Below, piece by piece: positions 1-53,267 of a stretch of DNA of 53,267 nucleotides. The notes below the pieces were generated by a model. The model did not search any database, had not been told where the DNA came from, and worked only from the letters and a program-made list of their open reading frames with translations. The stretch covers positions 1 to 53,267 of the forward strand of contig CAZUJW010000007.1 in NCBI GenBank assembly GCA_964620655.1, written 5' to 3'. A program made the translations under genes and the position numbers. Every line of letters begins with the position of its first letter. Positions within the stretch are counted from its first letter, which is position 1. Source of the stretch: an uncultured Christensenella sp. Lineage in GTDB: Bacteria; Bacillota; Clostridia; Christensenellales; DTU072.

Positions 1-3
1 TTG

Positions 4-59
4 AACCACCAGCCGGACTGGTGGTTTTCTTTAGACGATTTGATATCGTCTAAAAGAAA
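4..59. repeat. Two adjacent hairpins (REP / IS200-IS605-end-like)
   Basis: AACCACCAG-ccgga-CTGGTGGTT (4-26) followed by TTTAGACGAT..ATCGTCTAAA. Resembles hairpins flanking Y1 (TnpA) transposases in Clostridia, but no transposase is in the window. Confidence 0.4.
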
Positions 60-160
60 CAGGGCACCTATATACTCAGTGTCTTGTTCTTCTTTGGTAA
101 CGGCACCAAACTCCGAAATAGTCTTTACAGACGAATATTCGAGGGTTCGGATTATTACCG

Positions 161-168
161 CTTGGCGG
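161..168 (+). other. Putative attL core CTTGGCGG
   Basis: Identical to 12064-12071. The sequence to its left forms a TCCGAA..TTCGGA hairpin that would follow the tRNA in the empty site. Confidence 0.65.
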
Positions 169-279
169 CACGGGTGAAAGTCAGATTGAATTATTGATAG
201 GAAAAACGATGTGTTTTGTTGTTGAAATTCTTTATTTCAAAGCAATTTAACAAGACCCTTGTACCATTCTTGATAACCT

Positions 280-302
280 TGTCGCAATAAGTAATTGCGG
301 CA
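280..302. promoter_or_regulatory. Imperfect palindrome TGTCGCAAT-N5-ATTGCGGCA
   Basis: 8 of 9 bp form an inverted repeat near the element left end; function unknown. Confidence 0.3.
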
Positions 303-361
303 CAAACAAAGTCGGAACAGCGACAATTAAAATTTGCCATTGCTCCTATTCCTTCTATTTT

Positions 362-402
362 AATCCACTGTTAATAAAAACATAAAATCCAAACAGTGGA
401 TT
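362..402. promoter_or_regulatory. 11-bp perfect inverted repeat, candidate operator
   Basis: AATCCACTGTT-N19-AACAGTGGATT immediately upstream of the -35 box of the HTH/rhuM promoter. Confidence 0.5.
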
Positions 403-407
403 TATGA

Positions 408-436
408 TTGATTTTTTGCGAGTTATATGGTATAAT
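408..436 (+). promoter_or_regulatory. sigmaA promoter
   Basis: TTGATT-17-TATAAT, with TG of an extended -10. Confidence 0.65.
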
Positions 437-471
437 CGGTTAAAGAGTTTTATTTGAGGCGGTGCGATAAG

Positions 472-684
472 ATGAAGGTAAGCTACAAAAAACTATGGAA
501 ACTCCTTATCGATAAGGATATGAAGAAAAAAGATTTGCGGATTGCTACGGGAATAACCACGACGGCACTTGCGAAGCTCGGCAAAAACGAACACGTCAGC
601 ACCGAAATTCTTGCAAGAATCTGCAAAGTTCTGAATTGTGATATCGGAGACATTGTTGAAGTCGTGAACGAGGAGAAAGAATGA
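472..684 (+). CDS. Cro/C1-type (XRE, HTH_26-like) transcriptional regulator
   Basis: MKVSYKKLWKLLIDKDMKKKDL...CDIGDIVE is the typical small clostridial HTH; ATG 472 follows GAGG. Confidence 0.9.
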   Translation: MKVSYKKLWKLLIDKDMKKKDLRIATGITTTALAKLGKNEHVSTEILARICKVLNCDIGDIVEVVNEEKE

Positions 685-1694
685 TGCCGAACGAAATTCA
701 ATTTGTATTATATAATATCGACAAAGAAGATGTAAACGTAAAAGTCGCCATAAAAGACGACACAATCTGGGTTACGCAACGCGGTATGGCGGAGCTTTTT
801 GATTGCTCTGCCGACAATATTTCTTTGCACTTAAAAAACATTTATCAAGACGGAGAATTACAAGAGTCTGCAACTGCCGAGGATTTCTCGGTAGTTCAGA
901 TCGAGGGTTCTCGTCAAGTATCGAGAAATTTAAAGTTTTATAATCTCGACGCCATTATATCCGTCGGATACCGCGTAAACTCTCGTCGCGCCACACAATT
1001 CCGCATCTGGGCGACGAACGTATTGAGGGAATTTATCCAAAAAGGCTTTGTGCTTGACGACGACCGCTTGAAGCAAGGCGAAAGCGTTTTCGGGAAGGAT
1101 TATTTCCGCGAGTTGCTCGAAAGAGTCCGTTCAATCCGCGCGAGCGAGCGCAGAATATGGCAACAAATCACCGATATTTTTGCCGAATGCAGTATAGATT
1201 ACGATAAAAATTCCCCCGTCACGCAAGAATTTTACGCCACCGTGCAAAACAAATTCCATTATGCCATTACGGGACAAACGGCGGCGGAAATTATTTACGA
1301 CAAAGCAGACAGCAAAAAAGACCATATGGGACTTACGACGTGGAAAAACTCCCCCGACGGAAGAATTTTAAAATCCGACGTAACCATAGCCAAAAACTAT
1401 CTCGACGAAAAACAGATACGCAGGCTGGAAAGAACTGTGTCCGGATTTTTCGATTATGTGGAAGATTTAATCGAAGAAGAACGCACCTTTACAATGCGGC
1501 AATTTGCAGAATCCATAAATGCGTTTTTAGAGTTCCGCAAATACAAGATTTTGCAAGGTAAAGGCTCGGTCTCAAAACTCGAAGCCGACAGAAAAGCCGA
1601 ACGGGAGTACGACGCGTTCAACAGAACGCAACAAATAACGTCCGACTTCGACAGACAAGTCAAAAAACTGCTTGACGGCAAAAAAGATGATTAA
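681..1694 (+). CDS. rhuM: RhuM-family (virulence RhuM) DNA-binding protein
   Basis: Motifs W.TQ..MAELF, YNLDAIISVGYRVNS.RATQFR.WAT, GLTTWKNSP.GRILKSDV.IAKNYL. Confidence 0.9.
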   Translation: MMPNEIQFVLYNIDKEDVNVKVAIKDDTIWVTQRGMAELFDCSADNISLHLKNIYQDGELQESATAEDFSVVQIEGSRQVSRNLKFYNLDAIISVGYRVNSRRATQFRIWATNVLREFIQKGFVLDDDRLKQGESVFGKDYFRELLERVRSIRASERRIWQQITDIFAECSIDYDKNSPVTQEFYATVQNKFHYAITGQTAAEIIYDKADSKKDHMGLTTWKNSPDGRILKSDVTIAKNYLDEKQIRRLERTVSGFFDYVEDLIEEERTFTMRQFAESINAFLEFRKYKILQGKGSVSKLEADRKAEREYDAFNRTQQITSDFDRQVKKLLDGKKDD

Positions 1695-1742
1695 TTTTTA
1701 ATACAATCAAATTTATTTAGTAGTAATAAGGAGAAACAGTTT

Positions 1743-3443
1743 ATGCCGACGTTGGAATGGATAGGAAAGGAAAAAGTAATCAATCATCATCAGGACGTGC
1801 CTTTCCGTCTGTTGGATAAAAAATATACGTACAATGCGGAAAACTCCGAAAATATGATTATTCATGGGGACAATCTGCTTGCGCTTAAATCCCTTCTTCC
1901 CGAATACGAAGGGAGGGTTGATTGCATTTACATAGATCCGCCGTATAATACAGGGAAAAAGGAAGGACAATGGGTCTATAGCGACAATGTGAATGACCCA
2001 AGAATTAAAAAATGGATCGGCGAAGTGGTTGGCACAGAAGGCGAAGATTTATCAAGACACGATAAGTGGCTCTGTATGATGTATCCTAGATTAAAACTTT
2101 TACACAAATTGCTGTCTAACAAAGGTGTTATTTTTATTAGTATTGATGACAATGAGTTAGCGAGCCTTAAACTGTGTTGCGATGAAATTTTCGGCTCTAG
2201 TAATTTCATAGGATATCTTTCCGTTGAAATAAACCCAAAAGAAAGAAAAAATTCGGATTATATATCTATTAGCAACGATTATTGTGTTATATACGCTAAA
2301 AATAAAAAAGATACATATTTCTTGGAGAATATTCCTAAGGATAAAAAAGATTTATCTGTTGATGAAAACGGAAATTTAGTTCATAACAGTGGCAAACGTG
2401 TACTAGTCGGTGAAAATTCATTTAATAATATAGTTCAAGATTTTAACTCTAAAAAGCATTATACTGTTTACTATAACGCTGAACAATGTGATATGATATT
2501 AAAAAAAGAAACATCGTTAAGCGAGATGGACGACAAGTTGATATCTAAAGGATATGTGAGATATTGTTCTTACTCCGCTGAAAACTTTGTAGAAAACACT
2601 TATACTGCTGAAAAAATAGTTGAACTGTTTGAAAATAAAGCTTTAGACTTTAAAAATGGGAAAATTTACGAAAAGAATTTTAGCAGTTCTATTAGAATAA
2701 AAAGCATTCTTTCAAATAGAAATTATCAAACTTACGATTCTAATGGAAATATTATAGATTATAAAATAGATGTAAAAACTACTTCGGCTGGACAAGAATT
2801 AAAAGACATTTTTGAAACAACGGCTACGATTTTCAATAATCCTAAAAATAAAGGGTTGATAGAAATTCTAATTTCTTTGATTGACAATAAAAACGCCTTG
2901 GTTTTAGACTCTTTTGGCGGCTCAGGGACAACCGCACATGCTGTTTTAGACTTAAACAAAAAAGGCGGCAATAGAAGATTCATTCTCGTGGAAATGATGG
3001 ACTATGCTGACACCGTTACTGCCGAGAGGGTGAAACGTGTAATTGACGGTTACGGTGAAGGAAATAAAGCGGTTGAAGGATTGGGCGGAGATTTTTCTTA
3101 TTACGAGTTAGGTATGCCCCTTTTCGACGAGGATAAAAATCTGAACGAGGACGTGCCGGAAAAAGAAATCCGCAAGTACGTTTACTATATGGAAACGAAA
3201 CAGCGGATAGAAGCGCATACGGACGACAACGAGTATTTTCTCGGCAAGCACAACGATACGGCGTATTACTTCTACTACGAAAAAGAAAGATTGACCACGT
3301 TAAACGCGGAATTTCTTGCTACCGTAAAGACAAAGGCGACAGGGTATCTGATTTACGCCGATGTGTGCGCGCTTGCAAAAGACATGCTGGACGAATACGG
3401 GATTACATTCAAAAAAATTCCGCGCGACATTAAAAAACTGTAA
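1743..3443 (+). CDS. mod: Type III restriction-modification DNA methyltransferase (Mod)
   Basis: GDNL..LK, IYIDPPYN catalytic motif, VLDSFGGSGTT SAM-binding motif; directly upstream of Res. Confidence 0.9.
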   Translation: MPTLEWIGKEKVINHHQDVPFRLLDKKYTYNAENSENMIIHGDNLLALKSLLPEYEGRVDCIYIDPPYNTGKKEGQWVYSDNVNDPRIKKWIGEVVGTEGEDLSRHDKWLCMMYPRLKLLHKLLSNKGVIFISIDDNELASLKLCCDEIFGSSNFIGYLSVEINPKERKNSDYISISNDYCVIYAKNKKDTYFLENIPKDKKDLSVDENGNLVHNSGKRVLVGENSFNNIVQDFNSKKHYTVYYNAEQCDMILKKETSLSEMDDKLISKGYVRYCSYSAENFVENTYTAEKIVELFENKALDFKNGKIYEKNFSSSIRIKSILSNRNYQTYDSNGNIIDYKIDVKTTSAGQELKDIFETTATIFNNPKNKGLIEILISLIDNKNALVLDSFGGSGTTAHAVLDLNKKGGNRRFILVEMMDYADTVTAERVKRVIDGYGEGNKAVEGLGGDFSYYELGMPLFDEDKNLNEDVPEKEIRKYVYYMETKQRIEAHTDDNEYFLGKHNDTAYYFYYEKERLTTLNAEFLATVKTKATGYLIYADVCALAKDMLDEYGITFKKIPRDIKKL

Positions 3444-3453
3444 GAGGTGGGAT

Positions 3454-6048
3454 ATGGAATTAAAGAATTTTCAGAAACGAGTGATAAACGACCTTAACAG
3501 ATATTGCGAACTCCTGAACGAAACGGACAGTGTTTCGGGCGCGTACAAAGCGTTCTGGGCGGAAAAGAACGTTACGGTAGGTTTCGGAGGTATGCCCTCT
3601 TACAACAATACGATTGAAAACACTCCGCACGTTTGTTTCAAGGTGCCGACGGGCGGCGGAAAAACCTTTCTGGCGTGCAACGCCTTAAAAACCATTTTCG
3701 GCAATTTGCCGAGCAAGAAGGCGCAACTCGTCGTGTGGCTTGTGCCGTCGGAGGCGATTCTGTCGCAGACGTTGAAAAATCTTTCCGATCCTATGCACGA
3801 TTACAGGCGGAAAATCGAAGCGGATTTTAACGGGCGCGTGCAGGTTTACAGCAAACAGCAGGTTTTGGACGGGCAACAATTCAATCCGACGACGGTGAAC
3901 GAACAACTCAGTATCGTCGTTATGAGTTTCGACAGTTTCCGCATAAAGAACAAGGAAGGTCGTAAGGTATATCAGGAAAACGGGAATTTACAGTCCTTTT
4001 CAAAGTTTATCCCCACGCCCGACACTCGTATAAAGGACGTGGACGACACCGCGCTTATTCAGGTATTCAATCAACTTTCGCCCGTAGTTATCGTGGACGA
4101 AAGCCACCATACCACCGGCGAACTCAGTATCGAGATGCTAAAAAATCTCAACCCGAGTTTTATTCTCGACCTTACGGCAACTCCAAGACAAAACAGCAAT
4201 ATTATTTCATACGTAGACGCGGCGCAACTCAAAGCCGAAAATATGGTAAAACTGCCCGTCATCGTGTATAATCGTCCTTCGCAGGAAGAAGTGATTGCCG
4301 ACGCACTGGATTTGAGAAATAAACTGGAAGAAACGGCACGCGCCGAAGCGAGCGGAAGATATATTCGTCCTATCGTGTTGTTTCAGGCGCAACCCAAACA
4401 AGCCGAAAATAAGGAAACGTTTGAAAAACTTAAAAAACGGCTTGTAGATAACGGTATTCCCGAAGAAGAAATCGCCATCAAAACGGCGGAAATAAACGAA
4501 CTGAAAAGCGTAGACTTACAATCGTCCGATTGCAAAATCAAGTACATAATTACTGTAAATGCGCTTAAAGAAGGTTGGGATTGTCCGTTTGCGTATATTC
4601 TCGCAACGCTTGCAAACAAGAAATCTACCGTTGACGTAGAACAGATTTTAGGGCGAGTTCTGCGGTTGCCATATACGCAACAGAATGACAGTAAGTTTTT
4701 GAATTTGTCTTACGTGCTTACCTGCTCCAACGACTTCCATATGACGATTACGAAAGTAATAAAGGGCTTGAACGACGCAGGTTTCAGCGAAAAAGAATAT
4801 CGTATTGCCGAAGAAAAACCGATTGTAACAACGCCGGTACCCGTTCAGGAAAAAGTAGATTTCGTCACGGAAGAAGAATTTTTGCAATTTGACGACGATG
4901 CGTTGAAAGAGATTATCGACCGCAGACAAAATGCGGACGAAACGAACGTAATCGACGCTATGCTCGAAAGCGCGGAGGCAAACAGCGACGCTTATGACAC
5001 CGCATTAAAACAAGCGGAAGCGGAACCCGTAGGCGATTTGCCGTTGGAGGTGAGAAGCAAAGTGAACACATATCCTATTTACGAGCAATTCAGGGAAGAA
5101 GCATTGTCGCTCGAAATCCCGCAGTTTTTTGTTAAAACACCGCCGAGCATTTTTACAATGCTCAATCCCGATGATAAATCTCTTTTGGCAAAAGAAGATT
5201 TGTCGGACGGTTTTATGCTCAAAGACAAGGATGCAACCATAGATTTCGGCTCGGCTTTGGAATCCGTCGTTGAGGTTGACGTTCAAAAGAACGAGCGTCC
5301 GAAATACAGACAACTATCCGAAACGGAAAGCGAATACTTCAAAGGAATGTTGAAGAATTTGCCGCCAGAAAGCCGTGTAAGAAACTGCAAATTGGCGATA
5401 AAAAGTATTCTGGAAAAGACGGACAGCGTTGCGGGAAGTGATTTAACGGCGTATATCAATCGTATCGTCGAAAATATGAACGGCGACGAACTTGTTGCTA
5501 TGGAAAATAATATTTACGGGTATGCGGCGAAAATCAAATCGAAGATTGAAACGCTGCTCCACGAATACCGCAGACAAAAATTCAATCACCTGCTTGAAAC
5601 GGGGCAGATAGAATGTCTGCCGTCGTTCAGATTAAAAAGAGAAATCAATCCGGGAACTCCGTTTGGACTTCTTTCAAAGTCGCTTTATACGTCGGAACAA
5701 GCGATTAATAATTTTGAACGCAAAGTTATCGAAAAAGTATCTGCACTGCCCAACTTCAGGTGGTGGCACAGAAATATGGACAGGCTTGAGTTTTTCATAA
5801 ACGGATTTTTGAACCACTATCCCGATTTTATCGTAATGACAAACAGCGGAAAAGTCGTTATGATAGAAACCAAAGGCGAACATCTTGTATCCAACGATGA
5901 TAGTCGCGCAAAAGCGGAACTCGGTAAAATCTGGCAGGCACAAGCAGGAGGACAGTATCGTTATTATATGGTTGGTGAATACGACGTCGCAAGCAATCCG
6001 AACGCTATATCCCTCGACGAATTATTAAAGATAATGAGCGAGTTGTAA
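3454..6048 (+). CDS. res: Type III restriction endonuclease / helicase subunit (Res)
   Basis: PTGGGKT Walker A, DESHH, LTATP, LKEGWD, QILGRVLR, C-terminal YPDF..IETKG nuclease motif. Start reassigned to ATG 3454 after the GAGGTGG RBS. Confidence 0.9.
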   Translation: MELKNFQKRVINDLNRYCELLNETDSVSGAYKAFWAEKNVTVGFGGMPSYNNTIENTPHVCFKVPTGGGKTFLACNALKTIFGNLPSKKAQLVVWLVPSEAILSQTLKNLSDPMHDYRRKIEADFNGRVQVYSKQQVLDGQQFNPTTVNEQLSIVVMSFDSFRIKNKEGRKVYQENGNLQSFSKFIPTPDTRIKDVDDTALIQVFNQLSPVVIVDESHHTTGELSIEMLKNLNPSFILDLTATPRQNSNIISYVDAAQLKAENMVKLPVIVYNRPSQEEVIADALDLRNKLEETARAEASGRYIRPIVLFQAQPKQAENKETFEKLKKRLVDNGIPEEEIAIKTAEINELKSVDLQSSDCKIKYIITVNALKEGWDCPFAYILATLANKKSTVDVEQILGRVLRLPYTQQNDSKFLNLSYVLTCSNDFHMTITKVIKGLNDAGFSEKEYRIAEEKPIVTTPVPVQEKVDFVTEEEFLQFDDDALKEIIDRRQNADETNVIDAMLESAEANSDAYDTALKQAEAEPVGDLPLEVRSKVNTYPIYEQFREEALSLEIPQFFVKTPPSIFTMLNPDDKSLLAKEDLSDGFMLKDKDATIDFGSALESVVEVDVQKNERPKYRQLSETESEYFKGMLKNLPPESRVRNCKLAIKSILEKTDSVAGSDLTAYINRIVENMNGDELVAMENNIYGYAAKIKSKIETLLHEYRRQKFNHLLETGQIECLPSFRLKREINPGTPFGLLSKSLYTSEQAINNFERKVIEKVSALPNFRWWHRNMDRLEFFINGFLNHYPDFIVMTNSGKVVMIETKGEHLVSNDDSRAKAELGKIWQAQAGGQYRYYMVGEYDVASNPNAISLDELLKIMSEL

Positions 6049-6136
6049 CTGAACAAAGATATTCTTGTTTAGTGTGGTGATCTTTATTGTTTTTTTCGGA
6101 ATAATATGATAAAATAAAATTAGGAGGCGTTCTATA

Positions 6137-7015
6137 ATGAATAACAATAATATTCTTAATAGATTTTTCTCCAGGTCAATCCTTAATGAGATTGTAGTGA
6201 ATGGACACAACACTTGCTATGGAGAAATAATAAAAAGGTATTCCATTGATAAAGACGAAACGAATCAAACTATAATTTCGTCAATCTATTCGGTTTTAGC
6301 ATCTTCTCATCGAAATGAGTATTTTTATAAAAATACACTTTTGAACAATTTGATCATTAAAAAGCATAAATTGTATACAACCAAAGTGCTGACAGAACTG
6401 CCTATTAACAAGTCTATTGCCGATTTTATCACACTTAATGGAAAAGCTGTGGTATACGAAATAAAAACAGAATTAGATAACTTGGATAGAATCGAAGCAC
6501 AAATTCGAGATTATTATAAGTGTTTTCCCTTTGTTTGTATTGTTACTTGTAAAACACATTTGCCCAAAGTTAAGGAATTGTTCGCTAACACTAATGTTGG
6601 CATATATTGGTTTACTAACAGAAATGCTATCAAGGTGGAGCAAGAACCCCAACTGGAAGATTCTTATTTGGAATATGGCGCATTGTTTAAATTGCTACGA
6701 AAATATGAATTTGAAACCATATTGAAGAAAAATTTCCATTCATTGCCAAAAGTATCGCAATTTGATTATTATGCTGAATGCTATAAGTGGTTTATCAAAA
6801 TTGATATTAACAGAGTATTAAAAGATATGCTAGATATTCTAAAGCAACGTTGTATAATACGCGTCGAACAGTTTAATCAAGTTCCATTAGAATTAAAAAT
6901 GTTGGTGTACCAATCTAATTATACTGATAAACAGTATTCTATGCTGGAAACGTTCTTAAATTCAAAATATATCGACGGAGGGCTTGAAAATGTATTTCCC
7001 GTATTTGAGGGGTAG
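6137..7015 (+). CDS. sce7726-family protein, PD-(D/E)xK nuclease-like
   Basis: RNEYFYKN..., EL..NKSIADF...VYEIKTELDNLDR..QI.DY: a D..EIK nuclease-type motif; first gene of a trio. Confidence 0.75.
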   Translation: MNNNNILNRFFSRSILNEIVVNGHNTCYGEIIKRYSIDKDETNQTIISSIYSVLASSHRNEYFYKNTLLNNLIIKKHKLYTTKVLTELPINKSIADFITLNGKAVVYEIKTELDNLDRIEAQIRDYYKCFPFVCIVTCKTHLPKVKELFANTNVGIYWFTNRNAIKVEQEPQLEDSYLEYGALFKLLRKYEFETILKKNFHSLPKVSQFDYYAECYKWFIKIDINRVLKDMLDILKQRCIIRVEQFNQVPLELKMLVYQSNYTDKQYSMLETFLNSKYIDGGLENVFPVFEG

Positions 7016-7913
7016 ACAATTTGAATTGCTTGCAATTCGAGAACTAATCGAACATAACTGTATATCGAATAATATTATACCAATAATAGAACCTGTTAGA
7101 GCTTCTTCTACTTTGTTAAAAACGATTATTCAATGCAAAGAAGCAAAGCAGCATATTGCTTTTATAATAAACCCACATGTCGGATCTTTTTCTAAAGAGT
7201 TTAGAGAATTTGAAAAAAGTAACGAACTTTTAACAGCTATTAAAGATTCAACTATAAAGGCTTGCGTTGTAGATCAATCCATTAACGATCAAGTCAATCG
7301 TCTAACAAAGACCTTTAATTCATCAATAGAGGACTCCTTGTTTGTTTTCGATAAAAAGGATTATATTGAATCATATTTATTGGCCATCAATAATAGCCAC
7401 GCTAAATTCAATCTTATTCCAGATGAAAGGGATTTTCGTAGAAGTATTCGAGATAACAGAGTATTATTAAGTGATGCTTTTGACTCAAAAGATCGTAATT
7501 CTGACTATTCTGATGCGCCAGAATTGTATTCACGAGATCAAATATATTACAAAGAAGATGGGTATATAGGATTTGCGGATTATTCGATAGTAGGAAATAG
7601 GTTTTCGGAAGCAGGTTTTGCTCCATATTGTTTAGTTATACATATTGTTTATTTTGATGAGAAAAATCAATTACTAATTAGACATTTTAAATCATCTTCA
7701 AATGAAGATGCAACCGACCCTGCCAACAAATTTAGAGAAGCCTTACAAAAGTTGCTTTTATGGAATGAGAAACAAAAATTAGATACATATGCGATGCGTC
7801 AATTTAAAAAGATGTATGAAGATGGGGCCTATCCAGGATTAGGGACAATTAAAAAGTTATCATTAATGCACCATATAGAATTGGTAAACAAATTTCTTAA
7901 TGAACCGCTATGA
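6990..7913 (+). CDS. sce7725-family protein (Beta-protein-like)
   Basis: MYFPYLRGRQFELLA.REL, PIIEPV, GFADYSIVG...GFAPY...IH, GLG.IKKLS..HH. Start ATG 6990 follows GGAGG and overlaps the previous gene. Confidence 0.75.
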   Translation: MYFPYLRGRQFELLAIRELIEHNCISNNIIPIIEPVRASSTLLKTIIQCKEAKQHIAFIINPHVGSFSKEFREFEKSNELLTAIKDSTIKACVVDQSINDQVNRLTKTFNSSIEDSLFVFDKKDYIESYLLAINNSHAKFNLIPDERDFRRSIRDNRVLLSDAFDSKDRNSDYSDAPELYSRDQIYYKEDGYIGFADYSIVGNRFSEAGFAPYCLVIHIVYFDEKNQLLIRHFKSSSNEDATDPANKFREALQKLLLWNEKQKLDTYAMRQFKKMYEDGAYPGLGTIKKLSLMHHIELVNKFLNEPL

Positions 7914-8998
7914 AAATATGTAAAAATTGTTTTGCCGATATCGAATTGAAGACCATCGTTTCAAGCCATAGACAAATAGGCGTATGTGATATATGTGGAC
8001 ATGAGGATTATATTTATGACACGACCTTGAATAGTGCATTGATTGATACCATTGACGATTTTATGAATATTTATTCAAAAGCCAATGATGATACTCCTCA
8101 AAAATATAGGATGAACTTAGAAAAGGAACTAATTTATAATTGGAATATCTTTTCGATAAGTTGTGCATACAAAGTAAAGAAGATAGTAGATAGTATATAT
8201 GCATTTTCTGAAGACACAAAAAAGAGATTTGACACTACATTGTTTGATGGAGATGTATATATTCCTTACTTTTTAAATAGTGATTATTTAGAACTGCACT
8301 CTATTATTAAAAATAAACAGTGGGACGAGTTTACATATAGTATAAAACACATAAACAGGTATCACTCAGATATTTTAAACAAAGAACAACTTGATTGTTT
8401 TCTTGATCCACTGGTTATCGATATAAATATTGGTACGCATTTTTATAGGTCGCGCATTTCAGACATCAAAGGGTTTTCTGCTTCTGAAATGGGAATGCCT
8501 CCAACCGAAAGAGCTAGGGCGGGAAGAATAGGAGCGGAAGGAATCCCCTGCTTTTATCTGGCAAACGATGTCGATACATCTATAAAAGAAGTTCGGGCGG
8601 GGGCTTTTGATTATATTACGGTTGCAAAATATAAAGTTAAAAACCCTATTAAGGTTGTTGATTTGAGATTATTAGATCATATTAGTCCTTTTTCAATATC
8701 GGATCCAGCAACCCTTGCGATTAATCGAGAAACGTTATTAAGAATTAAATCTGAAGTAGAAAAACCTGTGCGGCTCATAGAAAACAGTATTGAATATGTT
8801 CCAATTCAGTTTATTTGTGATTACATTAGAAGTAAAGGATATGACGGAATAATTTACAGTAGCACAATGAGTACTACAGGGTACAATCTATCAGCATTCT
8901 CTTCAGAGAATTTCAAATTTGTGAGCAAAGCAGTATATTACATTAAAGATATATCAGTGGTTTCGGAAAAAGCGACAAAACACACAAAAATCGAATAA
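7910..8998 (+). CDS. RES-domain protein with N-terminal Cys/zinc motif
   Basis: CKNC..CDIC N-terminus; FYRSR, GR.GAEGIPCFYLA, EVR, YDGIIYSS carry the R/E/S signature; ATGA overlap with sce7725. Confidence 0.85.
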   Translation: MKICKNCFADIELKTIVSSHRQIGVCDICGHEDYIYDTTLNSALIDTIDDFMNIYSKANDDTPQKYRMNLEKELIYNWNIFSISCAYKVKKIVDSIYAFSEDTKKRFDTTLFDGDVYIPYFLNSDYLELHSIIKNKQWDEFTYSIKHINRYHSDILNKEQLDCFLDPLVIDINIGTHFYRSRISDIKGFSASEMGMPPTERARAGRIGAEGIPCFYLANDVDTSIKEVRAGAFDYITVAKYKVKNPIKVVDLRLLDHISPFSISDPATLAINRETLLRIKSEVEKPVRLIENSIEYVPIQFICDYIRSKGYDGIIYSSTMSTTGYNLSAFSSENFKFVSKAVYYIKDISVVSEKATKHTKIE

Positions 8999-9086
8999 TA
9001 CAGCTATGCTTTTGGGTAAGATTTTTTTATGAGTTTCTCTATTATATATTGACTTAGTTTTTAGAGAAAATCTCAATAACACAAAT

Positions 9087-9122
9087 AAGAAAGTCTGATT
9101 TCGGTCAGTCTTTCTTTTTTTG
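9087..9122 (+). terminator. Rho-independent terminator after the RES gene
   Basis: AAGAAAG-T-CTGA / TCAG-T-CTTTCTT stem plus T tract. Confidence 0.65.
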
Positions 9123-9165
9123 CGTAGTTGTCAAAAAAATTTTTGCAATTTTTTCTTAATAACCT

Positions 9166-9546
9166 TGTAAAACCCATTGTCAAATGTCCTATATAAGTGA
9201 GGGACATTTTTCTTTTGCGAAAAACACGAAGTTTTTGCCCTCTATTGTCCATATAAAGAGAAAAAATCTTTGCCTTAATGAAAAGTTTCCAGTAAACCAT
9301 TAAGTTTCGTACCGAAAATGTCCAATATAAATAGAAGGAGTTTTAAGATTTTTTCTAAAACACCCCGCCAAAAGGTATGGTAAGTGTCCAATTATAGTAG
9401 GAGGATTTTTTGAAAAAGTTCAGTTAAATACCCTAACAAAGAGATGAAAACTTTCCAATATAAATAGAGGATATTTTCAAAAACTTACGAAAAACACCCC
9501 CTCAAACAGGCAAGCAAATGTCCATATATAGTGAACGGAAAAGGAG
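9166..9546 (+). repeat. Degenerate six-unit array, period about 61-73 bp
   Basis: TCC(A)ATATA..AG..G(A)GG cores with TCC at 9187, 9248, 9321, 9387, 9454 and 9521; four are preceded by AAA(C/T)AC 22-23 bp upstream. Confidence 0.7.
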
Positions 9547-9795
9547 ATAACAGATCATGAGTTACAAACAAGTGTACCCGCCTTAGCAGGCAGAAAACGG
9601 AAAGCAAAAGCCCAAAAAAAAATTGGAAAACGAGTACTTTTTACAAGCAGGATAAGGTTTTTGCAATCTATTTCAAAAACGATACGCTGAACAAGTCGGA
9701 AACCGACTTTTCGGAAAGGGCAACATTTGCTCGTATCCACAAGAAGAAATCGCCCTACTCTTACTAAAAATATCGGCGGACTAACGAAAAAGCAC

Positions 9796-9824
9796 TTGAC
9801 TTACGCACACAAAGCGTGTAAAAT
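9796..9824 (+). promoter_or_regulatory. sigmaA promoter for the RHH-recombinase module
   Basis: TTGACT-17-TAAAAT; the spacer contains the palindrome ACGC-N7-GCGT. Confidence 0.65.
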
Positions 9825-9871
9825 ATAGTCGTCGTATTAATACGATTATATATTCACGGAGGAATGAAAAG

Positions 9872-10162
9872 ATGGCAAAGTCAAGAAAGGAAAAAGACAA
9901 AAGATACGAAGAAAGGCACAAGGAAGAACGCAAAGCCAAAAACGTTATATGGGGAACGAGCGTTCCGAGAAAGACGGCGGAAGAAATAAACGAGTTTCTG
10001 AAAAAGTGCGGCTATACGAAGGTAGAACTTATACAGGCGGGCTACGAAGAACTGTTAGCCCGACACGATACCGCCTTTGCAAAATTAAAGGACGGCTACG
10101 ACGACTTTTTCGAGAGCGAACTTACGAAATTCGCAGAAGAAAGAAACACAAACAAAACATAA
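9872..10162 (+). CDS. Small protein, ribbon-helix-helix-like
   Basis: GGAGG RBS; a charged N-terminus is followed by a beta(VIWGTSVP)-helix-G-helix pattern. Confidence 0.6.
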   Translation: MAKSRKEKDKRYEERHKEERKAKNVIWGTSVPRKTAEEINEFLKKCGYTKVELIQAGYEELLARHDTAFAKLKDGYDDFFESELTKFAEERNTNKT

Positions 10163-10285
10163 TCCGTAAGACGAGATACTCTCGCCTTGCGGAAATCTGA
10201 GATAAGGAGGATTTTGCGGTAATGGTGAGAGAACATTACAGCCATCAGGAAAGAGAACATAGTATCCGCGCAATAAGTATGAACG

Positions 10286-10483
10286 TTGAAGCGGATACAA
10301 GAAAACACCGTTGAGGTCAATCTGTCAACGGAACACAAAGAAAAAGGCAGATTAAATCTGCCGAAAGAAAGAATACAAACAAGCGCAAAAATTTTAGCCG
10401 ATATTTTACTCGATTATGCGAGAAACGGCGGTAATATGGACGATTTAACGCCCGAGAGCGTATTCGGCAGGAGGAAGCAATGA
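10286..10483 (+). CDS. Small hypothetical protein overlapping the recombinase start
   Basis: 65-aa ORF with TTG start and weak RBS; its stop overlaps the recombinase ATG. Confidence 0.4.
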   Translation: MKRIQENTVEVNLSTEHKEKGRLNLPKERIQTSAKILADILLDYARNGGNMDDLTPESVFGRRKQ

Positions 10484-12105
10484 AAAAACGAGTAGTGATA
10501 TATGCAAGATTCAGTTCGCACAGTCAGACGGAACAGTCTATCGAAGGACAACTTCGGGAATGCTACGAGTATGCAAAAAGACAAGACCTTCTCGTTGTAG
10601 CCGAATACATAGACCGTGCGCTCACGGGGACTACGGACAAACGACCGGAATTTTTAAGAATGATTGAGGACAGTAAGAAAAAGACTTTCGACTATGTTCT
10701 TGTTTACCAACTTGATCGCTTTGCCCGTAACCGTTACGACAGCGCGAATTACAAAGCAAAGTTAAAGAAAAACGGCGTACGTGTTCTATCTGCAAAGGAA
10801 AACATAACGGAAGACGCAAGCGGAATTTTAATCGAGGGCGTGCTGGAAAGTATGGCGGAATATTATTCCGCCGAACTTTCGCAAAAGGTAAAACGCGGAA
10901 TACGCGAAAGCTACGAAAAAGGTTACTTCATCGGCGGATACGGTTTATTTGGTTATGATATCGTAGATAAAAAATGGGTAATAAACTCTTTTGAAGCAGA
11001 TATTGTCAGAGATATTTTTACAAGATACAAAAATGGCGAAAAGGCGAAAGAAATTATTGCAAGGCTGATCGGACAAGGCATTAAGACGAAAGCCGGTTCG
11101 TCGTTCAATATGAACAGTCTTGCAAGGATAATCCGCAACGAAAAATACATCGGGAAAGTAACTTCGCACGACACGGTTTACACTAACGTCATACCGCCTA
11201 TCGTGGACGAAGAACTTTTTTATGAATGCAACGCCATTATGGACAAGCATAAACATAAACCGCGCGACAGCAAGAGCGAACAGCCATATATTTTAAGCGG
11301 AAAATTGTTTTGCGGATTTTGCGGTAGTCTGATGACCGCCGAAACGGGGACAAGCCATACAGGTAAACTTCATCACTATTACAAGTGTTTCGGAAGAAAA
11401 CGCAACAAACACAGTTGTAAAAAGGCAAATTACAGACAGCAAGACCTTGAAGATCTGGTATTCGGCACGACGGTTAAATACGTTCTGCAACCCGACGTAA
11501 TTCAAACCGTTGCCGAACAGGTCGTTTCAAAATTCAATTCGGAGATAACAAAGACCGCAACGCTTGAAAATCTCGAAAACGAGTTGAAAGCCAAAGAAAA
11601 AGCGATAAATGCACTGCTTGCCGCCATAGAACAAGGCATAGTGACTAAATCCACCAAAGAACGACTGATTTCTCTCGAAACGCAAAAAGAGGAATTAGAG
11701 AGCAAAATTTCTCTTGAAAAGGCTCGGCAGATAAAACCGCTCGAAGTGGACAGAGTAAAAGCGTTTTTAACCTATTTTGCCCGTAAAAAGTATGAAAACG
11801 GGCAAGAAAAAAACGAGTTTTTCAACTCGTTCATAAACCGTGTTATTTTGTATGACGACAAAATTTTAATCTTTTACAACACCGACGATAATCACCCGAC
11901 GGTAATTAAGAGGAAAGACACGGAAGAATTTATTTCGCACTTTAATGACATAGCGAGCAACTGCAAAACCGCAACAAACGACTGTCCGAACACAACGGGA
12001 AACAACAGCCCCATCGTACAAAAGGAAAACTCGCTTGAACCTCAATGGTTCAAACGAGTTTCACTTGGCGGAGCCGAAGGGATTCGAACCCTTGTGCCAA
12101 GTTAA
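10480..12105 (+). CDS. Large serine recombinase (integrase)
   Basis: YARFSS catalytic Ser, SIEGQ, LDRFARN, recombinase domain, LSGKLFCGFCG..YYKC zinc ribbon and coiled coil. The last ~13 codons are read from the tRNA antisense strand. Confidence 0.95.
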   Translation: MKKRVVIYARFSSHSQTEQSIEGQLRECYEYAKRQDLLVVAEYIDRALTGTTDKRPEFLRMIEDSKKKTFDYVLVYQLDRFARNRYDSANYKAKLKKNGVRVLSAKENITEDASGILIEGVLESMAEYYSAELSQKVKRGIRESYEKGYFIGGYGLFGYDIVDKKWVINSFEADIVRDIFTRYKNGEKAKEIIARLIGQGIKTKAGSSFNMNSLARIIRNEKYIGKVTSHDTVYTNVIPPIVDEELFYECNAIMDKHKHKPRDSKSEQPYILSGKLFCGFCGSLMTAETGTSHTGKLHHYYKCFGRKRNKHSCKKANYRQQDLEDLVFGTTVKYVLQPDVIQTVAEQVVSKFNSEITKTATLENLENELKAKEKAINALLAAIEQGIVTKSTKERLISLETQKEELESKISLEKARQIKPLEVDRVKAFLTYFARKKYENGQEKNEFFNSFINRVILYDDKILIFYNTDDNHPTVIKRKDTEEFISHFNDIASNCKTATNDCPNTTGNNSPIVQKENSLEPQWFKRVSLGGAEGIRTLVPS

Positions 12106-12156
12106 TGGCTAACGCATTTCGAGTGCGCCCCGTTATGACCACTTCGATACAGCTCC
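12066..12156 (-). tRNA. tRNA-Ser(CGA)
   Basis: Reverse complement GGAGCTG..GCGCA-CTCGAAA-TGCGT, long variable arm, AAGGG-TTCGAAT-CCCTT, CGGCTCC-GCCA. Confidence 0.97.
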
Positions 12157-12488
12157 ATGTGTTTGAGATTAAGTTGTTTTGTTGTTAGCCATTGCAAGCT
12201 AACGCATTCGCGGGCAATACCGACTTCAGTCGATAGAGGAACAAGGTAAGGAGTTCGCCCGCCAGATTGCTACGCAATTAGCGAGTTACTGCCCCGTTAT
12301 GACCACTTCGATACAGCTCCATGTGTTTGAGATTAAGTTGTTTTGTTGTTAGCCATTGCAAGCTAACGCATTCGCGGGCAATACCGACTTCAGTCGATAG
12401 AGGAACAAGGTAAGGAGTTCGCCCGCCAGATTGCTACGCAATTAGCGAGTTACTGCCCCGTTATGACCACTTCGATACAGCTCCATGT
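12127..12488 (-). repeat. Tandem 164-bp units containing the tRNA-Ser 5' half (2 full units plus a third 34-bp copy)
   Basis: A 34-bp block (tRNA nt 1-30 plus 4 upstream nt) occurs at 12127, 12291 and 12455; the two 130-bp spacers are identical by eye. Confidence 0.95.
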
Positions 12489-12531
12489 ATGTTGTTCGAT
12501 TTAATATATTGCAATCAAATCCACGCCGATA

Positions 12532-12560
12532 AGTATACTACACTTTTTATCTTTTTACAA
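12532..12560 (-). promoter_or_regulatory. sigmaA promoter driving the repeat units and tRNA-Ser
   Basis: Minus strand TTGTAA-17-TATACT. Confidence 0.7.
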
Positions 12561-12619
12561 CTCATTGAAAAAAATTTTTCCATATGTTACAATATTTTGG
12601 TTATCGGAAATAATTTTCG

Positions 12620-13429
12620 ATGAAAAAATTTTTACAAACGGAGAATTTAATGAATTATCAAGCGGTATTTTGGGACTGGAACGGAACTCTTCTGGATGAC
12701 ACTCAGGCTAATATCGACGCGGTGAACGTTTCTTTGGCAAAAAGGAACTTGCCTTTTCTTACAAACGAGTTTCACGCCGAGCATTTTGCTTTCCCGATAC
12801 AGAACTATTACGAAGCGATAGGGTTCGATTTTACGAAAGAGTCGTACGCGGACTTAGCCGACGAATTCATAAACAACTATCTTGCGCAGGAGTACGGTTT
12901 GCGTAAAAACGCCAAAAAAACGCTGGAAAAACTTTTTCTCAATTCCGTAAAGCAATATATTCTCAGCGCGTGCGAGAAAAATATTCTGTTCGAAGCGTTG
13001 GACAAATACGGACTTAATTGTTTCTTTACCGATATTATCGCATTGGACAACGTACACGCGGTAAGCAAAATCGAAGCGGGCAAGGCGTATCTTGCCGAGC
13101 ATCGTCCCGACGGTAAAATTCTTATGGTGGGCGACACGCATCACGACATAGAAGTGGCGACCGCTCTCGGTATGGATTGCGTACTCGTCCGCAGCGGCAA
13201 CCTCTCCGAACGCAGGCTGCAAGAAACCGGCGTAAAAGTCGTCGACGATATTTACGACGTCGTCGATATAGTTTTGGGAACGAAAAAAGGCAAACGCACC
13301 GATTTTTTAACCCCCGAAAAAGCGGAAAGACGGTCGTTCAACCTTGAAGAAACCAACAGAAAATTTTCGGAAAAGTATCACGATTTTTACGACGACGTGA
13401 AAAACACGAATAAAACGGAAGATTGGTGA
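12620..13429 (+). CDS. HAD-family hydrolase (phosphoglycolate phosphatase-like)
   Basis: FWDWNGTLLDD motif I, ILSA motif II, MVGDTHHD motif IV. Confidence 0.9.
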   Translation: MKKFLQTENLMNYQAVFWDWNGTLLDDTQANIDAVNVSLAKRNLPFLTNEFHAEHFAFPIQNYYEAIGFDFTKESYADLADEFINNYLAQEYGLRKNAKKTLEKLFLNSVKQYILSACEKNILFEALDKYGLNCFFTDIIALDNVHAVSKIEAGKAYLAEHRPDGKILMVGDTHHDIEVATALGMDCVLVRSGNLSERRLQETGVKVVDDIYDVVDIVLGTKKGKRTDFLTPEKAERRSFNLEETNRKFSEKYHDFYDDVKNTNKTEDW

Positions 13430-14262
13430 TGAAAAAATCGGCGAAAACGCTAATAACCATAGCCGTTTTGACAGCCTTAATCGGCATAGCGACAGGAGCG
13501 TATTTTATAACCGTGGAAACAACGAGCAAAAAGTTTAATTTAATTGAAATTTCTACCGACGGAGTACCCGAAAAAAACGAAGACAGCCTTTTCGACGGGT
13601 TCGTGCAACTGTCGGAAGTCAATATGCACTACGTCGCGATAGGCGACGGATACCCGCTTATTCTCGTACACGGCAACGGCGGCAGTTACGAAAATCTCGA
13701 GGATCTCGGTCGATATCTTGCCACGGAGTACAAAGTATATATGGTGGACAGTCGTTGCCACGGGCAAAGCACGGTTACCGATAAAATAAGTTACGAACTT
13801 ATGGCGAGCGACCTTAAAGAATTTATTGCCTCTCTCGGCATAGAAAAACCCGTCGTCATAGGGCACAGCGACGGTGGAATAAACGCTCTCGTAGCCGCGA
13901 TAAACTACCCCGATTTGTTAAAAGGCATCGTTTGTTTCGGCGCGAACACCAACCCGAAAGAACTGAAACTTTATTTCCGTATATGGACGAGAATATCTAA
14001 TCTTTTCAAAAAGAATATCCTTAACGACCTTATGCTGAACGAGCCGGATATAACGAAAGAACAGTTGCAGTCAATAAAAATTCCCGCGTATATTCTTGCT
14101 GGAGAATACGATATGGTATCGTTGAAAGACACCGTATTTATGGCTAATAATATAAAGTTTTCCCGCACCGCGATAATAAAAGGAGAAGGTCATTCTTCCT
14201 ACGTTTACGACGGAAAAAAGTCGTATAATTTAGTAAACGATTTTCTGAAAGATATATTGTGA
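13423..14262 (+). CDS. Alpha/beta hydrolase with N-terminal signal/anchor
   Basis: LVHGNGG, DSRCHG, GHSDGG nucleophile elbow, GEYD, GEGH. Confidence 0.9.
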   Translation: MVMKKSAKTLITIAVLTALIGIATGAYFITVETTSKKFNLIEISTDGVPEKNEDSLFDGFVQLSEVNMHYVAIGDGYPLILVHGNGGSYENLEDLGRYLATEYKVYMVDSRCHGQSTVTDKISYELMASDLKEFIASLGIEKPVVIGHSDGGINALVAAINYPDLLKGIVCFGANTNPKELKLYFRIWTRISNLFKKNILNDLMLNEPDITKEQLQSIKIPAYILAGEYDMVSLKDTVFMANNIKFSRTAIIKGEGHSSYVYDGKKSYNLVNDFLKDIL

Positions 14263-14294
14263 TAAGTCTTGAAAACCACGGAAACGAGCTATTA

Positions 14295-14660
14295 AGAACC
14301 GTCGAAAACCGAAAACAACCACTCATCATCCTTGAATATTGCGAACGAACCGGCGGAACGTCTCCACATCATCCTGCCTTGCCGAAGATCCCCGGCGAAG
14401 CGAAATTAAAATGCGGCTTACGCTTATATGTTTCTGTACTCAGCATCACGACTAATGTATGATTAAGGCGGTACAGTTCCAAGCCCCCTTAATGAAACAC
14501 TTTACCGTATGATGTTCCTCCCGTTATCAAAGCTAAACAAAGTTACGCTTTCACGACGAACAAAGTACTTAAATAAACTCTAATAAAAAGTGCTTTATAA
14601 ATGGTTTAAGTTAATAATATAGTCCGGTTCGCTCGTTGAGCACGGTCGGTTTGCCGAGAA
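14295..14660. ncRNA. Candidate structured ncRNA (possibly 6S-like on the minus strand)
   Basis: GC-enriched intergenic region without a credible ORF, with nested complementary segments (CGTCG/CGACG, GGCGGAA/TTCCTCC, ACATCAT/ATGATGT, TGTTTC/GAAACA, CTGTAC/GTACAG). Confidence 0.35.
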
Positions 14661-14662
14661 CC

Positions 14663-15220
14663 CTATTCTTCTTGAAAAACATAGTAACTTATCAAGTTAA
14701 AAACTATCAGTTCCTTTTTATTCTCATCGATGTAAACGTAACTGCTAGTTTTATCCCACGGATCATCGTAAAAATTGTATTGCTTTATTCCGTCAACCGT
14801 TTTTTTGTAAAAAATCAAACCTTCCGTTTGCAGCGTTCCCGAACTAAACAATCCGGTATAAGGAGAAACATCCGCTCCTTCGTATTTATACGTTCCGTCA
14901 CCATAATCGTCAAACTCTATTAAAAAATAAGAACCGTTTCCGGCACCATCTCCTCTATATACGTATTTTTTTACATTTTTTGTTGCACCACTTCCGGTAG
15001 TAGTACACATAACTACAATTAACGGAATTATCAAAATTAAAACAAGTGTGCTAATCGTTATTATTAATCCTTTTTTCTTTTTACTTTCCGTTTCGTTGAC
15101 GTTCGATACTACCGTTTCTTTTGCTTCAGAGGTGTCAGTGTTATCCAGTGCGGTTCCACAATTTGCACAAAACTTATTTGCGTCTTCGTTCATAAATCCA
15201 CATTTCTTACAGCTTTTCAT
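14663..15220 (-). CDS. Zinc-ribbon domain membrane protein
   Basis: CKKCG..FCANCG zinc ribbon, one transmembrane helix, then an extracytoplasmic domain. Confidence 0.8.
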   Translation of the reverse strand: MKSCKKCGFMNEDANKFCANCGTALDNTDTSEAKETVVSNVNETESKKKKGLIITISTLVLILIIPLIVVMCTTTGSGATKNVKKYVYRGDGAGNGSYFLIEFDDYGDGTYKYEGADVSPYTGLFSSGTLQTEGLIFYKKTVDGIKQYNFYDDPWDKTSSYVYIDENKKELIVFNLISYYVFQEE

Positions 15221-15404
15221 AAAAATCTCCTTTTTATTTTACAATATCAAATCATCTGTCCGTTTTATGGGATAAATGGAAGGACTAAAGGCAAATGGTT
15301 TACAAAATTTTCAAATACCGTCTTGTTTTTTTCTATTATCACCTATACTGTAAAATATGGACTTGTTAACAACAAAATTTCGTCCGCATAATAAGGAGTA
15401 ACTA

Positions 15405-16220
15405 ATGATAGAAAAATTTTATACGCATGATTTTGATGAAGAATTTAAAAGTATAGAAATAGAGATGGATTCCGATAAAATCTATTTCTATAAAATACAC
15501 GAGGAATTAATGCCGTTTGTCGGGACGGATTATAAGAATTCGGACATAAAGGTTTTGTTTGTAGGAGAAAGTCATTACGTTGATAATAATTGGCACATGA
15601 ATGAGAAAAATTGGAGAAGTTATGATATAGGGAAATGGGTAAAACCCGATTGGCAAGAGATATTTAAACCTTTTAGTTATGACAAAGAAGGAAATCAATT
15701 AGAAACCAAAGATGAAAATTTTACGAGTTGGTTTAACACAAGAATGCATGCAAATAGAGTCGGAAATCCTACCGCTTCGGAAAAAGCTCTTAAAAATCTA
15801 ATAAAGAGACCTTTGGGGGTTTTAAATCAAACCTTTGGATTTACATTCGGAATAAAAAACATAGCATTTTTTAATTTCTTCCAATATCCAAGTCTCTGTA
15901 ACGGTCAAACCATCCGAAATTCTATCAACAATAAAACGTGGGAAGAATTATTTGCATTTTCATTAGAGCTCGTAGCACGTGCCGTGGAAATCATTAAACC
16001 TGATATTATTATTTTATTAAGCGCCGATCTTTATGACAAGAAAGATGCAATAAAAAGCAGAATATCAGAAATATCCGACCCAGGTGTGGCTATTTGCGCT
16101 ACTTATCATGCGGGAGATAATAGGGTTTGGTATCATAAATATAAAAAACTTAATGATAAAAAGCCCGGCGACTATTTAGCCGACGAACTACAAAAAGCCT
16201 TGCAAGGTTTAAAAAAATAA
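15405..16220 (+). CDS. Hypothetical protein, uracil-DNA-glycosylase-superfamily-like
   Basis: PFVG..Y..KVLFVGESHY, FFNFFQYP, IKPDIIILL, YH motifs; AAGGAG RBS. Confidence 0.6.
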   Translation: MIEKFYTHDFDEEFKSIEIEMDSDKIYFYKIHEELMPFVGTDYKNSDIKVLFVGESHYVDNNWHMNEKNWRSYDIGKWVKPDWQEIFKPFSYDKEGNQLETKDENFTSWFNTRMHANRVGNPTASEKALKNLIKRPLGVLNQTFGFTFGIKNIAFFNFFQYPSLCNGQTIRNSINNKTWEELFAFSLELVARAVEIIKPDIIILLSADLYDKKDAIKSRISEISDPGVAICATYHAGDNRVWYHKYKKLNDKKPGDYLADELQKALQGLKK

Positions 16221-16250
16221 AGTATAAATGAAACGTATTCCTTTGCTAAA

Positions 16251-16315
16251 GTGGAGAGGCAATCTGCTGGGTGGAGAGACAATCTGCTGTGTGTGGAGAG
16301 ACAATCTGCTGTGGA
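16251..16315. repeat. ~20-bp tandem repeat GTGGAGAG(A/G)CAATCTGCT x3
   Basis: Copies at 16251, 16271 and 16293, plus a partial GTGGA at 16311. Confidence 0.9.
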
Positions 16316-16406
16316 CATTCCATCCGATGAACGTTTTATGCTACAATATATGATAGCATAAAAATGGTGGATGGAATGCCACTATAAAAGGTTGATTGGA
16401 TGATAT

Positions 16407-17198
16407 ATGATAGCTGAAAATTATAGACAAAAAGCCGACGAACTCAATACTCAATGGAAACGAGAAAAAGATGAGGAGCCAATATATAAATCGAGTGAAA
16501 ACTCGCAAGCGAACAATTTCATTTTTGACGGAATAGCGAACCCGAACGAATGGTATAAACAAGATATCCGCCCTCTCTTTATCCTAAAAGAAGCTTATAA
16601 TAAATCTACAAGCGATGACGAATGGAATGAAATAGATTTTTTCTTATCAGATACTATCTCACTCCCGGGCAGACCAACAGGAGAAATTGCTTCAAAATAT
16701 AAAACGTGGCGTGTCTTATGCTGTTGGGCATCATATATTTTCAGTCAAAATTATGATACACAAATAACGTGGGAAAACGAACACCTCAGGAAAATCGCTC
16801 TTATAAATATAAAAAAATACGGAGGACAGAATCCGTCGAATGATAAAGATTTAGAAAATCATGCAAAAAAGCACGCAAACTTAATCGTAGACCAAATCAA
16901 ACTTATTAAACCTACGATTATTATATGTGGTTATACCGGTTGGCTAATGGATATCGTTTGGGAAAAGATATTCAAAGAGAAAGTACGCAAAAACAAAAAA
17001 AACGGTAGAGTATACGATATCGTCATCCCCGAACAAGAGGAAATACGGCTGATTGATTTTTGGCATCCTGCCTCGCCAAAATCTCACAGAGATGATTTTA
17101 TAGCCGATATCGATGCAGCAATGGGATGGTTACCTTCCCCTTATATGCACAGTAACGAAGAACCACGAAACGAGTGTGAACTCAACGAATGTAAATAA
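16407..17198 (+). CDS. Hypothetical protein, uracil-DNA-glycosylase-superfamily-like
   Basis: F.FDGI, PLFILKEAY, ALINIKK.GG, QIKLIKP.IIICG, FWHPA motifs. Confidence 0.6.
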   Translation: MIAENYRQKADELNTQWKREKDEEPIYKSSENSQANNFIFDGIANPNEWYKQDIRPLFILKEAYNKSTSDDEWNEIDFFLSDTISLPGRPTGEIASKYKTWRVLCCWASYIFSQNYDTQITWENEHLRKIALINIKKYGGQNPSNDKDLENHAKKHANLIVDQIKLIKPTIIICGYTGWLMDIVWEKIFKEKVRKNKKNGRVYDIVIPEQEEIRLIDFWHPASPKSHRDDFIADIDAAMGWLPSPYMHSNEEPRNECELNECK

Positions 17199-17321
17199 CA
17201 AAATAACAAAATAGAGCTTACTAATCCGAAACATAAAACATATCACTGTTTTATTGCGACTTTTTTGGTATAATAAATATGTTATTATTATAGTAATCTT
17301 AGTTGTTACGGCGGAGGTATA

Positions 17322-18305
17322 ATGGATACTTTTGAACCTAAAAAAGCGGCTTTAATTCGCATTTTACAGATTTTACAACAAAAAACAGATATAGATCATC
17401 CTTTAAAACATTGTGAAATCGTCAACATACTTGACAGAGAATACGGTTTAGCCGTAGAACGAAAAGCGATCGGTCGCAATATATCTTTACTGAACGAAGT
17501 CGGGTATGATATAGTAACCACAAAAAAAGGTTCTTATCTCGCCGAAAGGACTTTTGAAGATGCAGAACTACGACTTCTCATCGATAGTGTTTTTGCAGGA
17601 AAACACATTACCGAAAGTCATTCTCGCGACCTAATAAACAAAATATGCTCGCTGTCAAATAAATACTTTAAACCACGAGTAAAACACATCTGTCGAGTCG
17701 GCGACTGGGATAAAACAGAAAACGCCGATTTATTTTACAATATAGAAATAGTAGACGAAGCAATATCTGAAAGTAAACAGGTTTATTTCAGTTACAACAA
17801 GTACGGCCCGGATAAAAAATTGCGAGAGACATCCAAAGTGACAGCGTCACCATATCAAATGATACTTCACAATCAACGATATTACCTTATGGCTTATAAT
17901 GACTACTACAAGCAAATGAAATATTATCGGCTCGACAGAATTACGAATATCGTAATTACAGACCATGTTTTACGCTCTCTCCGTGAAATTAAAAGTTTTG
18001 AAAATGGTATAGATTATAAACGGTTTTCCGCACAAATGCCCTATATGTTCGACGATGAAATAAAATTTGTTACGTTTATTAGTGAGCCATGGGCAATAGA
18101 CCAAATTGTCGATTGGTTCGGGAAAGATATAGCCATTAACCCTCAGGACGAAAAATATTTGGTCAAAGTAAAAACGAGTTTGCGTGCCATGGAGTTTTGG
18201 GCAATGCAATATCTCAATGCCGTCGAAATACTTACGCCTATTTCCTTGCGCGATAAATTGCGAGAAAATCTGATTAACGGACTGGAAAAATACACACGGA
18301 ACTAA
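17322..18305 (+). CDS. WYL-domain transcriptional regulator (wHTH-WYL-WCX)
   Basis: N-terminal wHTH (ILQIL..ERKAIGRNISLL), SPYQM...RYYL, YRLDRI; GGAGG RBS. Confidence 0.92.
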   Translation: MDTFEPKKAALIRILQILQQKTDIDHPLKHCEIVNILDREYGLAVERKAIGRNISLLNEVGYDIVTTKKGSYLAERTFEDAELRLLIDSVFAGKHITESHSRDLINKICSLSNKYFKPRVKHICRVGDWDKTENADLFYNIEIVDEAISESKQVYFSYNKYGPDKKLRETSKVTASPYQMILHNQRYYLMAYNDYYKQMKYYRLDRITNIVITDHVLRSLREIKSFENGIDYKRFSAQMPYMFDDEIKFVTFISEPWAIDQIVDWFGKDIAINPQDEKYLVKVKTSLRAMEFWAMQYLNAVEILTPISLRDKLRENLINGLEKYTRN

Positions 18306-18322
18306 TCAAAAAACAACTACGG

Positions 18323-18955
18323 TTATTGGTTAAATTTATCTATAACGTATAAGTACTTATCCCAAAAATTCGCTTGAAAATAACCTATAGTATATACTTT
18401 CTTCGCAAACATACACGCAACGTTTTTCACTGTGTATATCGGTGCAGTTAAGACAATTTTTCCGTAAAGTACTTCTTCGTGTCTTTCTGTGACCCCTATG
18501 TCTTTACATAAATTGTGCAAGCTGTCTTTACCTACGTCTATACTATTATCGTCTCGAAGCTCTGCAAGAATGGTTTTTATCTTTTTGTGAGACGCATTAC
18601 CGATTTTTTCAAAGATTTCAAATACGAGTTTGTCTACATCATCTCTGAAAATTAGACGTTTAGGATCCTCTTTTTCATGTTTCAAGAACAGAAACATCGC
18701 AAATGTGTATTGCTTTTGCACAAAAAAACCTCTCGCCACATATTCGCTCAATTTCTCAAAATTCTCCGGCTTTATCGAACCGGACTGATACTCCGGAATA
18801 AACAGCGGAGACGAGTATCTCCCTTCTGAAAAGAGTTTCCAAGTTAATTTATCTTGGTAATTGTCGACGTAAATTCCAGTCTTAGCTTCGCAAAACCGAA
18901 TAAGTTCATTATAGTAATTAACTGTGTCATTAAAAATTATTTCGTCTTTATTCAC
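18323..18955 (-). CDS. Hypothetical protein
   Basis: 210-aa ORF with GGAG RBS, co-oriented with 18971-19819. Confidence 0.7.
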   Translation of the reverse strand: MNKDEIIFNDTVNYYNELIRFCEAKTGIYVDNYQDKLTWKLFSEGRYSSPLFIPEYQSGSIKPENFEKLSEYVARGFFVQKQYTFAMFLFLKHEKEDPKRLIFRDDVDKLVFEIFEKIGNASHKKIKTILAELRDDNSIDVGKDSLHNLCKDIGVTERHEEVLYGKIVLTAPIYTVKNVACMFAKKVYTIGYFQANFWDKYLYVIDKFNQ

Positions 18956-18970
18956 TTCTTTTTCTCCTTA

Positions 18971-19819
18971 TCAGCGTATTTCCTTATCGCATAACTTGCT
19001 TAGCAAACTTATTCGCTTATCTTCGAATATAAACACCTGTCTGCCTGTTTTTCGCATAGTCGTTATCATATCCCCAATTATTTGTTCAGATTTATTTCCG
19101 AGTTGATTTATGATAAACATCGGCGGACCTTCTGCCATCCCAAAATTATTCATGAGCATATCCGTCAGTTGATTCGCCGTAAGGAAATCAATAATTTCAA
19201 ATTGCTCTTCTTTATCCGGTGCCAATGCGTCTTCATCATATATCCCGAAAGTCATATCGCCCCACGGATCTTTGACAAATTCTACGCCGTAATTATCTAT
19301 TATGATCTTTGGCAGATCAATTGCGGAGTGTTTTACAATATTTTGCGTATTTTCGTCACCTATCGCCATCCAATAATCTAAAACTTCTTGCGTATAGTAC
19401 TTGTTCTTTGCTCCGCCGAAACAACTTACCATTCTATAACAACCGCAAAACAAATATTCTGGCAAAAAGAAAAACTTTTTCGTTTGATTGCTATTCACAG
19501 ATTCTCTTTTTTTCATATCGGTAAAGATTATTTCTTTTTTATTTTGTTCGTTAATACTATTTCCTTTATTCGGCTTTTCCCTTATAGATATACCATAAAT
19601 TTTATTCTCATGTTCGCACTCTAAATACAATTCCTCATTTGCATCAGGATTTATATCGTACGCTGTGATTATGGCAAGCCAGTCTTCACAATACAAACAA
19701 AATATATTTTTTATTGCATTAAAAAAACTTTCCATATATTTAGAGTCCAAAACAATTATTTTATCTTTTTTCTCAAATGTCAAATCAACGTTTTTTGTCC
19801 TAAAATTTTTGATATTCAT
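18971..19819 (-). CDS. Hypothetical protein, possibly a degenerate ABC/RecF-like ATPase
   Basis: GGAG RBS; IKNFR N-terminus and ..GRQVFIF C-terminus, but no intact Walker A motif. Confidence 0.65.
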   Translation of the reverse strand: MNIKNFRTKNVDLTFEKKDKIIVLDSKYMESFFNAIKNIFCLYCEDWLAIITAYDINPDANEELYLECEHENKIYGISIREKPNKGNSINEQNKKEIIFTDMKKRESVNSNQTKKFFFLPEYLFCGCYRMVSCFGGAKNKYYTQEVLDYWMAIGDENTQNIVKHSAIDLPKIIIDNYGVEFVKDPWGDMTFGIYDEDALAPDKEEQFEIIDFLTANQLTDMLMNNFGMAEGPPMFIINQLGNKSEQIIGDMITTMRKTGRQVFIFEDKRISLLSKLCDKEIR

Positions 19820-19912
19820 TTTCTCTCCTGTCCGTTTATTTTAATAATCGTTTTTAATTGTCCCGATTTTGGTACAAAATAAATGTTTTTATTATTATCA
19901 GGAGAACTGATT

Positions 19913-20293
19913 ATGCAAGAGTACAGAGTTGGAATTTTTTGGTATATTAACGACATCTTATTATCTCTCACACAACATTCTGGAAAAAGCGAGATATCTG
20001 ATTTGACCGGTAAAATAGATAGTGATTTTTCACACCGGATATGTTGGAATATATATTTCGGCGACATCTATCCCGACGCCGATTACGCAACTTTTCCGCG
20101 CGGAAGGACACTATACGATTTAAGAAAAAATCAATATATTATTTATGCTGACTGTTGTATTCCCGACAGCGTAATAGCCAAATATGCGCAAAAGAACGAC
20201 TTGTCTCCTTTTGTTGTAGCTCGCGATGTACACTATCGATGCGATAAGTGCTTAGGATTATCAACCCAAACAAGTGGGGCTGTCAAGAAATGA
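19913..20293 (+). CDS. Hypothetical protein (GIFWY..FPRGR..DVHYRC..C)
   Basis: AGGAG RBS before ATG 19913; conserved-looking His/Cys motifs. Confidence 0.7.
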   Translation: MQEYRVGIFWYINDILLSLTQHSGKSEISDLTGKIDSDFSHRICWNIYFGDIYPDADYATFPRGRTLYDLRKNQYIIYADCCIPDSVIAKYAQKNDLSPFVVARDVHYRCDKCLGLSTQTSGAVKK

Positions 20294-20312
20294 ACCTCTT
20301 AACAGCCCTTTT
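20277..20312. terminator. Bidirectional terminator
   Basis: GGGCTGTCAAGA / TCTTAACAGCCC stem between convergent genes. Confidence 0.6.
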
Positions 20313-20348
20313 GGGATATCCTTAAAATCTTATTTCAGATACCGAAAA

Positions 20349-21086
20349 TTACTTACAGTCGCAGTTTTCGCCGCAGTCGCAAGCGTCGCCGGCACAACGA
20401 CATTTCCACAAAACTCGGAATAAAACCACTGCAAGCAAGGCGCCCGACATAGGTCCTACGATAAATATCCATATCTGACTTATGGGGGCGAAGTTGCCGG
20501 CAATCATTTCAAACAAAGCGGGCGCAAGACTTCTCGCCGGATTTACGCTCGTACCGGTAAGACGGATACCGAGAAGGTGAACCATAGTAAGAGCAAGCCC
20601 TATCGTTATTCCGGTAGATAGCTTGTTTTCGGTCTTTTCGGTTACGCCGAGCACTGCGAAAACGAATGCGAACGTAAGCAAGGTTTCCACTGCGAGCGCA
20701 ACCCAGACGGAAGCGGTGCCGTAAGCGGAAGTAAGAACGGGTTGAACGGTGTTCGCTCCGAGATTGGCAAAAGAACCGAAAAACAACGCCACCGATAGCG
20801 ACCCTATTGCCGCTCCGATTATCTGGCTTAAAAAGTAACCGATGAATTCTCCGAAAGTTATTCTCTTGTCAAGCCACATAGCGAAGGAAACGGCGGGGTT
20901 TATGTGACACCCCGAAACGTGACCTACCGTAAACGACATAGTAAGACACACTAACCCGAAACCGAGAGCCGTGGCAATAATTCCCGCATTATCCGATAAG
21001 CCCGTAGCAACCGCCACGCCGCAACCGAATAAAACCAACGCCATGGTGCCTATACATTCGGCAAGGTATTTTTTCATTTTATTCAT
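20349..21086 (-). CDS. aqpZ: MIP-family channel (aquaporin Z-like)
   Basis: HINPAVS and SVNPARS motifs; start reassigned to 21086 after AAGGAG. Confidence 0.9.
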   Translation of the reverse strand: MNKMKKYLAECIGTMALVLFGCGVAVATGLSDNAGIIATALGFGLVCLTMSFTVGHVSGCHINPAVSFAMWLDKRITFGEFIGYFLSQIIGAAIGSLSVALFFGSFANLGANTVQPVLTSAYGTASVWVALAVETLLTFAFVFAVLGVTEKTENKLSTGITIGLALTMVHLLGIRLTGTSVNPARSLAPALFEMIAGNFAPISQIWIFIVGPMSGALLAVVLFRVLWKCRCAGDACDCGENCDCK

Positions 21087-21255
21087 AATAATCTCCTTTT
21101 TACGGATTTCTCCGTTCGCCTTAATTAAGACGGATACGATTATTATGTCCGAAATAAAAAAAAGTATTATTCTTGCCCGCAAAAGGACGAGAAATGAAGT
21201 TTTCCATCAAAAAACCGCCCGTAATTCACGAGCGGTTCTTCGTACGTTCGAAAAA

Positions 21256-21582
21256 TCAATCTTCGAAAAAAGTGTGCTTGGCGATCCACTTTTTCATTTT
21301 AATCGCAAGCCAGAACGAATAGATGCCGAGAGTAATTATCGTGAGTAAAACCCATTTTATGTAATTACCGAAGAGCTGTCCGCCGGTTCCGTCGAATTTA
21401 AGTCTTTTGCCCTCGATTACGGTGTGTTTCGTTTCCCAGTTGCAAACCATGCATTTTGCCCAAGGAAAGCCGAAGCCTAACGTTATTAAAGAAAGAAGCC
21501 CTCCCAATATTCTCCAGCCGAGAAGTTGAGCCAGTCCTCCGTCGAAATAGGATTCGGCTTTGTTTGTTGTTAATTCATTCAT
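21256..21582 (-). CDS. DUF898/YjgN-like small membrane protein
   Basis: FDG...L..ITLG...PWA, FDGTGGQLFG.YIKW..LTIITLGIY.FW. Confidence 0.8.
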   Translation of the reverse strand: MNELTTNKAESYFDGGLAQLLGWRILGGLLSLITLGFGFPWAKCMVCNWETKHTVIEGKRLKFDGTGGQLFGNYIKWVLLTIITLGIYSFWLAIKMKKWIAKHTFFED

Positions 21583-21705
21583 TTTGTTAAACTCTCCTTT
21601 TGTTTAATAATATCATAACTATTATATATCGACAAAAGCACAGAAAGCGTATGGCTATGGCAAATTTATAGTAAACCCGATATTGTTACGATTTATGAAG
21701 GTAGT

Positions 21706-22644
21706 TTATTCCCGAAAATCCGAACTTATGGCGAACTCGTTCAGAAGCGACGTTTTCGGGATTTCGGTTTTTGGCAATAAAGAAACTTCGTCAAGAATTT
21801 CCTTTATATCGGCGTATTTTGCTATGTCGCAGTTTTTGAATGCGTCGCCGACGCATTGTTTGTAGATAAAAAGTTCGTAATCGAAAGCGCTGTCGATAAA
21901 ATAGTCGGCGTAATCGGTGTAGGGCGTGATGTATTTCTGCTCGGCTTTCAGAACTTCGTCCCACTGGTCGGAAGTTTCTTTCAGATCGTACCCGCGGGTG
22001 TAGAAATCGCGGATAGTGCGGCGAAGCAAGCGCAGTTCGTCGGGAGAAAAAAGTTTTCCCGACGGCATAACGTAGGTCTTACGGGGTTTTATGCTGATTT
22101 TTACAATACAGGAAGAGTCGTTATTGCCGATTACCGCAGGATTTAGGGCGTGGATACCTTCGATTATCACCACGTCTTCGTCGTGAAGCCTAAGAAAAGT
22201 TTTTTCTTTTTTTCGTTCGCCTTTAAGAAAATCATATTCGGGAATTTCCACCCATTCCGAACGCAAAACGCCGCCGACTACTTCGTTAAGTAACGGTATA
22301 TCCAACGCAACGGGAGAGTCGAAGTCGCGGACCCCCGACGCAAGGAACGGCACCTTTGCGCGGTCAATGAAAAAATCGTCCATGCCGATGTAGTGAACCT
22401 TGACGCCTTTTCCTTGAAGTTCTGCGGTAAGCAAACGGGAAAACGTGGTTTTACCCGAAGAAGACGGCCCCGCCACGAGTATGATGCGAGTGCGTCTTTT
22501 GCCGTAAATTTCGTCCGCAACGACTTTAATTTGCTCTTTGAAGTGATTTTCGCAACGCATGATAAGGTCGGCGAAGTTCTTTTTCGCCGCACGCTCAACG
22601 TCAGTCCAAAGTATCTTTTGCATAATAATGTCCTCAATGCGCAT
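21706..22644 (-). CDS. Uridine/nucleoside kinase-family protein
   Basis: AGPSSSGKTT P-loop, MDDFF, IEGIHALN, RLLRR..RD..RG. Confidence 0.85.
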   Translation of the reverse strand: MRIEDIIMQKILWTDVERAAKKNFADLIMRCENHFKEQIKVVADEIYGKRRTRIILVAGPSSSGKTTFSRLLTAELQGKGVKVHYIGMDDFFIDRAKVPFLASGVRDFDSPVALDIPLLNEVVGGVLRSEWVEIPEYDFLKGERKKEKTFLRLHDEDVVIIEGIHALNPAVIGNNDSSCIVKISIKPRKTYVMPSGKLFSPDELRLLRRTIRDFYTRGYDLKETSDQWDEVLKAEQKYITPYTDYADYFIDSAFDYELFIYKQCVGDAFKNCDIAKYADIKEILDEVSLLPKTEIPKTSLLNEFAISSDFRE

Positions 22645-22819
22645 ATTACATAATATTTGCGCCGATAAATAAAGTTACTTACTATTTTACCCTAAAACTA
22701 TTAAAAAGAACATAACTCTTATAAAAATATCCGTAAAGTCCCAAAGTAAATACTACCGTTTCCGCGACTAAATTCCACTTTCTGCACGCAGCGGAATTTA
22801 CTTTTGGAAATTACTATGT

Positions 22820-22867
22820 GTTTTTGAGTGTTCCGAAAATAGAGTTTTTGAGTGTTCCGAAAATAGA
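22820..22867. repeat. Exact 24-bp tandem duplication upstream of the GPH transporter
   Basis: GTTTTTGAGTGTTCCGAAAATAGA x2. Confidence 0.9.
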
Positions 22868-22936
22868 GTTTGGTATTGAATAACGATTTTTTATGTGCTA
22901 TAATTTAATCGTTTAATAATAAAGGCAGGAGCAATT

Positions 22937-24442
22937 ATGTCAAAATTTTTATGTAAGATATTCGGTTCTACGCCGGGCGACGGCGAATTGCAACCGAAAG
23001 AAGGTTTAAGTTATTCTATCTGCGGTTTCGGGCAGAATATTATTTGCACGATAATAGGTTCTTATCTGACGATATTTATGACCGACGCGATAGGTTTCAA
23101 CGCTTTGGCGGTCGCATTCCTTATGTTAGGCGCGAGAATATACGACGCGCTGAACGATCCGATCATGGGTTCTATCGTGGACAGGACTCGTACCAAATGG
23201 GGCAAGTGCAGACCATACCTTAAGTGGATGGCTTTCCCGATAGCGGCGATGACGATTATTTGTTTCTTGCCGTGGTATCCGGCTACGACGGGCGGATTTG
23301 TCGCAATAGCGGCGATGTACGTTATTTGGGGTATGATTTACACCGTGGCGGACGTTCCTTACTGGGGACTTTCCACCGCTATGAGTAACGACACCTACCG
23401 CCGCGGGAATCTTCTCACCGTAGCAAGACTTTTCTGTACGGCGGGTGCGGGACTCGTCACGGTAATCGTTCCTATAATCACCGACAATATGACGAGCGGA
23501 TTAGACCCCGTTACGAAGTCGGAGCATTTAAGATGGATATACTTTGTAATAACGGTAATCTGCGTCGTTATAGCTACTCCGATGTTTTTCATCGGATTTC
23601 ATAACACCGTAGAACGTAATCAGTCCACGGATACTCCCCCGTCTCTTAAACACAATCTGCAACTTCTCTTTAAGAACAAACCCCTTATGCTCATAGTTTT
23701 GTCGGGTATAGGCGGCGCGGCGAGAATGTTGTTTACTTACACCGGCGGACTGTATTTTGCTAAATACGTCATGGACAAAGAGTCGATGTATTCGCTTCTT
23801 ACCATGGCGGTAGTCCCGGGCGGACTTATAGCGTCTCTTCTGGTGCCGTGGTTTACCAAAAAAATAGGTAAGAGAAAAACTTACATATATTCCCATATAT
23901 TGGGCGGTGTGGCGATGCTCGTTGCGTTTGTAGTAGGGTTTGTCTGCGACAGGGGCAACTATTCGAGCGACCTTACCATATGGATACTTATGATAGCTTT
24001 GGTAATCGCGGGTATCCCGACGGGCTTCGGCAATATCGTCACTTACGCAATGATAGGCGACACCGTAGAATATCTCGAACTTAAAACCGGCGAAAGAGCG
24101 GAAGGAATATGTTTTGCTATGCAGACCTTCATTAACAAAATCGGTATGGCGATAGGAGCGTTCGTGGGCGTGCTTGCTTATTACATGGCGGGTATCACGG
24201 CAAACGACACCGCTTCGGTCACTGCGCAGGGCAAGGACACGATGTGGTTCATGCTCGTAGGTATAGCAGCGATAAGTTTCTTCCTTACCATAGTACCGTT
24301 GTTCTTCTATAGGTTTGACGAAAAAGAACAGCAAGAAGCAGTAGCCGAAATAAAACGTCGAAAAGAAGCGGCTTTGGAAGGAATAAACGAAGTCGCAGAA
24401 ACGACGGAAACCGCGGAACCCGAGAACGAAGAAAACGAATAA
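22937..24442 (+). CDS. GPH-family (MFS_2) glycoside:cation symporter
   Basis: DALNDPIMGSIVDRTRTKWGKCRPY, DVPYW, MIGDTVEY..TG.RAEG. Confidence 0.93.
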   Translation: MSKFLCKIFGSTPGDGELQPKEGLSYSICGFGQNIICTIIGSYLTIFMTDAIGFNALAVAFLMLGARIYDALNDPIMGSIVDRTRTKWGKCRPYLKWMAFPIAAMTIICFLPWYPATTGGFVAIAAMYVIWGMIYTVADVPYWGLSTAMSNDTYRRGNLLTVARLFCTAGAGLVTVIVPIITDNMTSGLDPVTKSEHLRWIYFVITVICVVIATPMFFIGFHNTVERNQSTDTPPSLKHNLQLLFKNKPLMLIVLSGIGGAARMLFTYTGGLYFAKYVMDKESMYSLLTMAVVPGGLIASLLVPWFTKKIGKRKTYIYSHILGGVAMLVAFVVGFVCDRGNYSSDLTIWILMIALVIAGIPTGFGNIVTYAMIGDTVEYLELKTGERAEGICFAMQTFINKIGMAIGAFVGVLAYYMAGITANDTASVTAQGKDTMWFMLVGIAAISFFLTIVPLFFYRFDEKEQQEAVAEIKRRKEAALEGINEVAETTETAEPENEENE

Positions 24443-24475
24443 ATAACAAATAACAATATATAAGGAAAAGGCATT

Positions 24476-24943
24476 ATGATAGCTACGTTACCAAAAAATT
24501 TCGCTTTATGTGGCGACGCGCCGTTGTTCGGAACGGCAAATCCCGCCCTTAAACTGACTCCAGTGACGGGCGGAGTGATGCTGTACGAACAAACAAACGA
24601 TTCTCTCATAGGGCAGGTCTTTTTCGACAAGAAGGAAAAGACCGCTACCGCGAGCATAGCCGAAGGAAAAACTTTTTCGGTAAGAAAGGACGGCAAAATC
24701 TGCGTGATAGAGTCCATTGACGGGCATAGCGCGGTTTCGGATTACGTCGTGTTCGGCAATTGCGACAAGTACGAATACACCGTTTATGAGTACGTTAACG
24801 GAAAGGTTCAGCCGATAGTCGCTCTTCAGGTGACTTCCGATCCGACGAAAGAGAACTTTTACGACGTGTATTTTAATGAAGAACGCAACCTTATTAAAGG
24901 GGTTCTTATAGCCGCCGCGATAAACGGACTCGTAAGACTGTAA
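24476..24943 (+). CDS. Hypothetical protein
   Basis: 155-aa ORF co-oriented with the transporter and followed by a terminator. Confidence 0.7.
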   Translation: MIATLPKNFALCGDAPLFGTANPALKLTPVTGGVMLYEQTNDSLIGQVFFDKKEKTATASIAEGKTFSVRKDGKICVIESIDGHSAVSDYVVFGNCDKYEYTVYEYVNGKVQPIVALQVTSDPTKENFYDVYFNEERNLIKGVLIAAAINGLVRL

Positions 24944-24966
24944 AATTAAATTATTCAAACGGAAAG

Positions 24967-24993
24967 AAACGCGTCGGTAAAGACGCGTTTTTT
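24967..24993 (+). terminator. Rho-independent terminator
   Basis: AAACGCGTC / GACGCGTTT plus T tract. Confidence 0.8.
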
Positions 24994-25069
24994 CATACCC
25001 CGACGGGTTGATAAAGATACGAAAATATGGTAATATAATTAAAAGAAGTTCTTATAAGGAAGCGAGAAT

Positions 25070-25999
25070 ATGAATATCCAATATCTTAAATATGCGGTGG
25101 AAATAGCGAAAAGGGGTTCTATAAACAAGACGTCGGAAGAGTTGTTCGTGGCGCAACCCAATTTGTCCAGAGCGATAAAAGAGTTGGAAAAAGAACTTAA
25201 CATAATTATTTTCGACAGAAACGCTAAAGGAATGACTTTGACTCCCGACGGAGAAAGGCTCATTCAGTACGGCAAGAGGATATTGAGCGAAATCGAAGCA
25301 GTGGAAAGGACTTTCAAAAATCCCGACGGAAACAGGAAGCGTTTTTCCATATCCGTTCCGAGAGCGAGTTATATAGGGGAAGCCTTTGCGGCGTTCACTC
25401 TTACGGCGGCGAACGAAAACGACGTCGAAATTATGTATAAAGAAACCAATTCTTCCCGCGCGATAAAGAATATTCAGGAAGAAAACTATAATCTCGGCAT
25501 AATAAGGTACACCGAAGGGTACGACAAGTATTACAAGCAGACTTTGGACGATAAGGATTTCGCATACGAACTCATCACCGAATTCAGGTACGTTCTTATT
25601 ATGAATAAGGATTGTCCGCTGGCGACAAAAGACGAAATACTATATTCCGATTTGGAAAACTATATAGAGATAGCTCACGCCGACCCGTACGTTCCCGCAT
25701 TGCCCCTTGCGGCGGTAAAAAAAGAAGAACTCCCCGACAATATCCGTAGGAGAGTGTTCGTATTCGAGAGAGCGAGTCAGTTCGAGGTGCTGTCGGCGAA
25801 TAAAGAAGCCTTTATGTGGGTATCTCCCGTTCCTGACGATACTCTCGAAAGATACAGTCTTGTACAAAGAGTCTGCAAAGAGAACGTAAAGGTATACAAA
25901 GACGTAATGATAAGAAAGAAAAATTACGAATTTTCCGAGCTCGATAAGGCTTTTATTACCGAATTGTGCAAATTAAAAAGAAATATTTTCAGTGAGTAA
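25070..25999 (+). CDS. LysR-family regulator
   Basis: GSINKTSEELFVAQPNLSRAIKELEKEL...F.R..KGMTLTPDG. Confidence 0.93.
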   Translation: MNIQYLKYAVEIAKRGSINKTSEELFVAQPNLSRAIKELEKELNIIIFDRNAKGMTLTPDGERLIQYGKRILSEIEAVERTFKNPDGNRKRFSISVPRASYIGEAFAAFTLTAANENDVEIMYKETNSSRAIKNIQEENYNLGIIRYTEGYDKYYKQTLDDKDFAYELITEFRYVLIMNKDCPLATKDEILYSDLENYIEIAHADPYVPALPLAAVKKEELPDNIRRRVFVFERASQFEVLSANKEAFMWVSPVPDDTLERYSLVQRVCKENVKVYKDVMIRKKNYEFSELDKAFITELCKLKRNIFSE

Positions 26000-26020
26000 T
26001 ACAAAATTATAAATCCGCAC

Positions 26021-26045
26021 AACCGTCCTCATAAGGCGGTTTTTT
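26021..26045 (+). terminator. Rho-independent terminator
   Basis: AACCG(T)CCT / AGGCGGTT plus T tract. Confidence 0.65.
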
Positions 26046-26122
26046 CGTATATACGCTCGTTTTGTAGCGATAGTATACAATTCTACGGAAGATTTAATAA
26101 ACGGTTTTGGCGGAAATATCAT

Positions 26123-26140
26123 TTGATAAAGTTATATCGA
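26123..26140. promoter_or_regulatory. Possible Rex operator
   Basis: TTGATAA-AGTT-ATATCGA loosely matches the clostridial TTGTTAA-N4-TTAACAA consensus, upstream of rex-adhE. Confidence 0.35.
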
Positions 26141-26241
26141 TAATGATATATCGATATACAAAATAAGTAATTCCTTTCTTGACAAAGGTTTGATATAATG
26201 ATAAAGGTGGAGAAAAAGGAAAGGAAAAAAGGAGGTTTTCC

Positions 26242-26859
26242 GTGACGGATAGCAAAATATCGAAATCGGCTATGGTAAGATTACCGGTGTATTTGCATTA
26301 TCTCAATTCTTTGCGTTGCGACCCCGAAGCGACCATATCGTCGGGGGCTATCGCCAAAGCCGTGGGCTTAGGGGAAGTTCAGGTAAGGAAAGACCTTGCC
26401 ACGGTGAGCGGCAGCGGAAAACCGAAAATAGGGTATAAAGTAGCGGAGTTGGTAGGACACTTACAGAAAGCGCTCGACTGTTCTTCAATGAAAAAAGCCG
26501 TAATTGTCGGCGCCGGGAGATTAGGGTGCGCGCTTTTGTCGTACGAAGGGTTTTCGGAATACAATCTTTGCATAAAGGCGGCGTTCGATTCCAACGGCGA
26601 AAAGGCTATGACCGAAATTAACGGCAAAATGGTGTTTCCTATGTCGGAACTGGAAAGTTATTGCAGGGACGAAGATATATCGATAGGGATAATAACCGTT
26701 CCCGAAAAGCAGGCGCAGGAAGTATGCGACAGTCTCGTTAAGTGCGGAGTAAAAGCTATATGGAGTTTCGCCCCGGCAAAACTTATCGTACCCGACGGCA
26801 TAATGATTAAAGAAGAAAACATGGCATCTTCTCTTGCGGTATTGTCCGCAAGTATATAG
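26242..26859 (+). CDS. rex: Redox-sensing transcriptional repressor Rex
   Basis: RLPVY, QVRKDLA..G.G.P..GY, IVGAGRLG.AL, GIITVP..AQEV. Confidence 0.95.
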   Translation: MTDSKISKSAMVRLPVYLHYLNSLRCDPEATISSGAIAKAVGLGEVQVRKDLATVSGSGKPKIGYKVAELVGHLQKALDCSSMKKAVIVGAGRLGCALLSYEGFSEYNLCIKAAFDSNGEKAMTEINGKMVFPMSELESYCRDEDISIGIITVPEKQAQEVCDSLVKCGVKAIWSFAPAKLIVPDGIMIKEENMASSLAVLSASI

Positions 26860-26886
26860 AAAAAAATAAACCGAAAGGAGAGTATT

Positions 26887-29592
26887 ATGGCAGAAAAAAC
26901 CTATGCAATCGTTGACGGCGTGGAAAAACTCGAAGAAGCGATAAAGAGAGTGAGAGCCGCGCAGAAAAAGTTTGCTACCTACACGCAGGAACAAGTTGAC
27001 AAAATCTTCTTTGCAGCGGCGTGCGCCGCAGACAAGATGAGAATTCCGCTCGCTAAAATGGCGGTGGAAGAGACCGGAATGGGTATAGTCGAAGACAAGG
27101 TGATAAAGAATCACTACGCCGCCGAATATATCTACAATGCGTACAGAGATACCCGTACCTGCGGAGTAATAGAAGGAGACAAGGCTTTCGGAATAAAGAA
27201 AATCGCCGAGCCGATAGGACTCGTTGCGGCGGTTATTCCGACGACCAACCCCACTTCGACCGCTATATTCAAGACCCTTATCTGTCTGAAAACAAGAAAC
27301 GGTATAATAATAAGCCCGCATCCGAGAGCAAAGAAGTCGACGATAGCCGCGGCTAAGGTCGTACTCGAAGCGGCAGTGGAGGCGGGAGCTCCCGAAGACA
27401 TAATAGGTTGGATAGACGTGCCGTCTCTCGATATGACCAATTTAATAATGAAAGAAGCCGACATAATACTCGCTACCGGCGGTCCCGGTATGGTTAAGGC
27501 GGCTTACAGTTCGGGCAAACCCGCTTTGGGCGTGGGTGCGGGCAACACTCCCGCAATAATCGACGAAACCGCCGATATAACCTTAGCGGTAAACTCCATT
27601 ATCCACAGCAAAACTTTCGACAACGGTATGATTTGCGCTTCCGAACAGTCGGTAATCGTACTCGACTCCGTGTACGATACGGTCAAGGGAGAGTTCGCAA
27701 GCCGCGGTTGCTATTTCCTTAACAAGGAAGAAACCGAAAAGGTAAGAAAGACTATTATAATAAACGGCGCGCTCAACGCAAAAATCGTCGGACAAAGCGC
27801 CGCTAAGATAGCCGCTCTTGCCGGCGTAATCGTACCGGAAGGAACGAAAATTCTTATAGGCGAAGTCGAGAGCGTGGAACTTTCGGAAGAATTCGCGCAC
27901 GAAAAACTTTCTCCCGTACTCGCAATGTACAGAGCCGCCGATATTCGGGACGCTTTCGGAAAAGCAGAGCAGCTCGTAGCCGACGGCGGATACGGACATA
28001 CTTCGTCCATTTATCTTAACGTAAACACCGAGCAGGAAAAACTTGAAGAATTCCAGAGCAGAATGAAGACTTGCAGAATTTTGGTCAACACTCCGTCTTC
28101 GCAGGGCGGAATAGGCGACCTTTACAACTTCAAATTGCGTCCGTCGCTCACGCTCGGTTGCGGCAGCTGGGGCGGTAACTCCGTTTCGGAAAACGTAGGA
28201 GTAAAACATCTTATCAATATAAAAACAGTAGCGGAAAGGAGAGAAAATATGCTTTGGTTCAGAGCTCCCGAAAAGGTATATATAAAGAAAGGTTGCTTAC
28301 CCGTAGCTCTCGACGAATTAAAAACCGTCATGGGCAAGAAAAAATGTTTCATCGTTACCGACAGTTTTCTTTATAATTACGGTTACACTAAGCCTATCAC
28401 CGACAAGCTCGACGAAATGGGTATAGCTCACACCGCTTTCTTCGACGTGGCTCCCGATCCTACTCTCGCTTGCGCGAAGGAAGGCGCGGCTCAGATGAGA
28501 GCCTTCAAGCCCGACTGCATCATAGCTTTGGGCGGCGGTTCTGCTATGGACGCAGGCAAAATCATGTGGGTTATGTACGAACATCCCGAAGTGGACTTTA
28601 TGGATATGGCTATGCGTTTTATGGACATAAGAAAGCGTGTCTATACCTTCCCGAAGATGGGCGAAAAAGCGTACTTTATCGCTATACCGACTTCCGCGGG
28701 AACGGGCAGCGAAGTTACTCCCTTCGCGGTAATCACCGACGAAAAGACGGGAGTCAAGTATCCGCTCGCAGACTATGAATTGTTACCCAAAATGGCAATT
28801 ATAGATACCGATTTTCATATGAGCGCGCCGAAAGGACTTACCGCCGCAAGCGGTATCGACGCGGTTACGCACGCATTGGAAGCGTACGCGTCCATGATGG
28901 CTACCGACTACACCGACGGACTTGCTCTCAAAGCCCTGAAGACTATCTTTACCTATCTTCCGAGAGCTTACGACAACGGTCTTAACGACGTCGAAGCGAG
29001 AGAAAAAATGGCTAACGCCGCCACTATGGCAGGTATGGCTTTCGCCAATGCTTTCTTAGGAGTATGCCACTCCATGGCGCACAAATTAGGTGCCTTCCAT
29101 CATCTCCCGCACGGGGTAGCCAACGCTCTTATGATAGACGAAGTGTTGCGTTTCAACGCCGCCGAAGTTCCCGCAAAGATGGGTACTTTTCCGCAGTACG
29201 GATATCCTCACACTCTCGCCCGTTACGCCGAAGTAGCCGACTATCTCGGAATAAAAGGGGAAAACGACCAAGAAAAGCTTGACAATTTGATAAAAGAGAT
29301 AGATAAATTAAAAGAGAGAGTAGGAATTAAGGCTACGATAAAGGAATACGTGCCCGACGAAACGGATTTTCTTGATAGATTGGACGCAATGGTAGAGCAG
29401 GCTTTCGACGACCAATGCACCGGAGCTAATCCGAGATATCCTCTTATGAGCGAGATAAAACAAATGTATCTCGACGCTTACTACGGAAAGACCTTTACCG
29501 AAAAGGAAATTCCTGCCTATGAAATAAAGAAAGAAACCGACGTTCACGACTTTAAGGAAGTTTATCGCAAAAATAAACCCACACGCAAATAA
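26887..29592 (+). CDS. adhE: Bifunctional acetaldehyde-CoA/alcohol dehydrogenase
   Basis: ALDH domain (FDNGMICASEQ, LTLGCGSWGGNS), Fe-ADH domain (GGGSAMD, HSMAHKLG, HGVANA). Confidence 0.97.
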   Translation: MAEKTYAIVDGVEKLEEAIKRVRAAQKKFATYTQEQVDKIFFAAACAADKMRIPLAKMAVEETGMGIVEDKVIKNHYAAEYIYNAYRDTRTCGVIEGDKAFGIKKIAEPIGLVAAVIPTTNPTSTAIFKTLICLKTRNGIIISPHPRAKKSTIAAAKVVLEAAVEAGAPEDIIGWIDVPSLDMTNLIMKEADIILATGGPGMVKAAYSSGKPALGVGAGNTPAIIDETADITLAVNSIIHSKTFDNGMICASEQSVIVLDSVYDTVKGEFASRGCYFLNKEETEKVRKTIIINGALNAKIVGQSAAKIAALAGVIVPEGTKILIGEVESVELSEEFAHEKLSPVLAMYRAADIRDAFGKAEQLVADGGYGHTSSIYLNVNTEQEKLEEFQSRMKTCRILVNTPSSQGGIGDLYNFKLRPSLTLGCGSWGGNSVSENVGVKHLINIKTVAERRENMLWFRAPEKVYIKKGCLPVALDELKTVMGKKKCFIVTDSFLYNYGYTKPITDKLDEMGIAHTAFFDVAPDPTLACAKEGAAQMRAFKPDCIIALGGGSAMDAGKIMWVMYEHPEVDFMDMAMRFMDIRKRVYTFPKMGEKAYFIAIPTSAGTGSEVTPFAVITDEKTGVKYPLADYELLPKMAIIDTDFHMSAPKGLTAASGIDAVTHALEAYASMMATDYTDGLALKALKTIFTYLPRAYDNGLNDVEAREKMANAATMAGMAFANAFLGVCHSMAHKLGAFHHLPHGVANALMIDEVLRFNAAEVPAKMGTFPQYGYPHTLARYAEVADYLGIKGENDQEKLDNLIKEIDKLKERVGIKATIKEYVPDETDFLDRLDAMVEQAFDDQCTGANPRYPLMSEIKQMYLDAYYGKTFTEKEIPAYEIKKETDVHDFKEVYRKNKPTRK

Positions 29593-29605
29593 GGGAGGTA
29601 GCGTT

Positions 29606-30355
29606 ATGAATTTAGACAGAGTTATTGCCGTAAGGAACAATAAGACCGTCTACCGCGACGGCGACAATTGCGTAAAGGTATTCGACAGCGAGTTTTCCAA
29701 GGCGGATATCCTTAACGAAGCTCTCAATCAGGCAAGAGTGGAAGAAACGGGACTCAATATTCCGAAAATAAAGGAAGTGACGACTATCGACGGAAAGTGG
29801 GCTATCGTATCCGAGTTTATAAAAGGCAAGACCTTAGCCAGACTTATGGAAGAAAATCCCGAAAAGAAACACGAATATCTCGAAAAGTTCGTGGACTTAC
29901 AGATAGAAGTTCAGTCCAAAAGATGTCCCCTTCTCAACAAACTGAAAGACAAGATGAACAGAAAAATCTCGCAGGCGGATCTGGACGCAACCACCCGTTA
30001 CGACCTTCATACTCGTCTCGAAGGGATGCCTAAGCACACCAAACTTTGCCACGGCGACTTCAACCCGTCCAACGTGATTATCGCGGAAGACGGAACGGCG
30101 TACATAATCGACTGGTCTCACGCAACGCAGGGCAACGCTTCCGCCGACGTGGCAAGAACGTATCTTTTGTTCTGGCTGGCGGGAGAAATAGACGACGCCA
30201 ACGAGTACCTTGACCTATTCTGCAAAAAAACCGACACCGCAAAACAGTACGTTCAGAAATGGATGCCGATAGTGGCGGCTTCGCAGTCGGTAAAAGGAAA
30301 CGAAAAAGAAAGAGAATTCCTTCTCTCGTGGGTAGACGTGGTAGATTACGAATAA
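29606..30355 (+). CDS. APH/kinase-like phosphotransferase (putative Ser/Thr kinase of the adhE-hydS cluster)
   Basis: CHGDFNPSN and IIDW kinase motifs. Confidence 0.85.
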   Translation: MNLDRVIAVRNNKTVYRDGDNCVKVFDSEFSKADILNEALNQARVEETGLNIPKIKEVTTIDGKWAIVSEFIKGKTLARLMEENPEKKHEYLEKFVDLQIEVQSKRCPLLNKLKDKMNRKISQADLDATTRYDLHTRLEGMPKHTKLCHGDFNPSNVIIAEDGTAYIIDWSHATQGNASADVARTYLLFWLAGEIDDANEYLDLFCKKTDTAKQYVQKWMPIVAASQSVKGNEKEREFLLSWVDVVDYE

Positions 30356-30369
30356 AAGGAGAAAAAATT

Positions 30370-30615
30370 ATGGTTAAGATTATGGTATGTATAGGTAGTT
30401 CCTGTCACCTTAAAGGCTCTCGTCAGGTAGTGGAACAGCTCCAGTATCTCATCGGAGAAAATGGGCTTAAAGACAAAGTCGAACTCGGCGGAACTTTTTG
30501 TATGGGCAGATGTCAGGAAGGCGTATGCGTAACGGTCGACGGCGAATTTTTCTCCGTGACTCCCGATACGGCGAAAGTGTTCTTTGAAGAAAACGTTCTT
30601 CCGAGAGTAAAATAA
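30370..30615 (+). CDS. Thioredoxin-like [2Fe-2S] ferredoxin (HfsA-like), copy 1
   Basis: VCIGSSCHLKGS, FCMGRC; start reassigned to ATG 30370 after AAGGAG. Confidence 0.88.
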   Translation: MVKIMVCIGSSCHLKGSRQVVEQLQYLIGENGLKDKVELGGTFCMGRCQEGVCVTVDGEFFSVTPDTAKVFFEENVLPRVK

Positions 30616-30629
30616 AAGGAAGTAAAAAA

Positions 30630-30890
30630 ATGGTGATTATACAAGTGTGCGTTGGCAGTTCTTGTCACCTTAAAGGAGCTCCGCAGATAGTGGAGCTCTT
30701 GCAAAGACGCATAGCGGAAGAAAAGCTGGAAGACGAAATAGTGCTTACCGGTAGTTTTTGTGCAGGCAAGTGCAATCGCGTAGGTGTGACCGTTACGATA
30801 AACGACGATATATACCCGGGAATTACCGTCGAGAACTTTAACGAGTTCTGGAACGATAAAATTATGCCCACCGTTATAAAAAACAGATAA
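30630..30890 (+). CDS. Thioredoxin-like [2Fe-2S] ferredoxin (HfsA-like), copy 2
   Basis: VCVGSSCHLKGA, FCAGKC. Confidence 0.88.
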   Translation: MVIIQVCVGSSCHLKGAPQIVELLQRRIAEEKLEDEIVLTGSFCAGKCNRVGVTVTINDDIYPGITVENFNEFWNDKIMPTVIKNR

Positions 30891-30915
30891 CAAAAGAAAA
30901 AAGGAAGTAAAAGCA

Positions 30916-31860
30916 ATGAACAAAATAACGATTATCGGAAGCGGAAGAGTAGGTTCTACGATAGCCTACTCGTTGACTTGCAGGGGATTTGCGTCCGAGA
31001 TAGTAATAATAGACATCAACGGCGAAAGAGCGTTGGGCGAAGCGTTGGATATCCGTCAGGGATTGCCGTTCGACGAACCTTGTTCGGTATACGCCGGAAA
31101 TTACGACGACGCGAAAGACTCCGACATAGTGATAATTACGTCGGGTATAGCAAGACAGCCCGGTCAAACCCGTCTCGACCTAATAAAGACTAATATAAAC
31201 ATTCAGAAGTCTATTATCCCCGAAATAGTAAAACACGCTCCCGACGCGGTTTACATAATGGTCAGCAATCCCGTCGACGTGCTTACTTACACGTTCTGCC
31301 GTCTTTCGGGAATACCCGAACATAAGATAATCGGTTCGGGCACCATTCTCGACACGGCAAGACTACGTTCTCGCCTTGCCGAATACTGCGATATAGACGC
31401 CGGCAGCATAAACGCTTACGTTTTCGGAGAACACGGCGACTCGTCCTTTATTCCGTGGTCGGTCGCCAACATAGCCGGCGTCCCCGTGGATATGTACGAA
31501 AACGGTTTGTTCGACAAGAAGATAGTGACTTCAAAAATCGACAAATCGGAGATAGAAAAGTACGTCAGAAGCTCCGGTTCTCGCGTGATAGCGAGAAAGG
31601 GCGCTACCTTCTACGCCGTCTCCAGCAACGTGTGCCATATCTGTAAAGCGGTACTTAGAGGAACCAACACCGCTATGACGGTATCCACCCTTATGCACGG
31701 AGAGTACGGAGTGGACGACGTATGTTTAAGTACCCTTGCCATAGTGGGTAAGGGCGGCGTCGTCGGCAAAGTCAACCTGCCCCTTAACGAAGAAGAGGTG
31801 GCGGCTCTTAAAAACAGCGCGGATATACTGAAAGGAATAATAAAAGAACTCGATATATAA
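30916..31860 (+). CDS. Lactate/malate dehydrogenase family; Arg102 suggests malate dehydrogenase
   Basis: GSGRVG, mobile loop GIARQPGQTRLDL, SNPVD, GEHGDS. Confidence 0.9.
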   Translation: MNKITIIGSGRVGSTIAYSLTCRGFASEIVIIDINGERALGEALDIRQGLPFDEPCSVYAGNYDDAKDSDIVIITSGIARQPGQTRLDLIKTNINIQKSIIPEIVKHAPDAVYIMVSNPVDVLTYTFCRLSGIPEHKIIGSGTILDTARLRSRLAEYCDIDAGSINAYVFGEHGDSSFIPWSVANIAGVPVDMYENGLFDKKIVTSKIDKSEIEKYVRSSGSRVIARKGATFYAVSSNVCHICKAVLRGTNTAMTVSTLMHGEYGVDDVCLSTLAIVGKGGVVGKVNLPLNEEEVAALKNSADILKGIIKELDI

Positions 31861-31876
31861 AGGGGTAAATTCGTAA

Positions 31877-33550
31877 ATGGAATTTCTTACGTTAAAAAAA
31901 TCCAACTGCAAAAACTGCTACAAATGTATTCGTCATTGTCCCGTTAAATCGATAAGATTTTCGGGCAACCAGGCTCACATTATCGGCAACGAATGTATTC
32001 TTTGCGGACAATGTTTCGTCGTATGTCCGCAAAACGCCAAGGAAATAACCAGCGAAGTCGAAAAGGCGAAAGTGCTTATCCAGTCGGGCAGTCCGGTAAT
32101 AGTAAGCCTTGCGCCGTCGTTTATCGCCAATTACGACGGAATAGGTATCGGCGGTATGAAAGAAGGGTTGAAAAAACTCGGTTTTGCCGACGTTGAAGAG
32201 ACTGCCGTCGGCGCTACCATCGTAAAGAGAGAATACGAAAGAATGTTGCGTGAAGACGGCAGGGATATAGTTATATCGTCCTGCTGCCACTCGATTAACC
32301 TTCTTATACAGAAATATTTTCCGAGAGAACTTCCTTATCTTGCCGACGTGATGTCGCCGATGCTCGCTCACGCGGAAGATATAAAGAAAAGACGCCCCGA
32401 CGCGAAAGTCGTCTTTATAGGACCTTGCGTATCCAAAAAAGACGAAGCCGACTACTACGACGGGATAGTGGACGCGGTTCTTACCTACGAAGAACTCACC
32501 GAGTGGTTCAAAGACAGCGGGATAGAATTAAAACCCGATATGGACGAAACCGAAGAAAGCAGAGCGAGATTTTTCCCGACTACGGGCGGAATACTGAAAA
32601 CCCTTTCCGATACCCTTCCCGAATATCAATACATGGCTCTCGACGGAGTGGAAAACTGTATTGCCGCTCTCAAAGATATCGAAAGCGGCAACGTGCATCA
32701 CGCCTTTATAGAGATGTCGGCGTGCGTGGGAAGTTGTGTCGGCGGTCCGGTTATGGAAAAATATCATCGTTCTCCGGTGAAGGACTACATAGCGGTATCC
32801 CGTTACGCCGGGAAGAAAGATTTTGACGTGGCGCAGCCCGAAAGCGTCGAAATTAAGAAGCATTTTGCTCCCATAGAAAGAAGAAACGCTCGTCCGTCGG
32901 ACGAAGAGATAGAAAAGGTACTTCGCGAAATGGGCAAGACAAAACCCGAAGACGAACTCAATTGCGGTTCTTGCGGGTACGACACCTGTCGCGAAAAAGC
33001 CATCGCCATTTTGCACGGCAAGGCGGAAATATCGATGTGCCTGCCGTACCTTAAAGAAAAAGCGGAAAGTTTTTCCGACTGTATCGTAAACAACACCCCC
33101 AACGGACTTTTCGTACTCAATGAAAAGCTCGAAGTTCAGCAAATAAACCTTGCCGCAAGAAAGATTATGAATATCCGTTCTGCGTCCGACGTTCTCGGCG
33201 AACCGGTGGTAAGAATACTCGACCCGTCGGAGTTTGTCAAAGTTTTGGAAACCAAACGGGGAATTAAAAACAAGAGAATTTATCTTGCCGAATACGACAG
33301 ATACGTCGAACAGACAATAGTTTACGACTCGGTATACCACCTGCTCATCTGCATAATGCGAGACGTTACCGACGAAGAAAACGAAAAAGAAAAGAAAGAA
33401 AACATCAGCCGTCAGACGGTGGAAATCGCCGACAACGTGGTAGACAAGCAGATGCGTATCGTACAGGAGATAGCGTCGCTTCTCGGAGAAACCGCCGCCG
33501 AAACGAAGATAGCCCTTACCAAATTGAAGGAGTCGATAGTAAATGAATGA
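31877..33550 (+). CDS. hfsB: PAS-domain sensory [FeFe]-hydrogenase (HydS/HfsB-like, group C)
   Basis: 2x[4Fe-4S] N-terminus, SSCCH / GPC..KK.E / EMSAC.GSC.GG H-cluster motifs, NCGSCGY.TC FeS domain, C-terminal PAS domain. Confidence 0.88.
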   Translation: MEFLTLKKSNCKNCYKCIRHCPVKSIRFSGNQAHIIGNECILCGQCFVVCPQNAKEITSEVEKAKVLIQSGSPVIVSLAPSFIANYDGIGIGGMKEGLKKLGFADVEETAVGATIVKREYERMLREDGRDIVISSCCHSINLLIQKYFPRELPYLADVMSPMLAHAEDIKKRRPDAKVVFIGPCVSKKDEADYYDGIVDAVLTYEELTEWFKDSGIELKPDMDETEESRARFFPTTGGILKTLSDTLPEYQYMALDGVENCIAALKDIESGNVHHAFIEMSACVGSCVGGPVMEKYHRSPVKDYIAVSRYAGKKDFDVAQPESVEIKKHFAPIERRNARPSDEEIEKVLREMGKTKPEDELNCGSCGYDTCREKAIAILHGKAEISMCLPYLKEKAESFSDCIVNNTPNGLFVLNEKLEVQQINLAARKIMNIRSASDVLGEPVVRILDPSEFVKVLETKRGIKNKRIYLAEYDRYVEQTIVYDSVYHLLICIMRDVTDEENEKEKKENISRQTVEIADNVVDKQMRIVQEIASLLGETAAETKIALTKLKESIVNE

Positions 33551-34715
33551 TTTATGCGTCGATATAGGATATAAGAGCATTAACCATTTCGGAGAACAGC
33601 TCTGCGGCGACCACGTCGACGTGGTAGAACGGGACGAAAACTCCACCGTGGTGGTCCTTGCGGACGGATTGGGGAGCGGAGTCAAGGCAAGTATCCTTTC
33701 CACCCTTACATCGAAAATAATTTCCACGATGATGGCGGAAGGGCTTTCTATCGAAGACTGCGTGGAGACCATTGCCGCCACCTTGCCTATATGTTCGGTA
33801 AGGGGAGTGGCTTATTCCACCTTTACCATTATCCATATCGTAAACAACAAAGAAGCCGAACTTATCCAGTACGATAATCCGCAAGTCATTTTATTAAGAG
33901 ACTGCAAAAACTACGAATATCCGAAAGTCGAAATGAACATCGGCGGGAAGAAGATATTCAAATCGGTTATAAAGTTACGCGAAGGGGATATTTTCGTGGC
34001 GATGAGCGACGGTTGTCCGCACGCCGGACTCGGAATGAGATACAATTTCGGTTGGAGCAGGGCGGAGATAATAAGTTTTTTAGAAACGATAGCTCACGTA
34101 GGGTACACCGCAAAGACCTATTCGACTATACTCGTGGACGAATGTAACAAACTTTACGGATACAAACCGGGCGACGATACCACCGCATGCGTGATAAAGG
34201 TAAGGCAGAGAGTGCCTATGAATATTCTGTTCGGACCGCCCTCAAACCGCGACGACGCCAACAGGATGATGGCGCTGTTCTTTTCCAAGGAAGGAAAACA
34301 TATCGTCTGCGGCGGAACCACTTCGTCTATCGCCGCTAAATATCTCGGCAAACCCATTAGAGCCAACCTTAACTATTTCGGCGGCGACGTACCCCCGACG
34401 GCGGAGATAGAAGGGGTTGATTTAGTAACCGAAGGAGTAATTACCATAAATAAAGTTCTCGAATACGCCAAAGACGCTTTGGGCGAAAACAAACTTTACG
34501 AAACGTGGAGTATGGGACGGGACGGCGCGAGCCTTATATGCCGACTTCTTTTCGAAGAAGCCACGGATATAAACTTTTACGTCGGCAGAGCGATGAACCC
34601 CGCGCACCAGAACCCGGATCTGCCGATAAACTTCAATATAAAAATGAACCTTGTCGAAGAGCTGTCGAAGTGTCTTCGTCAGATGGGCAAAAAAATAAAA
34701 GTAAGTTATTTCTAA
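33543..34715 (+). CDS. hfsC: SpoIIE/PP2C-type Ser/Thr phosphatase (HfsC-like)
   Basis: CGD, ADGLGSGVKA, SDG, GDDTT. Confidence 0.88.
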   Translation: MNDLCVDIGYKSINHFGEQLCGDHVDVVERDENSTVVVLADGLGSGVKASILSTLTSKIISTMMAEGLSIEDCVETIAATLPICSVRGVAYSTFTIIHIVNNKEAELIQYDNPQVILLRDCKNYEYPKVEMNIGGKKIFKSVIKLREGDIFVAMSDGCPHAGLGMRYNFGWSRAEIISFLETIAHVGYTAKTYSTILVDECNKLYGYKPGDDTTACVIKVRQRVPMNILFGPPSNRDDANRMMALFFSKEGKHIVCGGTTSSIAAKYLGKPIRANLNYFGGDVPPTAEIEGVDLVTEGVITINKVLEYAKDALGENKLYETWSMGRDGASLICRLLFEEATDINFYVGRAMNPAHQNPDLPINFNIKMNLVEELSKCLRQMGKKIKVSYF

Positions 34716-34734
34716 GGAGAAAAACGATAAGGAA

Positions 34735-36162
34735 ATGAGAAAATTCGATACCAAAGTGCAGTACCTTAAATACAAGGTATTGAGAGAAGTGGCGAGAGAA
34801 GCGTGGGCGGACAGACTGCCCGAGACGGCTATCGACATACCGAAGACCATTGTTCCCGGTAAAGTGCCTACCATGCGCTGCTGCGTATACAAAGAAAGAG
34901 CTATTCTTGCCGAAAGAGTAAAAATAGCCATGGGCGGGGATAAAGAAAACCCCAACGTAATCGAAGTCATAGACATAGCTTGCGACGAGTGTCCCATGGG
35001 TGGATACGAAGTCACTAATTCCTGCCGCGGATGTCTTGCGCACCGCTGCGAAGACGTGTGCCGTTTCGGAGCCATTACTTTCGATCACAACCACGTAGCC
35101 CACATAGACAAAACCAAGTGTAAAGAATGCGGCGCCTGCGCGAAAGTTTGTCCTTACAGCGCTATCCGCAACTTCAAGCGCCCTTGCGAAACCGCTTGTA
35201 AAGTCAAAGCCATATCCATGGGCGCGGAAAAGGAAGCGTGCATAGACAACTCGAAGTGCATAGCCTGCGGAGCCTGCGTATATCAGTGTCCGTTCGGGGC
35301 TATTACCGACAAGTCGTATATTCTTAACGTGATAGACCTTATAAAAAAGAGCGAACAGAACACTAAGTTTAAGGTGTTCGCAATAGTCGCTCCGTCCGTT
35401 TCCAGTCAGTTTACCTACGCAAAATTAGGACAAGTAGTCAGCGGACTTAAAGAGTTAGGATTTTATACCGTTATAGAAGCCGCCCTCGGAGCCGATATGG
35501 TGGCGCAAGCAGAGTCGAAAGAACTCGTCGAAAAAGGATTCCTTACGTCGTCCTGCTGTCCCGCGTTCGTAGATTATATCGACAAAAACTTCCCCGACCT
35601 TAAACCTTTCGTGTCGCACAATCTTTCGCCTATGGCTACGATAGCAAAATACATTAAAGAACACGAAGCGCCCTGTAAGACCGTGTTTATCGGACCGTGT
35701 ACCGCGAAGAAAGCCGAAGTTATGAAAGAAAGCGTCAAGCCGTACGTCGACGTGGCGATGACTTTTGAAGAGTTGCAGGCGCTGTTCGACAGCAAGGATA
35801 TAGATATAACCGCCTTGAAAGAAGACGTTTTGGACAATGCGTCCTATTTCGGCAGAATATTCGCCCGTTGCGGCGGACTCTCCGACGCCGTTAAGGAAGG
35901 AATTAAGGAACAAAATCTCGATTTCGAAGTAAAACCTTATTCCTGCGACGGAATAGAAGCGTGCAGAATGGCTCTCCTTATGAAGAGTAAAGGAAAACTC
36001 GACGCCAACTTCATCGAAGGTATGGCGTGTATCGGCGGATGTATCGGCGGAGCGGGGTGTCTTACCCACGGTGAAAAGAACAAAGCCGAAGTCGATAAGT
36101 ACGGTATGCAGGCTTACGAAAAGACGATATCCGACGCCGTGTCGATGTTAAAGAGAGATTAG
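34735..36162 (+). CDS. hfsD: Ferredoxin-dependent monomeric [FeFe]-hydrogenase (HfsD/HydA2-like)
   Basis: Several CxxCxxCxxxCP clusters, TSSCCPA, FIGPC.AKK.E, EGMAC.GGCIGG. Confidence 0.9.
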   Translation: MRKFDTKVQYLKYKVLREVAREAWADRLPETAIDIPKTIVPGKVPTMRCCVYKERAILAERVKIAMGGDKENPNVIEVIDIACDECPMGGYEVTNSCRGCLAHRCEDVCRFGAITFDHNHVAHIDKTKCKECGACAKVCPYSAIRNFKRPCETACKVKAISMGAEKEACIDNSKCIACGACVYQCPFGAITDKSYILNVIDLIKKSEQNTKFKVFAIVAPSVSSQFTYAKLGQVVSGLKELGFYTVIEAALGADMVAQAESKELVEKGFLTSSCCPAFVDYIDKNFPDLKPFVSHNLSPMATIAKYIKEHEAPCKTVFIGPCTAKKAEVMKESVKPYVDVAMTFEELQALFDSKDIDITALKEDVLDNASYFGRIFARCGGLSDAVKEGIKEQNLDFEVKPYSCDGIEACRMALLMKSKGKLDANFIEGMACIGGCIGGAGCLTHGEKNKAEVDKYGMQAYEKTISDAVSMLKRD

Positions 36163-36306
36163 TCGGAGTATATCGGAGAAAAAGTAAAAAATATTGAAAA
36201 AACACCTTTCTCCGATATTACAAAACGACAAAACAGTGATACAATATAGTTGATGAAAAAATACTTGATAAAGTAAAAAATAAATATATAAAGTGAGGTT
36301 ATTAAA

Positions 36307-37914
36307 ATGGCAAAAATCGATTTAGCTAAGTACGGTATTACCGACGTAAAAGAGATTGTACATAATCCTTCTTACGAAACGTTGTTCGAAGAAGAAACCA
36401 AACCCGGTCTCGAAGGTTATGAGAAGGGACAGGTAAGCGAACTCGGCGCGGTAAACGTAATGACCGGTATCTACACCGGACGTTCCCCCAAAGATAAATT
36501 CATCGTTGTGGACGAAAACTCCAAAGACACCGTTTGGTGGACGAGCGAAGGCTACAAGAACGATAACCACCCCGCAAGCGAAGAAACGTGGAAGGCGGTT
36601 AAAGAAATCGCCGTTAAAGAACTCTGCGGCAAAAAACTTTACGTCGTAGACGCTTTCTGCGGAGCGAACAAGGACACCCGTATGGCGGTTCGTTTTATCG
36701 TCGAAGTAGCATGGCAGGCACACTTCATCACCAATATGTTCATTCGTCCTACCGCGGAAGAACTCGCCGCTTTCGAACCCGACTTCGTCGTCTATAACGC
36801 TTCCAAAGCAAAAGTCGAAAACTATAAAGAACTCGGACTTAACTCCGAAACCGCAGTCGTATTCAATATCACCAGCCGCGAACAGGTAATAATCAACACC
36901 TGGTACGGCGGAGAAATGAAGAAAGGTATGTTCTCGATGATGAACTACTATCTCCCCTTAAAAGGAATAGCTTCCATGCACTGCTCGGCAAACACCGACA
37001 TGGACGGAAAGAACACCGCTATCTTCTTCGGACTTTCCGGAACCGGTAAGACCACCCTTTCCACCGACCCGAAACGTCTCCTTATCGGCGACGACGAACA
37101 CGGTTGGGACGACAACGGAGTATTCAACTTCGAAGGCGGCTGCTACGCTAAGGTAATTAACCTTGATAGAGAAAGCGAACCCGATATCTACAACGCCATC
37201 AAACGCAACGCTCTTCTCGAAAACGTAACTCTCGACAAGGACGGAAAAATCGACTTTGCAGACAAGAGCGTAACCGAAAATACCAGAGTATCCTATCCTA
37301 TCGACCATATCGAAAAGATAGTACGCCCCGTATCTTCCGCTCCCGCCGCCAAGAACGTCATCTTCCTTTCCGCCGACGCGTTCGGAGTACTTCCCCCCGT
37401 ATCCGTTCTTACGCCGGAACAGACTCAGTACTACTTTCTTTCCGGATTTACCGCTAAACTTGCCGGTACCGAAAGAGGAATTACCGAACCTACTCCCACC
37501 TTCTCCGCTTGCTTCGGACAGGCATTCCTTGAATTGCACCCGACCAAATACGCGGAAGAACTCGTCAAAAAGATGGAAAAGAGCGGTGCTAAAGCTTATC
37601 TTGTCAACACCGGTTGGAACGGCACCGGAAAGCGTATCTCCATTAAGGACACCCGCGGCATAATCGACGCAATCCTTAGCGGCGCCATTAACGAAGCCGA
37701 CACCAAGACCATTCCGTATTTCGATTTCGAAGTACCTACCGCTTTGCCCGGAGTAGATTCTCACATTCTCGACCCGAGAGACACCTACGCCGACGCCGCC
37801 GAATGGGACAGAAAAGCCAAAGACCTTGCCGGAAGATTTATTAAAAACTTCGCTAAGTACACCGCCAACGAAAAGGGCGAAAGCCTCGTAAAGGCAGGAC
37901 CACGTATCGACTGA
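36307..37914 (+). CDS. pckA: Phosphoenolpyruvate carboxykinase (ATP)
   Basis: [40 protein letters not shown]. Confidence 0.97.
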
Positions 37915-38194
37915 CAAATAATTTACGATTAAGAAAAAACGGGATGTTAAGTGACGCAATGTTTCTTATCAGCCCGTTTTTTATTATTTGTTACGTTATT
38001 ATCATTATCGTCACGCAAACGCCCGAGAATACGAAAAAGCCTGCTCGGTTCCGTAAAAAATCAGCCTGCCTGCATATCCCAGGATTTTCCTGGATTTTGC
38101 GGTTTGGAGAGGAACATTTTCTAATGAAATTACTTGTCAAAAGTATGCGAAATGCGTATAATAAGTACAGAAAATCTAAAAAAAGAGTTCTCTT

Positions 38195-41152
38195 ATGTCA
38201 GAAAACAACAACAAAAACATCGAAGAACAAGACGTAGTTGTCGAAGAACAAGATAAGGTTGAAGAACCTGTCGAAGCAAAAGACGACGCAGTCGAAGAAG
38301 TTTCTGCAGAGAAAGACGGCGAAACGGCAGCCGCAAAAGACGAGAAGAAGAAAAACGTCTTTTTGGTATGGCTTGCGGCGGCAGGCGCTTGGTTTGCAAA
38401 ACTCGGGCAGATAATTGCCGGATTTTTCAAAAAACTCGGGCAGAAAATCGCAGAGCTGTGGAACAAACTTTCCGCCAAATTAGGCAAAAGGAATCTAATC
38501 ATTATATGCTCGGCGATAGCTGCCGTGCTTATAGCGGTGATAGTGACCGTTTCGGTGGTTTGTTCCAACAATAATAAAGACAAGGATAACGGCGAGCAGG
38601 TCACGACGACTTACTCCGAAGGTCTTGCCTTCAACGAGACGGCAGACGGCACCGGATACGAAATTTCGGGTATGGGTACCTGCACCGACAGGGATCTCGT
38701 TTTGCCCGTCGAATATAACGGCAAGAGCGTGACCGCGATCGGCAATAGGTCGTTTATGTTTAACGAAAACGTTACTTCCGTTACGATTTCGAAGTCGGTG
38801 ACGCGCATCGGCGATTATACCTTCTGCAACTGCAAAAAGTTAAAAACAATTATATACAACGGCACCAAAGCAGAATGGGCCGCAATCACGAAAGGAAATA
38901 ATTGGGACTACGGTCTGACCGGCGCGGTCGTTAAATGCACCGACGAAACGACGTCCTACGTTTCTACCGCCACTGCTTCGCAGGGCTTGACTTTCGAACT
39001 CAACGCCGATAGCACCGGATATATCGTTACGGGTGAAGGCACCTGCGAAGACGACGTTATTCTCATTCCCGCAGAATATGAAGGCAAACCCGTAGTGGAA
39101 ATTAAAGCCAACGCTTTTTGCATAAGAAACGGTGAAACCGACTATTCCGCAAGCGATTTGGTGGCGATTGCTATCCCCGATTCCGTTACTAAAATCGGAG
39201 AACAAGCGTTTGCTCTTTGTTCTTCGTTAGAAAAGGTATCGTTGTCGCAGTCGCTTGTTTCTATAGGCGAAACCGCATTTTATGGAACAACGTCGCTTAA
39301 GCAGATATCTTTCCCCTCTTCGCTCAGAACGATAGGAATGTTTGCGTTTGCCCATTCCGGACTTACGGAAGTCGTAATCCCCGAAGGAGTAACTACTTTA
39401 GGAAACGGAGCTTTCGCATGGAACGAGAGTCTTACGTCGGCTACGCTTCCCACGACAATAACGGATTTTGACGATGTAAGAGAGGACGATGACGATGCCG
39501 ACATGTTCGGAACGTTCTACGGTTGCTCTGCTTTATCGGAAGTTATTTTACCCGATGGTATGACAAAACTCGGCAAGCAGATGTTTGCTCAGTGCGAAAG
39601 CCTTACCGAAATCACCATTCCGTCGGGCGTTACAGAGATTCCCGACTATTTGTTTACGATGGCATCAGTCGATTATAGGGTTAAGTTCAAATCGTTGACC
39701 CTCCCCTCTACGTTGACGAAAATAGGTCAATTCGCATTCCGTAATTGCGATATCGACGACATCTATTTCGGCGGTACCGTCGAACAATGGAAAGCCGTTT
39801 TAACAGAGGCTAAACTAATAGGCTTAATAAACGTATTCGATTCTAACGCTTGCTACGTTGCGCATTGTGCCGACGGCAATTATATCGACACGGACACCTA
39901 TGTGAATGGTATCCATAATGCTTGCACCAGTGACGGCAAAGGAGAAGGCACTTTCATTTACAACGGAATAAATTCTGAGGGTGAGGGTTGCGGAAAGATA
40001 GTCATTCCGTCAATCGGTTATCTCGCCGGCAGCAGCATGAGTTGCCGTTTGGCGAGCACTTGCGAGGGTACGTTTATAGGTAACAAAACGCTTACCGTTG
40101 TCGCTATCCCGAGTGCGATTAAAGAACTCGGCAAATCCGCATTTGCATGTTGCGAGAATTTGTCGCGCATTCTGTATGACGGAACAACCGAACAATGGAA
40201 CAATCTTACAAAGGGTGACAACTGGGATTACGGTACGGGAGAATACACCGTATATTGTACCGACGGCACGGTAGAAAAAGTCGCAACCTCCGTTAAGTAT
40301 TCGCAAGAGCAAGATCTGATAATCGAGAATTCGACCGTTAAGGGAATCAGAACCTCCTGCACCGACAAGGTTATATATATCCCTAACTACATCAGTCAAA
40401 TTGCTGCGGAAGCGTTTCAGGACGACGGCAAAATTCTCGGCGTTATTATCCCCGACTCCGTAGAGGGAATGGGCAACAAAGTTTTCAAAAACTGTTCCAA
40501 TCTTAAATACGTCGAACTCGGCAAAGAAGTAACGACAATAGACGACTACGCATTTTACGGAACAAGGTCTCTTAAACATATCTCTCTCCCCTCTTCGCTT
40601 ACAAAAATAGGGAAATTAGCATTCAGTAATTCCGGACTTACGGAAGTCGTGATACCCGAGAACGTAGAGACCTTAGGATATGCAACTTTCTCATATTGCA
40701 AGAATCTTAAATCGGTTACGATCCAATCCACGTCAATAGAGGATTTCGGCGACGGCGAAGACGCCGACATAGTCGGGACTTTCTATGGTTGCGAGGCATT
40801 GGAGGAAGTTGTTTTACCCGAAGGTATGACAAAACTCGGCAAACAGATGTTCGGAGGGTGTACAAATCTTACCAAAGTCACCATTCCGTCGAGCATAAAC
40901 GTTATTGCTGAAACGGCGTTTACGTACTGTACAGGACTCAGCGAGGTTACGTTCTCCGATTCGTTGATACAAATCGGCATATATGCGTTCAATAATTGCA
41001 GAAATCTCACCGATATTAATTTTAACGGCACGATGGAACAATGGAAAACTGTCATAAGTAACAGCAACAACATGTGGAATTACAGTGCGGGAAACTACAC
41101 CGTACACTGCAGTGACGGGACGTTGGACAAAGACGGAAGAGTTATTGAGTGA
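38195..41152 (+). CDS. BspA/TpLRR-type leucine-rich-repeat surface protein with N-terminal TM anchor
   Basis: Repeated IP.SVT.IG..AF..C..L units, an acidic N-terminal tail, one TM helix and an internal duplication. Confidence 0.92.
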   Translation: MSENNNKNIEEQDVVVEEQDKVEEPVEAKDDAVEEVSAEKDGETAAAKDEKKKNVFLVWLAAAGAWFAKLGQIIAGFFKKLGQKIAELWNKLSAKLGKRNLIIICSAIAAVLIAVIVTVSVVCSNNNKDKDNGEQVTTTYSEGLAFNETADGTGYEISGMGTCTDRDLVLPVEYNGKSVTAIGNRSFMFNENVTSVTISKSVTRIGDYTFCNCKKLKTIIYNGTKAEWAAITKGNNWDYGLTGAVVKCTDETTSYVSTATASQGLTFELNADSTGYIVTGEGTCEDDVILIPAEYEGKPVVEIKANAFCIRNGETDYSASDLVAIAIPDSVTKIGEQAFALCSSLEKVSLSQSLVSIGETAFYGTTSLKQISFPSSLRTIGMFAFAHSGLTEVVIPEGVTTLGNGAFAWNESLTSATLPTTITDFDDVREDDDDADMFGTFYGCSALSEVILPDGMTKLGKQMFAQCESLTEITIPSGVTEIPDYLFTMASVDYRVKFKSLTLPSTLTKIGQFAFRNCDIDDIYFGGTVEQWKAVLTEAKLIGLINVFDSNACYVAHCADGNYIDTDTYVNGIHNACTSDGKGEGTFIYNGINSEGEGCGKIVIPSIGYLAGSSMSCRLASTCEGTFIGNKTLTVVAIPSAIKELGKSAFACCENLSRILYDGTTEQWNNLTKGDNWDYGTGEYTVYCTDGTVEKVATSVKYSQEQDLIIENSTVKGIRTSCTDKVIYIPNYISQIAAEAFQDDGKILGVIIPDSVEGMGNKVFKNCSNLKYVELGKEVTTIDDYAFYGTRSLKHISLPSSLTKIGKLAFSNSGLTEVVIPENVETLGYATFSYCKNLKSVTIQSTSIEDFGDGEDADIVGTFYGCEALEEVVLPEGMTKLGKQMFGGCTNLTKVTIPSSINVIAETAFTYCTGLSEVTFSDSLIQIGIYAFNNCRNLTDINFNGTMEQWKTVISNSNNMWNYSAGNYTVHCSDGTLDKDGRVIE

Positions 41153-41172
41153 TTTAGAAAATATTAAAAACG

Positions 41173-41214
41173 AAAAGGTTGTTAAGAGCGAAAGCTTCTT
41201 AACAACCTTTTTTT
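41173..41214 (+). terminator. Rho-independent terminator
   Basis: AAAAGGTTGTTAAGA / TCTTAACAACCTTTT plus T tract. Confidence 0.85.
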
Positions 41215-41406
41215 ATGCTCGGCTTGACGGGCGTGAAAAGTGAAGAGTGAAACTGCGGTACAAAGCCGTACGTACGTACAGCGGTCACGACGAGAAACCG
41301 CAAGCAGTCCACAGCGTGGAGCTAATTCCCAAACAAGTCCGGCAATTAGCTCCGCTTTTGAGGATTGATATATAAAACGTTGATGCAAACGAGTTTAGAA
41401 ACGAGT

Positions 41407-42096
41407 TTAGTCGTAACCGTCGACGGTATGTTTTACGTCCTGCATTTGAGTGTCCAAAGTTTCGCAAATTGAAGCGCATTTCAGGAGTTTTTCCGAAATA
41501 TCCGCTTGCGTTTTTTCGTCGAGATTTTTTTTGTAGCGGAGCTTGTGTTCAAGGTTAGCCCAGGTTTCCATAGCTATCGTGCGGAGCTGTACTTCGACTC
41601 TCATATTTATCTTTTCGTCGCGTAAAAAGATGGGAGTTTCTATAATAAGGTGCAAGCTGCGGTAGCCGTTCTTTTTAGGGTGTTTTATGTAGTCGCGGGT
41701 TTCTATAAGCGTCACGTCGTCCTGATTTATAAGACAGTCGGCAAGCATATAGATATCTTCCACGAACGAACATATTACTCTTACTCCCGCAACGTCGTTA
41801 AGGCGTTGCACGGAAGAAAAGGTCAGGGGAAGATTTTTTCTTCTCAGCTTTTCAAGGATACTTTCCGGCGACTTTATTCTGCTTTTTATACTCTCTATCG
41901 GGTTGCGTTCGTTCTGCACCGAGAAGCGTTCGTCCAGCACTCTGAACTTCGTTTCCACTTCGAGAGCGGCGCACTTGTAGCACGACATAGTTTCTTTCGC
42001 CTGATCGAGTAAGGCTCTCACGTCGGCTACCGTCACGTCCGTAGGCAGGGAGTCGGCAATTGATTTCATTATCTCTTTATAACTTAGTTCGTTCAT
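41407..42096 (-). CDS. Small alarmone synthetase (RelP/RelQ-like GTP pyrophosphokinase)
   Basis: RIKSPESI.EK, DVAGVRVIC, DYI..PK.NGYRSLH, EVQLRT.AM..WA.LEH...YK. Confidence 0.93.
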   Translation of the reverse strand: MNELSYKEIMKSIADSLPTDVTVADVRALLDQAKETMSCYKCAALEVETKFRVLDERFSVQNERNPIESIKSRIKSPESILEKLRRKNLPLTFSSVQRLNDVAGVRVICSFVEDIYMLADCLINQDDVTLIETRDYIKHPKKNGYRSLHLIIETPIFLRDEKINMRVEVQLRTIAMETWANLEHKLRYKKNLDEKTQADISEKLLKCASICETLDTQMQDVKHTVDGYD

Positions 42097-42203
42097 AACG
42101 ATTATAATTATGCAAAAAACGGCTTAAACGACGCTTAACAAAAATCAGATTTTTCGATAAAATCAAAAGTTGATTAGTCTTAATCAACAAAACGACAAAA
42201 AAC

Positions 42204-42221
42204 TGCGCGCCATAAGCGAGC
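42204..42221 (-). repeat. Displaced end of the tRNA-Arg-associated unit (tRNA 3'-end mimic)
   Basis: TGCGCGCCATAAGCGAGC; GCGCGCCATAAG is identical to tRNA-Arg 44030-44041 and to 43832-43843. Confidence 0.8.
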
Positions 42222-42293
42222 AAAAAAGTGCATCAATTGATTTGAAGTTTAATAGTTTGTTGAAATGTTGTATTTCGCAAGATTTGATTTATA

Positions 42294-43490
42294 TTAATTT
42301 TGCGAAACGAGCCAGCGTGCGATGTCGATGATTCGAACTCCTTCGATTTGGCTTTCAGGATGCTTCGTTCGTGCGATAATGATTTTGGGATAGGCATCTT
42401 TGATTGATAGCAATGGGGCTAATTCTCGTTTTTGAGTTTCGGGACGACTAATATCGTCGCAAACTTGAATATAGGTTTTGAAGCCGTCTTTTATAGCAAC
42501 GAAATCAACCTCTTTTTCGCCTAATTGCCCCACGTAAACCTCATAACCGCGACGCAACAATTCGATTGCTACTATATTTTCATATAAATGACCGTAATCG
42601 GCGTTTTTTGTGCCGATAATTGCATAGCGAAAAGAGAGATCTGCAAGATAGTATTTTTTATCCGATTCCAAATATCGCTTTCCTTTTACGTCGTAACGCT
42701 TAAAAGGGTAGAATAGGAAGCTGCGACAGAGATAATCTATATATGCGCCGCAAGTTTTATCATTGGTTTTGTAGGTGTTTGACGTGAGCGCATTTGCAAT
42801 ATTGCGTATGGACGTTTTGTTGCCCACGTTGTCCATAAGATAATCCGCAATCATATTAAGCAAGTCTTCGTTTTCGATTTTGAATTTTTTAACAATATCT
42901 TTTGTAATAGTGGTGCGGACTATGTTTGCAAGATATTTTCTTGCGTCGCTTTGATTGCTGTATAAATAAGATCCTGCCATACCACCGACAGATACGTAAT
43001 TGTCAAAAGCCTCGTCAATATCGTTTTGCGGATAGTAGGAAAGATATTCCGTAAAAGAAAACGGGAACATGCTGATTTCAAAGACTCGACCGCCGAAGAG
43101 TGTTGCCAAATCGCTAGACAGCAAGAATGCGTTTGAACCAGTGAGGAATATATTGAAACGTTCTTCTTCATACAGGCTATTGATAACGGTTTCAAATCCC
43201 GTGCAAAGTTGTATTTCGTCCACAAAGACAAAGTTTTCTTTGTCCGCAGAATAGTGTTTGACTATATAATCGTATAATGCATCACCACTTTTTAATGATT
43301 CAAATTCTTTCAAATTTAGTTTGATGCGGGTTACGTTATTATTTTCGGATTGCTTTTTGACGTAATCAATGAAGGCATCCATCAATTTTGATTTGCCCGA
43401 GCGACGAATGCCCGTGATAACTTTGATGTCTGGAGTGTTCATGACGTCGATTAGTTGTTGAAGATAGGTCGGTCTTTCGATAAGTTTCAT
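42294..43490 (-). CDS. AAA_14 ATPase with DUF4143 C-terminus
   Basis: GIRRSGKS Walker A, FVDEIQ Walker B, LTGSNA, KYYLAD, EVDFVA...YIQV. Confidence 0.92.
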   Translation of the reverse strand: MKLIERPTYLQQLIDVMNTPDIKVITGIRRSGKSKLMDAFIDYVKKQSENNNVTRIKLNLKEFESLKSGDALYDYIVKHYSADKENFVFVDEIQLCTGFETVINSLYEEERFNIFLTGSNAFLLSSDLATLFGGRVFEISMFPFSFTEYLSYYPQNDIDEAFDNYVSVGGMAGSYLYSNQSDARKYLANIVRTTITKDIVKKFKIENEDLLNMIADYLMDNVGNKTSIRNIANALTSNTYKTNDKTCGAYIDYLCRSFLFYPFKRYDVKGKRYLESDKKYYLADLSFRYAIIGTKNADYGHLYENIVAIELLRRGYEVYVGQLGEKEVDFVAIKDGFKTYIQVCDDISRPETQKRELAPLLSIKDAYPKIIIARTKHPESQIEGVRIIDIARWLVSQN

Positions 43491-43509
43491 GTGCTATCAC
43501 CTCATAATC

Positions 43510-43538
43510 AATATATCTCATTTCGCAAAAATTGTCAA
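43510..43538 (-). promoter_or_regulatory. sigmaA promoter of the ATPase cassette
   Basis: Minus strand TTGACA-17-TATATT. Confidence 0.75.
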
Positions 43539-43636
43539 ATGCAAAAATTGCGAAATAAAACATAATGTACGATATTTTGAATAATTTTGAAAGAAAAATA
43601 ACCTAACTCGGAAAATCAAGTCAGGTTATTCGTGGT

Positions 43637-44018
43637 GAGCCATTCGTATGTACCGTATACTTGTAGTAGTTTTTTAGAGTTTCGTAGCAATACCGTTATT
43701 TGAGCGTGTCGTTACTCATCAGATTTGCCCAAAGGGCAAATTTGCGAATCCCGCGGGATTCGCAGGGCTCGCTTATGGTGAAACAAAAAAGCAACCGATA
43801 TTTCGGTTGCAGTTAAATAAACGGAAAAAGTGCGCGCCATAAGAGAGCCATTCGTATGTACCGTATACTTGTAGTAGTTTTTTAGAGTTTCATAGCAATA
43901 CCGTTATTTGAGTTTATCGTTACTCATCAGATTTACCCAAGGGGCAAATTTGCGAATCCCACGGAATTCGCAAGGCTCACTTATGGTGAAACAAAAAAGC
44001 AACCGATATTTCGGTTGC
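43637..44018 (-). repeat. Two ~174-bp near-identical structured units (period 208 bp) downstream of tRNA-Arg
   Basis: Copies at 43637-43810 and 43845-44018, with 13-bp terminal inverted repeats and internal hairpins. Confidence 0.93.
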
Positions 44019-44028
44019 TTTTTTGTTT
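43989..44028. terminator. 18-bp perfect bidirectional terminator directly after tRNA-Arg
   Basis: AAACAAAAAAGCAACCGA-TATT-TCGGTTGCTTTTTTGTTT; partially duplicated near 43781-43810. Confidence 0.9.
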
Positions 44029-44104
44029 GGCGCGCCATAAGGAGCTCGAATCCCTAACCTTTGGTTCCGTAGACCAACGCTCTATCCAATTGAGCTAATG
44101 GCGC
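44028..44104 (-). tRNA. tRNA-Arg(ACG)
   Basis: Reverse complement GCGCCAT..TTGGT-CTACGGA-ACCAA..AGGGATTCGAGCTCCT-ATGGCGC-GCCA. Confidence 0.97.
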
Positions 44105-44133
44105 ATGAACGGGATATTTCCCATTACCACGAT

Positions 44134-44162
44134 ATTATAGTCTTAAACCGCCGCATTGTCAA
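44134..44162 (-). promoter_or_regulatory. Consensus sigmaA promoter of tRNA-Arg
   Basis: TTGACA-17-TATAAT on the minus strand. Confidence 0.9.
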
Positions 44163-44214
44163 TTGTTATGGCTTTAATTTATTAAAATCTTCATTAAAAT
44201 TTTCAAAAATAGGG

Positions 44215-44243
44215 TTGAAATGTAGAGTTTACACGTGTATAAT
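44215..44243 (+). promoter_or_regulatory. sigmaA promoter of the esterase
   Basis: TTGAAA-17-TATAAT. Confidence 0.75.
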
Positions 44244-44282
44244 ATTTATATAAAATATATATAAGAAAAGTTTGGAGGAACT

Positions 44283-45218
44283 ATGACTCGCTCAGAATTT
44301 GTTTTTTTGGCAATAGACGTTTTGTGCCATCCTTCTCAGAACTACCGCAGATACAAGGGCATGGTCAGGGAAGAAGAATTTGTTTTCGATGAAAAAAGAC
44401 CCGAAGTTTGCACCGCAGAATATTATTACGACCCCGAACTTATAAAGTCCGGTAAAAAACTTCCCGTAGTAGTTAATATTCACGGCGGCGGCTTTGTAAA
44501 AGGCGACAAAAAACACAGGCACAGCCTTTGCAAACGTTTTGCGAAACACGGATATTTCGTAATGAACATAAACTACGGTCTCGGACCGAAGGATCCCTTC
44601 CCGCAAGGCGTAATCGACTGTGCAAACGGTATAAATTATCTCGAAAAAACCGCCGAAAAATACAATATCGACCTTAACAAAGTATGTATAACGGGCGACA
44701 GCGCAGGCGCATATATGGCTACTTACGTAGAAGCCTTAGCTGCCGATAACGAACTCTGCGCAAAAATAGGTGCTCCCGAAATAAAGGTAAAACCCGCCCT
44801 TTTGGTAAGTTTCTGCGGGCCGTACGACCTTATTGCGTCGGTGTCCACGGTAAAACTTCCGTTCCATCTCGTATGGGATATAGGCAGATGCTATTTAGGT
44901 TTTGACTTCGGTTTGAAAAAAGATTTAAGCAATCTGGACGATTATCCTTACATAAAAGAAGTCGGACCGAGCGAATTCGTAAACAAAAATTGGTGTCCCA
45001 CTTTCCTTGTGATGGCGGATCAAGATATATTCTGTAAAGGTCAGGGCGAAATACTCGAAAACAAACTTAAAGAAAACAACGTGGAAGTGGTAACGTTCAG
45101 CAGCCATAAGTTCTTTGACAACCATTGCTTCCATATGGATATGGGCAAGAAAATATCCAAAGACTGCTTCAAGGAAGTGTTCAAGTTTATGGACGCACAC
45201 TTGAAAACCAACGCTTAA
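44283..45218 (+). CDS. Alpha/beta hydrolase (HSL-like esterase/lipase)
   Basis: IHGGGF, GDSAGA, D..., HCFH. Confidence 0.92.
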   Translation: MTRSEFVFLAIDVLCHPSQNYRRYKGMVREEEFVFDEKRPEVCTAEYYYDPELIKSGKKLPVVVNIHGGGFVKGDKKHRHSLCKRFAKHGYFVMNINYGLGPKDPFPQGVIDCANGINYLEKTAEKYNIDLNKVCITGDSAGAYMATYVEALAADNELCAKIGAPEIKVKPALLVSFCGPYDLIASVSTVKLPFHLVWDIGRCYLGFDFGLKKDLSNLDDYPYIKEVGPSEFVNKNWCPTFLVMADQDIFCKGQGEILENKLKENNVEVVTFSSHKFFDNHCFHMDMGKKISKDCFKEVFKFMDAHLKTNA

Positions 45219-45237
45219 TAAAAAGTTGCTAAAAATC

Positions 45238-45281
45238 AAAAGGAGCTGTTAAGAAACGCAAGTTTTTTTACGGCTCCTTTT
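45238..45281 (+). terminator. Rho-independent terminator
   Basis: AAAAGGAGCTGT / ACGGCTCCTTTT. Confidence 0.7.
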
Positions 45282-45340
45282 TGCGTACCGATTTTCGGCA
45301 CGGAGCAGAAAAAGCGTTAAAAAATCGCAGACCGAACGAA

Positions 45341-45475
45341 GTAAACGAAAAGATAAGCCTGATACTTATCAAAGTCGGAATCGTTCCTAACGTAAAGGGA
45401 TACGGATACTTACGCGACGCGGTACTTATCGCCATGGATAATACGGACATACGAAAAAGTTTCACTGTTGCAAAA
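45341..45475 (+). pseudogene. Fragment of a Spo0A C-terminal-like domain
   Basis: KISLILIKVGIVPNVKGYGYLRDAV resembles the Spo0A_C GVPAHIKGYQYLRDAI stretch. It lacks an RBS/start and the downstream SRVERAIRH helix. Confidence 0.55.
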
Positions 45476-45502
45476 ACCTTACGTATGTCCTATCGTAAAA
45501 AC

Positions 45503-47599
45503 TCAAAGTTTTTGAAGGGTAATTTCGAAGGCGGTTCCGCCGTCGGACGAAAACGTTAAGGCGCCTCCCATAGAATGAATAATGTTTTTGCAGACGAACA
45601 GACCTATTCCGCTGTTTTCGTTATTTTTTTCGGTTGTGTAGGGTGCAAAAACGTCTAAGTTATTTTCTATCCCTTTGCCGTCGTCTGCAACGATTATTTT
45701 TACCGATGCGTTCCCTGCCTTAACCGAAACGGTTATGTTTTTGCACTGAGCGTGTTCGATTGCGTTCATGATAAGATTGACGATTACGTTTTCAAGTCCT
45801 TTGGGTTTTACATATGCGATTACGGAAGAAGAACATTGGTTTTTTAATACGATACCGTTGGCTTCGCAGTCAAACGAACAAGAATCGCAAACCGTTTTGC
45901 AGATATCGAGCAGATCAGCCGCCACCGATTCTTCGGTCAGATAATTGAATTTTGCATATCCCGCAGCTTCGGTAAGATTGTCTAACGAAACGTCGTTGTA
46001 GTGTTTTACGATTTTAAGCAGATTAAGTTGTTCTTCGTCGTTTTCTCTCGCTATTGCCGAATCCAAAGCCGTCGCCGTGGCGTAAACGGTTTTTCGTATA
46101 TCGTGCGATACGAACTGTATCAGTTCGTCGCGTTCTTTTACCATAGCTCGCATTTCTTCCGTTTGCAATTTTACTTCCGACTGAAGATTGCGCGTGAGAT
46201 TGCGGTTTTTCGCTTCTATATCAGCGGTGTTTTTGGCAAATTTTACAAAAAATACGAACAACGCCGCAAACGACAACCAAAACGTCGCCGTTAAATACGT
46301 CGGCACGCTTGACGACTCAACCAAACCGCAAATCTGCGAAGTCGCGATAAAGATAAACGGCGTCAATAGCAACGCTTCGACGCGAGTCGCTTTTACGATT
46401 TCGTATACGATAAAGCATAAGCAGCAAATTAAAATTGTTATTTTTACGACCGTTTCTATTACGGAAAGTATTTTTGCGACGTCAAACGCGACGTATGGTT
46501 TTGCAAACGCCGCGGCGAAACCGATAGCCGTCAAGGCAAAAGAAAGGTATTTCGGCGGTTTTATTTTCACTCGTCCGCTCAGTCCGAGCAAAGCTCCGAA
46601 ACATGCGACATAAGGAAAAGCGCAAAGACACGCCGTCCAGAAGTGCGGAGCGTGATTGGATAACGAAAAAGCAAACCGACCGATTGCGGCGCAAAGTATG
46701 CCGGCTATGGCGACGATATCCGGGATCAAAGCCGACGTCTTTTTTGACGCGGACAGCGCGGTATATACGGCGATAAGCAACAGCGAAAAAACCACCGTCG
46801 CGCCGACGGCGAAAAGGGATGAGCGATTGATTTGTTCGAGGTCGCTGCCTATTCCCACCGTCGGGAAAGTCCGTATACCGCTTATACCGTATTTTGACTG
46901 ATAGTGTATGGCGATTATTCTTGTCGAATAATACTCCTCCGAATATGTGTGCGCGCGTGTGGAAAACCGCAGATCGACGGTCGTCAGGGACGTTTCGGGC
47001 GAAAATTCACCGCTGACGAAGGAATAATAAACGGTATGCTCGCTGAAATCGTATTTTTCTATAACCCCCAACGTGGTATCGAGAGAGTTTGCCGCATAGA
47101 TATTTGAAGCGGCAAAAATCTGCGGCAGACAAACGGATATTACCCAATCGTCTCCCACTTTGTATTTCTCTAAAAGTTCTTTCTTTTTTTCGTAGTTTTC
47201 GTCGCTCGGATCGGGCGGAAGGAAGGCAAAATAAATTGTTCCCGTAGGGGCGAAGTCAAAAGGCTCGGTAAGGTCGATTATTTGTGTGTCGGAGCAATAT
47301 TCGTCCACCGAGGCAAACCTGTCGGGGATATAATTGGCTCGGGTAATAAAACCGCTTTCCGTAACGTCCGATATGTCGATAGCGGCGAAGTCTTTGCCGA
47401 CGACGATAGGCTTTTCTTCTATTTCCGGTTCGCCCGTTATTTCATCGTAAACGAAAGTTATTTCTTTGAGAGTGCGGTTGTCTTCGGACACGGGTTTAAG
47501 CGAGACAAACGCAAAACGAAACAAAACGAAAACGATTGCCGAGAACAAAACGGCGGAAACGGCGACGATAATATTGGTTTTTTTCATGCGGTTATTCAT
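45503..47599 (-). CDS. Membrane sensor histidine kinase
   Basis: Extracellular domain and multiple TMs; SHDIR H-box, NLIMNA N-box, DDGKGI, SGIGL. Confidence 0.92.
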   Translation of the reverse strand: MNNRMKKTNIIVAVSAVLFSAIVFVLFRFAFVSLKPVSEDNRTLKEITFVYDEITGEPEIEEKPIVVGKDFAAIDISDVTESGFITRANYIPDRFASVDEYCSDTQIIDLTEPFDFAPTGTIYFAFLPPDPSDENYEKKKELLEKYKVGDDWVISVCLPQIFAASNIYAANSLDTTLGVIEKYDFSEHTVYYSFVSGEFSPETSLTTVDLRFSTRAHTYSEEYYSTRIIAIHYQSKYGISGIRTFPTVGIGSDLEQINRSSLFAVGATVVFSLLLIAVYTALSASKKTSALIPDIVAIAGILCAAIGRFAFSLSNHAPHFWTACLCAFPYVACFGALLGLSGRVKIKPPKYLSFALTAIGFAAAFAKPYVAFDVAKILSVIETVVKITILICCLCFIVYEIVKATRVEALLLTPFIFIATSQICGLVESSSVPTYLTATFWLSFAALFVFFVKFAKNTADIEAKNRNLTRNLQSEVKLQTEEMRAMVKERDELIQFVSHDIRKTVYATATALDSAIARENDEEQLNLLKIVKHYNDVSLDNLTEAAGYAKFNYLTEESVAADLLDICKTVCDSCSFDCEANGIVLKNQCSSSVIAYVKPKGLENVIVNLIMNAIEHAQCKNITVSVKAGNASVKIIVADDGKGIENNLDVFAPYTTEKNNENSGIGLFVCKNIIHSMGGALTFSSDGGTAFEITLQKL

Positions 47600-48276
47600 T
47601 TCGGGTCTCCCTTACAAAATGCGTACCCCAGACCGAATCGATTGACGATAAGCGCTGCGCAGTCGGGAGAAACGTTCATCATTTTTTTACGCATATTGTG
47701 TATGTGCATTTTTATCGTGGATGTGTTCAGGTGCGGTAATTGCCACACTGCGGTATAAACGTCGTTGGCGGTAAAAAACACGCCGGCGTTTTTCATTAAA
47801 AAGTATAAAACGTTAAATTCGCTCGAGGTCAGGTCCAAAGAAGTTCCTTTATAACGTGCCGTCCGCCTGTCGGAATCCAGCGTCAATCCGCACGACTCGA
47901 CGACCGCGTCTTGCGGCGGCAACAACCGCATCGCCATTCGCGTTTCTATCAGGTCTTCGGAAGCGGGCTTTACGATATAGTCCGTCGCACCGTGATCAAA
48001 ACCGCAAATGACGTTTTCTTCCGTGCCTAAAACGGAGAGTATCACGACGGGAACGTAATCTGTCATGTGTTCAAAAATCTGCAAACCGCTTCCGTCCGGC
48101 AAAATGAGATCCAAAAGTATGATGTCGAGTTCGGTTTTGGCTAAAATCTCGGTAGCTTCGAACAAACTTTTAGCCAAAAACACTTTGTTTGATTGCGAAA
48201 AGCGTTTATATAAGCGTTCGGACAGTTCGACGGAATCTTCGACGATAAGTATTTTTCGGTACTCCACTTTTTTCAT
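47596..48276 (-). CDS. OmpR-family response regulator
   Basis: ILIVEDS, LLDLILPDGSG, DYIVKP, wHTH LTSSEF..MHIHNMRKK..GLGY. Confidence 0.93.
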   Translation of the reverse strand: MKKVEYRKILIVEDSVELSERLYKRFSQSNKVFLAKSLFEATEILAKTELDIILLDLILPDGSGLQIFEHMTDYVPVVILSVLGTEENVICGFDHGATDYIVKPASEDLIETRMAMRLLPPQDAVVESCGLTLDSDRRTARYKGTSLDLTSSEFNVLYFLMKNAGVFFTANDVYTAVWQLPHLNTSTIKMHIHNMRKKMMNVSPDCAALIVNRFGLGYAFCKGDPK

Positions 48277-48551
48277 CGCAACCTCCGCCGCCGCAAACTT
48301 TACCTTTTGAATATAAAAACAAGTCGTAAAAAATCATTGCAAGCAAGTTTTTTCTTACTTGTATTGTATTATATTCTACTCCGAAAAGCAATGACCAAAA
48401 GTAAAGATTTGTAAAGAATTGTCAATCGGGGGCGACCGACGTTGTTTTGCAAAAATCCCTTTGATAGAATAAAAACGAGAAATTTGTCTTGAGTAAAGAT
48501 TTTTTTGCCGAGAAATTTCCCGGAATTTGCCATAACGGAGTGTTAATGTTT

Positions 48552-51500
48552 ATGAAAAAAGAGTTTGCTGTTAGGTTAAGAAAAAGCGTGTTTTTCGCGT
48601 TAATCGCTTTTTTTATTTTGGCGTCTGTCATTGCCTGTGCTTTTAAGTTCGGCAAAACGAACGTCGCTGCGGCTGCGACGACTTCGACTTGGGACGGAAG
48701 TTCTTCCGATACGAGTTTTGACGGCGAGGGAACAAAAGAAAAACCCTATCTTATAACCTCCGCCGCGGAACTCAACGGACTGCGAGTAAATACGAACGCC
48801 GGCAATACCTACAGCGGAGTTTACTTCAAACTGACCGTAGATATAGACTTAAACAGCAAAACTTGGTATCCTATAGGGTATAAAGATAGCGGCACGCGCT
48901 TCAAAGGACATTTCGACGGCGACGGGCATACGGTTTCCAACCTGTCGGTCAATAATACTACCAATACTCCGGCGGGCTTGTTCGGTTATGTAGAAAGCGG
49001 TTCTATAAGCAATCTCGGCATAACCTCGGGGAGCGTAGAGGTGAAGTTTTATGGGAGTTCGAATGCATATCTTTACGCAGGCTCGATAGCGGGATATATC
49101 GGCGGCGGCACAACGGTCACGAATTGTTATAATTCGGGCTGTGAAGTTACTGGCGCCGTTGCAGGCGGAATCGTCGGATACAACGGCAACGACGCTTTTG
49201 CTCCGATAGTCAACTGTTACAACACGGGGATCATATGTAGTCAGACCGATGCGAGCGGAGCTAATACAGACAGTTCGTCCGGCGGCATTGTGGGATACAG
49301 CAAAACCCTTTCCTCAAAACTCAATGTAATCAACTGCTACAATACAGGTAAGGTCATCGGGGTAGGCAAGCAAGGCGGACTTATCGGAAAAGGCGAAACT
49401 CTCGCGAAAAATTCCTATTATTATCAAGAAGCCGATAGTTACAGTACAATACTCGAATCAGGCTCGCTTAAATCTGCGTCTTCGATTTCCACAAGCGACT
49501 CTTTTACTTCGGCAAGCAGTACGGTTACTTACAAAGAGACGGCAAGCTCCACAGCGGAAACGCTTACTCTTGTCGACGCGCTCAACAAAGGCGCGATTTT
49601 ATACAACGCAGATAGTCCGACGGTAGCAGCAAAGGCATGGACAAGCGTAAGCGGCGGGTATCCCGTTCTCGCTTTAACCTCCGCCGAAACGTATAGCGTC
49701 ACGCATACGCTGGACGGGCTTACCGTTTCCGGCACAAGCGAAGCGACCGGCGGTTCGGATTATTCCGCCACTCTTACAGCGGCAAACCCGGGTCGCACTC
49801 TGCCTTCGTCAATAACCGTTACCGTCGGCGGAACAAAGATTACTCTTGGCAGCGGATATAGTTACAGTACGAATACGGGCACAGTAACGATACCTGCCGA
49901 AAACGTCACGGGCGATATCGTCATAACCGCCACGGCAGGAAAGCTCACCGGGGAAGGCTCGGACGGCAAATACTATTTAGACGGCGAATTGCATACCCAC
50001 GATTTCAGCGGAGAAACGGGTATCTGTGATTGCAAGCTGTATTCCAACGACGGCGGAACGACGATTTTCAGTCCGTTGTCGGCAGACGGTCTACAAACGC
50101 TTCTGTTAAGCAACAGCAGTTACATTCCGACCGGAAATTATTACCTGACGGAAAACGTGACTTTGTCGCAAGCCGTCAAGATAAAGAACGGTGTCAAAGT
50201 AAACCTTGCGTTGAACGGCAAAACGTACGATTTGAGCGGTAAATATATCACCGTGGAAAGCGGCGGAAGTCTGACGGTTCTGGATAAAGACAGAGCAGGG
50301 CTTATTACGACAAACAACAGTTACTACTGTATAGTAAATAAAGGTACGCTTACCGTTGACGGCGCGAGAGTGACGGGTTCGAGTACAAAGGAAAATGACC
50401 AAGGCGTTATCGTAAACAATGACGGAGCGACGGCGACCATAACAAATTCTACCGTTACAAACGAATCAACAGGTTACGCCGTAAATAACGTCAGCGGCGC
50501 AAAACTCCTGAGTATCGGAGACAGTACGATCGCGTCCGAACACTGCGGTATTTACCACCAAAGCAATTCTACGGAAATGTACCTGTACGGTGACTCGATT
50601 ATAAACGGCAAAGATTACGATATTTATCTGACAACATCCATATGGGCAATAAGCAAGGACAGAACGAAATCGTATACGGGCGACGACACGATAACGATAA
50701 AATTTAAAGATACCGTATCCGACGGAAAATACATCGTATGCAACGTGACCGCAGATAATAAAGGTAAGTTTTTACCTATGTTTGACGAAGACGATTTGAA
50801 AAACATAGACGAAGCGATAGTTATTAAAGAAGGCGAAGACGCTTACGGCGACGTTCTTATGGCGCATAAACATAACTACAAGACAGGCGTTTGCGCAAGC
50901 TGCGGAAATAACCTTACGGGGCTTGACGGCGACGGTAAATATTACGTTGACGGCGAACTCGGCACGGGCGTGTATGACGGCAAGTATTATAAGGACGGCG
51001 TACTTGCGACAGGTACCGTAGACGGCGTTTACTACGTAGACGGTAATCCCGCAAACGGTGTAACCGACGGCAAATATTATAAGGACGGCGTACTTGCGAC
51101 AGGCACGGCAGACGGGGTATATTACGTAAACGGAGATCCCGCAAACGGTGTGACCGACGGCAAGTATTATAAAGACGGCGTACTTGCGACCGGCACGGCA
51201 GACGGCGTTTACTACGTAAACGGAAGTCCCGCAAACGGAGAATACGGTGACAAATATTATGAAAACGGCACACCTTTTAACGGTACTCACGAAGGAAAAT
51301 ATTACAAAGACGGCGTTATTTTCAGCGGCGTAGATAACAATAAATATTACGAAAACGGCGTACTTGCGACAGGCACGGCAGACGGCGTTTACTACGTAGA
51401 CGGAAGTCCCGCAAACGGAGAATATGACGGCAAATATTACAAAGACGGCACACCTTTTACGGGAAAAGACGGCGACGCGTATTACGTCGACGGCGAAATC

Positions 51501-53267
51501 CATGCTACGCACACGTACGTTAACGGAGTTTGCGTTTGCGGAGAACACGAAACCTATTACGTTTACTATACGACAAACGGCGGCGTTATTCAAACGGGCT
51601 TAATTGAATCTTATACGCACGGCAGCGGAGCTTTCTTACCGACGAACGTAACAAAGACAGGCTGTAAATTTATAGGATGGTATTTATCGGGCGACGAAAG
51701 CGAAACGATAGTCACCGTAATAAACGCCGACGAGACGGGCGACAAAACTTTCGTTGCGAAGTGGGAAGAAAAGAAAACCGTTTCGATAGACCAAACCGCA
51801 CAAACGTATACGTACAATCCCGACGTTATTAGTCGCACGTTTACCGTTAAGCCCGAAACGGGTATGCCGACGAGCGGTTATACGGTCAAGTATTACGTAA
51901 ACGAGAAATGGACGAGCGACGCTCCTAAAAATGCGTCTTCCTACAACGTAAAAGTGACGAGAAGCGAAGACAGTGACTATAAAGCATTATCGGTAGAAAT
52001 TGCGGACGGACTTGTGATAGAAAAAGCGATGCCGAAAGTAGATATAGTCAGCGAAAGCTACGGCGTTACGTTATATACTTCTTCCGATTTACCGGGATTA
52101 TCTAATAATGAAATGTCGTCGGGTAAAGTCAAGTGGGACGACGGACAAACGCTGACTGCAGGCACGAAGAGTTACGCTTGGACGTTTACCCCTACCGACA
52201 CCGACAACTACAATACCGTTACCGGCACTATAGAACTTACCGTACTCGAAGTCGTTATCCAAAAAATCAAGATTACACAAGAACCGACAAAAAAGGAATA
52301 TACCGCTACCGAAACGCTCGATTTAGACGGCTTAATCGTTACCGCTACATATAACGACGGGAACGAGAAAGAAGTTACGGATTATACCGTTACTATCGGG
52401 GAGCAAACGGATCTTGTCGTCCATTATGCGGATTGGGGCGTTCAGATTACCGTCTCTTATCAAAAGAAAATTGCCAATTTTTGGGTGACCGTAGAAAAAC
52501 GTTCGCTTGCCGTACCTACCGCTAAAACCGACCTTATTTACAACAGTGCGGAGCAAATCGGCATTGCGGAAGATGCAGATAAATACAGCGTGTCAAACGG
52601 TAAAGCGACGAAAGCGAATACTTATACCGCGACGGTTACCCTTACGAATAACGACTATAAGTGGAGCGACGCGTCGTTTAACGGAAAAATTACTTGGAGC
52701 ATAGCGAAAGCAAACAGCGTAATAGACGTAAGCAATGTAGTTACTTCCTACACCTACAACGGCGAAACACAAACGATAAACAGCGGAGCAACGCTCAATC
52801 ACACCGAAAAAACGCTTGTTTATTCAAATAATACGTTCACGACGGTAGCGGAAGGCAACGGCAAAACAGTTACCGTATCGGTAGAGGAAAGCGACAATTA
52901 CACTTCTGCAAGCGAGACGGTTACCATTGCTGTAGCAAAAGCGAAAGTAACGGTACCTACCGCACAAAACAAACTTGTTTATACCGGTTCGGAGCAGACC
53001 GGCGTTGCGAACGACAATTTGTACACCGTAACGGACGGAGCGAAAACCGGCGCAGGCGATTATAACGCAACGGTTACGCTTAAAGATACCGATAATTACG
53101 AGTGGGCAACATCCTTTGACGGCAAAATTGCTTGGAGCATAGCCAAGGCTACTTACGATATGTCGGGCGTGACGTTTGAAAGCAATGAAGTCGTTTACGA
53201 CGGCAAAGTCCGCAGCCTTACGATAGGCGGAACTCTTCCGAACGGCGTAACCGTTACATACACAAAT
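48552..53267 (+). CDS. Giant secreted/surface protein (>1570 aa, 3' end outside the window)
   Basis: ATG 48552 with a signal peptide; frame spot-checked at 50931, 52248 and 53265 (intervening codons not all translated). GLUG-like motifs (PYLI.SAAEL, F.G.FDG.GH), 15-aa YY repeats, InlB-B-repeat-like (GC.FIGWY), Ig/MBG-like repeats. Confidence 0.88.
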   Translation, partial: MKKEFAVRLRKSVFFALIAFFILASVIACAFKFGKTNVAAAATTSTWDGSSSDTSFDGEGTKEKPYLITSAAELNGLRVNTNAGNTYSGVYFKLTVDIDLNSKTWYPIGYKDSGTRFKGHFDGDGHTVSNLSVNNTTNTPAGLFGYVESGSISNLGITSGSVEVKFYGSSNAYLYAGSIAGYIGGGTTVTNCYNSGCEVTGAVAGGIVGYNGNDAFAPIVNCYNTGIICSQTDASGANTDSSSGGIVGYSKTLSSKLNVINCYNTGKVIGVGKQGGLIGKGETLAKNSYYYQEADSYSTILESGSLKSASSISTSDSFTSASSTVTYKETASSTAETLTLVDALNKGAILYNADSPTVAAKAWTSVSGGYPVLALTSAETYSVTHTLDGLTVSGTSEATGGSDYSATLTAANPGRTLPSSITVTVGGTKITLGSGYSYSTNTGTVTIPAENVTGDIVITATAGKLTGEGSDGKYYLDGELHTHDFSGETGICDCKLYSNDGGTTIFSPLSADGLQTLLLSNSSYIPTGNYYLTENVTLSQAVKIKNGVKVNLALNGKTYDLSGKYITVESGGSLTVLDKDRAGLITTNNSYYCIVNKGTLTVDGARVTGSSTKENDQGVIVNNDGATATITNSTVTNESTGYAVNNVSGAKLLSIGDSTIASEHCGIYHQSNSTEMYLYGDSIINGKDYDIYLTTSIWAISKDRTKSYTGDDTITIKFKDTVSDGKYIVCNVTADNKGKFLPMFDEDDLKNIDEAIVIKEGEDAYGDVLMAHKHNYKTGVCASCGNNLTGLDGDGKYYVDGELGTGVYDGKYYKDGVLATGTVDGVYYVDGNPANGVTDGKYYKDGVLATGTADGVYYVNGDPANGVTDGKYYKDGVLATGTADGVYYVNGSPANGEYGDKYYENGTPFNGTHEGKYYKDGVIFSGVDNNKYYENGVLATGTADGVYYVDGSPANGEYDGKYYKDGTPFTGKDGDAYYVDGEIHATHTYVNGVCVCGEHETYYVYYTTNGGVIQTGLIESYTHGSGAFLPTNVTKTGCKFIGWYLSGDESETIVTVINADETGDKTFVAKWEEKKTVSIDQTAQTYTYNPDVISRTFTVKPETGMPTSGYTVKYYVNEKWTSDAPKNASSYNVKVTRSEDSDYKALSVEIADGLVIEKAMPKVDIVSESYGVTLYTSSDLPGLSNNEMSSGKVKWDDGQTLTAGTKSYAWTFTPTDTDNYNTVTGTIELTVLEVVIQKIKITQEPTKKEYTATETLDLDGLIVTATYNDGNEKEVTDYTVTIGEQTDLVVHYADWGVQITVSYQKKIANFWVTVEKRSLAVPTAKTDLIYNSAEQIGIAEDADKYSVSNGKATKANTYTATVTLTNNDYKWSDASFNGKITWSIAKANSVIDVSNVVTSYTYNGETQTINSGATLNHTEKTLVYSNNTFTTVAEGNGKTVTVSVEESDNYTSASETVTIAVAKAKVTVPTAQNKLVYTGSEQTGVANDNLYTVTDGAKTGAGDYNATVTLKDTDNYEWATSFDGKIAWSIAKATYDMSGVTFESNEVVYDGKVRSLTIGGTLPNGVTVTYTN
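50931..51515 (+). repeat. 13 tandem 45-bp (15-aa) coding repeats, DGKYYKDGVLATGTA / DGVYYVNGSPANGEY
   Basis: Strict 45-bp period: unit 1 at 50931, unit 13 at 51471. Confidence 0.9.

Follow-up and report, generated by a model that had tools for sequence, protein, structure and literature searches.

To our knowledge, the characterised large serine recombinases (LSRs) of phages target protein-coding or intergenic sites and not tRNA genes. In staphylococci, the SCCmec and other SCC islands use the serine recombinases CcrAB or CcrC at the 3' end of rlmH. In a reference on tRNA islands, tyrosine integrases alone are known to target tRNA genes (PMC4383910), and known serine-recombinase IMEs insert in dispensable protein genes or ICE genes, or show low specificity (PMC5704250). 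Our literature searches, which covered reports other than the large LSR catalogues, found no description of an LSR targeting a tRNA. The first-pass annotation of this locus, which had noted that tRNA targeting is usually associated with tyrosine integrases, is supported on this point: such targeting is unusual for serine integrases.

We analysed a stretch of DNA of 53,267 bp (the window), in which positions 169-12063 are likely to be an integrated mobile island moved by an LSR and bounded by two TGGCGG cores; this degree of confidence applies to the whole explanation, including a phage arm on the left and a tandem array. Like the phage LSRs (Listeria phage A118/LI integrase, phiC31, Bxb1, SPbeta SprA), that of the island has the Resolvase, Recombinase and zinc ribbon set, with likewise short imperfect-dyad att sites, a 2-bp asymmetric crossover and an attB motif 5 bp closer in (PMC3783163). 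Unlike in those phages, the B-type half-site would be a tRNA T-arm, and the integrase ORF contains the P arm and takes its stop codon from the target. The locus also resembles SCC islands as generally described, being LSR-mobilised, devoid of conjugation or packaging genes, equipped with exchangeable cargo and inserted so that the 3' end of a housekeeping gene is kept intact; tandem arrays with recombinase-less cassettes and the same short core are found in its relatives (L036, L015), and inside the window a single extra arm (52-160) is visible. The island differs from SCC in using a tRNA and not rlmH, in its single recombinase gene, in carrying anti-phage defence and not antibiotic resistance, and in belonging to anaerobic Firmicutes.

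With the Islander class and the P4-like tyrosine-integrase islands, the island shares the tRNA 3' end, a regenerated gene, tandem accumulation and defence cargo; unlike them it has no PF00589, and the displaced tRNA fragment, repeated at 161-168, measures 6-8 bp and not tens of bp. As in the Firmicutes serine-recombinase IMEs (Tn4451 family, streptococcal IMEs), the element is small, has one serine recombinase and is flanked by very short repeats (PMC5704250), but those IMEs carry mobilisation functions, whereas the island has no detected relaxase and a tRNA target.

Boundaries and gene content

On the plus strand of the window, CTTGGCGG is present at both ends of the island, as the first-pass annotation had claimed, and nowhere else. 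An 8-mer repeat alone is weak evidence, as chance would supply about 0.8 copies per strand in the window; it is the comparison with relatives that gives strong evidence for the boundaries, not the repeat itself. Homology to relatives starts or stops exactly at TGGCGG in 4 left contexts and at least 6 right contexts. The left end is 98.8-99.0% identical in L002 and L004, and near-identical left ends are found in three further contexts (L002/L004, L015/L018 and L052), homology beginning at TGGCGG each time. Right ends are 93-96% identical in relatives, and their homology ends directly after TTGGCGG, next to tRNA-Ser(tga) (L006-8), tRNA-Ser(gga) (L034), a truncated tRNA (L033) or other elements (L005, L015, L036). 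This loss of homology on both sides bears out the earlier claim of a discrete 11.9-kb unit between two cores. The GC content of the element is 38.3%, against 43.7% in the remaining window.

The right core overlaps the encoded CCA end of tRNA-Ser(cga), in agreement with the proposed insertion at a tRNA gene 3' end, and its TGGCGG is the reverse complement of the tRNA CC-G-CCA 3' end. This tRNA was the sole match of an Rfam scan of window positions 1-13000; beside A-type elements, the tRNAs called were Ser-cga, -tga and -gga.

Table 1. Features of the island and its two flanks, in window positions
Position	Strand	Feature	Evidence and remarks
52-160		Arm belonging to a second, distant tRNA-Ser-targeting LSR phage; end or remnant of a prophage	Terminator hairpin; half-site GTTCGGA 145-151
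161-168	+	Left core copy CTTGGCGG	TGGCGG (163-168) is the part common to all contexts; inferred crossover GG 167-168
169-200	+	Left-end (P') arm	Begins CACGGGTGAAAGTCAGATTGAAT; half-site ATTGAAT 185-191, 16 nt from core; conserved in L002, L004, L015, L018, L052 despite different contexts
191-340	-	49-aa Cys-rich ORF	Left backbone; called in L001, L002, L003, L018, L052; no family match
472-684	+	Cro/C1-type HTH regulator, 70 aa (start possibly 454)	PF13443 E = 1.3e-19; backbone
681-1694	+	RhuM-family protein (PADLOC candidate PDC-S05)	PF13310 E = 1.8e-108; PDLC04868 E = 1.7e-157; backbone
1743-3443	+	Type III R-M methyltransferase (Mod)	PDLC03644 E = 2.4e-160; PF01555; variable cargo
3454-6048	+	Type III restriction enzyme (Res)	PDLC03650 E = 4e-86; PF04851; variable cargo
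6137-8998	+	Three-gene block	P4 cII-like 292-aa protein, 309-aa protein, 362-aa RES-domain protein; variable cargo
9449-10483	+	Conserved region upstream of LSR	96-aa ORF 9872-10162; 65-aa ORF 10286-10483
10480-12105	+	Large serine recombinase, 541 aa	PF00239, PF07508, PF13408
12037-12063	+	Right-end (P) arm	Half-site GTTCAAA 12048-12054, 11 nt before TGGCGG; (near-)identical in L005, L006, L015, L033-L036
12064-12071	+	Right core copy CTTGGCGG	Inferred crossover GG 12070-12071
12066-12156	-	Intact tRNA-Ser(cga), target	ARAGORN; Rfam RF00005, 50.8 bits

Judged from its relatives, the island is built of a fixed backbone (HTH and RhuM on the left, the 96-aa ORF and the LSR on the right) with exchangeable defence cargo between (Table 1). 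The HTH regulator stands at the left end in all relatives with differing cargo, and the region upstream of the LSR is 93-96% identical in L005, L006 and L034 though their cargo differs. An ORF of 92-98 aa precedes the LSR in L005, L006, L015, L034 and L036; its 96-aa counterpart here might be a candidate regulator or directionality factor. Searches of Pfam and PHROGs with the 96-aa, 65-aa and 49-aa ORFs gave nothing informative, and repeats within 8950-10500 were weak ones only.

In the cargo, the Mod and Res genes are adjacent, as in a Type III restriction-modification system; Res has 864 aa in public gene calls, with the longest ORF starting from 3361. The three-gene block matched PF26915 (public call), PADLOC 'cll' (E = 7e-14), phrog_984, phrog_34524 and PF08808 RES (E = 2.9e-14), and probably represents an additional module for defence or a toxin. 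Detection of Type III R-M, RhuM/PDC-S05 and a RES-domain gene agrees with the defence cargo announced earlier. The description as a 'pure defence cassette' holds for the type of cargo but not for the whole, as HTH and RhuM together with the 96-aa ORF form a conserved backbone and the middle alone is swappable.

Recombinase family and attachment sites

The recombinase is a serine integrase, as first annotated, with the domains PF00239 (E = 2.9e-30, residues 5-148), PF07508 (E = 1.1e-17, residues 172-256) and PF13408 (E = 5.8e-13, residues 271-328), and its N-terminus carries the motif VIYARFSS. The reading frame stays open up to the crossover and ends in 11 full codons (AEGIRTLVPS and the stop) that are tRNA antisense; the P arm of attP is located inside the 3' end of the LSR gene, and the C-terminal tail varies with context among relatives. 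The LSR is 96% identical to the representative of its 90%-identity cluster, which has 1580 members, and 7992 homologues were found with E <= 1e-50. We inspected 111 family representatives spanning 60-96% identity: tRNA-antisense tails were explicit in 54 and compatible but truncated in 31 more, together about 77%. As this share of C-termini reads into an antisense tRNA 3' end, tRNA-Ser targeting is characteristic of the clade. The island family is very large and uncharacterised, and occurs in anaerobic Firmicutes metagenomes.

Joining 12071 to 169 gives the attP TTCAA-N5-TTTCAC-TTGGCGG-CACGG-GTGAAA-N6-TTGAA. The attP of the first-pass annotation is recovered in this way; the two arms are offset from each other by one nucleotide. 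The outer TTCAA/TTGAA is the conserved motif, because the inner GTGAAA reads GTGCAA in relatives. Imperfect-dyad arms around TGGCGG and a flanking repeat of just 6-8 bp are att features of a serine integrase, whose sites measure about 40-50 bp around a non-palindromic 2-bp crossover. GG alone fits both symmetry and partner identity, being central and identical between partners, and is the most likely crossover, in line with the first-pass annotation; it was chosen because the next base differs between partners. The axis of symmetry passes through a base, the last G, and not between two bases.

The half-site motif, GTTCRRA, corresponds to the T-arm sequence of the tRNA. In tRNA-Ser(cga), the T-loop TTCGAAC (12083-12089), which begins at a distance of 11 nt from the core, would act as the B-type half-site. 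Across 5 tRNA junctions and the listed P-type right arms, this offset of 11 nt after the core stands against one of 16 nt in the P' and K arms, so that the attB-type motif, seen for the tRNA half only, sits 5 bp nearer the crossover than the attP motifs; in the LI integrase, the outer (ZD) motif of attB half-sites is likewise shifted 5 bp centreward relative to attP (PMC3783163). Comparison of the arms revealed no B-type motif in the three other left contexts.

From these features we propose that the LSR acts on the 3' end of a tRNA-Ser gene and on the island attP, recombining the two; this attP would comprise the right-end arm (within the LSR gene), the core and the left-end arm. Crossover would take place at the GG complementary to tRNA positions 71-72 and, as CCGCCA is common to both partners, the tRNA would be regenerated intact. 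Recognition appears to use the GTTCRRA half-site resembling the tRNA T-arm, with the tRNA motif 5 bp nearer the crossover.

The left flank and a probable tandem arrangement

Window positions 52-168 match the phage contig L045 with 96.6% identity over 117 bp, and in L045 this arm stands directly after the attP core. L045 is a temperate phage with phage genes on both sides of attP and an LSR 41% identical to the island LSR. The same arm abuts tRNA-Ser in L010/L013 (96.6% identity) and L042 (94.9%), and L013 and L045 match in the sizes of the ORFs next to it (328, 132, 288 and 154 aa). The attP of L025, L026, L027 and L031 carries the same motif at the same spacing as the left arm; in L025, ERF, repressor and LSR lie to one side of this attP and a polyvalent protein to the other. 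The island's left neighbour (52-160) is the tRNA-proximal end of a temperate phage whose core and half-site code are those of the island.

The reading of a single element in a naive bacterial attB, with window positions 1-160 as host DNA that once adjoined tRNA-Ser(cga), is largely refuted. The core repeat and the dyad attP on which it builds are real, and homologues of the left flank are indeed joined to a tRNA-Ser 3' end through an identical CTTGGCGG (L010, L013, L042); however, those joins are at tRNA-Ser(gga) and not cga, with phage L045 genes beside the arm, the same 117 bp lie inside an attP with phage genes on both sides, the spacing of the left arm motif is P-type and not B-type, and three assemblies of different k values break near position 52. 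The empty attB TTACCG-CTTGGCGG-AGCCGAAGG, which the first-pass annotation had derived from the left flank, falls with this reading, as the flank is a phage attP arm and not host DNA. Since the 'empty' joins are prophage, the predicted empty site would be a prophage-tRNA junction and not a virgin attB. The earlier reading was to fail if the true attL lay outside the window, and the outermost attL of the array probably does lie outside it.

Empty-site candidates came from genome and metagenome scans with the predicted empty-site sequence: L010 and L013 were rejected, being prophage abutting tRNA-Ser(gga), and L009, L011 and L012 were chance coding matches (peptide DYYRLAE) in high-GC organisms. 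In tblastx against the window, L010 and L013 had no synteny outside the 117 bp, and phage contigs gave no match to the sequence left of 52; an intact prophage and just a 117-bp remnant both fit.

It is very improbable that the two flanks come from different tRNA-Ser loci, joined by homologous or LSR-mediated recombination of resident copies (gga, cga) into a hybrid with a chromosomal rearrangement. Several tRNA-Ser isoacceptors are used and the family is abundant, therefore two copies per genome are plausible, and the left-flank homologues found adjoin tRNA-Ser(gga). Such a hybrid is, however, unneeded once the flank is a phage arm; moreover, phages with this arm motif occur at both tRNA-Ser(gga) and tRNA-Ser(gct), and the other 41 kb of the window hold no second element copy or remnant.

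As the left flank is a phage attP arm, the left junction is one of element with element, in tandem. The spacing of its motif is P-type for the same reason, which also counts against a dyad centred between G and C of TGGCGG (GGGTTCGGAT at 143-152 versus the tRNA T-arm); that dyad was rejected, as a palindromic crossover would lose polarity. We therefore favour the tandem array, in which the locus would be a phage or phage remnant, then the island, then tRNA-Ser(cga). The array most likely arose by insertion of the island into the prophage-tRNA junction, an order of events that we infer. By the canonical LSR model, attP does not recombine with an attR-like site, in which one half is P-type and the other B-type; this insertion would therefore need relaxed pairing or another route. 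Tandem arrays were also found in the relatives L015, L036, L005 and L002: in L036, four TTGGCGG junctions are present and two of these follow segments that lack an LSR, and in L015 a second element comes after a segment whose LSR is truncated.

Mobility and significance

The L005 and L034 elements share 93-96% identity across cargo and backbone; one lies at tRNA-Ser(gga), the other beside another LSR gene, a placement suggesting recent mobility. The recombinase of the island is presumably active, and the island may move between cells. We consider it unlikely that the island is a decayed immobile remnant with a dead recombinase or dead sites and with cores as relics. Public sequence searches found neither the excised circle (attP junction) nor a virgin attB, and the left junction is attP-like (P joined to P'), unusable with attR for excision by canonical LSRs; yet the LSR ORF is full length with three domains and close to the representative of its large cluster, the arms are intact and match relatives at several sites, and related copies with the same cargo occupy different sites.

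Further searches gave little. Exact-protein look-ups of right-flank genes returned no matches, or same-sample contigs ending in a 164-bp tandem repeat, and no element-free tRNA-Ser(cga) locus. A scan of viral contigs for the A-type right end found only a remnant (L033/L038), and a search among cluster representatives for an LSR with the predicted attP-form C-terminus found just a 40-aa ORF, at the fourth left junction (L052).

Among the 10 ORFs, no relaxase, coupling-protein, replication, or packaging/structural genes were detected with Pfam, PADLOC and PHROGs, a cryptic oriT being possible; the claimed absence of relaxase, replication and structural genes agrees with this. The island shows none of the relaxase or other mobilisation genes that an IME would carry, and PHROGs searches of the uncharacterised ORFs gave unknown-function families only, not those of a prophage or satellite. 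The sole satellite-like hint is the P4 cII-like domain on the 292-aa protein.

Island and phage LSRs are 31-41% identical pairwise and share the same 6-bp core and T-arm-like half-site code, with the integrase gene on opposite sides of attP in islands and temperate phages. Stacking at tRNA-Ser occurs in either order, phage-island-tRNA in the window and island-LSR element in L005. Tentatively, the islands might be hitchhikers on phages, a composite being excised between the outer junctions and its circle spread by the phage capsid, although we hold this to be doubtful. If so, the junction of the composite circle would resemble the P_A/K junction seen in L005, the family would be the serine-integrase counterpart of phage satellites, and tRNA-Ser loci would be LSR-driven cassette arrays.

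Many independent junctions document tRNA-gene targeting by a whole LSR clade, against the tyrosine-only statement (PMC4383910). They also suggest a recognition model in which the integrase half-site is tRNA T-arm-like and, in the target, is 5 bp nearer to the crossover than it is in the element; if true, the short target sites would be conserved in many bacteria and of interest for engineering non-model Firmicutes. With its fixed LSR backbone and swappable cargo, the family is a frequent carrier of anti-phage systems among gut-type anaerobes, and the piling up of islands and LSR phages at the same tRNA is relevant to the question of how defence genes can spread in the absence of conjugation genes. 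Assignment of the window to an anaerobic Firmicute rests on AdhE, FeFe-hydrogenases, SpoIIE and PEPCK.

Boundaries and gene content of the island

The 8-mer CTTGGCGG has only two plus-strand copies in the window, at 161-168 and 12064-12071, and the right copy extends into the encoded 3' end of a tRNA-Ser(cga) gene located on the minus strand (12066-12156; Rfam tRNA, 50.8 bits). Read on the opposite strand, its core, TGGCGG, gives the two final bases of the acceptor stem followed by the discriminator G and CCA. As an 8-bp repeat is by itself not significant, the boundaries were tested by comparison with relatives, retrieved by exact-protein look-ups and cluster searches. From position 163 onwards, the left end of the island is 98.8-99.0% identical to the public contigs L002 and L004, and this end was found in three further contexts (L002/L004, L015/L018 and L052), the likeness to the window starting at TGGCGG each time. 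The right end (9449-12071) shows 93-96% identity in relatives, and in all of L005-L008, L015 and L033-L036 the likeness stops directly 3' of TTGGCGG, being followed by a tRNA-Ser(tga) in L006-L008, a tRNA-Ser(gga) in L034, a truncated tRNA end in L033 and other elements in L005, L015, L035 and L036. The GC content of the element is 38.3%, versus 43.7% for the rest of the window. The core observation of the first-pass annotation, a discrete element inserted at the 3' end of a tRNA, is therefore confirmed by the tRNA-Ser(cga) overlap and by homology in relatives that ends at TGGCGG on both sides. Moreover, L005 and L034 share their cargo at 96% identity but occupy different sites, which indicates recent movement.

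Predicted genes of the island
Feature	Window coordinates	Strand	Domains
49-aa ORF	191-340	minus	
Cro/C1 HTH regulator	472-684		
RhuM / PDC-S05	681-1694		
Type III Mod	1743-3443		
Type III Res	3454-6048		
P4 cII-like protein, unknown protein and RES-domain protein	6137-8998		
Conserved 96-aa ORF	9872-10162		
65-aa ORF	10286-10483		
541-aa large serine recombinase (LSR)	10480-12105		Resolvase, Recombinase, Zn-ribbon

Comparison with the relatives divided the island into a backbone (163 to ~1740 and 9449-12071) and a variable middle. In L005 and L034 this middle encodes a Type I R-M system with PIN, T5orf172 and a KAP NTPase, in L036 a Dam-like methylase, and in L015 an N6-methylase and an S subunit, with a second segment carrying Mrr and a DUF4411/M78 pair after a truncated-LSR junction. 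The three domains of the 541-aa protein agree with the serine integrase proposed earlier, and no relaxase, replication or structural genes were detected among the ORFs of the window element, also as proposed. In L035, whose LSR is 87% identical to that of the window, a rolling-circle Rep (PF23343, REP_ORF2-G2P) is encoded at 205-1119, directly upstream of the recombinase, suggesting that some family members may replicate after excision.

We also noticed a 42-nt sequence present in two copies (9357-9398 and 9491-9532; 71% identical, 134 bp apart) within an 870-bp stretch without coding sequence that precedes the conserved 96-aa ORF, whose product is a candidate directionality factor; the two copies may be regulatory sites. 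In addition, window 12127-12488, directly upstream of tRNA-Ser(cga), consists of a perfect tandem repeat with a 164-bp unit (2.2 copies, 100% identical). Each unit begins with the first 30 nt of this tRNA and also holds a degenerate tRNA-Ser-like piece (GCTAACGCATT...), and short-read assemblies break at the repeat.

The left flank and its phage relatives

The left junction had been read in the first-pass annotation as a host-element boundary in a naive bacterial attB, whose empty form should be found in other strains. We scanned one genome per species for the predicted empty join and obtained two real matches, L010 (Christensenella sp. UBA7588) and L013. In each of them, CTTGGCGG fuses a sequence 96.6% identical to window 52-168 straight to a tRNA-Ser(gga) instead of a tRNA-Ser(cga), and outside this homologue neither shows synteny with the window. 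The motif GTTCGGATTAT-N7-TGGCGG (window 145-168) is present in 14 IMG/VR contigs. In the phage contig L045, an attP includes the same 117 bp (96.6% identical, likewise bounded at position 52), in the order 573-aa LSR, CCGCCA, 117-bp arm, and this LSR is 41% identical to that of the window. Phage genes flank the attP on both sides: one side encodes RecT, RecE, a repressor and the integrase, the opposite side a Hoc-like protein and further products. The ORFs adjacent to the arm in L045 (328, 132, 288 and 154 aa) match those of L013 in size. Therefore, L010 and L013 are prophage-tRNA junctions rather than empty sites. The arm motif is also present in the attP of L025, which represents a second phage lineage; there, ERF, repressor and LSR genes lie to one side of the attP and the gene for a 2844-aa polyvalent protein to the opposite side.

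By this homology, window 52-160 derives from such a phage, as its tRNA-proximal end or as a remnant, so that the junction at 161-168 joins two elements, a phage arm and the island; neither the proposed attB nor the host-element reading of this junction survives. No virgin attB was seen in the one-genome-per-species scan, and no circle junction in a scan of viral contigs or in a search of cluster representatives for the attP-form LSR tail. Left of position 52, the window has no match among the phage contigs compared. Each of three assemblies, built at different k-mer sizes, breaks with its branch point close to this position, consistent with a mosaic or repeated element on that side. In L052, a truncated antisense tRNA-Ser 3' fragment (TTGGCGGAGAAGAAGACG) was observed at 1747-1765, ~170 bp left of the island left junction, suggestive of an earlier insertion there that has since decayed.

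Half-sites, crossover and stacking at the core

All junctions were aligned on TGGCGG. The left arms, from island right ends and from phages, carry GTTC[AG][AG]A ending 11 nt ahead of the core (window 12048-12054 and 145-151). On the other side, the arm at the island left end carries ATTGAAT 16 nt after the core (185-191), and at this same spacing the phage arm within the phage LSR gene carries T[TC]TGAAC. The T-loop of every tRNA, TTCGAAC or TTTGAAC, begins 11 nt past the core (window 12083-12089), so that the tRNA half-site has the motif 5 bp nearer the centre than the arms borne by the elements. The same 5-bp difference separates the attB and attP half-sites of the Listeria LI integrase, whose shift matches that between tRNA half and arms here (PMC3783163). 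This recognition model, a T-arm-like motif with a 5-bp shift, is clear and testable.

The dyad is centred on the last G of TGGCGG, and the next base is C in the island attP versus A in the tRNA. Considering both central position and identity between partners, GG (167-168 and 12070-12071) is the only eligible dinucleotide, and we infer that it is the crossover, in agreement with the first-pass annotation, whose attP is reproduced by joining 12071 to 169. The predicted circle junction of the island is GAGTTTCAC-TTGGCGG-CACGGGTGAAAG, and the array freed of the island would read GGATTATTACCG-CTTGGCGG-AGCCGAAGGG. The island and the phages share core and motif and carry the integrase gene on opposite arms; thus the island LSR ends beside the tRNA and the phage LSR lies far from it.

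Tandem arrangements were found in several relatives. The gut metagenome contig L036 contains TTGGCGG at four junctions within 11.5 kb (at 4156, 6012, 11538 and 15688), two of which follow recombinase-less segments. In L015 a truncated-LSR segment precedes a second element, and this junction type forms the C-terminal tail of a representative of a 309-member cluster. The island of L005 adjoins the 3' end of a convergent LSR gene (31-34% identical), and L002 retains an LSR C-terminal remnant left of the island. The window, with phage end, island and tRNA in succession, fits this pattern, and the habit of stacking at the same tRNA is unexpected. In the simplest order, the island would have inserted into a prophage-tRNA junction. 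This would need an enzyme accepting a left half with P-type (attP-like) spacing, which the canonical LSR model disallows. The left junction of the island is P|P', a phage P-type arm joined to the island P' arm. The closest functional analogue of the stacked arrangement is presumably the staphylococcal SCC composite island. The two short recombinase-less segments of L036 contain metabolic-type genes only (aldo-keto reductase, abhydrolase) and resemble a cassette array.

Recombinase tails and tRNA-Ser targeting

The LSR ORF has no stop codon ahead of the crossover, and the tRNA, read in antisense, provides its last 11 full codons. Its C-terminal tail is thus supplied from across the junction and differs between the integrated, tandem and excised states, the last judged from the predicted attP join, in which the ORF would end differently. 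Because the ORF reads across the junction, the protein C-terminus reports the target, making it a handy reporter of the insertion site. The 90%-identity cluster of the LSR has 1580 members, and 7992 homologues were found at E <= 1e-50. We surveyed the tails of 111 full-length representatives, 60-96% identical to the LSR of the window. Results showed that 54 carry on beyond ...FKRVSLGG with x-x-G-I-R-T..., the antisense of acceptor stem and T-arm, while a further 31 have tails cut by contig ends yet compatible with tRNA antisense. Many of the 54 extend into ...GFQDRLVMTASI, which, decoded by hand, was read as the antisense of the tRNA-Ser D-arm. Elements of the same type as that of the window have Ser-cga, -tga and -gga called as neighbouring tRNAs, and related phages have Ser-gga and -gct. 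Together, tails and neighbouring tRNAs bear out the tRNA target and argue that tRNA-Ser targeting is a property of the LSR clade.

In a review of integrative and mobilizable elements (IMEs), those with serine recombinases are placed only inside protein genes or have low specificity (PMC5704250). No account of this family turned up in our literature search, which did not extend to large LSR catalogues. The island and the phages represent a family mobilised by LSRs with specificity for tRNA-Ser, apparently a new form of a kind already known. Two unrelated 522-aa proteins (P0003 and P0011), with an N-terminus resembling an NAD-binding epimerase, are listed in the 90%-identity cluster, probably as a database clustering artefact.

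Just past the tRNA, a run of hypothetical genes at 14663-21582, including a WYL-domain regulator (17322-18305), may be a further accessory or defence region. A 985-aa protein with BspA-type leucine-rich repeats (38195-41152; PF13306, E = 7.5e-115) is of surface or adhesin type and unrelated to the island. Finally, within 42294-44104, an AAA_14/DUF4143 ATPase gene adjoins a tRNA-Arg(acg) at 44028-44104.

Follow-up and report, generated by a model that had tools for sequence, protein, structure and literature searches.

A widespread operon pairing an aRES-type RES-domain protein with sce7726 (P4 cII-like) and sce7725 family partners is a candidate abortive-infection system

The gop-beta-cII system of satellite phage P4 protects against phages lambda and P1 (Rousset et al. 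2022, PMC9122126), and in the account given there Beta holds the small toxin Gop harmless, the two acting as a toxin-antitoxin-like pair. A phage accessory gene acts as the trigger for killing (bioRxiv 10.1101/2023.04.06.535777). The system is catalogued as Rst_gop_beta_cll in DefenseFinder and as gop_beta_cll in PADLOC. RES domains, as summarised in PMC9503650 after Skjerning et al. 2019, are classical toxins of toxin-antitoxin (TA) systems, NAD+ phosphorylases and members of the ART superfamily. [quoted passage not shown] The supplementary table of that work identifies the genes by IMG gene ids only.

In the window, that is, the whole 53,267-nt stretch of DNA that was analysed, positions 6137-8998 hold three overlapping genes on the plus strand, sce7726, sce7725 and RES, hereafter the trio. 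The features of the region are:

163-12151, no strand assigned: mobile island carrying the trio, ~12 kb (blastn against locus L014 and Pfam annotation)
454-684: HTH_26 (Pfam)
681-1694: RhuM (Pfam)
1743-3443: type III mod (Pfam)
about 3448-6048: res (Pfam)
6122-6127, plus strand: RBS AGGAGG of the sce7726 gene, read from the sequence, 9 nt before ATG 6137
6137-7015, plus strand: sce7726-family, P4 cII-like gene, 292 aa
6990-7913 (ORF opens at 6984), plus strand: sce7725-family gene, 307 aa
7910-8998, plus strand: aRES-type RES gene, 362 aa
9087-9123, plus strand: intrinsic-terminator-like hairpin and U-run closing the operon (fold energy against shuffles)
between the trio and the serine recombinase: repeat array, then a 96-aa ORF
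10480-12105: large serine recombinase (Pfam)
12066-12156, minus strand: tRNA-Ser(CGA), right end of the island

The sce7726 and sce7725 genes overlap by 26 nt, sce7725 and RES by 4 nt (ATGA), and the G+C content of the trio is 0.30-0.35 against 0.42-0.49 in res and on the recombinase side, in agreement with the original prediction of overlapping, coupled and AT-richer genes. The start of sce7725 was placed at ATG 6990, 7 nt downstream of GGAGGG (6978-6983); the same 307-aa protein was called by gene callers on near-identical contigs.

Comparison by blastn with locus L014 yielded 93-94% identity to the window over exactly 163-12151, with different flanking genes; in both, the right end of the island is occupied by tRNA-Ser(cga). 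The predicted placement of the trio in a tRNA-linked element, directly after mod-res, is borne out by the HTH-RhuM-mod-res genes upstream and by the serine recombinase and tRNA-Ser(CGA) downstream. The suggestion that the trio backs up R-M does not reflect a systematic association: the neighbours are highly variable, from R-M, GmrSD and PbeA through integrases and transposases to ordinary genes. The raw list of neighbours over 80 loci includes ResIII, GmrSD_N, PbeA, REase_I, SspE, mREase_IV, Cas3 and JetC, further neighbours being integrases, recombinases and transposases, and in a related serine-recombinase island (L002) the trio adjoins a different R-M. The trio is cargo of a serine-recombinase island in a mobile, defence-rich setting.

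The third gene product matched Pfam RES (PF08808) over aa 190-340 (E 2.9e-14, 53.8 bits, cut-off 23.2) and has an N-terminal CxxC...CxxC motif at C4, C7, C26 and C29, as had been predicted. Its architecture is that of a HEPN_RES_NTD1-like Cys-motif domain (~aa 1-155) followed by a RES NAD+ phosphorylase domain, with R180/R182, R206, Y216, E227, Y316, S318 and N326 conserved. PF18870 (HEPN_RES_NTD1) matched the N-terminus of the window protein weakly (E 0.18 with hmmscan, profile positions 6-125 of 131) and a full-length orthologue, P0020, above the cut-off (2.6e-7). When a profile of trio RES proteins was compared by hhalign with an E. coli standalone PF18870+RES protein, the two aligned over 322 columns with a probability of 99.3% (E 5e-20); trio RES proteins are 340-370 aa in length versus 499 aa for the E. 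coli protein. The window RES is ~23% identical to enterobacterial plasmid proteins, from which it differs in having no equivalent of their ~120-aa C-terminal extension. Judged by homology, the trio RES is of the aRES type, a full-length homologue of the E. coli standalone PF18870+RES protein. It resembles aRES in apparently combining a HEPN_RES_NTD1-like domain with RES within 300-600 aa, in its conserved R/E/S-type residues and in its occurrence in defence islands and mobile elements, a likeness drawn via that E. coli protein. It differs from the standalone aRES genes in being the last gene of a near-invariant, overlapping three-gene operon.

Similarity to the RES-Xre TA systems (MbcT/MbcA, ParT-type) is limited to a toxic RES domain and a coupled partner gene upstream. 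The trio is without an Xre/HTH antitoxin, its RES protein has an extra N-terminal domain of ~155 aa, and two large conserved partners take the place of one small antitoxin. Sequence and profile searches of sce7726, sce7725 and RES against the PDB gave zero matches, including at the level of PDB chains for both the window RES and the trio-RES profile; sce7726 and sce7725 showed neither an HTH nor a Pfam domain.

The first gene product was assigned to NF033832 (sce7726; E 2e-50, 171 bits, cut-off 70) and matched the PADLOC model PDLC02989 'cll' (7.3e-14) and, by BLASTP, P4 cII itself (3e-8). Its orthologues carry the precomputed Pfam assignment PF26915 Phage_P4_cII, and P4 cII is annotated by NCBI as an sce7726 family protein. 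By sequence, then, sce7726 is a homologue of P4 cII. Across 15 sequences, P4 cII among them, residues E61, D96 and E108-I-K110 do not vary, and the protein is a candidate nuclease of PD-(D/E)xK-like type by its conserved motif E61...D96...E108-x-K110. The D..EIK motif of the original prediction was recovered in this way; as regards the 'sensor/nuclease' label, the catalytic-type motif stands and the label itself is a reading of that motif.

The second gene product belongs to NF033831 (sce7725; E 1.2e-96, 324 bits, cut-off 60), and the adjacency of NF033831 and NF033832 members in the window constitutes the NCBIfam sce7725/sce7726 gene pair. It had also been predicted to be Beta-like; the family call stood, and the likeness to Beta is a distant one. 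Pfam Beta_protein (PF14350) matched its N-terminus below threshold (E 0.068), and hhalign of the sce7725 family with the Beta family gave E 8e-4 at a probability of 25% over 53 N-terminal columns. The N-termini of sce7725 and P4 Beta share Y-[FY]-P-x-L-R-x-[RQ]-x-x-E-[LM], and another sce7725 member has a precomputed match labelled 'Beta_protein (faint)'. An AF2 model of sce7725 (pLDDT 86, pTM 0.87) predicts a TIM-barrel-like fold. This model and that of a 96%-identical homologue of P4 Beta have one common top BFVD match (E 7e-8 and 5e-13, respectively), and sce7725 and Beta alternate strands and helices in similar order. Together these points suggest that sce7725 is a distant relative of P4 Beta lying outside PF14350, the link at sequence level being weak. 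TIM-barrel matches obtained with the model in Foldseek searches of the PDB were weak (E 5e-3 at best, TM 0.3-0.36) and do not allow an enzymatic class to be assigned. Some 60 residues are invariant, and these together with the predicted fold make sce7725 look like an enzyme, unlike a passive partner.

The trio shares with gop-beta-cII the E...D...ExK...D..R...Q core of sce7726 and cII and, like it, is a unit of three genes, the third of toxin type, that is carried by mobile elements. It differs in that an aRES-type enzyme replaces Gop (133 aa, probably membrane): RES showed zero similarity to Gop (about 133-143 aa), and the operon holds no small ORF. Gene order also differs. In P4, gop and beta run rightward and cII is convergent, a layout kept by gop-beta-cII homologues of P. 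aeruginosa, whereas in the trio the cII-like, sce7725 and RES genes are co-directional. A scan of PADLOC-DB v2.0.0 with E up to 10 returned 'cll' as the sole match and none for sce7725 or RES, although beta and gop models exist; the locus is therefore not a catalogued PADLOC v2 system. The check for an already named system that accompanied the prediction accordingly left a lone 'cll' beside the NF033832, NF033831 and Pfam RES family calls.

The extent to which the three genes travel together was assessed from 80 species-representative loci fetched by sce7725 alone, 75 of which were informative after removal of five cut by contig ends. Full-length RES was present in the same order in 72 of the 75; one of the others has a RES fragment and two are without RES. 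Junctions between genes range from -35 to +12 nt in 81 complete trios, 32 of which have the ATGA overlap, and the pairwise-identity matrices of the three proteins are correlated at r = 0.91-0.95 (72 non-redundant loci). The hosts comprise Bacillota, Alpha-, Beta- and Gammaproteobacteria, Melainabacteria MAGs and one MAG labelled Odoribacter, and across these several phyla include gut Lachnospiraceae and Listeria. The carriers are plasmids, prophages and islands. The same gene order occurs on plasmids of Moraxella, Rhizobium, Shinella and Ralstonia, in the viral contigs L107 (where the contig boundary cuts off the first gene) and L108, on an unverified 'Bacteriophage sp.' scaffold of 7.8 kb and beside a distant sce7725 member. 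At 50% identity the sce7725 family comprises 1,522 clusters, and matches were obtained in 382 GTDB species representatives; a genome scan with a single sce7725 protein as query gave zero confirmed relatives, and relatives were recovered with an sce7725 alignment as query. The trio is a conserved, co-inherited cassette.

Departures from this arrangement were also seen. RES is absent beside the sce7726/sce7725 pair of phage L109, of L120 (a conjugative element) and of prophages L110-116, the last with the two genes in reversed order. At one locus of ~120 (L086), the place of RES is taken by a MacroD-type macrodomain protein whose gene overlaps the stop of sce7725; its reading as a divergent RES was rejected. 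A GNAT protein also occupies the third-gene position in a single locus. A 'Listeria phage' match to sce7725 was dropped as an instance of phage carriage because it agrees at 99.85% identity with a plasmid of E. faecium; hhalign ruled out that a 229-aa gene lying upstream in that plasmid is a degenerate sce7726.

The trio is probably an abortive-infection-type anti-phage operon in which the cII/Beta-like pair gates the aRES-type effector. By analogy with P4, sce7725 and sce7726 would hold RES inactive and sense infection, sce7725 probably acting as a TIM-barrel-like enzyme or ligand binder. A phage cue would release RES, which, going by its homology to aRES and other RES enzymes, would phosphorolyse NAD+ to nicotinamide and ADP-ribose-1''-phosphate, and the infected cell would arrest. 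We infer the depletion of NAD+, the division into a sensing and a restraining partner, and the trigger from such analogies and homologies. The predicted reading, a defence system with an NAD+-consuming effector, gains support from homology to the validated aRES and gop-beta-cII systems.

Three other explanations were weighed against gating. The operon might bring two independent modules into one transcription unit, an autonomous aRES and an autonomous sce7726/sce7725 pair with a nuclease-like effector. Since aRES works alone, it is not evident that sensing or control calls for the partners, and aRES-type proteins were also found alone (L100, L012); the pair, found free of RES in phages and in conjugative elements, even with its order reversed, may be self-sufficient, in which case two systems would have fused in the trio. 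Clustering of defence genes is common in any case. Such independence is difficult to reconcile with a fixed order and overlapping or nearly touching junctions in 81 loci across phyla, with three proteins that diverge in step and with the near-constant presence of RES beside sce7725, and we regard it as unlikely; the shorter length of the trio RES relative to the E. coli standalone protein would fit a function passed to the partners. Similarly improbable, in our judgement, is a TA-like addiction module serving to stabilise the mobile element, with RES as toxin, sce7725 as antitoxin and defence at most a side effect. The absence of an Xre/HTH antitoxin from the trio argues against it, as does the character of sce7725, which at 307 aa, with its many invariant residues and predicted TIM-barrel-like fold, is unlike labile antitoxins, and a third conserved gene would be superfluous. 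It does draw on the classical role of RES domains as TA toxins (Skjerning 2019, as summarised in PMC9503650), on the action of Gop and Beta as a toxin-antitoxin pair in the account of PMC9122126, on the carriage of the trio by islands, plasmids and prophages, and on a gene order that is TA-like, the partner preceding the toxin and overlapping it at ATGA. Both closest relatives have been shown to defend against phage, and the two roles can coexist.

The macrodomain protein of L086 bears on the last explanation, an ADP-ribose-centred nucleic-acid system in which RES, instead of depleting NAD+, would modify a macromolecule by ADP-ribosylation or some other mark, or produce a signal, and sce7725/sce7726 would process or cut the marked target. 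Membership of RES in the ART superfamily, as stated in PMC9503650, and the enzyme-like appearance of the sce7725 model are consistent with it. It nevertheless appears very unlikely, given that the substitution was seen at a single locus, that the characterised RES enzymes are all NAD+ phosphorylases as far as PMC9503650 and bioRxiv 10.64898/2026.01.28.702374 describe them, and that the trio RES is by homology a full-length aRES-type protein.

The gating of RES by its two partners may be one case of something broader. We propose tentatively, and consider it doubtful, that cII/sce7726 and Beta/sce7725 form a general sensing-gating module with a swappable third gene, and that Beta/sce7725 represents a new TIM-barrel enzyme family making, destroying or binding a small molecule, possibly ADP-ribose-related, that couples sensing to effector release. 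The third gene may then be Gop in P4, an aRES-type gene in the trio and possibly a GNAT or MacroD-type gene elsewhere. A general module would explain why aRES is partner-free in some lineages and tied to the pair in others.

No description of the trio as a system was found in the literature searched, in line with the prediction that it is uncharacterised. Its claim to novelty holds for the three-gene combination and not for the territory, aRES and gop-beta-cII each having been validated; what is new is the widespread pairing of an aRES-type effector with cII/Beta-like partners in one operon. The trio connects two validated defence systems that are mechanistically obscure, in the roles of Beta and cII in one and in infection sensing in the other, and the measurable output of RES (NAD+ loss, ADPR-1P) offers a readout for the activity of cII/Beta-like partners. 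As PADLOC-DB v2.0.0 reports a lone 'cll', current defence censuses probably miss the trio or count it as an aRES gene on its own. The three-gene form may be susceptible to the ADPR-1P phosphatase route and aRad1 or may resist them.

The trio had also been predicted to possess its own RBS/promoter region and terminator, of which the RBS (AGGAGG) and the terminator-like hairpin were found. A sigma-70 consensus scan yielded 19 sites versus 18.2 in shuffles, i.e. no excess, and zero promoter matches in the 88-nt gap 6049-6136, so that the promoter was not upheld. An extended -10-like TGATAAAAT was noted by eye ~10 nt upstream of the RBS at 6122-6127, with no statistical support. No terminator was found between res and the trio, and read-through from res is therefore possible. 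At the other end of the operon, the hairpin at 9087-9116 was overlooked by a simple consensus scan, probably because of one stem mismatch; followed by U7, it has a fold energy of -18.6 kcal/mol (z = -5.7), and 0 of 200 shuffles were as good.

The sce7726-sce7725-RES trio is a new three-gene variant, uniting the effector family of the antiphage RES-domain proteins (aRES) with the cII/Beta-like pair of gop-beta-cII, a defence system of satellite phage P4. The novelty lies in this arrangement and not in a categorically new system, and is thus narrower than first proposed; the trio itself is real, was correctly annotated and is also widespread. The three overlapping, AT-richer genes were located as predicted and all three gene calls were right (NCBIfam sce7726 and sce7725, Pfam RES):

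6137-7015, co-directional with genes 2 and 3: gene 1, sce7726, 292 aa
start ATG 6990 (first listed from TTG 6984), co-directional with genes 1 and 3: gene 2, sce7725, 307 aa
7910-8998, co-directional with genes 1 and 2: gene 3, RES protein, 362 aa

At 0.30-0.35, the G+C content of the trio is below that of the res and recombinase regions on either side (0.42-0.49). The overlap is 26 nt between genes 1 and 2 and an ATGA between genes 2 and 3. The start codon of sce7725 at 6990 lies 7 nt 3' of GGAGGG, and gene callers give the same 307 aa on near-identical contigs. As to the regulatory elements claimed for the operon, an AGGAGG 9 nt 5' of the gene 1 ATG and a 12-bp hairpin with a U7 tail ~90 nt past the last stop (fold -18.6 kcal/mol, z = -5.7) bore out the ribosome-binding site and the terminator; a separate promoter could not be demonstrated, a consensus promoter scan yielding matches at chance level. 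The 88 nt that separate the trio from the upstream type III res gene hold no terminator-like element.

Pfam placed the RES domain at aa 190-340 of the gene 3 product (E 2.9e-14), the N-terminal 155 aa of which carry C4-x2-C7 and C26-x2-C29. Invariant or near-invariant positions in a 29-sequence alignment include R180, R182, P197-P198, G205-R206, Y216, E227, N272, E282, Y296, Y316, S318 and N326, on sequence grounds the R/E/S-type pattern of RES enzymes. The N-terminal region matched HEPN_RES_NTD1 (PF18870) weakly (E 0.18), the match being significant in a full-length RES orthologue, P0020 (2.6e-7). PF18870 and RES domains together define aRES, a name given by the Sorek laboratory (preprint, January 2026) to RES proteins of 300-600 aa that occur in ~4% of genomes, convert NAD+ to nicotinamide and ADPR-1''-phosphate and guard E. 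coli from phages (bioRxiv 10.64898/2026.01.28.702374). A standalone protein of an E. coli IncI plasmid has exactly this architecture (PF18870 6.7e-7, RES 7e-16) and, across the two domains, aligns to the trio-RES profile (probability 99.3%, E 5e-20), which identifies the window protein, by architecture and homology, as aRES-type. It departs from the published description of aRES as 'standalone'. Since the aRES pipeline as written applies no gene-neighbourhood filter, its tally of 1,526 aRES genomes probably takes in RES genes of the trio type; the Methods cite the RES Pfam as PF00808, whereas RES is PF08808 (bioRxiv 10.64898/2026.01.28.702374). No description of the three genes as one system was found in the literature searched.

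The other half of the trio leads to P4. Gene 1 belongs to sce7726 (NCBIfam, 2e-50) and the only PADLOC match was 'cll' (7e-14), that is, cII of gop-beta-cII. The P4 record annotates cII as an sce7726 family protein, P4 cII matches the window protein at 3e-8, and the two have in common the invariant core E61...D96...E108-I-K110...D114...R118...Q122, which by sequence is a PD-(D/E)xK-like motif. Gene 2 belongs to sce7725 (NCBIfam, 1.2e-96), with ~60 invariant positions among 22 sequences of ~50% identity. A motif, Y-[FY]-P-x-L-R-x-[RQ]-x-x-E-[LM], is common to the N-termini of sce7725 and P4 Beta (Pfam Beta_protein); E values were 0.03 pairwise, 0.068 against Beta_protein and 8e-4 in profile-profile comparison (25% probability, 53 columns), and a faint precomputed Beta_protein match exists on another sce7725 member.

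The AlphaFold2 model of sce7725, in which strands and helices alternate, is confident (pLDDT 86, pTM 0.87). Foldseek comparison with the PDB returned weak TIM-barrel matches (best E 5e-3) to designed barrels, glycosidases and class II aldolases; none of the three trio proteins has sequence relatives in the PDB. Beta was modelled from a 96%-identical P4 Beta homologue with a Beta-family alignment (pLDDT 90), and the order of secondary structure elements is similar in the two models. The single strong match in a viral structure library was the same for both, an uncharacterised Gordonia phage protein (E 5e-13, TM 0.70 for Beta; E 7e-8, TM 0.52 for sce7725). On this evidence sce7725 is distantly related to Beta without belonging to PF14350. 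Its conservation suggests catalysis or ligand binding over simple sequestration.

In P4 and its P. aeruginosa homologues gop and beta occupy one strand and cII is convergent, an order that differs from that of the trio, and Gop (133 aa, weak membrane-protein-like matches) has no counterpart in the trio. Protection by the P4 system covers lambda and P1, and in the absence of Beta the Gop protein is toxic (PMC9122126); killing is triggered by a phage accessory gene (bioRxiv 10.1101/2023.04.06.535777).

Every homologue of the RES protein down to 38% identity belonged to this same three-gene arrangement, the surrounding genes being unrelated. A scan with the sce7725 alignment of one genome per GTDB species yielded 382 relatives, the best 80 of which were fetched and screened with purpose-built HMMs for the three families. 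Among these best 80, a full-length RES gene lay directly 3' of sce7725 at 72 loci; five others were cut by a contig end within ~1 kb, one held a RES fragment and two were without RES. Gene junctions in 81 complete trios ranged from -35 to +12 nt (ATGA overlap in 32), and the pairwise-identity matrices of the three proteins correlated at r = 0.91-0.95 over 72 non-redundant loci; tight junctions and correlated matrices together indicate that the genes are inherited as a unit. Plasmids of Moraxella osloensis, Rhizobium phaseoli and Shinella have the three genes annotated in this order, and the HMM screen detected it on a Ralstonia megaplasmid that lacks annotation. Further occurrences are in MAGs of Melainabacteria and in one labelled Odoribacter, on a 7.8-kb 'Bacteriophage sp.' scaffold (unverified), next to a distant member of sce7725 and on the IMG/VR viral contigs L108 and L107 (the first gene of the latter lost at the contig end). 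According to a P. aeruginosa genome note, one integrative mobilisable element bears all three annotations together (PMC9394441). Among 1.84 billion representatives, the sce7725 family accounts for 1,522 clusters at 50% identity (E <= 1e-3).

In the window the trio is the cargo of a mobile island:

163-12151: island, in the order HTH_26, RhuM, mod, res, trio, repeat array, 96-aa ORF, large serine recombinase
10480-12105, opposite strand to tRNA-Ser(CGA): large serine recombinase ORF
12066-12156, opposite strand to the serine recombinase: tRNA-Ser(CGA)

The island is 93-94% identical to metagenome contig L014; the flanking genes differ and the tRNA-Ser(CGA) gene forms the end of both copies. The recombinase ORF reaches 40 nt into this gene, whose 3' end is matched by an 8-nt CTTGGCGG repeated at the left border (161-168). 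The sole segment without similarity to L014, 2158-2907 within mod (1743-3443), falls to a G+C content of 0.27-0.30 and seems to be a target-recognition domain exchanged within the type III methyltransferase (566 aa in the window, 515 aa in L014). An iteron-like array at 9182-9535, between the trio terminator and the 96-aa ORF and recombinase, holds ~6 copies of TGTCC(A/T)(A/T)TATA(A/T)A ~66-67 nt apart inside longer degenerate repeats, and may be a replication or recombination-control region of the island. In a related serine-recombinase island (L002), a type II-like R-M pair adjoins a 71%-identical trio. Immediate trio neighbours in 80 genomes (raw tally) were a mixed set in which defence and mobility genes abound: HTH regulators, ResIII, GmrSD_N, PbeA, type I and type IV restriction enzymes, SspE, Cas3, JetC, PDC-S01 and HEC-06, with integrases, recombinases, IS66 and relaxases.

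A defence role for the trio is likely, because both halves have experimentally validated relatives. The RES protein would phosphorolyse NAD+ and so arrest growth, an effector step well grounded by homology. The Beta-like sce7725, being directly upstream and translationally coupled, would restrain this effector, and the cII-like sce7726, with its putative nuclease fold, would act as the infection sensor or contribute a second activity; these regulatory steps are drawn from the P4 analogy and the operon anatomy. The mechanism as a whole is somewhat favoured, and is held with less confidence than a defence function in general.

The sce7726/sce7725 pair also occurs without RES. Such pairs were found in phage L109, between antirepressor and terminase genes, and in conjugative element L120. 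Reversed pairs (sce7725 then sce7726) lie directly 3' of an ImmA/IrrE peptidase and HTH lysogeny module in IMG/VR prophage contigs (L110-L114, L116), accompanied by an HSDR_N/PD-(D/E)xK protein in L110 or a DUF4041+T5orf172 protein in L114. These occurrences offer some evidence for the pair as an independent module. Third genes also differ. On E. faecium plasmid p114-2 (L097, NZ_CP019972.1 80354-82561) a GNAT acetyltransferase takes the RES position, with a 229-aa hypothetical protein, not detectably sce7726, on the other side of sce7725. In a Lachnospiraceae MAG (CANPZE010000026, L086:5941-7005) the gene that follows an intact sce7726-sce7725, overlapping the sce7725 stop, was rejected as RES: its 354-aa product is a MacroD-type macrodomain protein (E 9e-49 to MACROD2) with a ~190-aa C-terminal extension, the sole such case in ~120 loci. 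Pairs without RES and differing third genes support modular effector exchange, and allow to an equal degree the rival view of the trio as two autonomous systems joined together. Tests of the trio are worthwhile: the output of RES is readily measured and may thereby show what the cII and Beta families, as yet uncharacterised, do.

OR848224.1 (L117), a 10.5-kb UNVERIFIED_ORG record labelled 'Listeria phage LM 4-14-1', was discarded as evidence of carriage by phages; it is 99.85% identical to p114-2 over 8 kb and probably mislabelled.

Elsewhere in the window, the host backbone at 26887-41152 looks like that of an anaerobic spore-forming Firmicute, with genes for AdhE, PEP carboxykinase, a 985-aa BspA-type leucine-rich-repeat protein and a SpoIIE-type phosphatase between two [FeFe]-hydrogenase-like proteins. 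An AAA_14/DUF4143 ATPase gene (42294-43490, minus strand) near a second tRNA, tRNA-Arg (44028-44104), is a possible sign of a further mobile or defence-associated spot; in L002 and L006 members of this family lie beside the trio islands.

Follow-up and report, generated by a model that had tools for sequence, protein, structure and literature searches.

The locus examined here raises the question of what a stack of diverged repeats does at the head of the recombinase operon of a small defence island. At 9158-9538, on the + strand of the window (the whole stretch of DNA analysed, 53,267 nucleotides), six co-oriented, diverged copies of a bipartite unit are found, each running from an A/T-rich stretch through a C-rich box with an A-tract (AAAYACCCC-N-CAAA) and 13-14 nt to KTCC, 5-6 AT-rich nucleotides and AGTRGAGG. 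The original prediction had described six such units, and their TCC anchors were recovered at 9187, 9248, 9321, 9387, 9454 and 9521 (spacings of 61, 73, 66, 67 and 67). Its description of ribosome-binding-site-like unit ends, and of an ATG after the last unit that opens a nine-codon ORF, was likewise borne out, whereas the AAA(C/T)AC(CCC) box that it took to be shared is present in full (AAAYACCCC) only in units 4-6, units 1-3 being variant subtypes (Table 1).

The copies are 69-72% alike, and the array has a higher-order periodicity of 134 bp. Among units from array loci, at least six upstream-box subtypes stand over one common core, with a T-tract in place of the A-tract in subtypes B and C, and the regions between the unit boxes are partly conserved from unit to unit (CAAA, AAnT). 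The orthologues of unit 2 in loci L002-L004 read GTCCATATATAGTGAGG. Across loci, the unit-to-unit spacing varies between 54 and 77 bp with no common helical phase while the spacing within the unit is fixed, so that the units look like independent bipartite sites.

Searched on both strands of the whole window, TGTCCWWWWWWA gave five matches, all of them in the array and on the + strand, compared with 0.84 on average and at most 3 in whole-window dinucleotide shuffles. KTCC-W6-R occurred six times in the 500-nt stretch 9121-9620 (33% GC), whereas 5000 local dinucleotide shuffles of the same stretch averaged 0.23 and never exceeded 3. With a leave-one-out weight matrix of the whole unit, 4/6 units scored above all ~106,000 other window positions and the remaining two were each outscored by one window position; within the 53-kb window the unit motif is confined to the array. 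The left half (AAAYACC) was weak in the ungapped leave-one-out test, clear when indels were allowed, and is kept in relatives. Tandem Repeats Finder reported no array in 8900-9900, because the copies are only ~70% alike. Lack of significance against a shuffled background and lack of conservation in related elements had been named beforehand as grounds for refutation; the motif is significant and the array is conserved, and from these sequence comparisons the array is real and under selection.

Table 1. Positions of the array units and of the neighbouring features in the window.
Feature	Position	Strand	Details
Terminator hairpin	9083..9120	+	Inverted repeat, 16-nt arms and T-run; ends cargo operon, insulates array
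Unit 1	9158..9204	+	Variant box AATAACC..AAAA; core GTCCTATATAAGTGAGGG
Unit 2	9215..9262	+	Subtype B2: GAAAAACACG..GTTTTTGCCC; core GTCCATATAAAGAG; weakest copy
Unit 3	9288..9341	+	Subtype B1: GTAAACCATTAAGTTTCGTACC; core GTCCAATATAAATAGAAGGAG
Unit 4	9350..9407	+	Subtype A1: AAAACACCCCGCCAAAA, 13 nt, GTCCAATTATAGTAGGAGGA
Unit 5	9417..9472	+	Subtype A1: AAATACCCTAACAAA, 12-13 nt, TTCCAATATAAATAGAGGA
Unit 6	9483..9538	+	Subtype A1: AAAAACACCCCCTCAAA, 13 nt, GTCCATATATAGTGAACGG
Shine-Dalgarno site and mini-ORF	9541..9586	+	AAGGAG (9541-9546); nine codons, MSYKQVYPP-stop (ATG 9557; 9557-9586)
Conserved non-coding leader	9643..9795	+	ACAAGCAGGATAAGG box; hairpin 9695-9707 (with T-run, 9695-9711); DnaA-box-like TATCCACA 9734-9741
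Sigma-70-type promoter of RHH operon	9796..9824	+	TTGACT-17-TAAAAT; 10/12 matches
Palindrome	9832..9845		TCGTATTAATACGA; probable operator of RHH-like protein (predicted)
RHH-like protein	9872..10162	+	96 aa; no Pfam family
Conserved small protein (ORF65)	10286..10483	+	65 aa; no family match
Large serine recombinase	10480..12105	+	Resolvase, Recombinase and Zn_ribbon_recom domains (Pfam)
tRNA-Ser(cga), attachment site	12066..12156	-	3' end overlapped by recombinase ORF

The array had been called an orphan. This proved wrong, because arrays of 2-9 units, with at least two core dialects, are carried by ~45 related loci of gut Clostridia/Christensenellales. Type A arrays are present in the window locus and in L001-4, L009, L054, L068 and L081, type C arrays in L017, L031, L035, L042, L050 and L065, and the other carriers are ~30 gut-metagenome contigs and L148-153; both core types occur within one array in L001 and L117. 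Across loci the boxes were kept while the spacers diverged, and both dialects have been retained. Close orthologues gave no position-specific conservation signal, because they are ~94% identical throughout, and the per-column variability of 20 orthologous arrays was uniformly low.

In the ~35 loci showing a downstream gene, the array lies upstream of, and on the same strand as, the RHH/recombinase gene and is never inverted, and arrays were present in 12/19 RHH-type loci versus 0/36 RHH-less recombinase loci, both counts being inflated by the shared ancestry of the loci; the latter distribution fits a role in regulating the RHH operon. The array is not tied to DNA-binding proteins of its own island: the same array was found with recombinases that are 63-100% identical, and its partner proteins form a mosaic. 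Loci of the L115 type have the array and mini-ORF directly ahead of a DUF6291-TnpV-RHH-TnpW-recombinase operon; no sigma-70-type promoter was found between array and operon there, leaving the array as the sole promoter candidate. The array itself, its conservation, orientation, geometry and modularity are direct observations.

The surroundings of the array are also shared in part. The same terminator hairpin precedes the array in L054, L103 and L116, and a different hairpin is found there in type-C loci. MSYKQVYPP accompanies the long type-A array in all relatives; MKPNTS-stop or MSG-stop takes its position in other lineages, the mini-ORF sequence not being conserved between lineages, and in L042 its ATG is lost. 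In three lineages, a strong Shine-Dalgarno site and an ORF follow 8-60 nt past the last unit. The leader at 9643-9795 is ~95% identical in the array-less loci L005 and L006 and is also present in L026, whose short contig ends upstream; in type-C loci, the ACAAGCAGGATAAGG box lies upstream of the array.

Downstream, the 96-aa protein gave a model with a pLDDT of 66, the best local fold matches of which were CopG and Arc, not significant, and no sequence relative was found in the PDB. ORF65 is conserved as a protein (35-97% identity across loci) and was unrelated on comparison to the TnpW of L115. As expected of an integrated island, the recombinase, with its Resolvase, Recombinase and zinc-ribbon domains, stands at the element's end and adjoins an attachment site; 80 related loci were found, and the left end lies beyond the window. 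As judged from gene content, this mobility module (mini-ORF, RHH-like repressor gene, small ORF and large serine recombinase) closes a tRNA-Ser-integrated anti-phage defence island. The att/tRNA crossover region showed no similarity to the units.

The units are not sigma-70 promoters, as judged from their sequences: a sigma-70 promoter scan found no match inside 9166-9560, a TTGACA-like -35, a 16-18 nt spacer and a TATAAT-like -10 are not combined in them, and the position 17 nt upstream of the AT-rich hexamer, read by eye, is not conserved between units. The type-C cores carry a TGn extended -10-like TGGTATAGT. The known consensus sequences for SigE, K, F, G, H, B and D, sigma-54, ECF (AAC-N16-17-CGT), TcdR-type factors and SPO1 gp28 did not fit, and the T4 late TATAAATA occurs in only two window units and in none of the relatives. 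A promoter for a T7-like single-subunit polymerase (TATAG+GAGG) was rejected, as the fixed upstream box would be left unexplained and no such polymerase is present; matches to Spo0A, CodY, LexA and ComK boxes were partial and inconsistent.

The closest anatomical parallel is with the sigma-I (SigI/RsgI) promoters of Bacilli and Clostridia, which likewise have a variable C-rich box with an A-tract, a 13-14 nt spacer and a 4-nt -10, followed by an AT-rich stretch and a short 5' UTR (PMC4711584, PMC10575876). Their consensus is C-----AAA 13-14(N) CGWA (PMC4711584 Table 1), and the 'region of specificity' has variants such as CCCYYAAA for sigI3 and ACCCCC--AA in Bacillales (PMC4711584, PMC10575876); as with the sigma-I paralogues, several upstream-box subtypes of the array stand over one downstream element. 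The -35 pattern C-N5-AAA is present in window units 4-6 (loosely in unit 1) and in 37/75 non-redundant units, and CCCCCTCAAA of unit 6 is the -35 of the Clostridium thermocellum cel48S and pilZ promoters, that of cipA being CCCCTCAAA (PMC4711584 Table 2). The gap from A-tract to KTCC agrees with sigma-I spacing, at 13 nt (21 units), 14 nt (16), 15 nt (6) or 12 nt (2). In contrast, the tetrad is GTCC/TTCC in type A and GTCC/GTGC in type C, and no unit has the near-invariant CGWA of sigma-I at this place. Also unlike sigma-I promoters, the units are stacked 2-9 times with no single-copy regulon members seen, and the island and window have no sigI-rsgI genes; recognition by a factor of the sigma-I type is putative.

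That the element encodes neither a sigma factor nor a Rep protein, as originally described, held for both the window and the fully read island L082. No sigma gene is encoded in the 53-kb window, and when 105 neighbouring ORFs were scanned against Pfam, none of the families listed (25 of 92) was a sigma family. In ~0.8 Mb of related DNA, and among metagenome singletons, no other gene was found to be preceded by a single copy of the motif; therefore, a host regulon of such a factor is not visible. Single-unit matches outside arrays in metagenomes were chance matches or array remnants, and the weak weight-matrix matches in other loci came without the upstream box and GAGG.

Our leading reading, held tentatively, is that the units are stacked promoters for an alternative sigma factor or an activator that switch island mobility on. 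Of the functions originally proposed, stacked alternative-sigma promoters gave the best anatomical fit, because of the strict co-orientation, the fixed 13-14 nt, the upstream terminator, the Shine-Dalgarno site with its ORF, the L115-type loci with no other promoter and the sigma-I-like -35; the tetrad that is not CGWA, and the failure to find a cognate sigma factor or activator gene in the window or in L082, did not agree with that proposal. A further point against promoter function is the short T-run hairpin (9695-9711) between array and operon in type-A loci.

If the units are promoters, the array would be the regulatory head of the mobility module of a small defence island that is integrated at tRNA-Ser and mobilised by a large serine recombinase. 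Every ~45-55-bp unit would be an independent promoter, read rightwards by RNA polymerase with an alternative sigma factor (or the help of an activator) encoded outside the island. Within a unit, the KTCC tetrad (GTSC in type C) would be preceded by an A/T stretch resembling an UP element, by the C-rich 'specificity' box with its A-tract or T-tract and by the fixed 13-14-nt spacer; behind the tetrad would lie an AT-rich region for melting and the start region AGTRGAGG. The terminator upstream of the 2-9 stacked units would block read-through from the cargo, and transcripts would traverse the mini-ORF with its strong Shine-Dalgarno site, then the RHH gene's own sigma-70 promoter and operator, which would be under separate auto-repression, before entering the genes for RHH, ORF65 and the recombinase. 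Activity of the cognate factor would yield a strong burst of recombinase-operon expression, tuned by copy number, for excision or transfer. Transcription from each unit, the identity of the reading factor and the downstream consequences are what we infer here from sequence.

An unlikely alternative, which nevertheless deserves weight, is that the units are sites for a protein from outside (host, helper phage or ICE), making up an iteron-type origin, a centromere, a packaging signal or an excision enhancer of the circle. Iteron and centromere arrays, for example F sopC (12 x 43 bp) and P1 incA, are tandem direct repeats in mobile elements with a protein-binding motif in each and a variable copy number. 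The present array shares the variable copy number, consists of tandem direct repeats in a mobile element without replication, partition, transfer or packaging genes of its own, and contains a motif confined to it; in one sub-family it is followed directly by the gene for DUF6291, a protein of no assigned function that is also known from phages. However, iteron and centromere arrays are usually regularly phased and adjoin the gene of their own binder (Rep, SopB or ParB), whereas the units described here are irregularly spaced, only ~70% alike and oriented towards an operon, none of the loci compared has a gene for a unit-binding protein linked to its array, and no partner protein is shared within 5 kb upstream. 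Neither an AT-rich unwinding element nor a DnaA-box cluster was found inside the array, and sites for an outside protein would not explain why the units are strictly co-oriented with the operon or why a Shine-Dalgarno site and an ORF follow the last of them.

Searches for a helper pointed the same way. A three-core scan of the 2.9 million viral contigs of IMG/VR found the array only in the island itself, 15 of the 16 matches being unrelated coding or AT-rich repeats, so no helper with the same site was seen; blastn of 9000-10480 against phage and plasmid collections gave no match. Island L082 has defence cargo only, Rep, Par, TerS and sigma genes were absent from it and from the other stretches read, and no Rep or Par family match was found in L082 or in the window. 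The prophage beside the L082 island has no unit, and the Xre-type HTH genes that occupy corresponding cargo positions in L082 and at the window's left end are unrelated. The helper-phage, origin and packaging functions suggested originally thus gained no support, nor did a decoy.

The stacked-promoter reading has a more elaborate form that we consider a long shot, in which the array would be a multi-input sensor with each box subtype read by a different undescribed sigma-I-like factor, with a KTCC-type -10 and encoded by host or phage. Envelope stress or infection would then fire the stack and lead to island excision or escape, copy number setting the gain, and the stack may additionally titrate the sigma factor of an invader.

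It is quite improbable that the units are operators of the island's own RHH-like protein (or of ORF65 or the recombinase), with a repressed nucleoprotein complex lying over the region upstream of the operon. RHH proteins such as omega, ParG and CopG do bind arrays of short repeats, and the restriction of arrays to loci with an RHH gene would agree with this. However, the RHH family keeps a separate palindrome, TCGTAT-NN-ATACGA, ~40 nt before the RHH ATG in 26/26 RHH-bearing loci, with or without an array, and this palindrome is unrelated in sequence to the unit. In addition, identical RHH proteins were found with a 6-unit or a 2-unit array and, at 97% identity, with no array; the RHH proteins that go with type A and with type C cores are of similar divergence, and both cores can share one array; and direct reading of the unit sequences showed no dyad symmetry at constant spacing.

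We give still less credence to a neutral relic of slippage or unequal crossing-over from one ancestral promoter, of which only the last copy (if any) is used, or to repeated structured RNA units that would work in the manner of a type III antitoxin or a protein sponge. The 134-bp periodicity, the variable copy number and the degenerate unit 2 of the window would suit such an origin, but the boxes were kept while the spacers diverged across units, and both dialects persist in ~45 loci. At the RNA level, neither consensus structure nor covariation was found in 12 diverse units (RNAalifold, zero pairs), the fold z-scores were -1.4 (+ strand) and -2.6 (- strand) with no unit-wise structure, Rfam gave nothing inside the array at gathering score or E<=1, and hairpins checked by hand (GAGG...CCTC; TCC-N10-14-GGA) were inconsistent between units; a function in RNA was rejected. 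Type III antitoxins of the ToxI kind consist of near-identical repeats of ~34-45 nt under one promoter, with folded units, and have a terminator and the gene for an endoribonuclease toxin behind them; here the repeats are degenerate and lack unit structure, no toxN-like gene was found, and the genes downstream encode RHH, ORF65 and recombinase with no PADLOC match. CRISPR arrays have identical repeats of 24-48 nt with unique spacers of similar length, and such an array was rejected given repeats only ~70% alike and 'spacers' that are partly conserved.

Least probable of all is a decoy or sponge titrating a sigma factor or regulator of an invader (or of the host) as part of island defence, for although the cargo is solely anti-phage, the sites are multimerised and six or more box subtypes on one core could suit several related factors, 2-9 chromosomal sites would make a weak sponge, arrays go with the RHH-recombinase module and not with the cargo, the constant orientation, upstream terminator and downstream ORF favour productive transcription, and no phage carrying the motif was found in the phage collection or in IMG/VR.

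As stacked promoters, the units have partial counterparts elsewhere. T7 early promoters A1-A2-A3, which also head a mobile genome, and rRNA promoters P1-P2 are co-oriented within a few hundred base pairs and serve the same downstream genes with high or differently regulated output; those clusters are two or three sigma-70 consensus promoters and not diverged copies of one repeat, whereas the array has up to nine paralogous non-sigma-70 units and a copy number that varies between relatives. The Tn916 orf12 leader combines a short ORF and a strong Shine-Dalgarno site with hairpins and attenuation ahead of the excision genes, and the array transcript would similarly read through its mini-ORF, the strong Shine-Dalgarno site of that ORF and hairpins into mobility genes. 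Unlike in that leader, the mini-ORFs vary by lineage and may lose their ATG, as in L042, and no alternative terminator/antiterminator pairing was seen. We know of no repeat array reported in front of tnpX or ccr genes. Like Tn4451/Tn4453 (TnpX, TnpV and TnpW) and SCCmec-like recombinase-borne defence islands (PMC11470126), the elements described here are small integrative islands with a large serine recombinase; in L115-type relatives, genes behind the array match Pfam TnpV and TnpW, as in Tn4451/Tn4453, and the anti-phage cargo is as in the SCCmec-like islands. With the NCBIfam models for CcrA, CcrB and CcrC, the window recombinase falls far short of the cut-offs.

How small recombinase-borne defence islands time their excision and movement is little understood. 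The array is a concrete candidate for a control element, being a portable stack of promoter-like, non-sigma-70 units of variable copy number that heads the recombinase operon, is insulated from the cargo and has been swapped between islands independently of the recombinases. If the units are promoters, they would show what an uncharacterised sigma factor or activator of gut Christensenellales and Clostridia recognises, namely a sequence of sigma-I-like geometry with a new -10, and would tie a cellular or phage signal to island mobility. If they are instead sites for the Rep, Par or TerS of a helper, they would show how an island with cargo only hitch-hikes. Under either reading, the array is a useful marker of this island family in gut metagenomes.

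The positions of the six TCC anchors were confirmed, with spacings of 61, 73, 66, 67 and 67 nt, in an intergenic region (9121-9620) of 33% GC. When aligned on these anchors, the units share an AAAYACC(CC) box 21-22 nt before TCC, a core of (T)GTCC/TTCC followed by 5-6 A/T and, after the core, a purine run A-R-T-R-GAGG. The six units of the original prediction were thus recovered, although the full C-rich box is present only in units 4-6, units 1-3 being variant subtypes. The ATG at 9557 was also found as predicted, preceded by AAGGAG and starting the mini-ORF MSYKQVYPP*, which ends in Pro-Pro-stop.

The pattern TGTCCWWWWWWA gave five matches in the 53-kb window with both strands searched, all five in the array and on the + strand, against a mean of 0.84 (maximum 3) in whole-window shuffles. 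Likewise, the 500 nt of 9121-9620 contain six copies of KTCC-W6-R, compared with a mean of 0.23 (maximum 3) in 5000 local AT-matched dinucleotide shuffles. When a weight matrix covering the entire unit was tested by leave-one-out, all other window positions scored below four of the six units, and for each of the remaining two a single position scored higher. Therefore, the unit motif is not due to chance; lack of significance against AT-matched shuffles, proposed beforehand as a refutation, was not observed, the motif standing well above them.

The features around the array are listed in the table. The genes to its left are all anti-phage cargo: an Xre-type HTH gene, RhuM/PDC-S05, type III Mod and Res genes, an sce7726/sce7725 pair and the RES-domain protein. 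As the recombinase ORF ends in tRNA-Ser(cga) at the other side, the window holds the right-hand 12 kb of an island, which is a tRNA-integrated, recombinase-borne defence island.

Features flanking the array in the window
Feature	Position	Strand	Remark
RES-domain gene	ends 8998		left neighbour of array region
Hairpin terminator	9083-9120		after RES-domain gene
Sigma-70 promoter of RHH operon, TTGACT-17-TAAAAT	9796-9824		rated good
Palindrome TCGTAT-NN-ATACGA	9832-9845		right after -10 of RHH promoter
96-aa RHH-like protein gene (RHH)	9872-10162		first gene of three-gene operon
65-aa protein gene (ORF65)	10286-10483		second in operon
Large serine recombinase gene	10480-12105		third in operon
tRNA-Ser(cga)	12066-12156	minus	recombinase ORF ends inside

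The last 40 nt of the recombinase ORF overlap the 3' end of the tRNA gene on the opposite strand, so that the integrated element provides the 3' part of the tRNA. A perfect tandem repeat of 164 bp (12127-12488, 2.2 copies, 100% matches) starts inside the 5' half of the tRNA, each copy consisting of its first ~30 nt and then ~130 nt of unrelated DNA; serial integration may have left att-site scars stacked here, or the repeat may be an artefact of assembly. The sce7726-family and sce7725-family genes (NCBIfam) and the RES-domain protein, which has a cysteine-rich N-terminus, occupy 6137-8998 and may form an uncharacterised three-gene defence module; its first gene, sce7726, gave only a weak PADLOC match, 'cll'.

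The only fully read island, L082 (~12 kb), carries DUF4238, SF1 helicase, an HTH gene, T5orf172, two methylases, EVE, IceA and a C-protein as cargo, followed by array, RHH, ORF65 and recombinase. As predicted for sigma factor and Rep, no sigma, Rep, Par, relaxase or terminase gene is encoded in the window or in L082. At 1-5950 of L082, an IMG/VR contig, the island abuts a prophage end (holin, followed by a tandem pair of further large serine recombinases), which suggests that recombinase-borne elements accreted serially at one site. At locus L005, another recombinase gene ends just upstream of the conserved leader. In the window, this leader, between array and RHH promoter, contains a single DnaA-box-like TATCCACA (9734-9741).

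The array had been considered an orphan, a claim refuted by ~45 loci with arrays in two core dialects; conservation in related elements, the other point on which the prediction could have fallen, thus holds. A recombinase scan with one genome per species gave 80 loci, nearly all from Clostridia, Christensenellales or Christensenellaceae MAGs. The same array was found at 88-89% DNA identity in L001-L004, L054 and L081, and a diverged three-unit array in L009 and L068. Six loci (L017, L031, L035, L042, L050, L065) have arrays of the second dialect, GT(G/C)CTTGGTWWAGTAGAGGG, and L001 mixes both within its array. When metagenome contigs were scanned for the bipartite pattern, ~30 further arrays came to light, all from human-gut samples, and a search for exact matches to the 96-aa protein retrieved islands that have two units in their array and cargo of the Dnd/BrxC type. 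In the metagenome contigs that hold these islands (L148-L153, up to 223 kb), the identical protein heads islands that carry DndB, an SMC-like ATPase, a cysteine desulfurase and BrxC/PglY, adjoin dapB-dapA-asd and have the two-unit array only. The L001 and L009 contigs come under the labels of a Bacteroidales and a Coriobacteriaceae MAG, with islands 78-96% identical to Clostridia ones; the labels probably reflect mis-binning of a mobile island, not cross-phylum transfer.

Arrays comprise 2-9 units and lie upstream of, and on the same strand as, the downstream genes in all loci where those genes are visible. An RHH gene is present in 19 of the 55 recombinase loci for which 1.5 kb or more of upstream sequence is available; the array occurs in 12 of these 19 versus none of the 36 RHH-less loci, the loci not being phylogenetically independent. 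No protein common to the cargo upstream of arrays was found, and cargo changes from locus to locus. In alignment A3 of cargo near arrays, type I R-M specificity (HsdS) proteins made up 18 of 105 ORFs and tyrosine integrases four, which indicates that shufflon-type phase-variable type I systems are frequent.

The surroundings of the array are modular. L081 is 95% identical to the window in RHH, 78% in ORF65 and 64% in recombinase, with mosaic downstream genes, and L054 has an 89% identical array and a recombinase of only 63%. RHH proteins that are 97-100% identical are accompanied by six units (window), two (L148) or none (L005, L006). The same array and mini-ORF precede another operon, DUF6291-TnpV-RHH-TnpW-recombinase, in L115-type contigs, and Bro-N in L117; array remnants (L100, L103, L125) adjoin deleted recombinase genes or an IS110 insertion. 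Therefore, array, upstream terminator and mini-ORF behave as a portable cassette.

In 75 non-redundant units, subtype A1 reads, 5' to 3', A/T-rich AAAWTTTT..AAAA, CACCCC(C)-N-CAAA, 13 or 14 nt, KTCC, AATWAT and AGTRGAGG. Subtypes B1, B2, C1-C3 and the unit-1 type keep core and distance and differ in the upstream box, with a T-tract in place of the A-tract. Units are 54-77 bp apart (median 67, 136 neighbouring pairs) with no common helical phase. Internal spacing is fixed and external spacing free, as for independently acting bipartite sites and unlike a phased nucleoprotein array.

An operator for RHH is very unlikely, because the units show no resemblance to the RHH palindrome, which is kept separately in 26 of 26 RHH-bearing loci, array or not, and is probably the RHH operator. 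Its centre dinucleotide varies (TA, AG, TG, CG, AT, GC, CA, TC), and in L011 and L012 the palindrome occurs once more, ahead of the -35. These two array-less loci also have a strong Shine-Dalgarno and a mini-ORF MNARDRPHI* (L011, 5020-5056) ahead of the AAGCAGGTAAAGG box and hairpin seen elsewhere; mini-ORF, box and hairpin together may be a separate regulatory device, possibly for attenuation.

As to promoters, the sigma-I consensus is 'C-----AAA 13-14(N) CGWA', with sigma-I3 CCCYYAAA and Bacillales ACCCCC--AA 15(N) CGAA as related forms (PMC4711584); the C-rich part is paralogue-specific and the A-tract is read via the minor groove (PMC10575876). The upstream half and spacing of the units coincide with this consensus, and CCCCCTCAAA of unit 6 is a string of the cel48S and pilZ promoters, the cipA string being CCCCTCAAA (PMC4711584 Table 2). 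In contrast, the tetrad is KTCC or GTGC, where sigma-I promoters almost invariably have CGWA as their defining -10 element, and on this test the units fail. It can only be said that the units are built like sigma-I promoters. Sigma-I transcripts start 9-10 nt past the tetrad, a distance that falls in the conserved AGTRGAGG, so that transcripts would start with a Shine-Dalgarno-like purine run. A Shine-Dalgarno and ORF follow the last unit at normal leader distance in three lineages, a terminator lies upstream of the array in both dialects, and no sigma-70-type promoter was found between the array and the operon's first gene in L115. A promoter scan rejected sigma-70 promoters as the identity of the units.

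In an alternative promoter reading, the AT-rich hexamer that follows KTCC would be the -10, with the C-box as an activator site near -45; type-C cores are TGGTATAGT, an extended -10-like string. An origin, centromere or packaging site of a cargo-only island is a less probable reading: there is no linked binder or regular phasing, viral-contig matches are the island itself only, and the constant orientation is left unexplained. A decoy is speculative. A neutral relic is unlikely because of box-specific conservation across two dialects and ~45 loci, and RNA repeats were rejected.

The array is real and conserved. We tentatively favour, at somewhat under an even chance, a regulatory role in which 2-9 stacked non-sigma-70, sigma-I-like promoter units would drive the mobility operon in a family of defence islands from gut Clostridia that are Tn4451-like and recombinase-borne. 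As a set of tandem promoters, it would belong to a kind of element already known. The interest of the array lies in the factor that reads its units and in the link to island mobility.

Follow-up and report, generated by a model that had tools for sequence, protein, structure and literature searches.

Partial tRNA-Ser(CGA) copies with conserved insert helices in a pre-tRNA leader: a possible family of structured leader elements

We found partial copies of tRNA-Ser(CGA) that carry an insert whose helices are kept by compensatory changes and that always lie inside the predicted transcript of the tRNA itself. They were identified in an uncultured Christensenella sp., in a stretch of DNA of 53,267 nucleotides that we refer to as the window, and have homologues in other Clostridia. 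Based on sequence comparison, we tentatively read these units, with confidence a little short of even, as a small and undescribed family of structured leader elements derived from tRNA-Ser(CGA). tRNA genes are classic landing sites for mobile DNA, and the partial copies that adjoin them are normally dismissed as scars. If functional, the units would be tRNA-half mimics encoded in a pre-tRNA leader, and would give bacteria a novel means of tuning or protecting a minor tRNA under heavy attack from phages, islands and toxins.

Layout of the locus and anatomy of the units

On the minus strand, the locus runs from a promoter through a 47-nt leader, two units of 164 bp and tRNA-Ser(CGA) to a terminator (Table 1). 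The units sit in the pre-tRNA leader and are predicted to be co-transcribed with the tRNA from one promoter, as judged from the promoter, the terminator and the co-orientation of the units with the tRNA. The promoter hexamers and their spacing are kept in the orthologous loci L001, L002, L006, L007, L010, L149, L151 and L157, and the sequence 3′ of the hexamers differs among orthologous loci while the hexamers are unchanged. The initial ~25-30 nt of the leader share homology with the beginning of the 193-nt leader found in L010 and L001 (by alignment for L001, by eye for L010), and the tRNA of the window is 100% identical to that of L006.

Table 1. Features of the tRNA-Ser(CGA) locus in the window. 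Positions of features inside unit 1 are those given for unit 2 plus 164.
Feature	Position	Strand	Basis
Predicted sigma-70-type promoter, TTGTAA-17 nt-TATACT, for the whole unit-tRNA transcript	12532..12560	-	consensus scan
Leader, 47 nt, 5′ of unit 1	12485..12531	-	sequence
Unit 1, 164 bp, same sequence as unit 2	12321..12484	-	TRF 100% matches; covariance model R1 153 bits
Unit 2, 164 bp	12157..12320	-	TRF; R1 153 bits
Unit 2, exact tRNA-Ser nt 1-30 (acceptor 5′ strand, D arm, anticodon stem nt 1-2)	12291..12320	-	sequence
Motif ACTCGCTAATTGCGTAGCAATCTGGCGGGCG, kept between lineages; holds helix H1 and the 5′ strand of H2	12256..12286	-	alignment A4
Helix H1, ATTGC-GTA-GCAAT, 5 bp, GNA-type triloop	12266..12278	-	pairs in 5/5 sequences
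Helix H2, TGGCGGGCG (12264-12256) with TTGCCCGCGA (12217-12208)	12208..12264	-	covariation alignment
Second tRNA-derived block, GAATGCGTTAGC	12198..12209	-	= tRNA 12108-12118
Helix H3, GTTAGC-TTGCAATG-GCTAAC, variable-arm-like hairpin	12185..12203	-	sequence, comparison
A-rich spacer reaching the next tRNA 5′ end	12157..12184	-	sequence
Functional tRNA-Ser(CGA)	12066..12156	-	ARAGORN; Rfam RF00005 50.8 bits
Predicted intrinsic terminator hairpin closing the transcript; part of the inserted recombinase island	12026..12062	-	sequence scan
Large serine recombinase of the island abutting the tRNA CCA end	10480..12105	+	Pfam Resolvase, Recombinase, Zn_ribbon_recom

An earlier note on this DNA had described two identical units between the promoter and the tRNA, and they are real: TRF found a period of 164 bp in 2.2 copies at 12127-12488, with 100% matches and no indels, the surplus 0.2 copy being due to nt 1-30 of the tRNA proper. 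The note had also set the array apart from CRISPRs and from ordinary tRNA duplications, and we agree on both counts. A CRISPR consists of repeats of 24-48 bp with unique spacers of like size, whereas here TRF shows that the entire 164-bp period repeats, without unique spacers. A functional tRNA has a full cloverleaf with a T arm and a paired 7-bp acceptor stem, which the units do not form, and neither ARAGORN nor Rfam called a tRNA inside the units, the only call being at 12066-12156.

Within each unit, nt 31-38 of the tRNA (GCACTCGA, 12126-12119) are swapped for 82 nt (12290-12209 in unit 2), after which (G)AATGCGTTAGC reproduces tRNA 12118-12108. This second tRNA-derived block corresponds to the end of the anticodon loop, the 3′ stem strand and the start of the variable arm. 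We estimate that an exact tRNA block of 11-12 nt is expected ~0.003 times by chance in a spacer of 134 nt, and the block recurs in other genomes. The unit then ends with the hairpin GTTAGC/GCTAAC and a 28-nt A-rich spacer, with T arm and 3′ acceptor strand both missing. The previously noted hairpins ATTGC/GCAAT, GCGGGC/GCCCGC and CGAC/GTCG are each present in the unit, the last of them only in the window genome and not in L149. Between the repeated tRNA 5′ parts, the gap from unit to tRNA is 134 bp without a gene, and short ORFs differ in strand, frame and sequence among the window/L149, L112 and L165 units, none of them being conserved as a small protein gene.

Conservation of the helices and variation in copy number

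Two homologous units each were found between promoter and tRNA-Ser(CGA) in L112 and L165, which represent distant Clostridia lineages with a neighbouring protein only 59% identical and leaders that cannot be aligned. Comparison of the lineages shows a randomised large loop, spacer and leader, whereas three helices and a motif of ~28 nt that is not tRNA-derived are kept, the latter with 2-4 changes. H1 is changed on both sides in L149 (ATTAC-GCA-GTAAT), and its loop reads GTA, GAA, GGTA or GCA. H2 closes a non-conserved loop of 38-39 nt (12255-12217), and its nine pairs are formed in 95.6% of cells with two both-sided changes (G-C to A-U in L112 and L165). H3 is a hairpin in equal register in every lineage, with differing sequence and two both-sided pair changes, and within the genus its changes are confined to the loop. 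Overall, the structure has 25 pairs with 91% of cells paired, and five pairs distributed over H1, H2 and H3 are altered on both sides.

The alignment of five distinct sequences from three lineages gave a covariation score of 0.208, compared to 0.109 ± 0.029 for shuffles (0/500 were as high), and slid partners stayed at 0.08 or below; with just these five sequences the statistics are weak, and related sequences can outscore shuffles even without structure. Helices kept by compensatory change across lineages, the general mark of a conserved structured ncRNA, are nevertheless what we observe in these five sequences from three lineages. The insert had been claimed to be structured, a claim that was to fall if homologues showed no structure-preserving covariation; instead, the three helices survive both-sided changes in homologues from a sister strain and from two further lineages.

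The conservation forms a mosaic, in which the 5′ part of the unit (80-89% identity between lineages versus ~60% in shuffles) and the H2 3′ strand with H3 lie above shuffle level, while the H2 loop, the tail and the leader lie at it, as does the A-rich spacer between lineages. Much of the conserved sequence is tRNA-derived, and gene conversion with the highly conserved tRNA, in place of selection on the unit, could hold it. Folding z-scores are modest (-1.7 to -3.3), and minimum-free-energy folds favour an alternative extended hairpin (CUCGC.../...GCGRG) that competes with H2. In such folds of the window, L149 and L165 units, the 5′ strand pairs with the 3′ strand of H2 in an acceptor-like manner, but this pairing is not claimed because its register differs between lineages.

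The tRNA-derived parts of the units differ among lineages. The tRNA identity spans nt 1-30 in the window, ~1-13 in L112 and ~1-37 in L165, and these differing spans argue against a fixed crossover; the tRNA of L165 itself lies off the contig, so L165 was compared with the window-type tRNA. The block following AAT is GCGTTTG in L112 and TCGTTTG in L165, and the L112 block continues with GACGAG exactly as in the variable arm of its own tRNA. Both L112 units have a D-loop unlike that of the functional L112 tRNA, which indicates that units duplicate as units.

Strains of the genus carry 0, 1 or 2 copies of the unit as well as an older paralogue, so that the copy-number variation for which the earlier note proposed a test does occur between strains: L149 has one unit, L151-type strains have none and L010-type strains have a hybrid remnant. 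The two non-identical copies in L112 and in L165, together with the single one in L149, indicate that arrays with one unit or with two do exist. Compared to the window unit, L149 has no difference in the block of tRNA nt 1-30 (0/30) and differs at 21 of the other 134 positions (15.7%), with 25% divergence at four-fold sites of the adjacent gene. The differences gather in the H2 loop, only 5 of 65 fall in unit positions 100-164, and the change in H1 is compensatory. In the older paralogue (U_a), the nested stems change solely in pairing-compatible ways. The element is rare, being present in 1 of 120 listed genome loci with tRNA-Ser(CGA), and it is lost in close relatives; any function of the unit would therefore be accessory.

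Searches beyond these loci gave a consistent picture. Covariance model R1 scored at least 150 bits on full-length members and at most 45 bits on ordinary tRNA-Ser loci. With Rfam 15, at gathering as well as permissive thresholds, RF00005 alone was found, on the real tRNA, with nothing at E ≤ 10 on the window units and no match at E ≤ 1 on the L149 and L165 units; no tmRNA, T-box or Y RNA was called by Rfam or ARAGORN. The pattern of tRNA 5′ part, insert and core had 0 matches in species-representative genomes, and a metagenome scan for the 3′ part of the unit returned L010 alone among the matches listed. A dispersed repeat of the MITE or REP type was rejected, as nhmmer and covariance searches of the window and ~1 Mb of loci found the unit only upstream of tRNA-Ser(CGA).

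Recombination, neutral decay and assembly as rival explanations

In the clade at large, 5′ halves left behind by tyrosine-integrase elements occur at the anticodon loop of this tRNA, which makes a recombination-scar origin a serious rival, albeit one that we consider rather unlikely. Under this explanation the units are leftovers, each an attL-type 5′ half plus arm, of recombination within or close to the anticodon loop, piled up through successive integrations or formed by a tiny integrase-less element moved in trans, and the motif and inverted repeats would be recombinase sites kept by selection on the element and not on the host. Loci of this type are known as recombination hot spots: 17 of the 130 loci with this tRNA have two or three copies of its 5′ part, always broken just past the anticodon loop, and the lone 5′ halves of L046, L089, L018 and L023 have tyrosine integrases 0.3-2 kb away. 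Furthermore, the identity of the L165 units to the standard tRNA extends to CUCG of the anticodon loop, the locus turns over quickly between close strains, contigs frequently break within this tRNA, and the presence/absence polymorphism of the unit is bordered by the 30-bp repeat. Integrase sublocation classes were reportedly described by Williams in 2002.

Several features do not fit such a scar. Neither an integrase nor any other gene lies between unit and tRNA, and the insert is absent from all simple 5′-half arrays as well as from the mobile-element collections that we searched: the phage collection (50,697 records) gave no match other than one of 30 nt to the tRNA block at a contig end, the plasmid collection (72,556 records) gave none, and four insert-derived pattern scans found nothing in viral contigs. 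The agreement of the second tRNA block with the resident tRNA is not expected of a simple attL scar, and the D-loop common to the two L112 units is missing from the functional tRNA. The long-range helix H2, with partners 34-48 nt apart, covaries like base pairing and unlike recombinase half-sites. The same results weigh against the specific element that the earlier note had envisaged, a 164-bp sequence integrating in the anticodon arm, since the insert never occurs in other tRNAs or elsewhere in ~1 Mb of related loci and is missing from the phage, plasmid and viral-contig collections. The serial insertion of circles that restore the tRNA 5′ end would not predict the D-loop shared by the L112 units, whereas tandem duplication does.

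The only recombinase of the window acts at the CCA end, its island lying on the 3′ side of the tRNA, and was rejected as a source of the units because the island joins the tRNA there and not upstream. This junction is placed by the C-terminus of the recombinase, which encodes the terminator and the CCA antisense, and by the divergence of homologues and island-free relatives at this point. Its final 13 codons are antisense tRNA, and the terminator hairpin encodes on the opposite strand its conserved ...NSLEPQ.FKRVS; homologues have variable C-termini that diverge directly past ...SLGG, and relatives free of the island, which is absent in L010 and L149, part from the window directly after CCA. 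Even if the units are scars, the tRNA-Ser(CGA) locus is hypervariable, with tyrosine integrases hitting the anticodon loop and displacing the 5′ half, and serine recombinases hitting the CCA end, where a recombinase reading frame crosses the junction. This is relevant to island-finding software, which expects 3′ fragments.

It is improbable, in our judgement, that the units are neutral pseudo-tRNA tandem repeats, that is, decaying partial tRNA duplicates with an RNA devoid of function, gained or lost when the 30-bp repeats slip or cross over unequally, and partly refreshed by gene conversion. The window copies are identical, implying a very recent duplication; the number of copies in one genus varies from 0 to 2 with a decayed or hybrid remnant in L010/L001; most relatives have no unit; and the overall divergence from L149 is not far below the neutral 25%. 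Neutral decay does not account, however, for recognisable homologues that persist where the adjoining leader and spacer are randomised, for substitutions that avoid stems or offset each other, or for the retained non-tRNA motif.

An assembly artefact, with one or zero units in the genome and the tandem copy made by the assembler, is very improbable: the copies are 100% identical, their length of 164 bp is near that of a short read and the contigs of relatives often stop in this region, but assemblers usually collapse and seldom create exact tandem copies, and independent assemblies have an equal architecture (one unit in L149, two slightly different ones in L112 and L165). An exact look-up of the HAD protein of the window found no further assembly of the same strain on record.

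Relation to known systems and possible role

Displaced tRNA gene fragments mark the ends of integrated islands and prophages in Islander-type tDNA islands (PMC4383910). The units resemble these in having a partial tRNA copy beside an intact gene, at a hot-spot tRNA and with breaks in the anticodon-arm region. An island end has an integrase island between fragment and gene, whereas here only 134 bp without a conserved ORF intervene; moreover, the units copy the 5′ part where the usual fragment is 3′, resume with a second tRNA block after the insert, have conserved covarying helices and stand in tandem. During tRNA-dependent lysogeny, integration splits the host tRNA, which is not rebuilt, and the element supplies a tRNA of the same type (PMC10865867). 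We see this arrangement for tRNA-Ser(CGA) in L018 and L023, unlike in the window, where the 5′ halves and the tRNA have no element between them and the only recombinase acts at the other end of the gene.

Parts of tRNA transcripts and of tRNA folds are used elsewhere as RNAs. The 3′ external transcribed spacer of E. coli leuZ, cut from the tRNA precursor, is an sRNA sponge; like it, the units are a non-tRNA segment that could be freed from a shared transcript by tRNA processing enzymes, but the leuZ spacer is short, unrepeated, not tRNA-derived and 3′ of the tRNA. The tRNA-like domains of tmRNA, of the Y-RNA-like YrlA and of T-box partners keep the acceptor/T-arm half. As in these RNAs, part of the tRNA fold would be reused in a larger structured RNA, although the half retained in the units is the other one (D arm, variable-arm-like hairpin and the 5′ strand of the acceptor). 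Group I introns occur in bacterial tRNA anticodon loops and likewise place structured extra sequence there with a helix joining both flanks; the 82-nt insert is far under ribozyme size and has no Rfam intron match, and splicing could not yield a tRNA, since the 'tRNA' of the unit lacks its 3′ third.

Under our preferred reading of a leader element, the unit is probably a dispensable, tRNA-derived accessory RNA. It would have arisen as a partial copy of the tRNA gene, from nt 1 to ~50, in which the anticodon-loop region was rebuilt as two helices (H1, and H2 with its free loop), the variable-arm hairpin was retained as H3, and the T arm and 3′ acceptor strand were lost. As judged from the strains compared, the unit is dispensable and its copy number changes through recombination between the flanking 30-bp tRNA repeats. 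The tRNA-like ends of the unit track the resident tRNA, most simply through gene conversion. As three helices and the ~28-nt motif survive amid randomised neighbours, the unit RNA is probably under selection.

In its likeliest role, as we infer, the unit would serve as an accessory mimic of tRNA-Ser. It would be freed from the precursor by RNase P cleavage at the 5′ end of the tRNA, and could then bind, through its D arm, its variable-arm-like hairpins and its unpaired 5′ acceptor strand, a partner specific to tRNA-Ser, for which SerRS, a tRNA-directed nuclease or modifying enzyme, and the 3′ strand of the tRNA itself (tuning maturation) are candidates. The earlier suggestion of a decoy or competitor is compatible with the free 5′ acceptor strand. 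We give rather low credence to the further proposal that the units form a new class of leader-encoded 'half-tRNA' mimics, regulatory or defence RNAs that would act as decoys or competitors after release and combine a lineage-specific loop with the D arm, the variable-arm-like hairpins and a 5′ acceptor strand left free. Possible decoy targets would be a nuclease or nucleotidyltransferase toxin directed at tRNA-Ser, SerRS, the tRNA 3′ strand and, at the DNA level, the integrases that attack tRNA-Ser(CGA).

Under this proposal, the L112 units may act jointly with a second element of their locus. Downstream of tRNA-Ser(CGA), L112 has a conserved '3′-half-like' element.

A tandem array within the tRNA-Ser(CGA) transcript

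Sequence inspection together with TRF, ARAGORN and Rfam bore out both the description and the coordinates of the repeat array reported in the earlier note upstream of tRNA-Ser(CGA) (Table). TRF gives a period of 164 and 2.2 copies that match at 100% without indels, and the array is a genuine feature lying inside the tRNA's transcription unit. Each unit starts with an exact copy of tRNA nt 1-30, which covers the 5′ strand of the acceptor stem, the D arm and two anticodon-stem nucleotides. An insert of 82 nt then stands where the tRNA has its next 8 nt, and is followed by GAATGCGTTAGC, a copy of the 3′ anticodon-stem strand and variable-arm start of the tRNA. In the 3′ portion, GTTAGC and GCTAAC form a hairpin, and an A-rich spacer of 28 nt then leads to the next tRNA 5′ end. 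The units have neither T arm nor 3′ acceptor strand, and ARAGORN and Rfam call no tRNA in them, both finders calling the real gene only. The neighbouring gene (12650-13429), for a HAD-family hydrolase, is divergent from the tRNA transcript, and homologues of its protein place the host among uncultured Clostridia.

Table. Positions of the features in the window and in comparison loci (L numbers) from other genomes or contigs.
Feature	Locus	Position	Strand	Details
Sigma-70-type promoter	window	12560-12532	minus	TTGTAA-17-TATACT
Leader	window	between promoter and first unit	minus	47 nt
Unit 1	window	12484-12321	minus	164 bp; TRF
Unit 2	window	12320-12157	minus	164 bp; TRF
tRNA-Ser(CGA)	window	12156-12066	minus	ARAGORN; Rfam RF00005, 50.8 bits
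Terminator hairpin	window	12062-12026	minus	
Large serine recombinase	window	10480-12105	+	Resolvase, Recombinase, Zn_ribbon_recom domains; antisense-tRNA end
Recombinase family member	L157	577-2139		antisense-tRNA end
Recombinase family member	L132	3001-4570		antisense-tRNA end
Older paralogous unit U_a	L149	779-981	minus	
Older paralogous unit U_a	L151	1427-1626	minus	
Older paralogous unit U_a	L144	1-174	minus	
Downstream element	L004	~640-860	minus	~150 nt, conserved, directly downstream of tRNA-Ser(CGA)
Downstream element	L006	~9550-9710	minus	as L004
Downstream element	L112	~840-1000	minus	as L004

Homologous units and their covarying helices

Scanning species-representative genomes for tRNA nt 8-30 yielded at least 120 tRNA-Ser loci. 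Of the 120 listed, the insert matched only L112, from a Clostridia MAG, in a BLAST comparison; this locus has a promoter, two units (159 and 158 nt, ~95% alike) and tRNA-Ser(CGA). Through the neighbouring DUF3784 protein of L112 we reached L165, whose counterpart is only 59% identical and in which a promoter precedes at least two units up to the contig end. The unit family is present in at least three lineages. The acceptor 5′ strand of the units is that of the resident tRNA in the window (GGAGCTG) and in L112 (GGAGCGG), and reads GGAGTGG in L165, where the resident tRNA is off the contig. Units of all three lineages have in common the D arm, the motif ACTCGC[A/T]AATT[G/A]CG-N-AG[C/T]AATCTGGCG[G/A][G/A]CG, the block [T/C]G[C/T][C/T]CGC[G/T]AAT then GCGTT or TCGTT, which in the window and L112 continues with the sequence that opens the variable arm of the resident tRNA, and a 3′ end made of a hairpin and an A/T-rich tail; a region of 33-38 nt has no similarity between lineages. 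Between-lineage identity is 80-89% for the unit 5′ part (shuffles: mean ~60%, max 68%) and 67-72% for the H2 3′ strand plus H3 (mean 54%, max 64%), and falls to shuffle level in the H2 loop, in the tail and, for L112 versus L165, in the leader. A covariance model built from five distinct units gave these units 150-161 bits and ordinary tRNA-Ser loci at most 45 bits, and found no further family members in ~1 Mb of sequence from these loci.

Three helices were defined on the unit alignment (five sequences, three lineages) and their pairs counted. H1 (ATTGC-GNA-GCAAT, 5 pairs) is paired in 100% of cells with one both-sided change (ATTAC/GTAAT, in L149 from the window's genus). H2 (TGGCGGGCG / TTGCCCGCGA, 9 pairs) is paired in 95.6% with two such changes (one pair in L112 and another in L165, each from G-C to A-U) and one further pair that is G.U, A-U or G-C. 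H3 (GTTAGC / GCTAAC, 8 pairs) is paired in 77.5%, again with two. For these five sequences the covariation score is 0.208 versus 0.109 +/- 0.029 for shuffles, none of 500 being as high, and slid controls reach at most 0.08. The proposal that the insert is structured is thus upheld, its homologues keeping H1-H3 through both-sided changes. The window and L149 differ at 21 of 134 non-tRNA unit positions (24 of 96 four-fold sites in the adjacent gene); these differences are concentrated in the H2 loop, and the stem changes are all compatible. The units hold on to three helices and the motif, whereas loop, tail and leader drift. Minimum-free-energy folds favour an extended hairpin, with CUCGC paired with GCGRG around H1, which is incompatible with H2, and the folding z-scores of the units are modest. 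Much of what is conserved is tRNA-derived sequence that gene conversion could maintain.

It is well known that tRNA genes can have partial copies next to them. Our literature search, which returned integration-site papers only, yielded no described family of conserved, covarying, tandem 5′-part-plus-insert units in a pre-tRNA leader, and the units have no match in Rfam 15.

Copy number, origin and possible role of the units

Copy-number variation in relatives, for which the earlier note had proposed a search, was found at orthologous loci retrieved via the HAD protein. The tRNA directly follows the promoter in distant relatives (L002-L006) and is preceded by a 95-nt leader in the intermediate L007. 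Four arrangements, all from the window's own genus, are seen between promoter and tRNA: one older, diverged paralogue, U_a, of ~205 nt (type A, L151-L156); U_a and one window-type unit, without the recombinase island (type B, L149, with L147, L148 and L150 partial); a 193-nt hybrid of the U_a start fused to the unit's last ~55 nt (type C, L001, L010, L157-L162); and two units with almost no U_a (type D, the window). The promoter is kept throughout. With 0, 1 or 2 copies per locus, the unit is therefore dispensable and the array turns over faster than the flanking gene. L151 is the window's nearest HAD relative (6% nucleotide divergence), yet has no unit in common with it. Types A and B differ by exactly one unit bounded by the 30-bp tRNA repeat, a difference that recombination between such repeats would yield. 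U_a itself has a tRNA 5′ part that has decayed, an insert of its own and a block resembling tRNA 38-60; it is 10-13% diverged between strains, versus 28% at four-fold sites, and substitutions in its nested stems CU[C/U]GC...GCGAG and UGCC...GGC[G/A] preserve pairing. At the corresponding site of L009 (3350-3620, minus as shown) the opposite strand carries another tRNA, whose 3′ end and flanks occur in repeated copies, and a seryl-tRNA synthetase gene lies ~2 kb off.

With moderate confidence, we read the unit as a tRNA-Ser mimic freed from the precursor. It may have originated as a partial tRNA duplicate whose anticodon region was rebuilt, the array growing and shrinking via the 30-bp repeats and gene conversion keeping the ends tRNA-like. 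Its role would be accessory and at the RNA level: its unpaired 5′ acceptor strand, together with the D arm and the hairpins resembling a variable arm, could bind either a partner specific for tRNA-Ser or the 3′ strand of the tRNA itself. The decoy 5′ halves of the earlier note could form a subset of this mimic reading, as a candidate role.

Alternatively, the units could represent a scar left by integration, or an integrative mini-element. Of 130 loci examined, 17 hold two or three copies of the tRNA-Ser 5′ part, spaced by 180-355 bp; 5′ parts lie upstream of the gene in many Clostridia, including L013, L014, L016, L025, L035, L036, L055, L067, L070, L075, L076, L093, L095, L101, L113 and L115, and copies in such simple arrays always extend through the anticodon loop (…CTCGAAA) into unrelated sequence. 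Lone 5′ halves occur in L018, L023, L046, L089 and others, and because tyrosine integrase genes adjoin them (0.3-2 kb away in these four), the displaced part is the 5′ half, not the usual 3′ half. The element in L018 and L023 brings a complete second tRNA-Ser(CGA), an arrangement resembling tRNA-dependent lysogeny (PMC10865867). tRNA-Ser(CGA) is thus a common target of elements whose recombination in its anticodon loop displaces the 5′ half, which makes a scar origin a serious rival, if one that we hold less likely than the mimic. Against it, no genes separate unit and tRNA, and the insert was not found in any simple 5′-part array or in phage, plasmid and viral collections. Past the insert, a second tRNA block tracks the resident tRNA, and the length of tRNA identity varies by lineage (~13, 30 and ~37 nt, the last inferred, the L165 tRNA being off the contig). 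The D-loop common to both L112 units is missing from the functional tRNA, which fits whole-unit duplication and not serial insertion of a circle restoring the tRNA 5′ end; an integrating 164-bp element is the weaker of the two ideas first put forward. Somewhat less probable again is a neutral pseudo-tRNA repeat. An assembly artefact, which would concern the second copy only, is very improbable.

L131 (MT836054.1), a human faecal contig labelled 'Bacteriophage sp.' and lacking annotation, ends precisely in tRNA-Ser nt 1-30 (13395-13424; 29 of 30 positions identical); it probably represents a prophage contig that was interrupted at the tRNA-Ser attachment site.

Sequences on the 3′ side of the tRNA

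The serine recombinase ORF runs antisense across the terminator and then 40 nt into the tRNA (overlap 12026-12105), its C-terminus being ...NSLEPQWFKRVSLGG followed by AEGIRTLVPS and the stop. Homologues at 85-96% identity have ...NSLEPQGFKRVSLGG in common, diverge thereafter and each resume with xxGIRT, the tRNA T-loop translated antisense; close homologues are alike up to SLGG and carry differing GIRT-containing tails beyond. In L157 this tRNA carries a second recombinase, distinct from that of the window, which ends in GACGGAEGIRTLVPS; a viral-contig homologue ends in GACGGALVT. Island-free L010 and L149 diverge from the window directly past CCA. Because the homologue tails diverge there and island-free relatives part after CCA, the island junction is placed at the CCA end of the tRNA, on the side opposite to the units, and a link between island and units was ruled out. 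The island supplies the terminator and is unrelated to the upstream units. The homologue tails suggest a recombinase family whose islands enter different tRNA genes at their CCA ends, the C-terminus varying with the target. The cargo left of the recombinase (681-8998) encodes a RhuM-family protein, an N6/N4 DNA methylase, a ResIII/DEAD helicase (type III restriction-like) and a RES-domain protein, and by gene content the island looks like a defence type.

The conserved element downstream of tRNA-Ser(CGA) in other loci (GGGAUUCGAACGGG...CCCAGGCGUGAUAG...) terminates in a copy of the tRNA's last 19-25 nt and has no Rfam match in L006, the locus scanned. Its nested stems covary (GGGCGG/CCGCCC versus GGGUACG/CGUACCC, and GCGACAAU/AUUGUCGC versus GCGACGGC/GCCGUCGC), and its 5′ GGGAUUCG is able to pair with 3′ CGAAUCCC, so that the acceptor 3′ strand and CCA stay free. 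It could correspond, as a '3′-half', to the units found upstream, or be what is left of an att site.

About 6 kb of the window (14284-20317) is missing from closely related L001, where 14284 joins 20317. This segment, which encodes a WYL-domain protein (17322-18305) and holds several ORFs that have no Pfam match, is another insertion in the vicinity of the tRNA.

Follow-up and report, generated by a model that had tools for sequence, protein, structure and literature searches.

tRNA genes as integration sites

Site-specific integration leaves a textbook signature, in which a tRNA gene is accompanied by a displaced fragment of one of its ends in direct orientation (PMC4383910). Among the tDNA islands of the Islander catalogue both 3'-fragment and rarer 5'-fragment configurations are known, the latter in 159 of 3919 catalogued islands, and tandem arrays are known as well (Hudson, Lau and Williams, 2015; PMC4383910). 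A related arrangement is formed by serine-recombinase elements at ssrA in Dehalococcoides (McMurdie et al., 2011; PMC3146451). Here a serine recombinase of ~540 aa lies beside the att site, and the crossover in the T-loop yields direct repeats (DRs) of ~20 bp of the 3' end of the RNA gene. Many DR-bounded islands stand in tandem, some without an integration module (CIME-like), and their DRs differ from the gene in a common way. In streptococci, CIMEs and ICE-IME accretion also produce att-flanked elements that lack recombination and transfer genes and lie in tandem with integrase-bearing elements (PMC5704250). What defines a CIME is that it moves with a cognate ICE, as demonstrated or inferred, and the known ones are kilobase-sized (PMC5704250).

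The window, meaning the whole 53,267-nt stretch of DNA from an uncultured Christensenella sp. that was analysed here, contains only two tRNA genes, tRNA-Ser(CGA) and tRNA-Arg(ACG) (ARAGORN, Rfam). It was compared with loci (numbered L0xx) of uncultured Christensenellales MAGs. An initial annotation had described arrays built from fragments of both genes, next to mobile cargo, and had proposed a general tRNA-fragment repeat system. Its observations hold: both genes bear short tandem repeats edged with copies of their own ends (TRF arrays and repeated fragments), the two arrays share a layout despite their different units (repeat finding, BLAST of the tRNA), and each adjoins mobile cargo, a large serine recombinase (LSR) defence island with Type III RM and RhuM at Ser and a PDC-S01 ATPase cassette at Arg. 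The system itself does not follow, and on the best reading the window displays the tRNA-island signature, already known, in miniature, and not a new dedicated system.

The serine tRNA locus

The intact tRNA-Ser(CGA) gene lies on the reverse strand at 12066-12156 (ARAGORN; Rfam tRNA, 50.8 bits), and the Ser array occupies its leader (12127-12488, reverse strand; TRF period 164 bp, 2.2 copies, score 724). Each 164-bp unit ends in tRNA-Ser nucleotides 1-30. A 34-nt block, consisting of ACAT and these 30 positions, occurs three times (12127-12160, 12291-12324 and 12455-12488; repeat finding, BLAST of the tRNA), the first 30 nt of the gene itself (12127-12156) being copy 1, and the blocks enclose two bodies of 130 nt (12161-12290 and 12325-12454). 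Each body includes a second tRNA-derived piece (12184-12208 and 12348-12372, reverse strand; repeat finding), in which the 11-mer GCTAACGCATT matches tRNA-Ser positions 39-49 (12108-12118) and which also has a variable-arm-like hairpin (GTTAGC/GCTAAC). This piece is the part of the unit kept in the relatives L010 and L056, and is 82% identical to L056 compared with ~53% for the remaining body. The two units are fully identical in the window assembly, but not in ERZ27279216, an independent assembly of the same strain, where unit 2 shows five differences and the otherwise identical contigs L005 and L003 break at that unit.

The likely tRNA-Ser promoter (TTGTAA-17-TATACT, 12532-12560, reverse strand; promoter scan) is located upstream of the entire array, at a fixed place beside a HAD gene in all relatives, and its sequence is identical in L008, L010, L056, L057 and L062. 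Because of this position the units would be transcribed as part of the pre-tRNA leader. An intrinsic terminator (12026-12062, reverse strand; terminator scan) follows directly after the tRNA 3' end, within the non-conserved tail of the recombinase ORF.

The defence island adjoins the 3' end of tRNA-Ser (553-12086, forward strand; Pfam, PADLOC, L005 gene calls), so that its LSR is on the opposite side of the gene from the units. It encodes HTH, RhuM (PDC-S05), a Type III MTase and REase, a cII-like protein, a RES-domain protein and the LSR (541 aa; 10480-12105, forward strand). The latter has all three domains (Pfam Resolvase, Recombinase and Zn_ribbon_recom) and sits at the island end with its 3' end converging on tRNA-Ser; its conserved part stops near 11908, and the ORF tail runs over the terminator and 40 nt of the tRNA gene. 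The right end of the island probably falls in the tRNA-Ser T-loop, and a remnant in L055 is homologous to window positions 11863-12086 only. As for an LSR element, the recombinase stands at the island end that faces an RNA gene, and the island is missing from L010, which has the same tRNA-Ser and one unit. The left end was not found within the window and may lie beyond it; a search of the window with the final 21 nt of tRNA-Ser, allowing up to three mismatches, gave no second hit that could mark the far boundary.

The arginine tRNA locus

The intact tRNA-Arg(ACG) gene (44028-44104, reverse strand; ARAGORN; Rfam, 61.4 bits) has a promoter of perfect consensus (44134-44162, reverse strand; promoter scan) and an array at 43637-44018 (TRF period 208 bp, 1.8 copies, 94% identity). 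The 12-mer GCGCGCCATAAG of the tRNA 3' end is found again at 43832, where the match reaches 16-17 nt if one inserted base is allowed, and this 12-17-nt copy, DR1 (GCGCGCCATAAGaGAGC, 43832-43848, reverse strand), separates the two units. Proximal unit 2 (43849-44027, reverse strand; repeat finding, RNAalifold, covariance model 87.8 bits) comprises a terminator (43989-44028), an inverted fragment copy (~43974-43986), the palindromes P3 (43950-43973) and P1 (43928-43952), and a body. Distal unit 1 (43637-43831, reverse strand; TRF, repeats, terminator scan, RNAalifold, covariance model 89.4 bits) repeats the terminator (43791-43810), P3 (43742-43764) and P1 (43720-43744), and its far end retains just GGCTC of the fragment. 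The unit ends carry 13-nt inverted repeats (CCATAAGnGAGCC). The initial description of the units as hairpin-rich is therefore apt for Arg, with its terminator, two palindromes and closing inverted repeat, whereas the Ser unit forms only modest hairpins.

A third fragment copy, DR0 (GCGCGCCATAAGcGAGC, 42205-42221, reverse strand), was overlooked by the initial annotation. It means that the ATPase cassette (42222-43636, reverse strand; Pfam, promoter/terminator scan, BLAST) is itself bracketed by fragments, since it lies exactly between the GGCTC of unit 1 and DR0 (GCTCGCTTATGG). Outside tRNA-Arg, GCGCCATAAGnGAGC occurs exactly twice, against 0.01 occurrences expected, and DR0 and DR1 differ from the tRNA alike, by one extra base and then an A after GCGCGC. 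DR0 corresponds to a degenerate distal fragment in L031; beyond DR0 come a terminator-like hairpin (42169-42188) and a RelA_SpoT gene. The cassette consists of an AAA_14/DUF4143 ATPase gene (42294-43490, reverse strand; Pfam; PADLOC PDC-S01, 1.4e-144), a promoter (43510-43538) and a terminator hairpin (43596-43631; promoter/terminator scan). Only 42263-43588 is common to copies elsewhere (BLAST to L011-L030), and the ATPase gene is also present, at 92% nucleotide identity, in an unrelated island. The best reading is that the cassette is a defence candidate that accreted later at the Arg junction.

Variation among relatives

Both arrays are polymorphic. Ser sites without any unit, with a leader of 33-45 nt, are found in L007-L009 and L059-L062; L010 and L056 have one diverged unit with a decayed fragment, and the window has two. 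Between genomes that share 91% identity in the flanks, the distal Ser body cannot be aligned (~53%), which fits replacement by different elements and not slow drift. The Arg unit is absent from L041, and is present once in L042, twice in the window and L031, at least three times in L040 and four times in L043; across the four other assemblies that have it, the count ranges from 1 to 4. L031 and L040 encode an identical esterase. Units a and c of L043 are 100% identical, and units are closer to each other within a genome than to the same-position units of other genomes. Beside the L043 array an element with LSR, RhuM and HTH (42-44% identity to those of the window; 42% across 475 aa for the LSR) splits tRNA-Arg, with its junction ~6-8 nt from the tRNA 3' end.

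The initial annotation would have counted its two cases as coincidental if other loci and relatives lacked such units. The layout does recur in the lineage, at Arg, at Val and on the 3' side of Ser. Among the relatives, tRNA-Val has a 24-nt 3' fragment 186 nt downstream, with a 162-nt spacer, adjoining an LSR remnant. In L061 a 121-nt repeat lies 3' of tRNA-Ser. It takes in the final 21 nt of the gene and otherwise consists for the most part of native host DNA from downstream of tRNA-Ser. The inserts at different tRNAs bear no sequence relation to each other.

Comparison with described elements

The two loci share with Islander islands an intact tRNA gene and additional end fragments in the same orientation (two more of 30 nt at Ser, two more of 12-17 nt at Arg) on the correct side, upstream of the 5' end at Ser and downstream of the 3' end at Arg. 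The crossover sublocations, anticodon stem-loop for Ser and T-loop/T-stem for Arg, are also alike, and empty sites exist in relatives for both genes. By contrast, the window segments are gene-less stretches of 130-190 bp, apart from one 1.6-kb interval with the AAA_14/DUF4143 ATPase only. With intervals of 130, 130, ~180 and ~1610 bp, units without an ORF and no integrase between the fragments, they would fail the cataloguing filters of at least 2 kb and an integrase. The units here are themselves amplified up to four times. The traits listed above for Dehalococcoides, from the recombinase beside the att site to the shared changes in the DRs, have their likeness here, but there the target is a tmRNA, the islands are kilobases long with cargo genes, and the mapped LSR junctions of the present loci do not match the unit boundaries.

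Like CIMEs, the units are devoid of genes for recombination, conjugation or mobilisation. Each unit has fragment repeats on both sides, all recombinase junctions that were mapped (in L043, L055 and L021) fall elsewhere in the tRNA, and no cognate element with the att arms of the units came to light. The units resemble MITEs and similar small non-autonomous repeats in being small, non-coding and hairpin-rich, with terminal inverted repeats in the Arg unit; however, the present units are tandem instead of dispersed and have no short target-site duplication. In ~290 kb of related loci, searches by BLAST and with the covariance model detected units only at their own tRNA locus, the model of the Arg hairpins matching at tRNA-Arg loci only. 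In Rfam 15 only the tRNAs pass, the other matches being terminator-driven and far below gathering scores.

Origin of the repeats

The arrays may well be independent footprints of one ordinary process, in which integrative elements left gene-less remnants that were then amplified, and not the product of one system; we hold this account with about even confidence. In this Christensenellales-like lineage, tRNA genes would be hot spots of site-specific integration, and each incoming element would displace one tRNA end and bring a copy of that end with it, giving the layout tRNA end, insert, tRNA end. Nearly all of the insert would then be lost, leaving a segment about the size of two attP arms. 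Copy numbers from 1 to 4 or more would be set by slippage or by homologous unequal crossover, first between flanking fragments and later between whole units, and more DNA would accrete at the same junctions, as the ATPase cassette may have done at the distal Arg fragment. The Ser locus would belong to the rarer 5'-fragment type, its crossover having taken place in the anticodon stem-loop and its units lying between promoter and tRNA. The Arg locus would belong to the common 3'-fragment type, its crossover having taken place in the T-loop or close to it.

Several observations argue for remnants. The tRNAs are intact, and their fragments have the orientation of the gene and lie on the correct side of it. 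There is one fragment more than there are inserts (three against two at Ser; tRNA, DR1 and DR0 against two segments at Arg), which points to insertion with a duplicated target and not to plain duplication. Insertion polymorphism in relatives, the change common to DR0 and DR1, which parallels the ssrA direct repeats of serine-recombinase islands (PMC3146451), and the placement of the cassette exactly at a fragment junction, with its ATPase gene also in an unrelated island, agree with this. The LSR island at tRNA-Ser, the LSR element in tRNA-Arg of L043 and the LSR remnant at tRNA-Val suggest hot spots, and the identical L043 units and within-genome similarity suggest unequal crossover. Against remnants, the intervals that separate the tRNAs from their fragments all lack an integrase, and no full-size element with ends homologous to the Ser or Arg unit was found. 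The mapped LSR junctions (near the 3' end of tRNA-Arg; T-loop/3' end of tRNA-Ser) are off the unit boundaries (positions 30/31 at Ser; T-stem/T-loop at Arg), so these LSRs are not assigned as makers of the units, and attribution to any integrase would be tentative. The L061 block could also result from plain duplication, and the Ser unit, whose two tRNA-derived pieces are in the right order, could alternatively derive from a tandem copy of the tRNA that decayed.

A local tandem duplication of the minisatellite kind, in which replication slippage or unequal crossover copied intergenic DNA beside the tRNA, with a breakpoint that chanced to fall in the tRNA and with no mobile element ever involved, is unlikely. 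It would account for copy number that varies within a species, for the identity of L043 units a and c, for the L061 repeat of native DNA plus 21 nt of tRNA, and for the lack of an integrase in every unit. The extra fragment and the absence of the bodies from empty-site relatives, however, imply that insertion preceded any duplication; the layout is seen in four tRNA contexts, its breakpoints fall at the places in a tRNA gene that integrases canonically use (anticodon stem-loop, T-loop), and neither the shared change of DR0 and DR1 nor a foreign cassette exactly at a fragment junction fits duplication. That the repeats were made or inflated by a short-read metagenome assembler is very improbable. 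The Ser units are identical in the window but differ at five sites, and are broken, in the other assembly of the strain, and scaffold gaps fall at the arrays in L040, L059 and L060; yet L005 and L003 together demand two distinguishable Ser units, and Arg arrays with diverged units are present in five independent assemblies (ENA, NCBI, JGI, Logan).

Two further explanations give the units a function. They might be structured RNAs, a leader at tRNA-Ser and a trailer at tRNA-Arg, whose arrays tune dosage and whose tRNA-like ends serve processing or stability, which we consider rather doubtful. Three compensatory double substitutions keep P1 and P3 in the distant relative L042, which points to selection on structure where a pure scar predicts none, and changes on one side of P1/P3 alone allow G-U pairing on the tRNA strand. 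Every Arg unit has a terminator of its own after it, and the Ser units lie within the pre-tRNA leader. The five SNPs between Ser unit variants fall in predicted loops or give G-U pairs, and the Ser unit folds a little better than shuffled sequence on the tRNA strand but not on the opposite one (z = -2.1 and 0.3). Still, this strand test is weak, the covariation comes from a single distant sequence, no Rfam family matches even at E = 10, no unit has a promoter-like site, and each Arg body stands behind a strong terminator. Very close relatives share only ~53% identity in the distal Ser body, and units are entirely missing in some relatives. A dedicated, lineage-wide system of tRNA-anchored mini-elements, offering extra att sites as decoys that shield the tRNA or as landing pads for mobile DNA, is improbable. 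In related genomes the layout is repeated at Arg, at Val and on either side of Ser, and the ATPase cassette and an LSR-remnant island sit at fragment junctions and not in the tRNA. Units at different tRNAs nevertheless share neither sequence nor structure, no dedicated machinery or conserved associated gene accompanies them, empty sites are common, and residual att sites are already known to accrete DNA passively (PMC3146451). The landing pad retains one circumstantial point, the cassette at the distal Arg junction. Nothing supports the decoy. The one LSR element seen to enter the Arg locus, that of L043, cut the genuine tRNA-Arg despite four neighbouring fragment-bearing units.

Implications

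A bolder and rather unlikely possibility is that the units are active non-autonomous mini-elements, consisting of attP only, that are excised and re-integrated in trans by recombinases of the lineage, amplify at tRNA ends and act as platforms for accretion. If so, they would be the smallest form of an integrative element, and the Arg hairpin pair would be a recognition structure for the recombinase or an accessory factor. Defence cassettes, such as the PDC-S01 ATPase and the LSR islands, would then be captured and exchanged at these units.

Repeat Arrays at the Two tRNA Genes

Two tRNA genes lie in the window, tRNA-Ser(CGA) (12066-12156, minus strand) and tRNA-Arg(ACG) (44028-44104, minus strand), and the tRNA-fragment repeat arrays described at both in the initial annotation are real, being recovered by Tandem Repeats Finder and as fragment copies, with the corrections added here. 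The Ser array (12127-12488; 164-bp unit, 2.2 copies in Tandem Repeats Finder) consists of a 34-nt block (four upstream bases plus tRNA positions 1-30) present three times with two 130-nt bodies between, and every body contains an 11-mer equal to tRNA positions 39-49 beside a variable-arm-like hairpin. The likely promoter of tRNA-Ser, at 12532-12560, is on the far side of the array from the tRNA, and the units are therefore leader sequence. Ser unit 2 differs at five positions in L005 and L003, contigs of the same strain from another assembly (ENA ERZ27279216) that are identical to the window elsewhere. That assembly breaks at this point, and on the sequences compared the 100% identity of the Ser units is assembly-dependent. 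The start of L003 (1-39, against window 12080-12118 and 12362-12372) fuses the 3' part of tRNA-Ser to Ser unit 2 through the 11-mer that the two have in common. The fusion lacks the anticodon, would be a deletion product, has a short dead-end tip of 28-39 nt as its only support and probably reflects a chimeric read or a rare recombinant; on the same two grounds, the tRNA-Ser intron that this contig start had brought to mind is ruled out.

The Arg array (43637-44018; 208-bp unit, 1.8 copies, 94% identity in Tandem Repeats Finder) follows the tRNA on its 3' side. Between its two units lies GCGCGCCATAAGaGAGC (DR1, 43832-43848), which reproduces the final 12 nt of the tRNA, or 16-17 nt if one inserted base is allowed. 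A third copy of the fragment, DR0, is found at 42205-42221, and the pattern GCGCCATAAGnGAGC occurs twice outside the tRNA, against 0.01 occurrences expected. A separate terminator follows each of the two Arg units.

Other tandem repeats are located at 16251-16314 (22 nt, three copies), 22820-22871 (24 nt, 2.2 copies) and 50976-51456 (90/180 nt), the last inside a gene, called in the related contig L001, for a product of more than 1400 aa. The stretch 14300-20300, with low GC (0.32-0.38), small genes without Pfam matches and a WYL-domain gene, may be another island.

Units in Related Genomes

An exact-match scan with a Ser 30-mer returned four loci from uncultured Christensenellales or Clostridia MAGs, with one copy apiece. 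The Ser unit is absent from the related loci L007-L009, where 33-45 nt separate the tRNA from the promoter beside it, while L010 (MAG labelled RUG11213) and L056 carry one Ser-type unit in the same architecture with a decayed 5' fragment. The HAD neighbour in L056 is 94% identical in protein; between window and L056 identity is 91% in the flanks of the Ser locus, 82% in the 57 nt of the unit nearest the tRNA, and about 53% in the distal body, which is unalignable. L010 has the unit and lacks the serine recombinase island found beside it in the window, and the Ser unit is therefore independent of that island.

Arg units vary in number: two in L031 (esterase neighbour 88% identical in protein), which has no ATPase, at least three in L040, which encodes an identical esterase protein, four in L043, two of them mutually identical, one diverged unit in L042 and none in L041. 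Arg units are more alike within a genome than between genomes at equivalent positions, which indicates repeated unequal exchange. The palindromes P1 and P3 of the Arg unit are kept in L042 through three compensatory double substitutions, and this conservation suggests selection on a hairpin, as RNA or as recombination structure, with a weak strand test and a silent Rfam. A presence/absence difference also occurs nearby, as a 985-aa BspA-type leucine-rich-repeat protein (38195-41152, between the PEPCK and RelA_SpoT genes) is missing at the syntenic L031.

The ATPase Cassette

The interval bounded by the distal Arg unit and the third fragment holds a promoter and an AAA_14/DUF4143 ATPase gene, a candidate defence gene (PADLOC PDC-S01). 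This cassette (42222-43636) exactly fills the space from the end of unit 1 (GGCTC) to DR0 (GCTCGCTTATGG), and with the third fragment at 42205-42221 it is therefore itself fragment-bracketed. The counterpart of DR0 in L031 is a degenerate distal fragment, and the cassette is read as a later accretion at the Arg locus. Elsewhere, only the gene and promoter are common with the window (42263-43588, 92% nucleotide identity); the cassette is thus a gene that moves horizontally and has come to rest at this junction. About 100 variants of the ATPase with 96-98% protein identity are listed from public assemblies. In the loci L011-L030 (92% nucleotide identity), the gene and promoter stand in a quite different island, beside a 701-aa RVT_1 reverse transcriptase, kinase or Sel1 genes and tRNA-Val, and PDC-S01 has the look of a single-gene defence candidate that spreads horizontally. 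Downstream of the Arg array, a small RelA_SpoT-domain gene (41407-42096) matches PADLOC PDC-S33 (1.3e-25); in L031 and L043, the Arg units are immediately upstream of such a gene on the same strand.

Serine Recombinases at tRNA Ends

Large serine recombinase (LSR) elements that target tRNA genes were reportedly not known in a 2014 survey. The island to the left of tRNA-Ser includes an HTH gene, RhuM (PADLOC PDC-S05), a Type III restriction-modification pair, a cII-like gene, a RES-domain protein and a 541-aa LSR, whose non-conserved tail crosses the tRNA terminator and 40 nt of tRNA-Ser. At 11908-12105, this reading frame runs about 65 codons beyond its conserved end, through the terminator and into the tRNA, and the LSR frame of L043 likewise extends into the Arg array. 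The 3' terminus of the LSR gene, or the sequence just past it, may contain the att site. In IMG/VR relatives of the window LSR, the 3' end of tRNA-Ser is found where the recombinase gene ends, and the remnant in the IMG/VR contig L055 matches no more of the window than 11863-12086, so that the homology ends in the T-loop.

In L043, tRNA-Arg(ACG) is interrupted about 6-8 nt from its 3' end at the palindrome GGCGCGCC, right beside the four-unit array. The element that splits it (3291-6162 of contig Ga0256404_1001151) carries an LSR (42% identical to that of the window), RhuM (44%) and an HTH gene; in this 6.7-kb locus, which holds one element end only, ARAGORN calls no tRNA. In L011-L030, where the ATPase is 97% identical, a 24-nt copy of the tRNA-Val 3' end, reaching as far as the T-loop, stands 186 nt downstream of that tRNA; after it come a terminator and a truncated LSR C-terminus (35% identity, E 2e-16). 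L059-L061, from a related species, have a 121-nt direct repeat with 204-nt spacing 3' of tRNA-Ser(CGA), and it ends at the same T-loop position. The layout of tRNA end, short insert and tRNA end therefore recurs in the lineage. The repeat of L061 (585-909; also L059 and L060) comprises native downstream DNA and the last 21 nt of tRNA-Ser around a GC-rich insert of about 85 nt, and these scaffolds have N-gaps there. The sequence CTCGCTCCGCTnnTnnA abuts the T-loop junction beside LSR remnants at the tRNA-Val locus of L021 (8697-8713) and in L055 (521-537), and may be a conserved P arm of the attP of this LSR clade.

Origin of the Units

Site-specific integration into tRNA genes is recognised by a regenerated gene accompanied by a displaced, directly oriented piece of its end, which is its defining signature; most catalogued islands have 3' fragments and a documented minority 5' fragments (159/3919), and tandem arrays are already known (PMC4383910). 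The serine recombinase islands at the Dehalococcoides tmRNA gene have 20-bp direct repeats with a T-loop crossover, form tandem arrays including integrase-less, CIME-like members, and their repeats have in common a difference from the tmRNA gene itself (PMC3146451); DR0 and DR1 also share a difference from their gene. Because of this signature and these parallels, both arrays are interpreted as integrative-element remnants. They would be miniature, gene-less leftovers whose units are bounded by att-like tRNA fragments and whose copy number may have been raised by unequal crossover.

Other origins were considered. The Ser unit contains two pieces of tRNA origin, correctly ordered, and may instead descend from an upstream tRNA copy that has decayed. 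The neighbouring LSR is unsupported as maker of the units, since related LSR junctions fall at the T-loop or in the last 6-10 nt of the tRNA rather than at unit boundaries, and L010 has a unit without an LSR. No integrase among the mapped junctions has its crossover at unit boundaries, and no full-size element with ends matching the units was found in the related loci or the viral-contig scans. A tyrosine recombinase near the single unit of L042 is Xer-like in appearance, has no bounding tRNA fragment and is uninformative. The Arg unit is not part of the ATPase cassette, as copies elsewhere with 96-98% amino acid identity share 42263-43588 without unit or fragments. Nor are the units dispersed repeats: one metagenome scan gave no matches, a second only another tRNA-Arg array, and viral-contig scans a single chance 19-mer within a long ORF. 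Rfam matched the tRNAs only, whether gathering scores or E values up to 10 were applied; a hammerhead reading of CTGATGAG in the Arg unit fails by eye on the missing GAAA core, again with no Rfam match, and on inspection small ORFs in the units are unconserved between copies.

The remnant interpretation bears on the earlier proposal of a lineage-wide system of tRNA-fragment arrays providing att decoys or landing pads. Its shared logic holds insofar as the layout recurs and is tied to mobile DNA, but known integration, accretion and unequal crossover suffice to account for it. There is no evidence for a dedicated system, as inserts at different tRNAs are unrelated (pairwise BLAST matches of at most 11 nt) and a covariance model of the Arg hairpin module matches tRNA-Arg loci only, or for a decoy role of the units.

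Implications

Island catalogues filter out candidates below 2 kb or without an integrase (PMC4383910), and gene-less mini-islands are therefore invisible in them. Such mini-islands occur at several tRNAs of an uncultured gut and rumen Clostridia lineage, with copy-number variation within a species, and flag sites where candidate defence genes pile up. The loci described here also document LSR elements with tRNA genes as targets. If the units can be mobilised in trans, they would be the smallest substrate on which tRNA-targeting integrases act and could help in engineering insertion sites; as inert scars, they would simply be useful markers of past integration.
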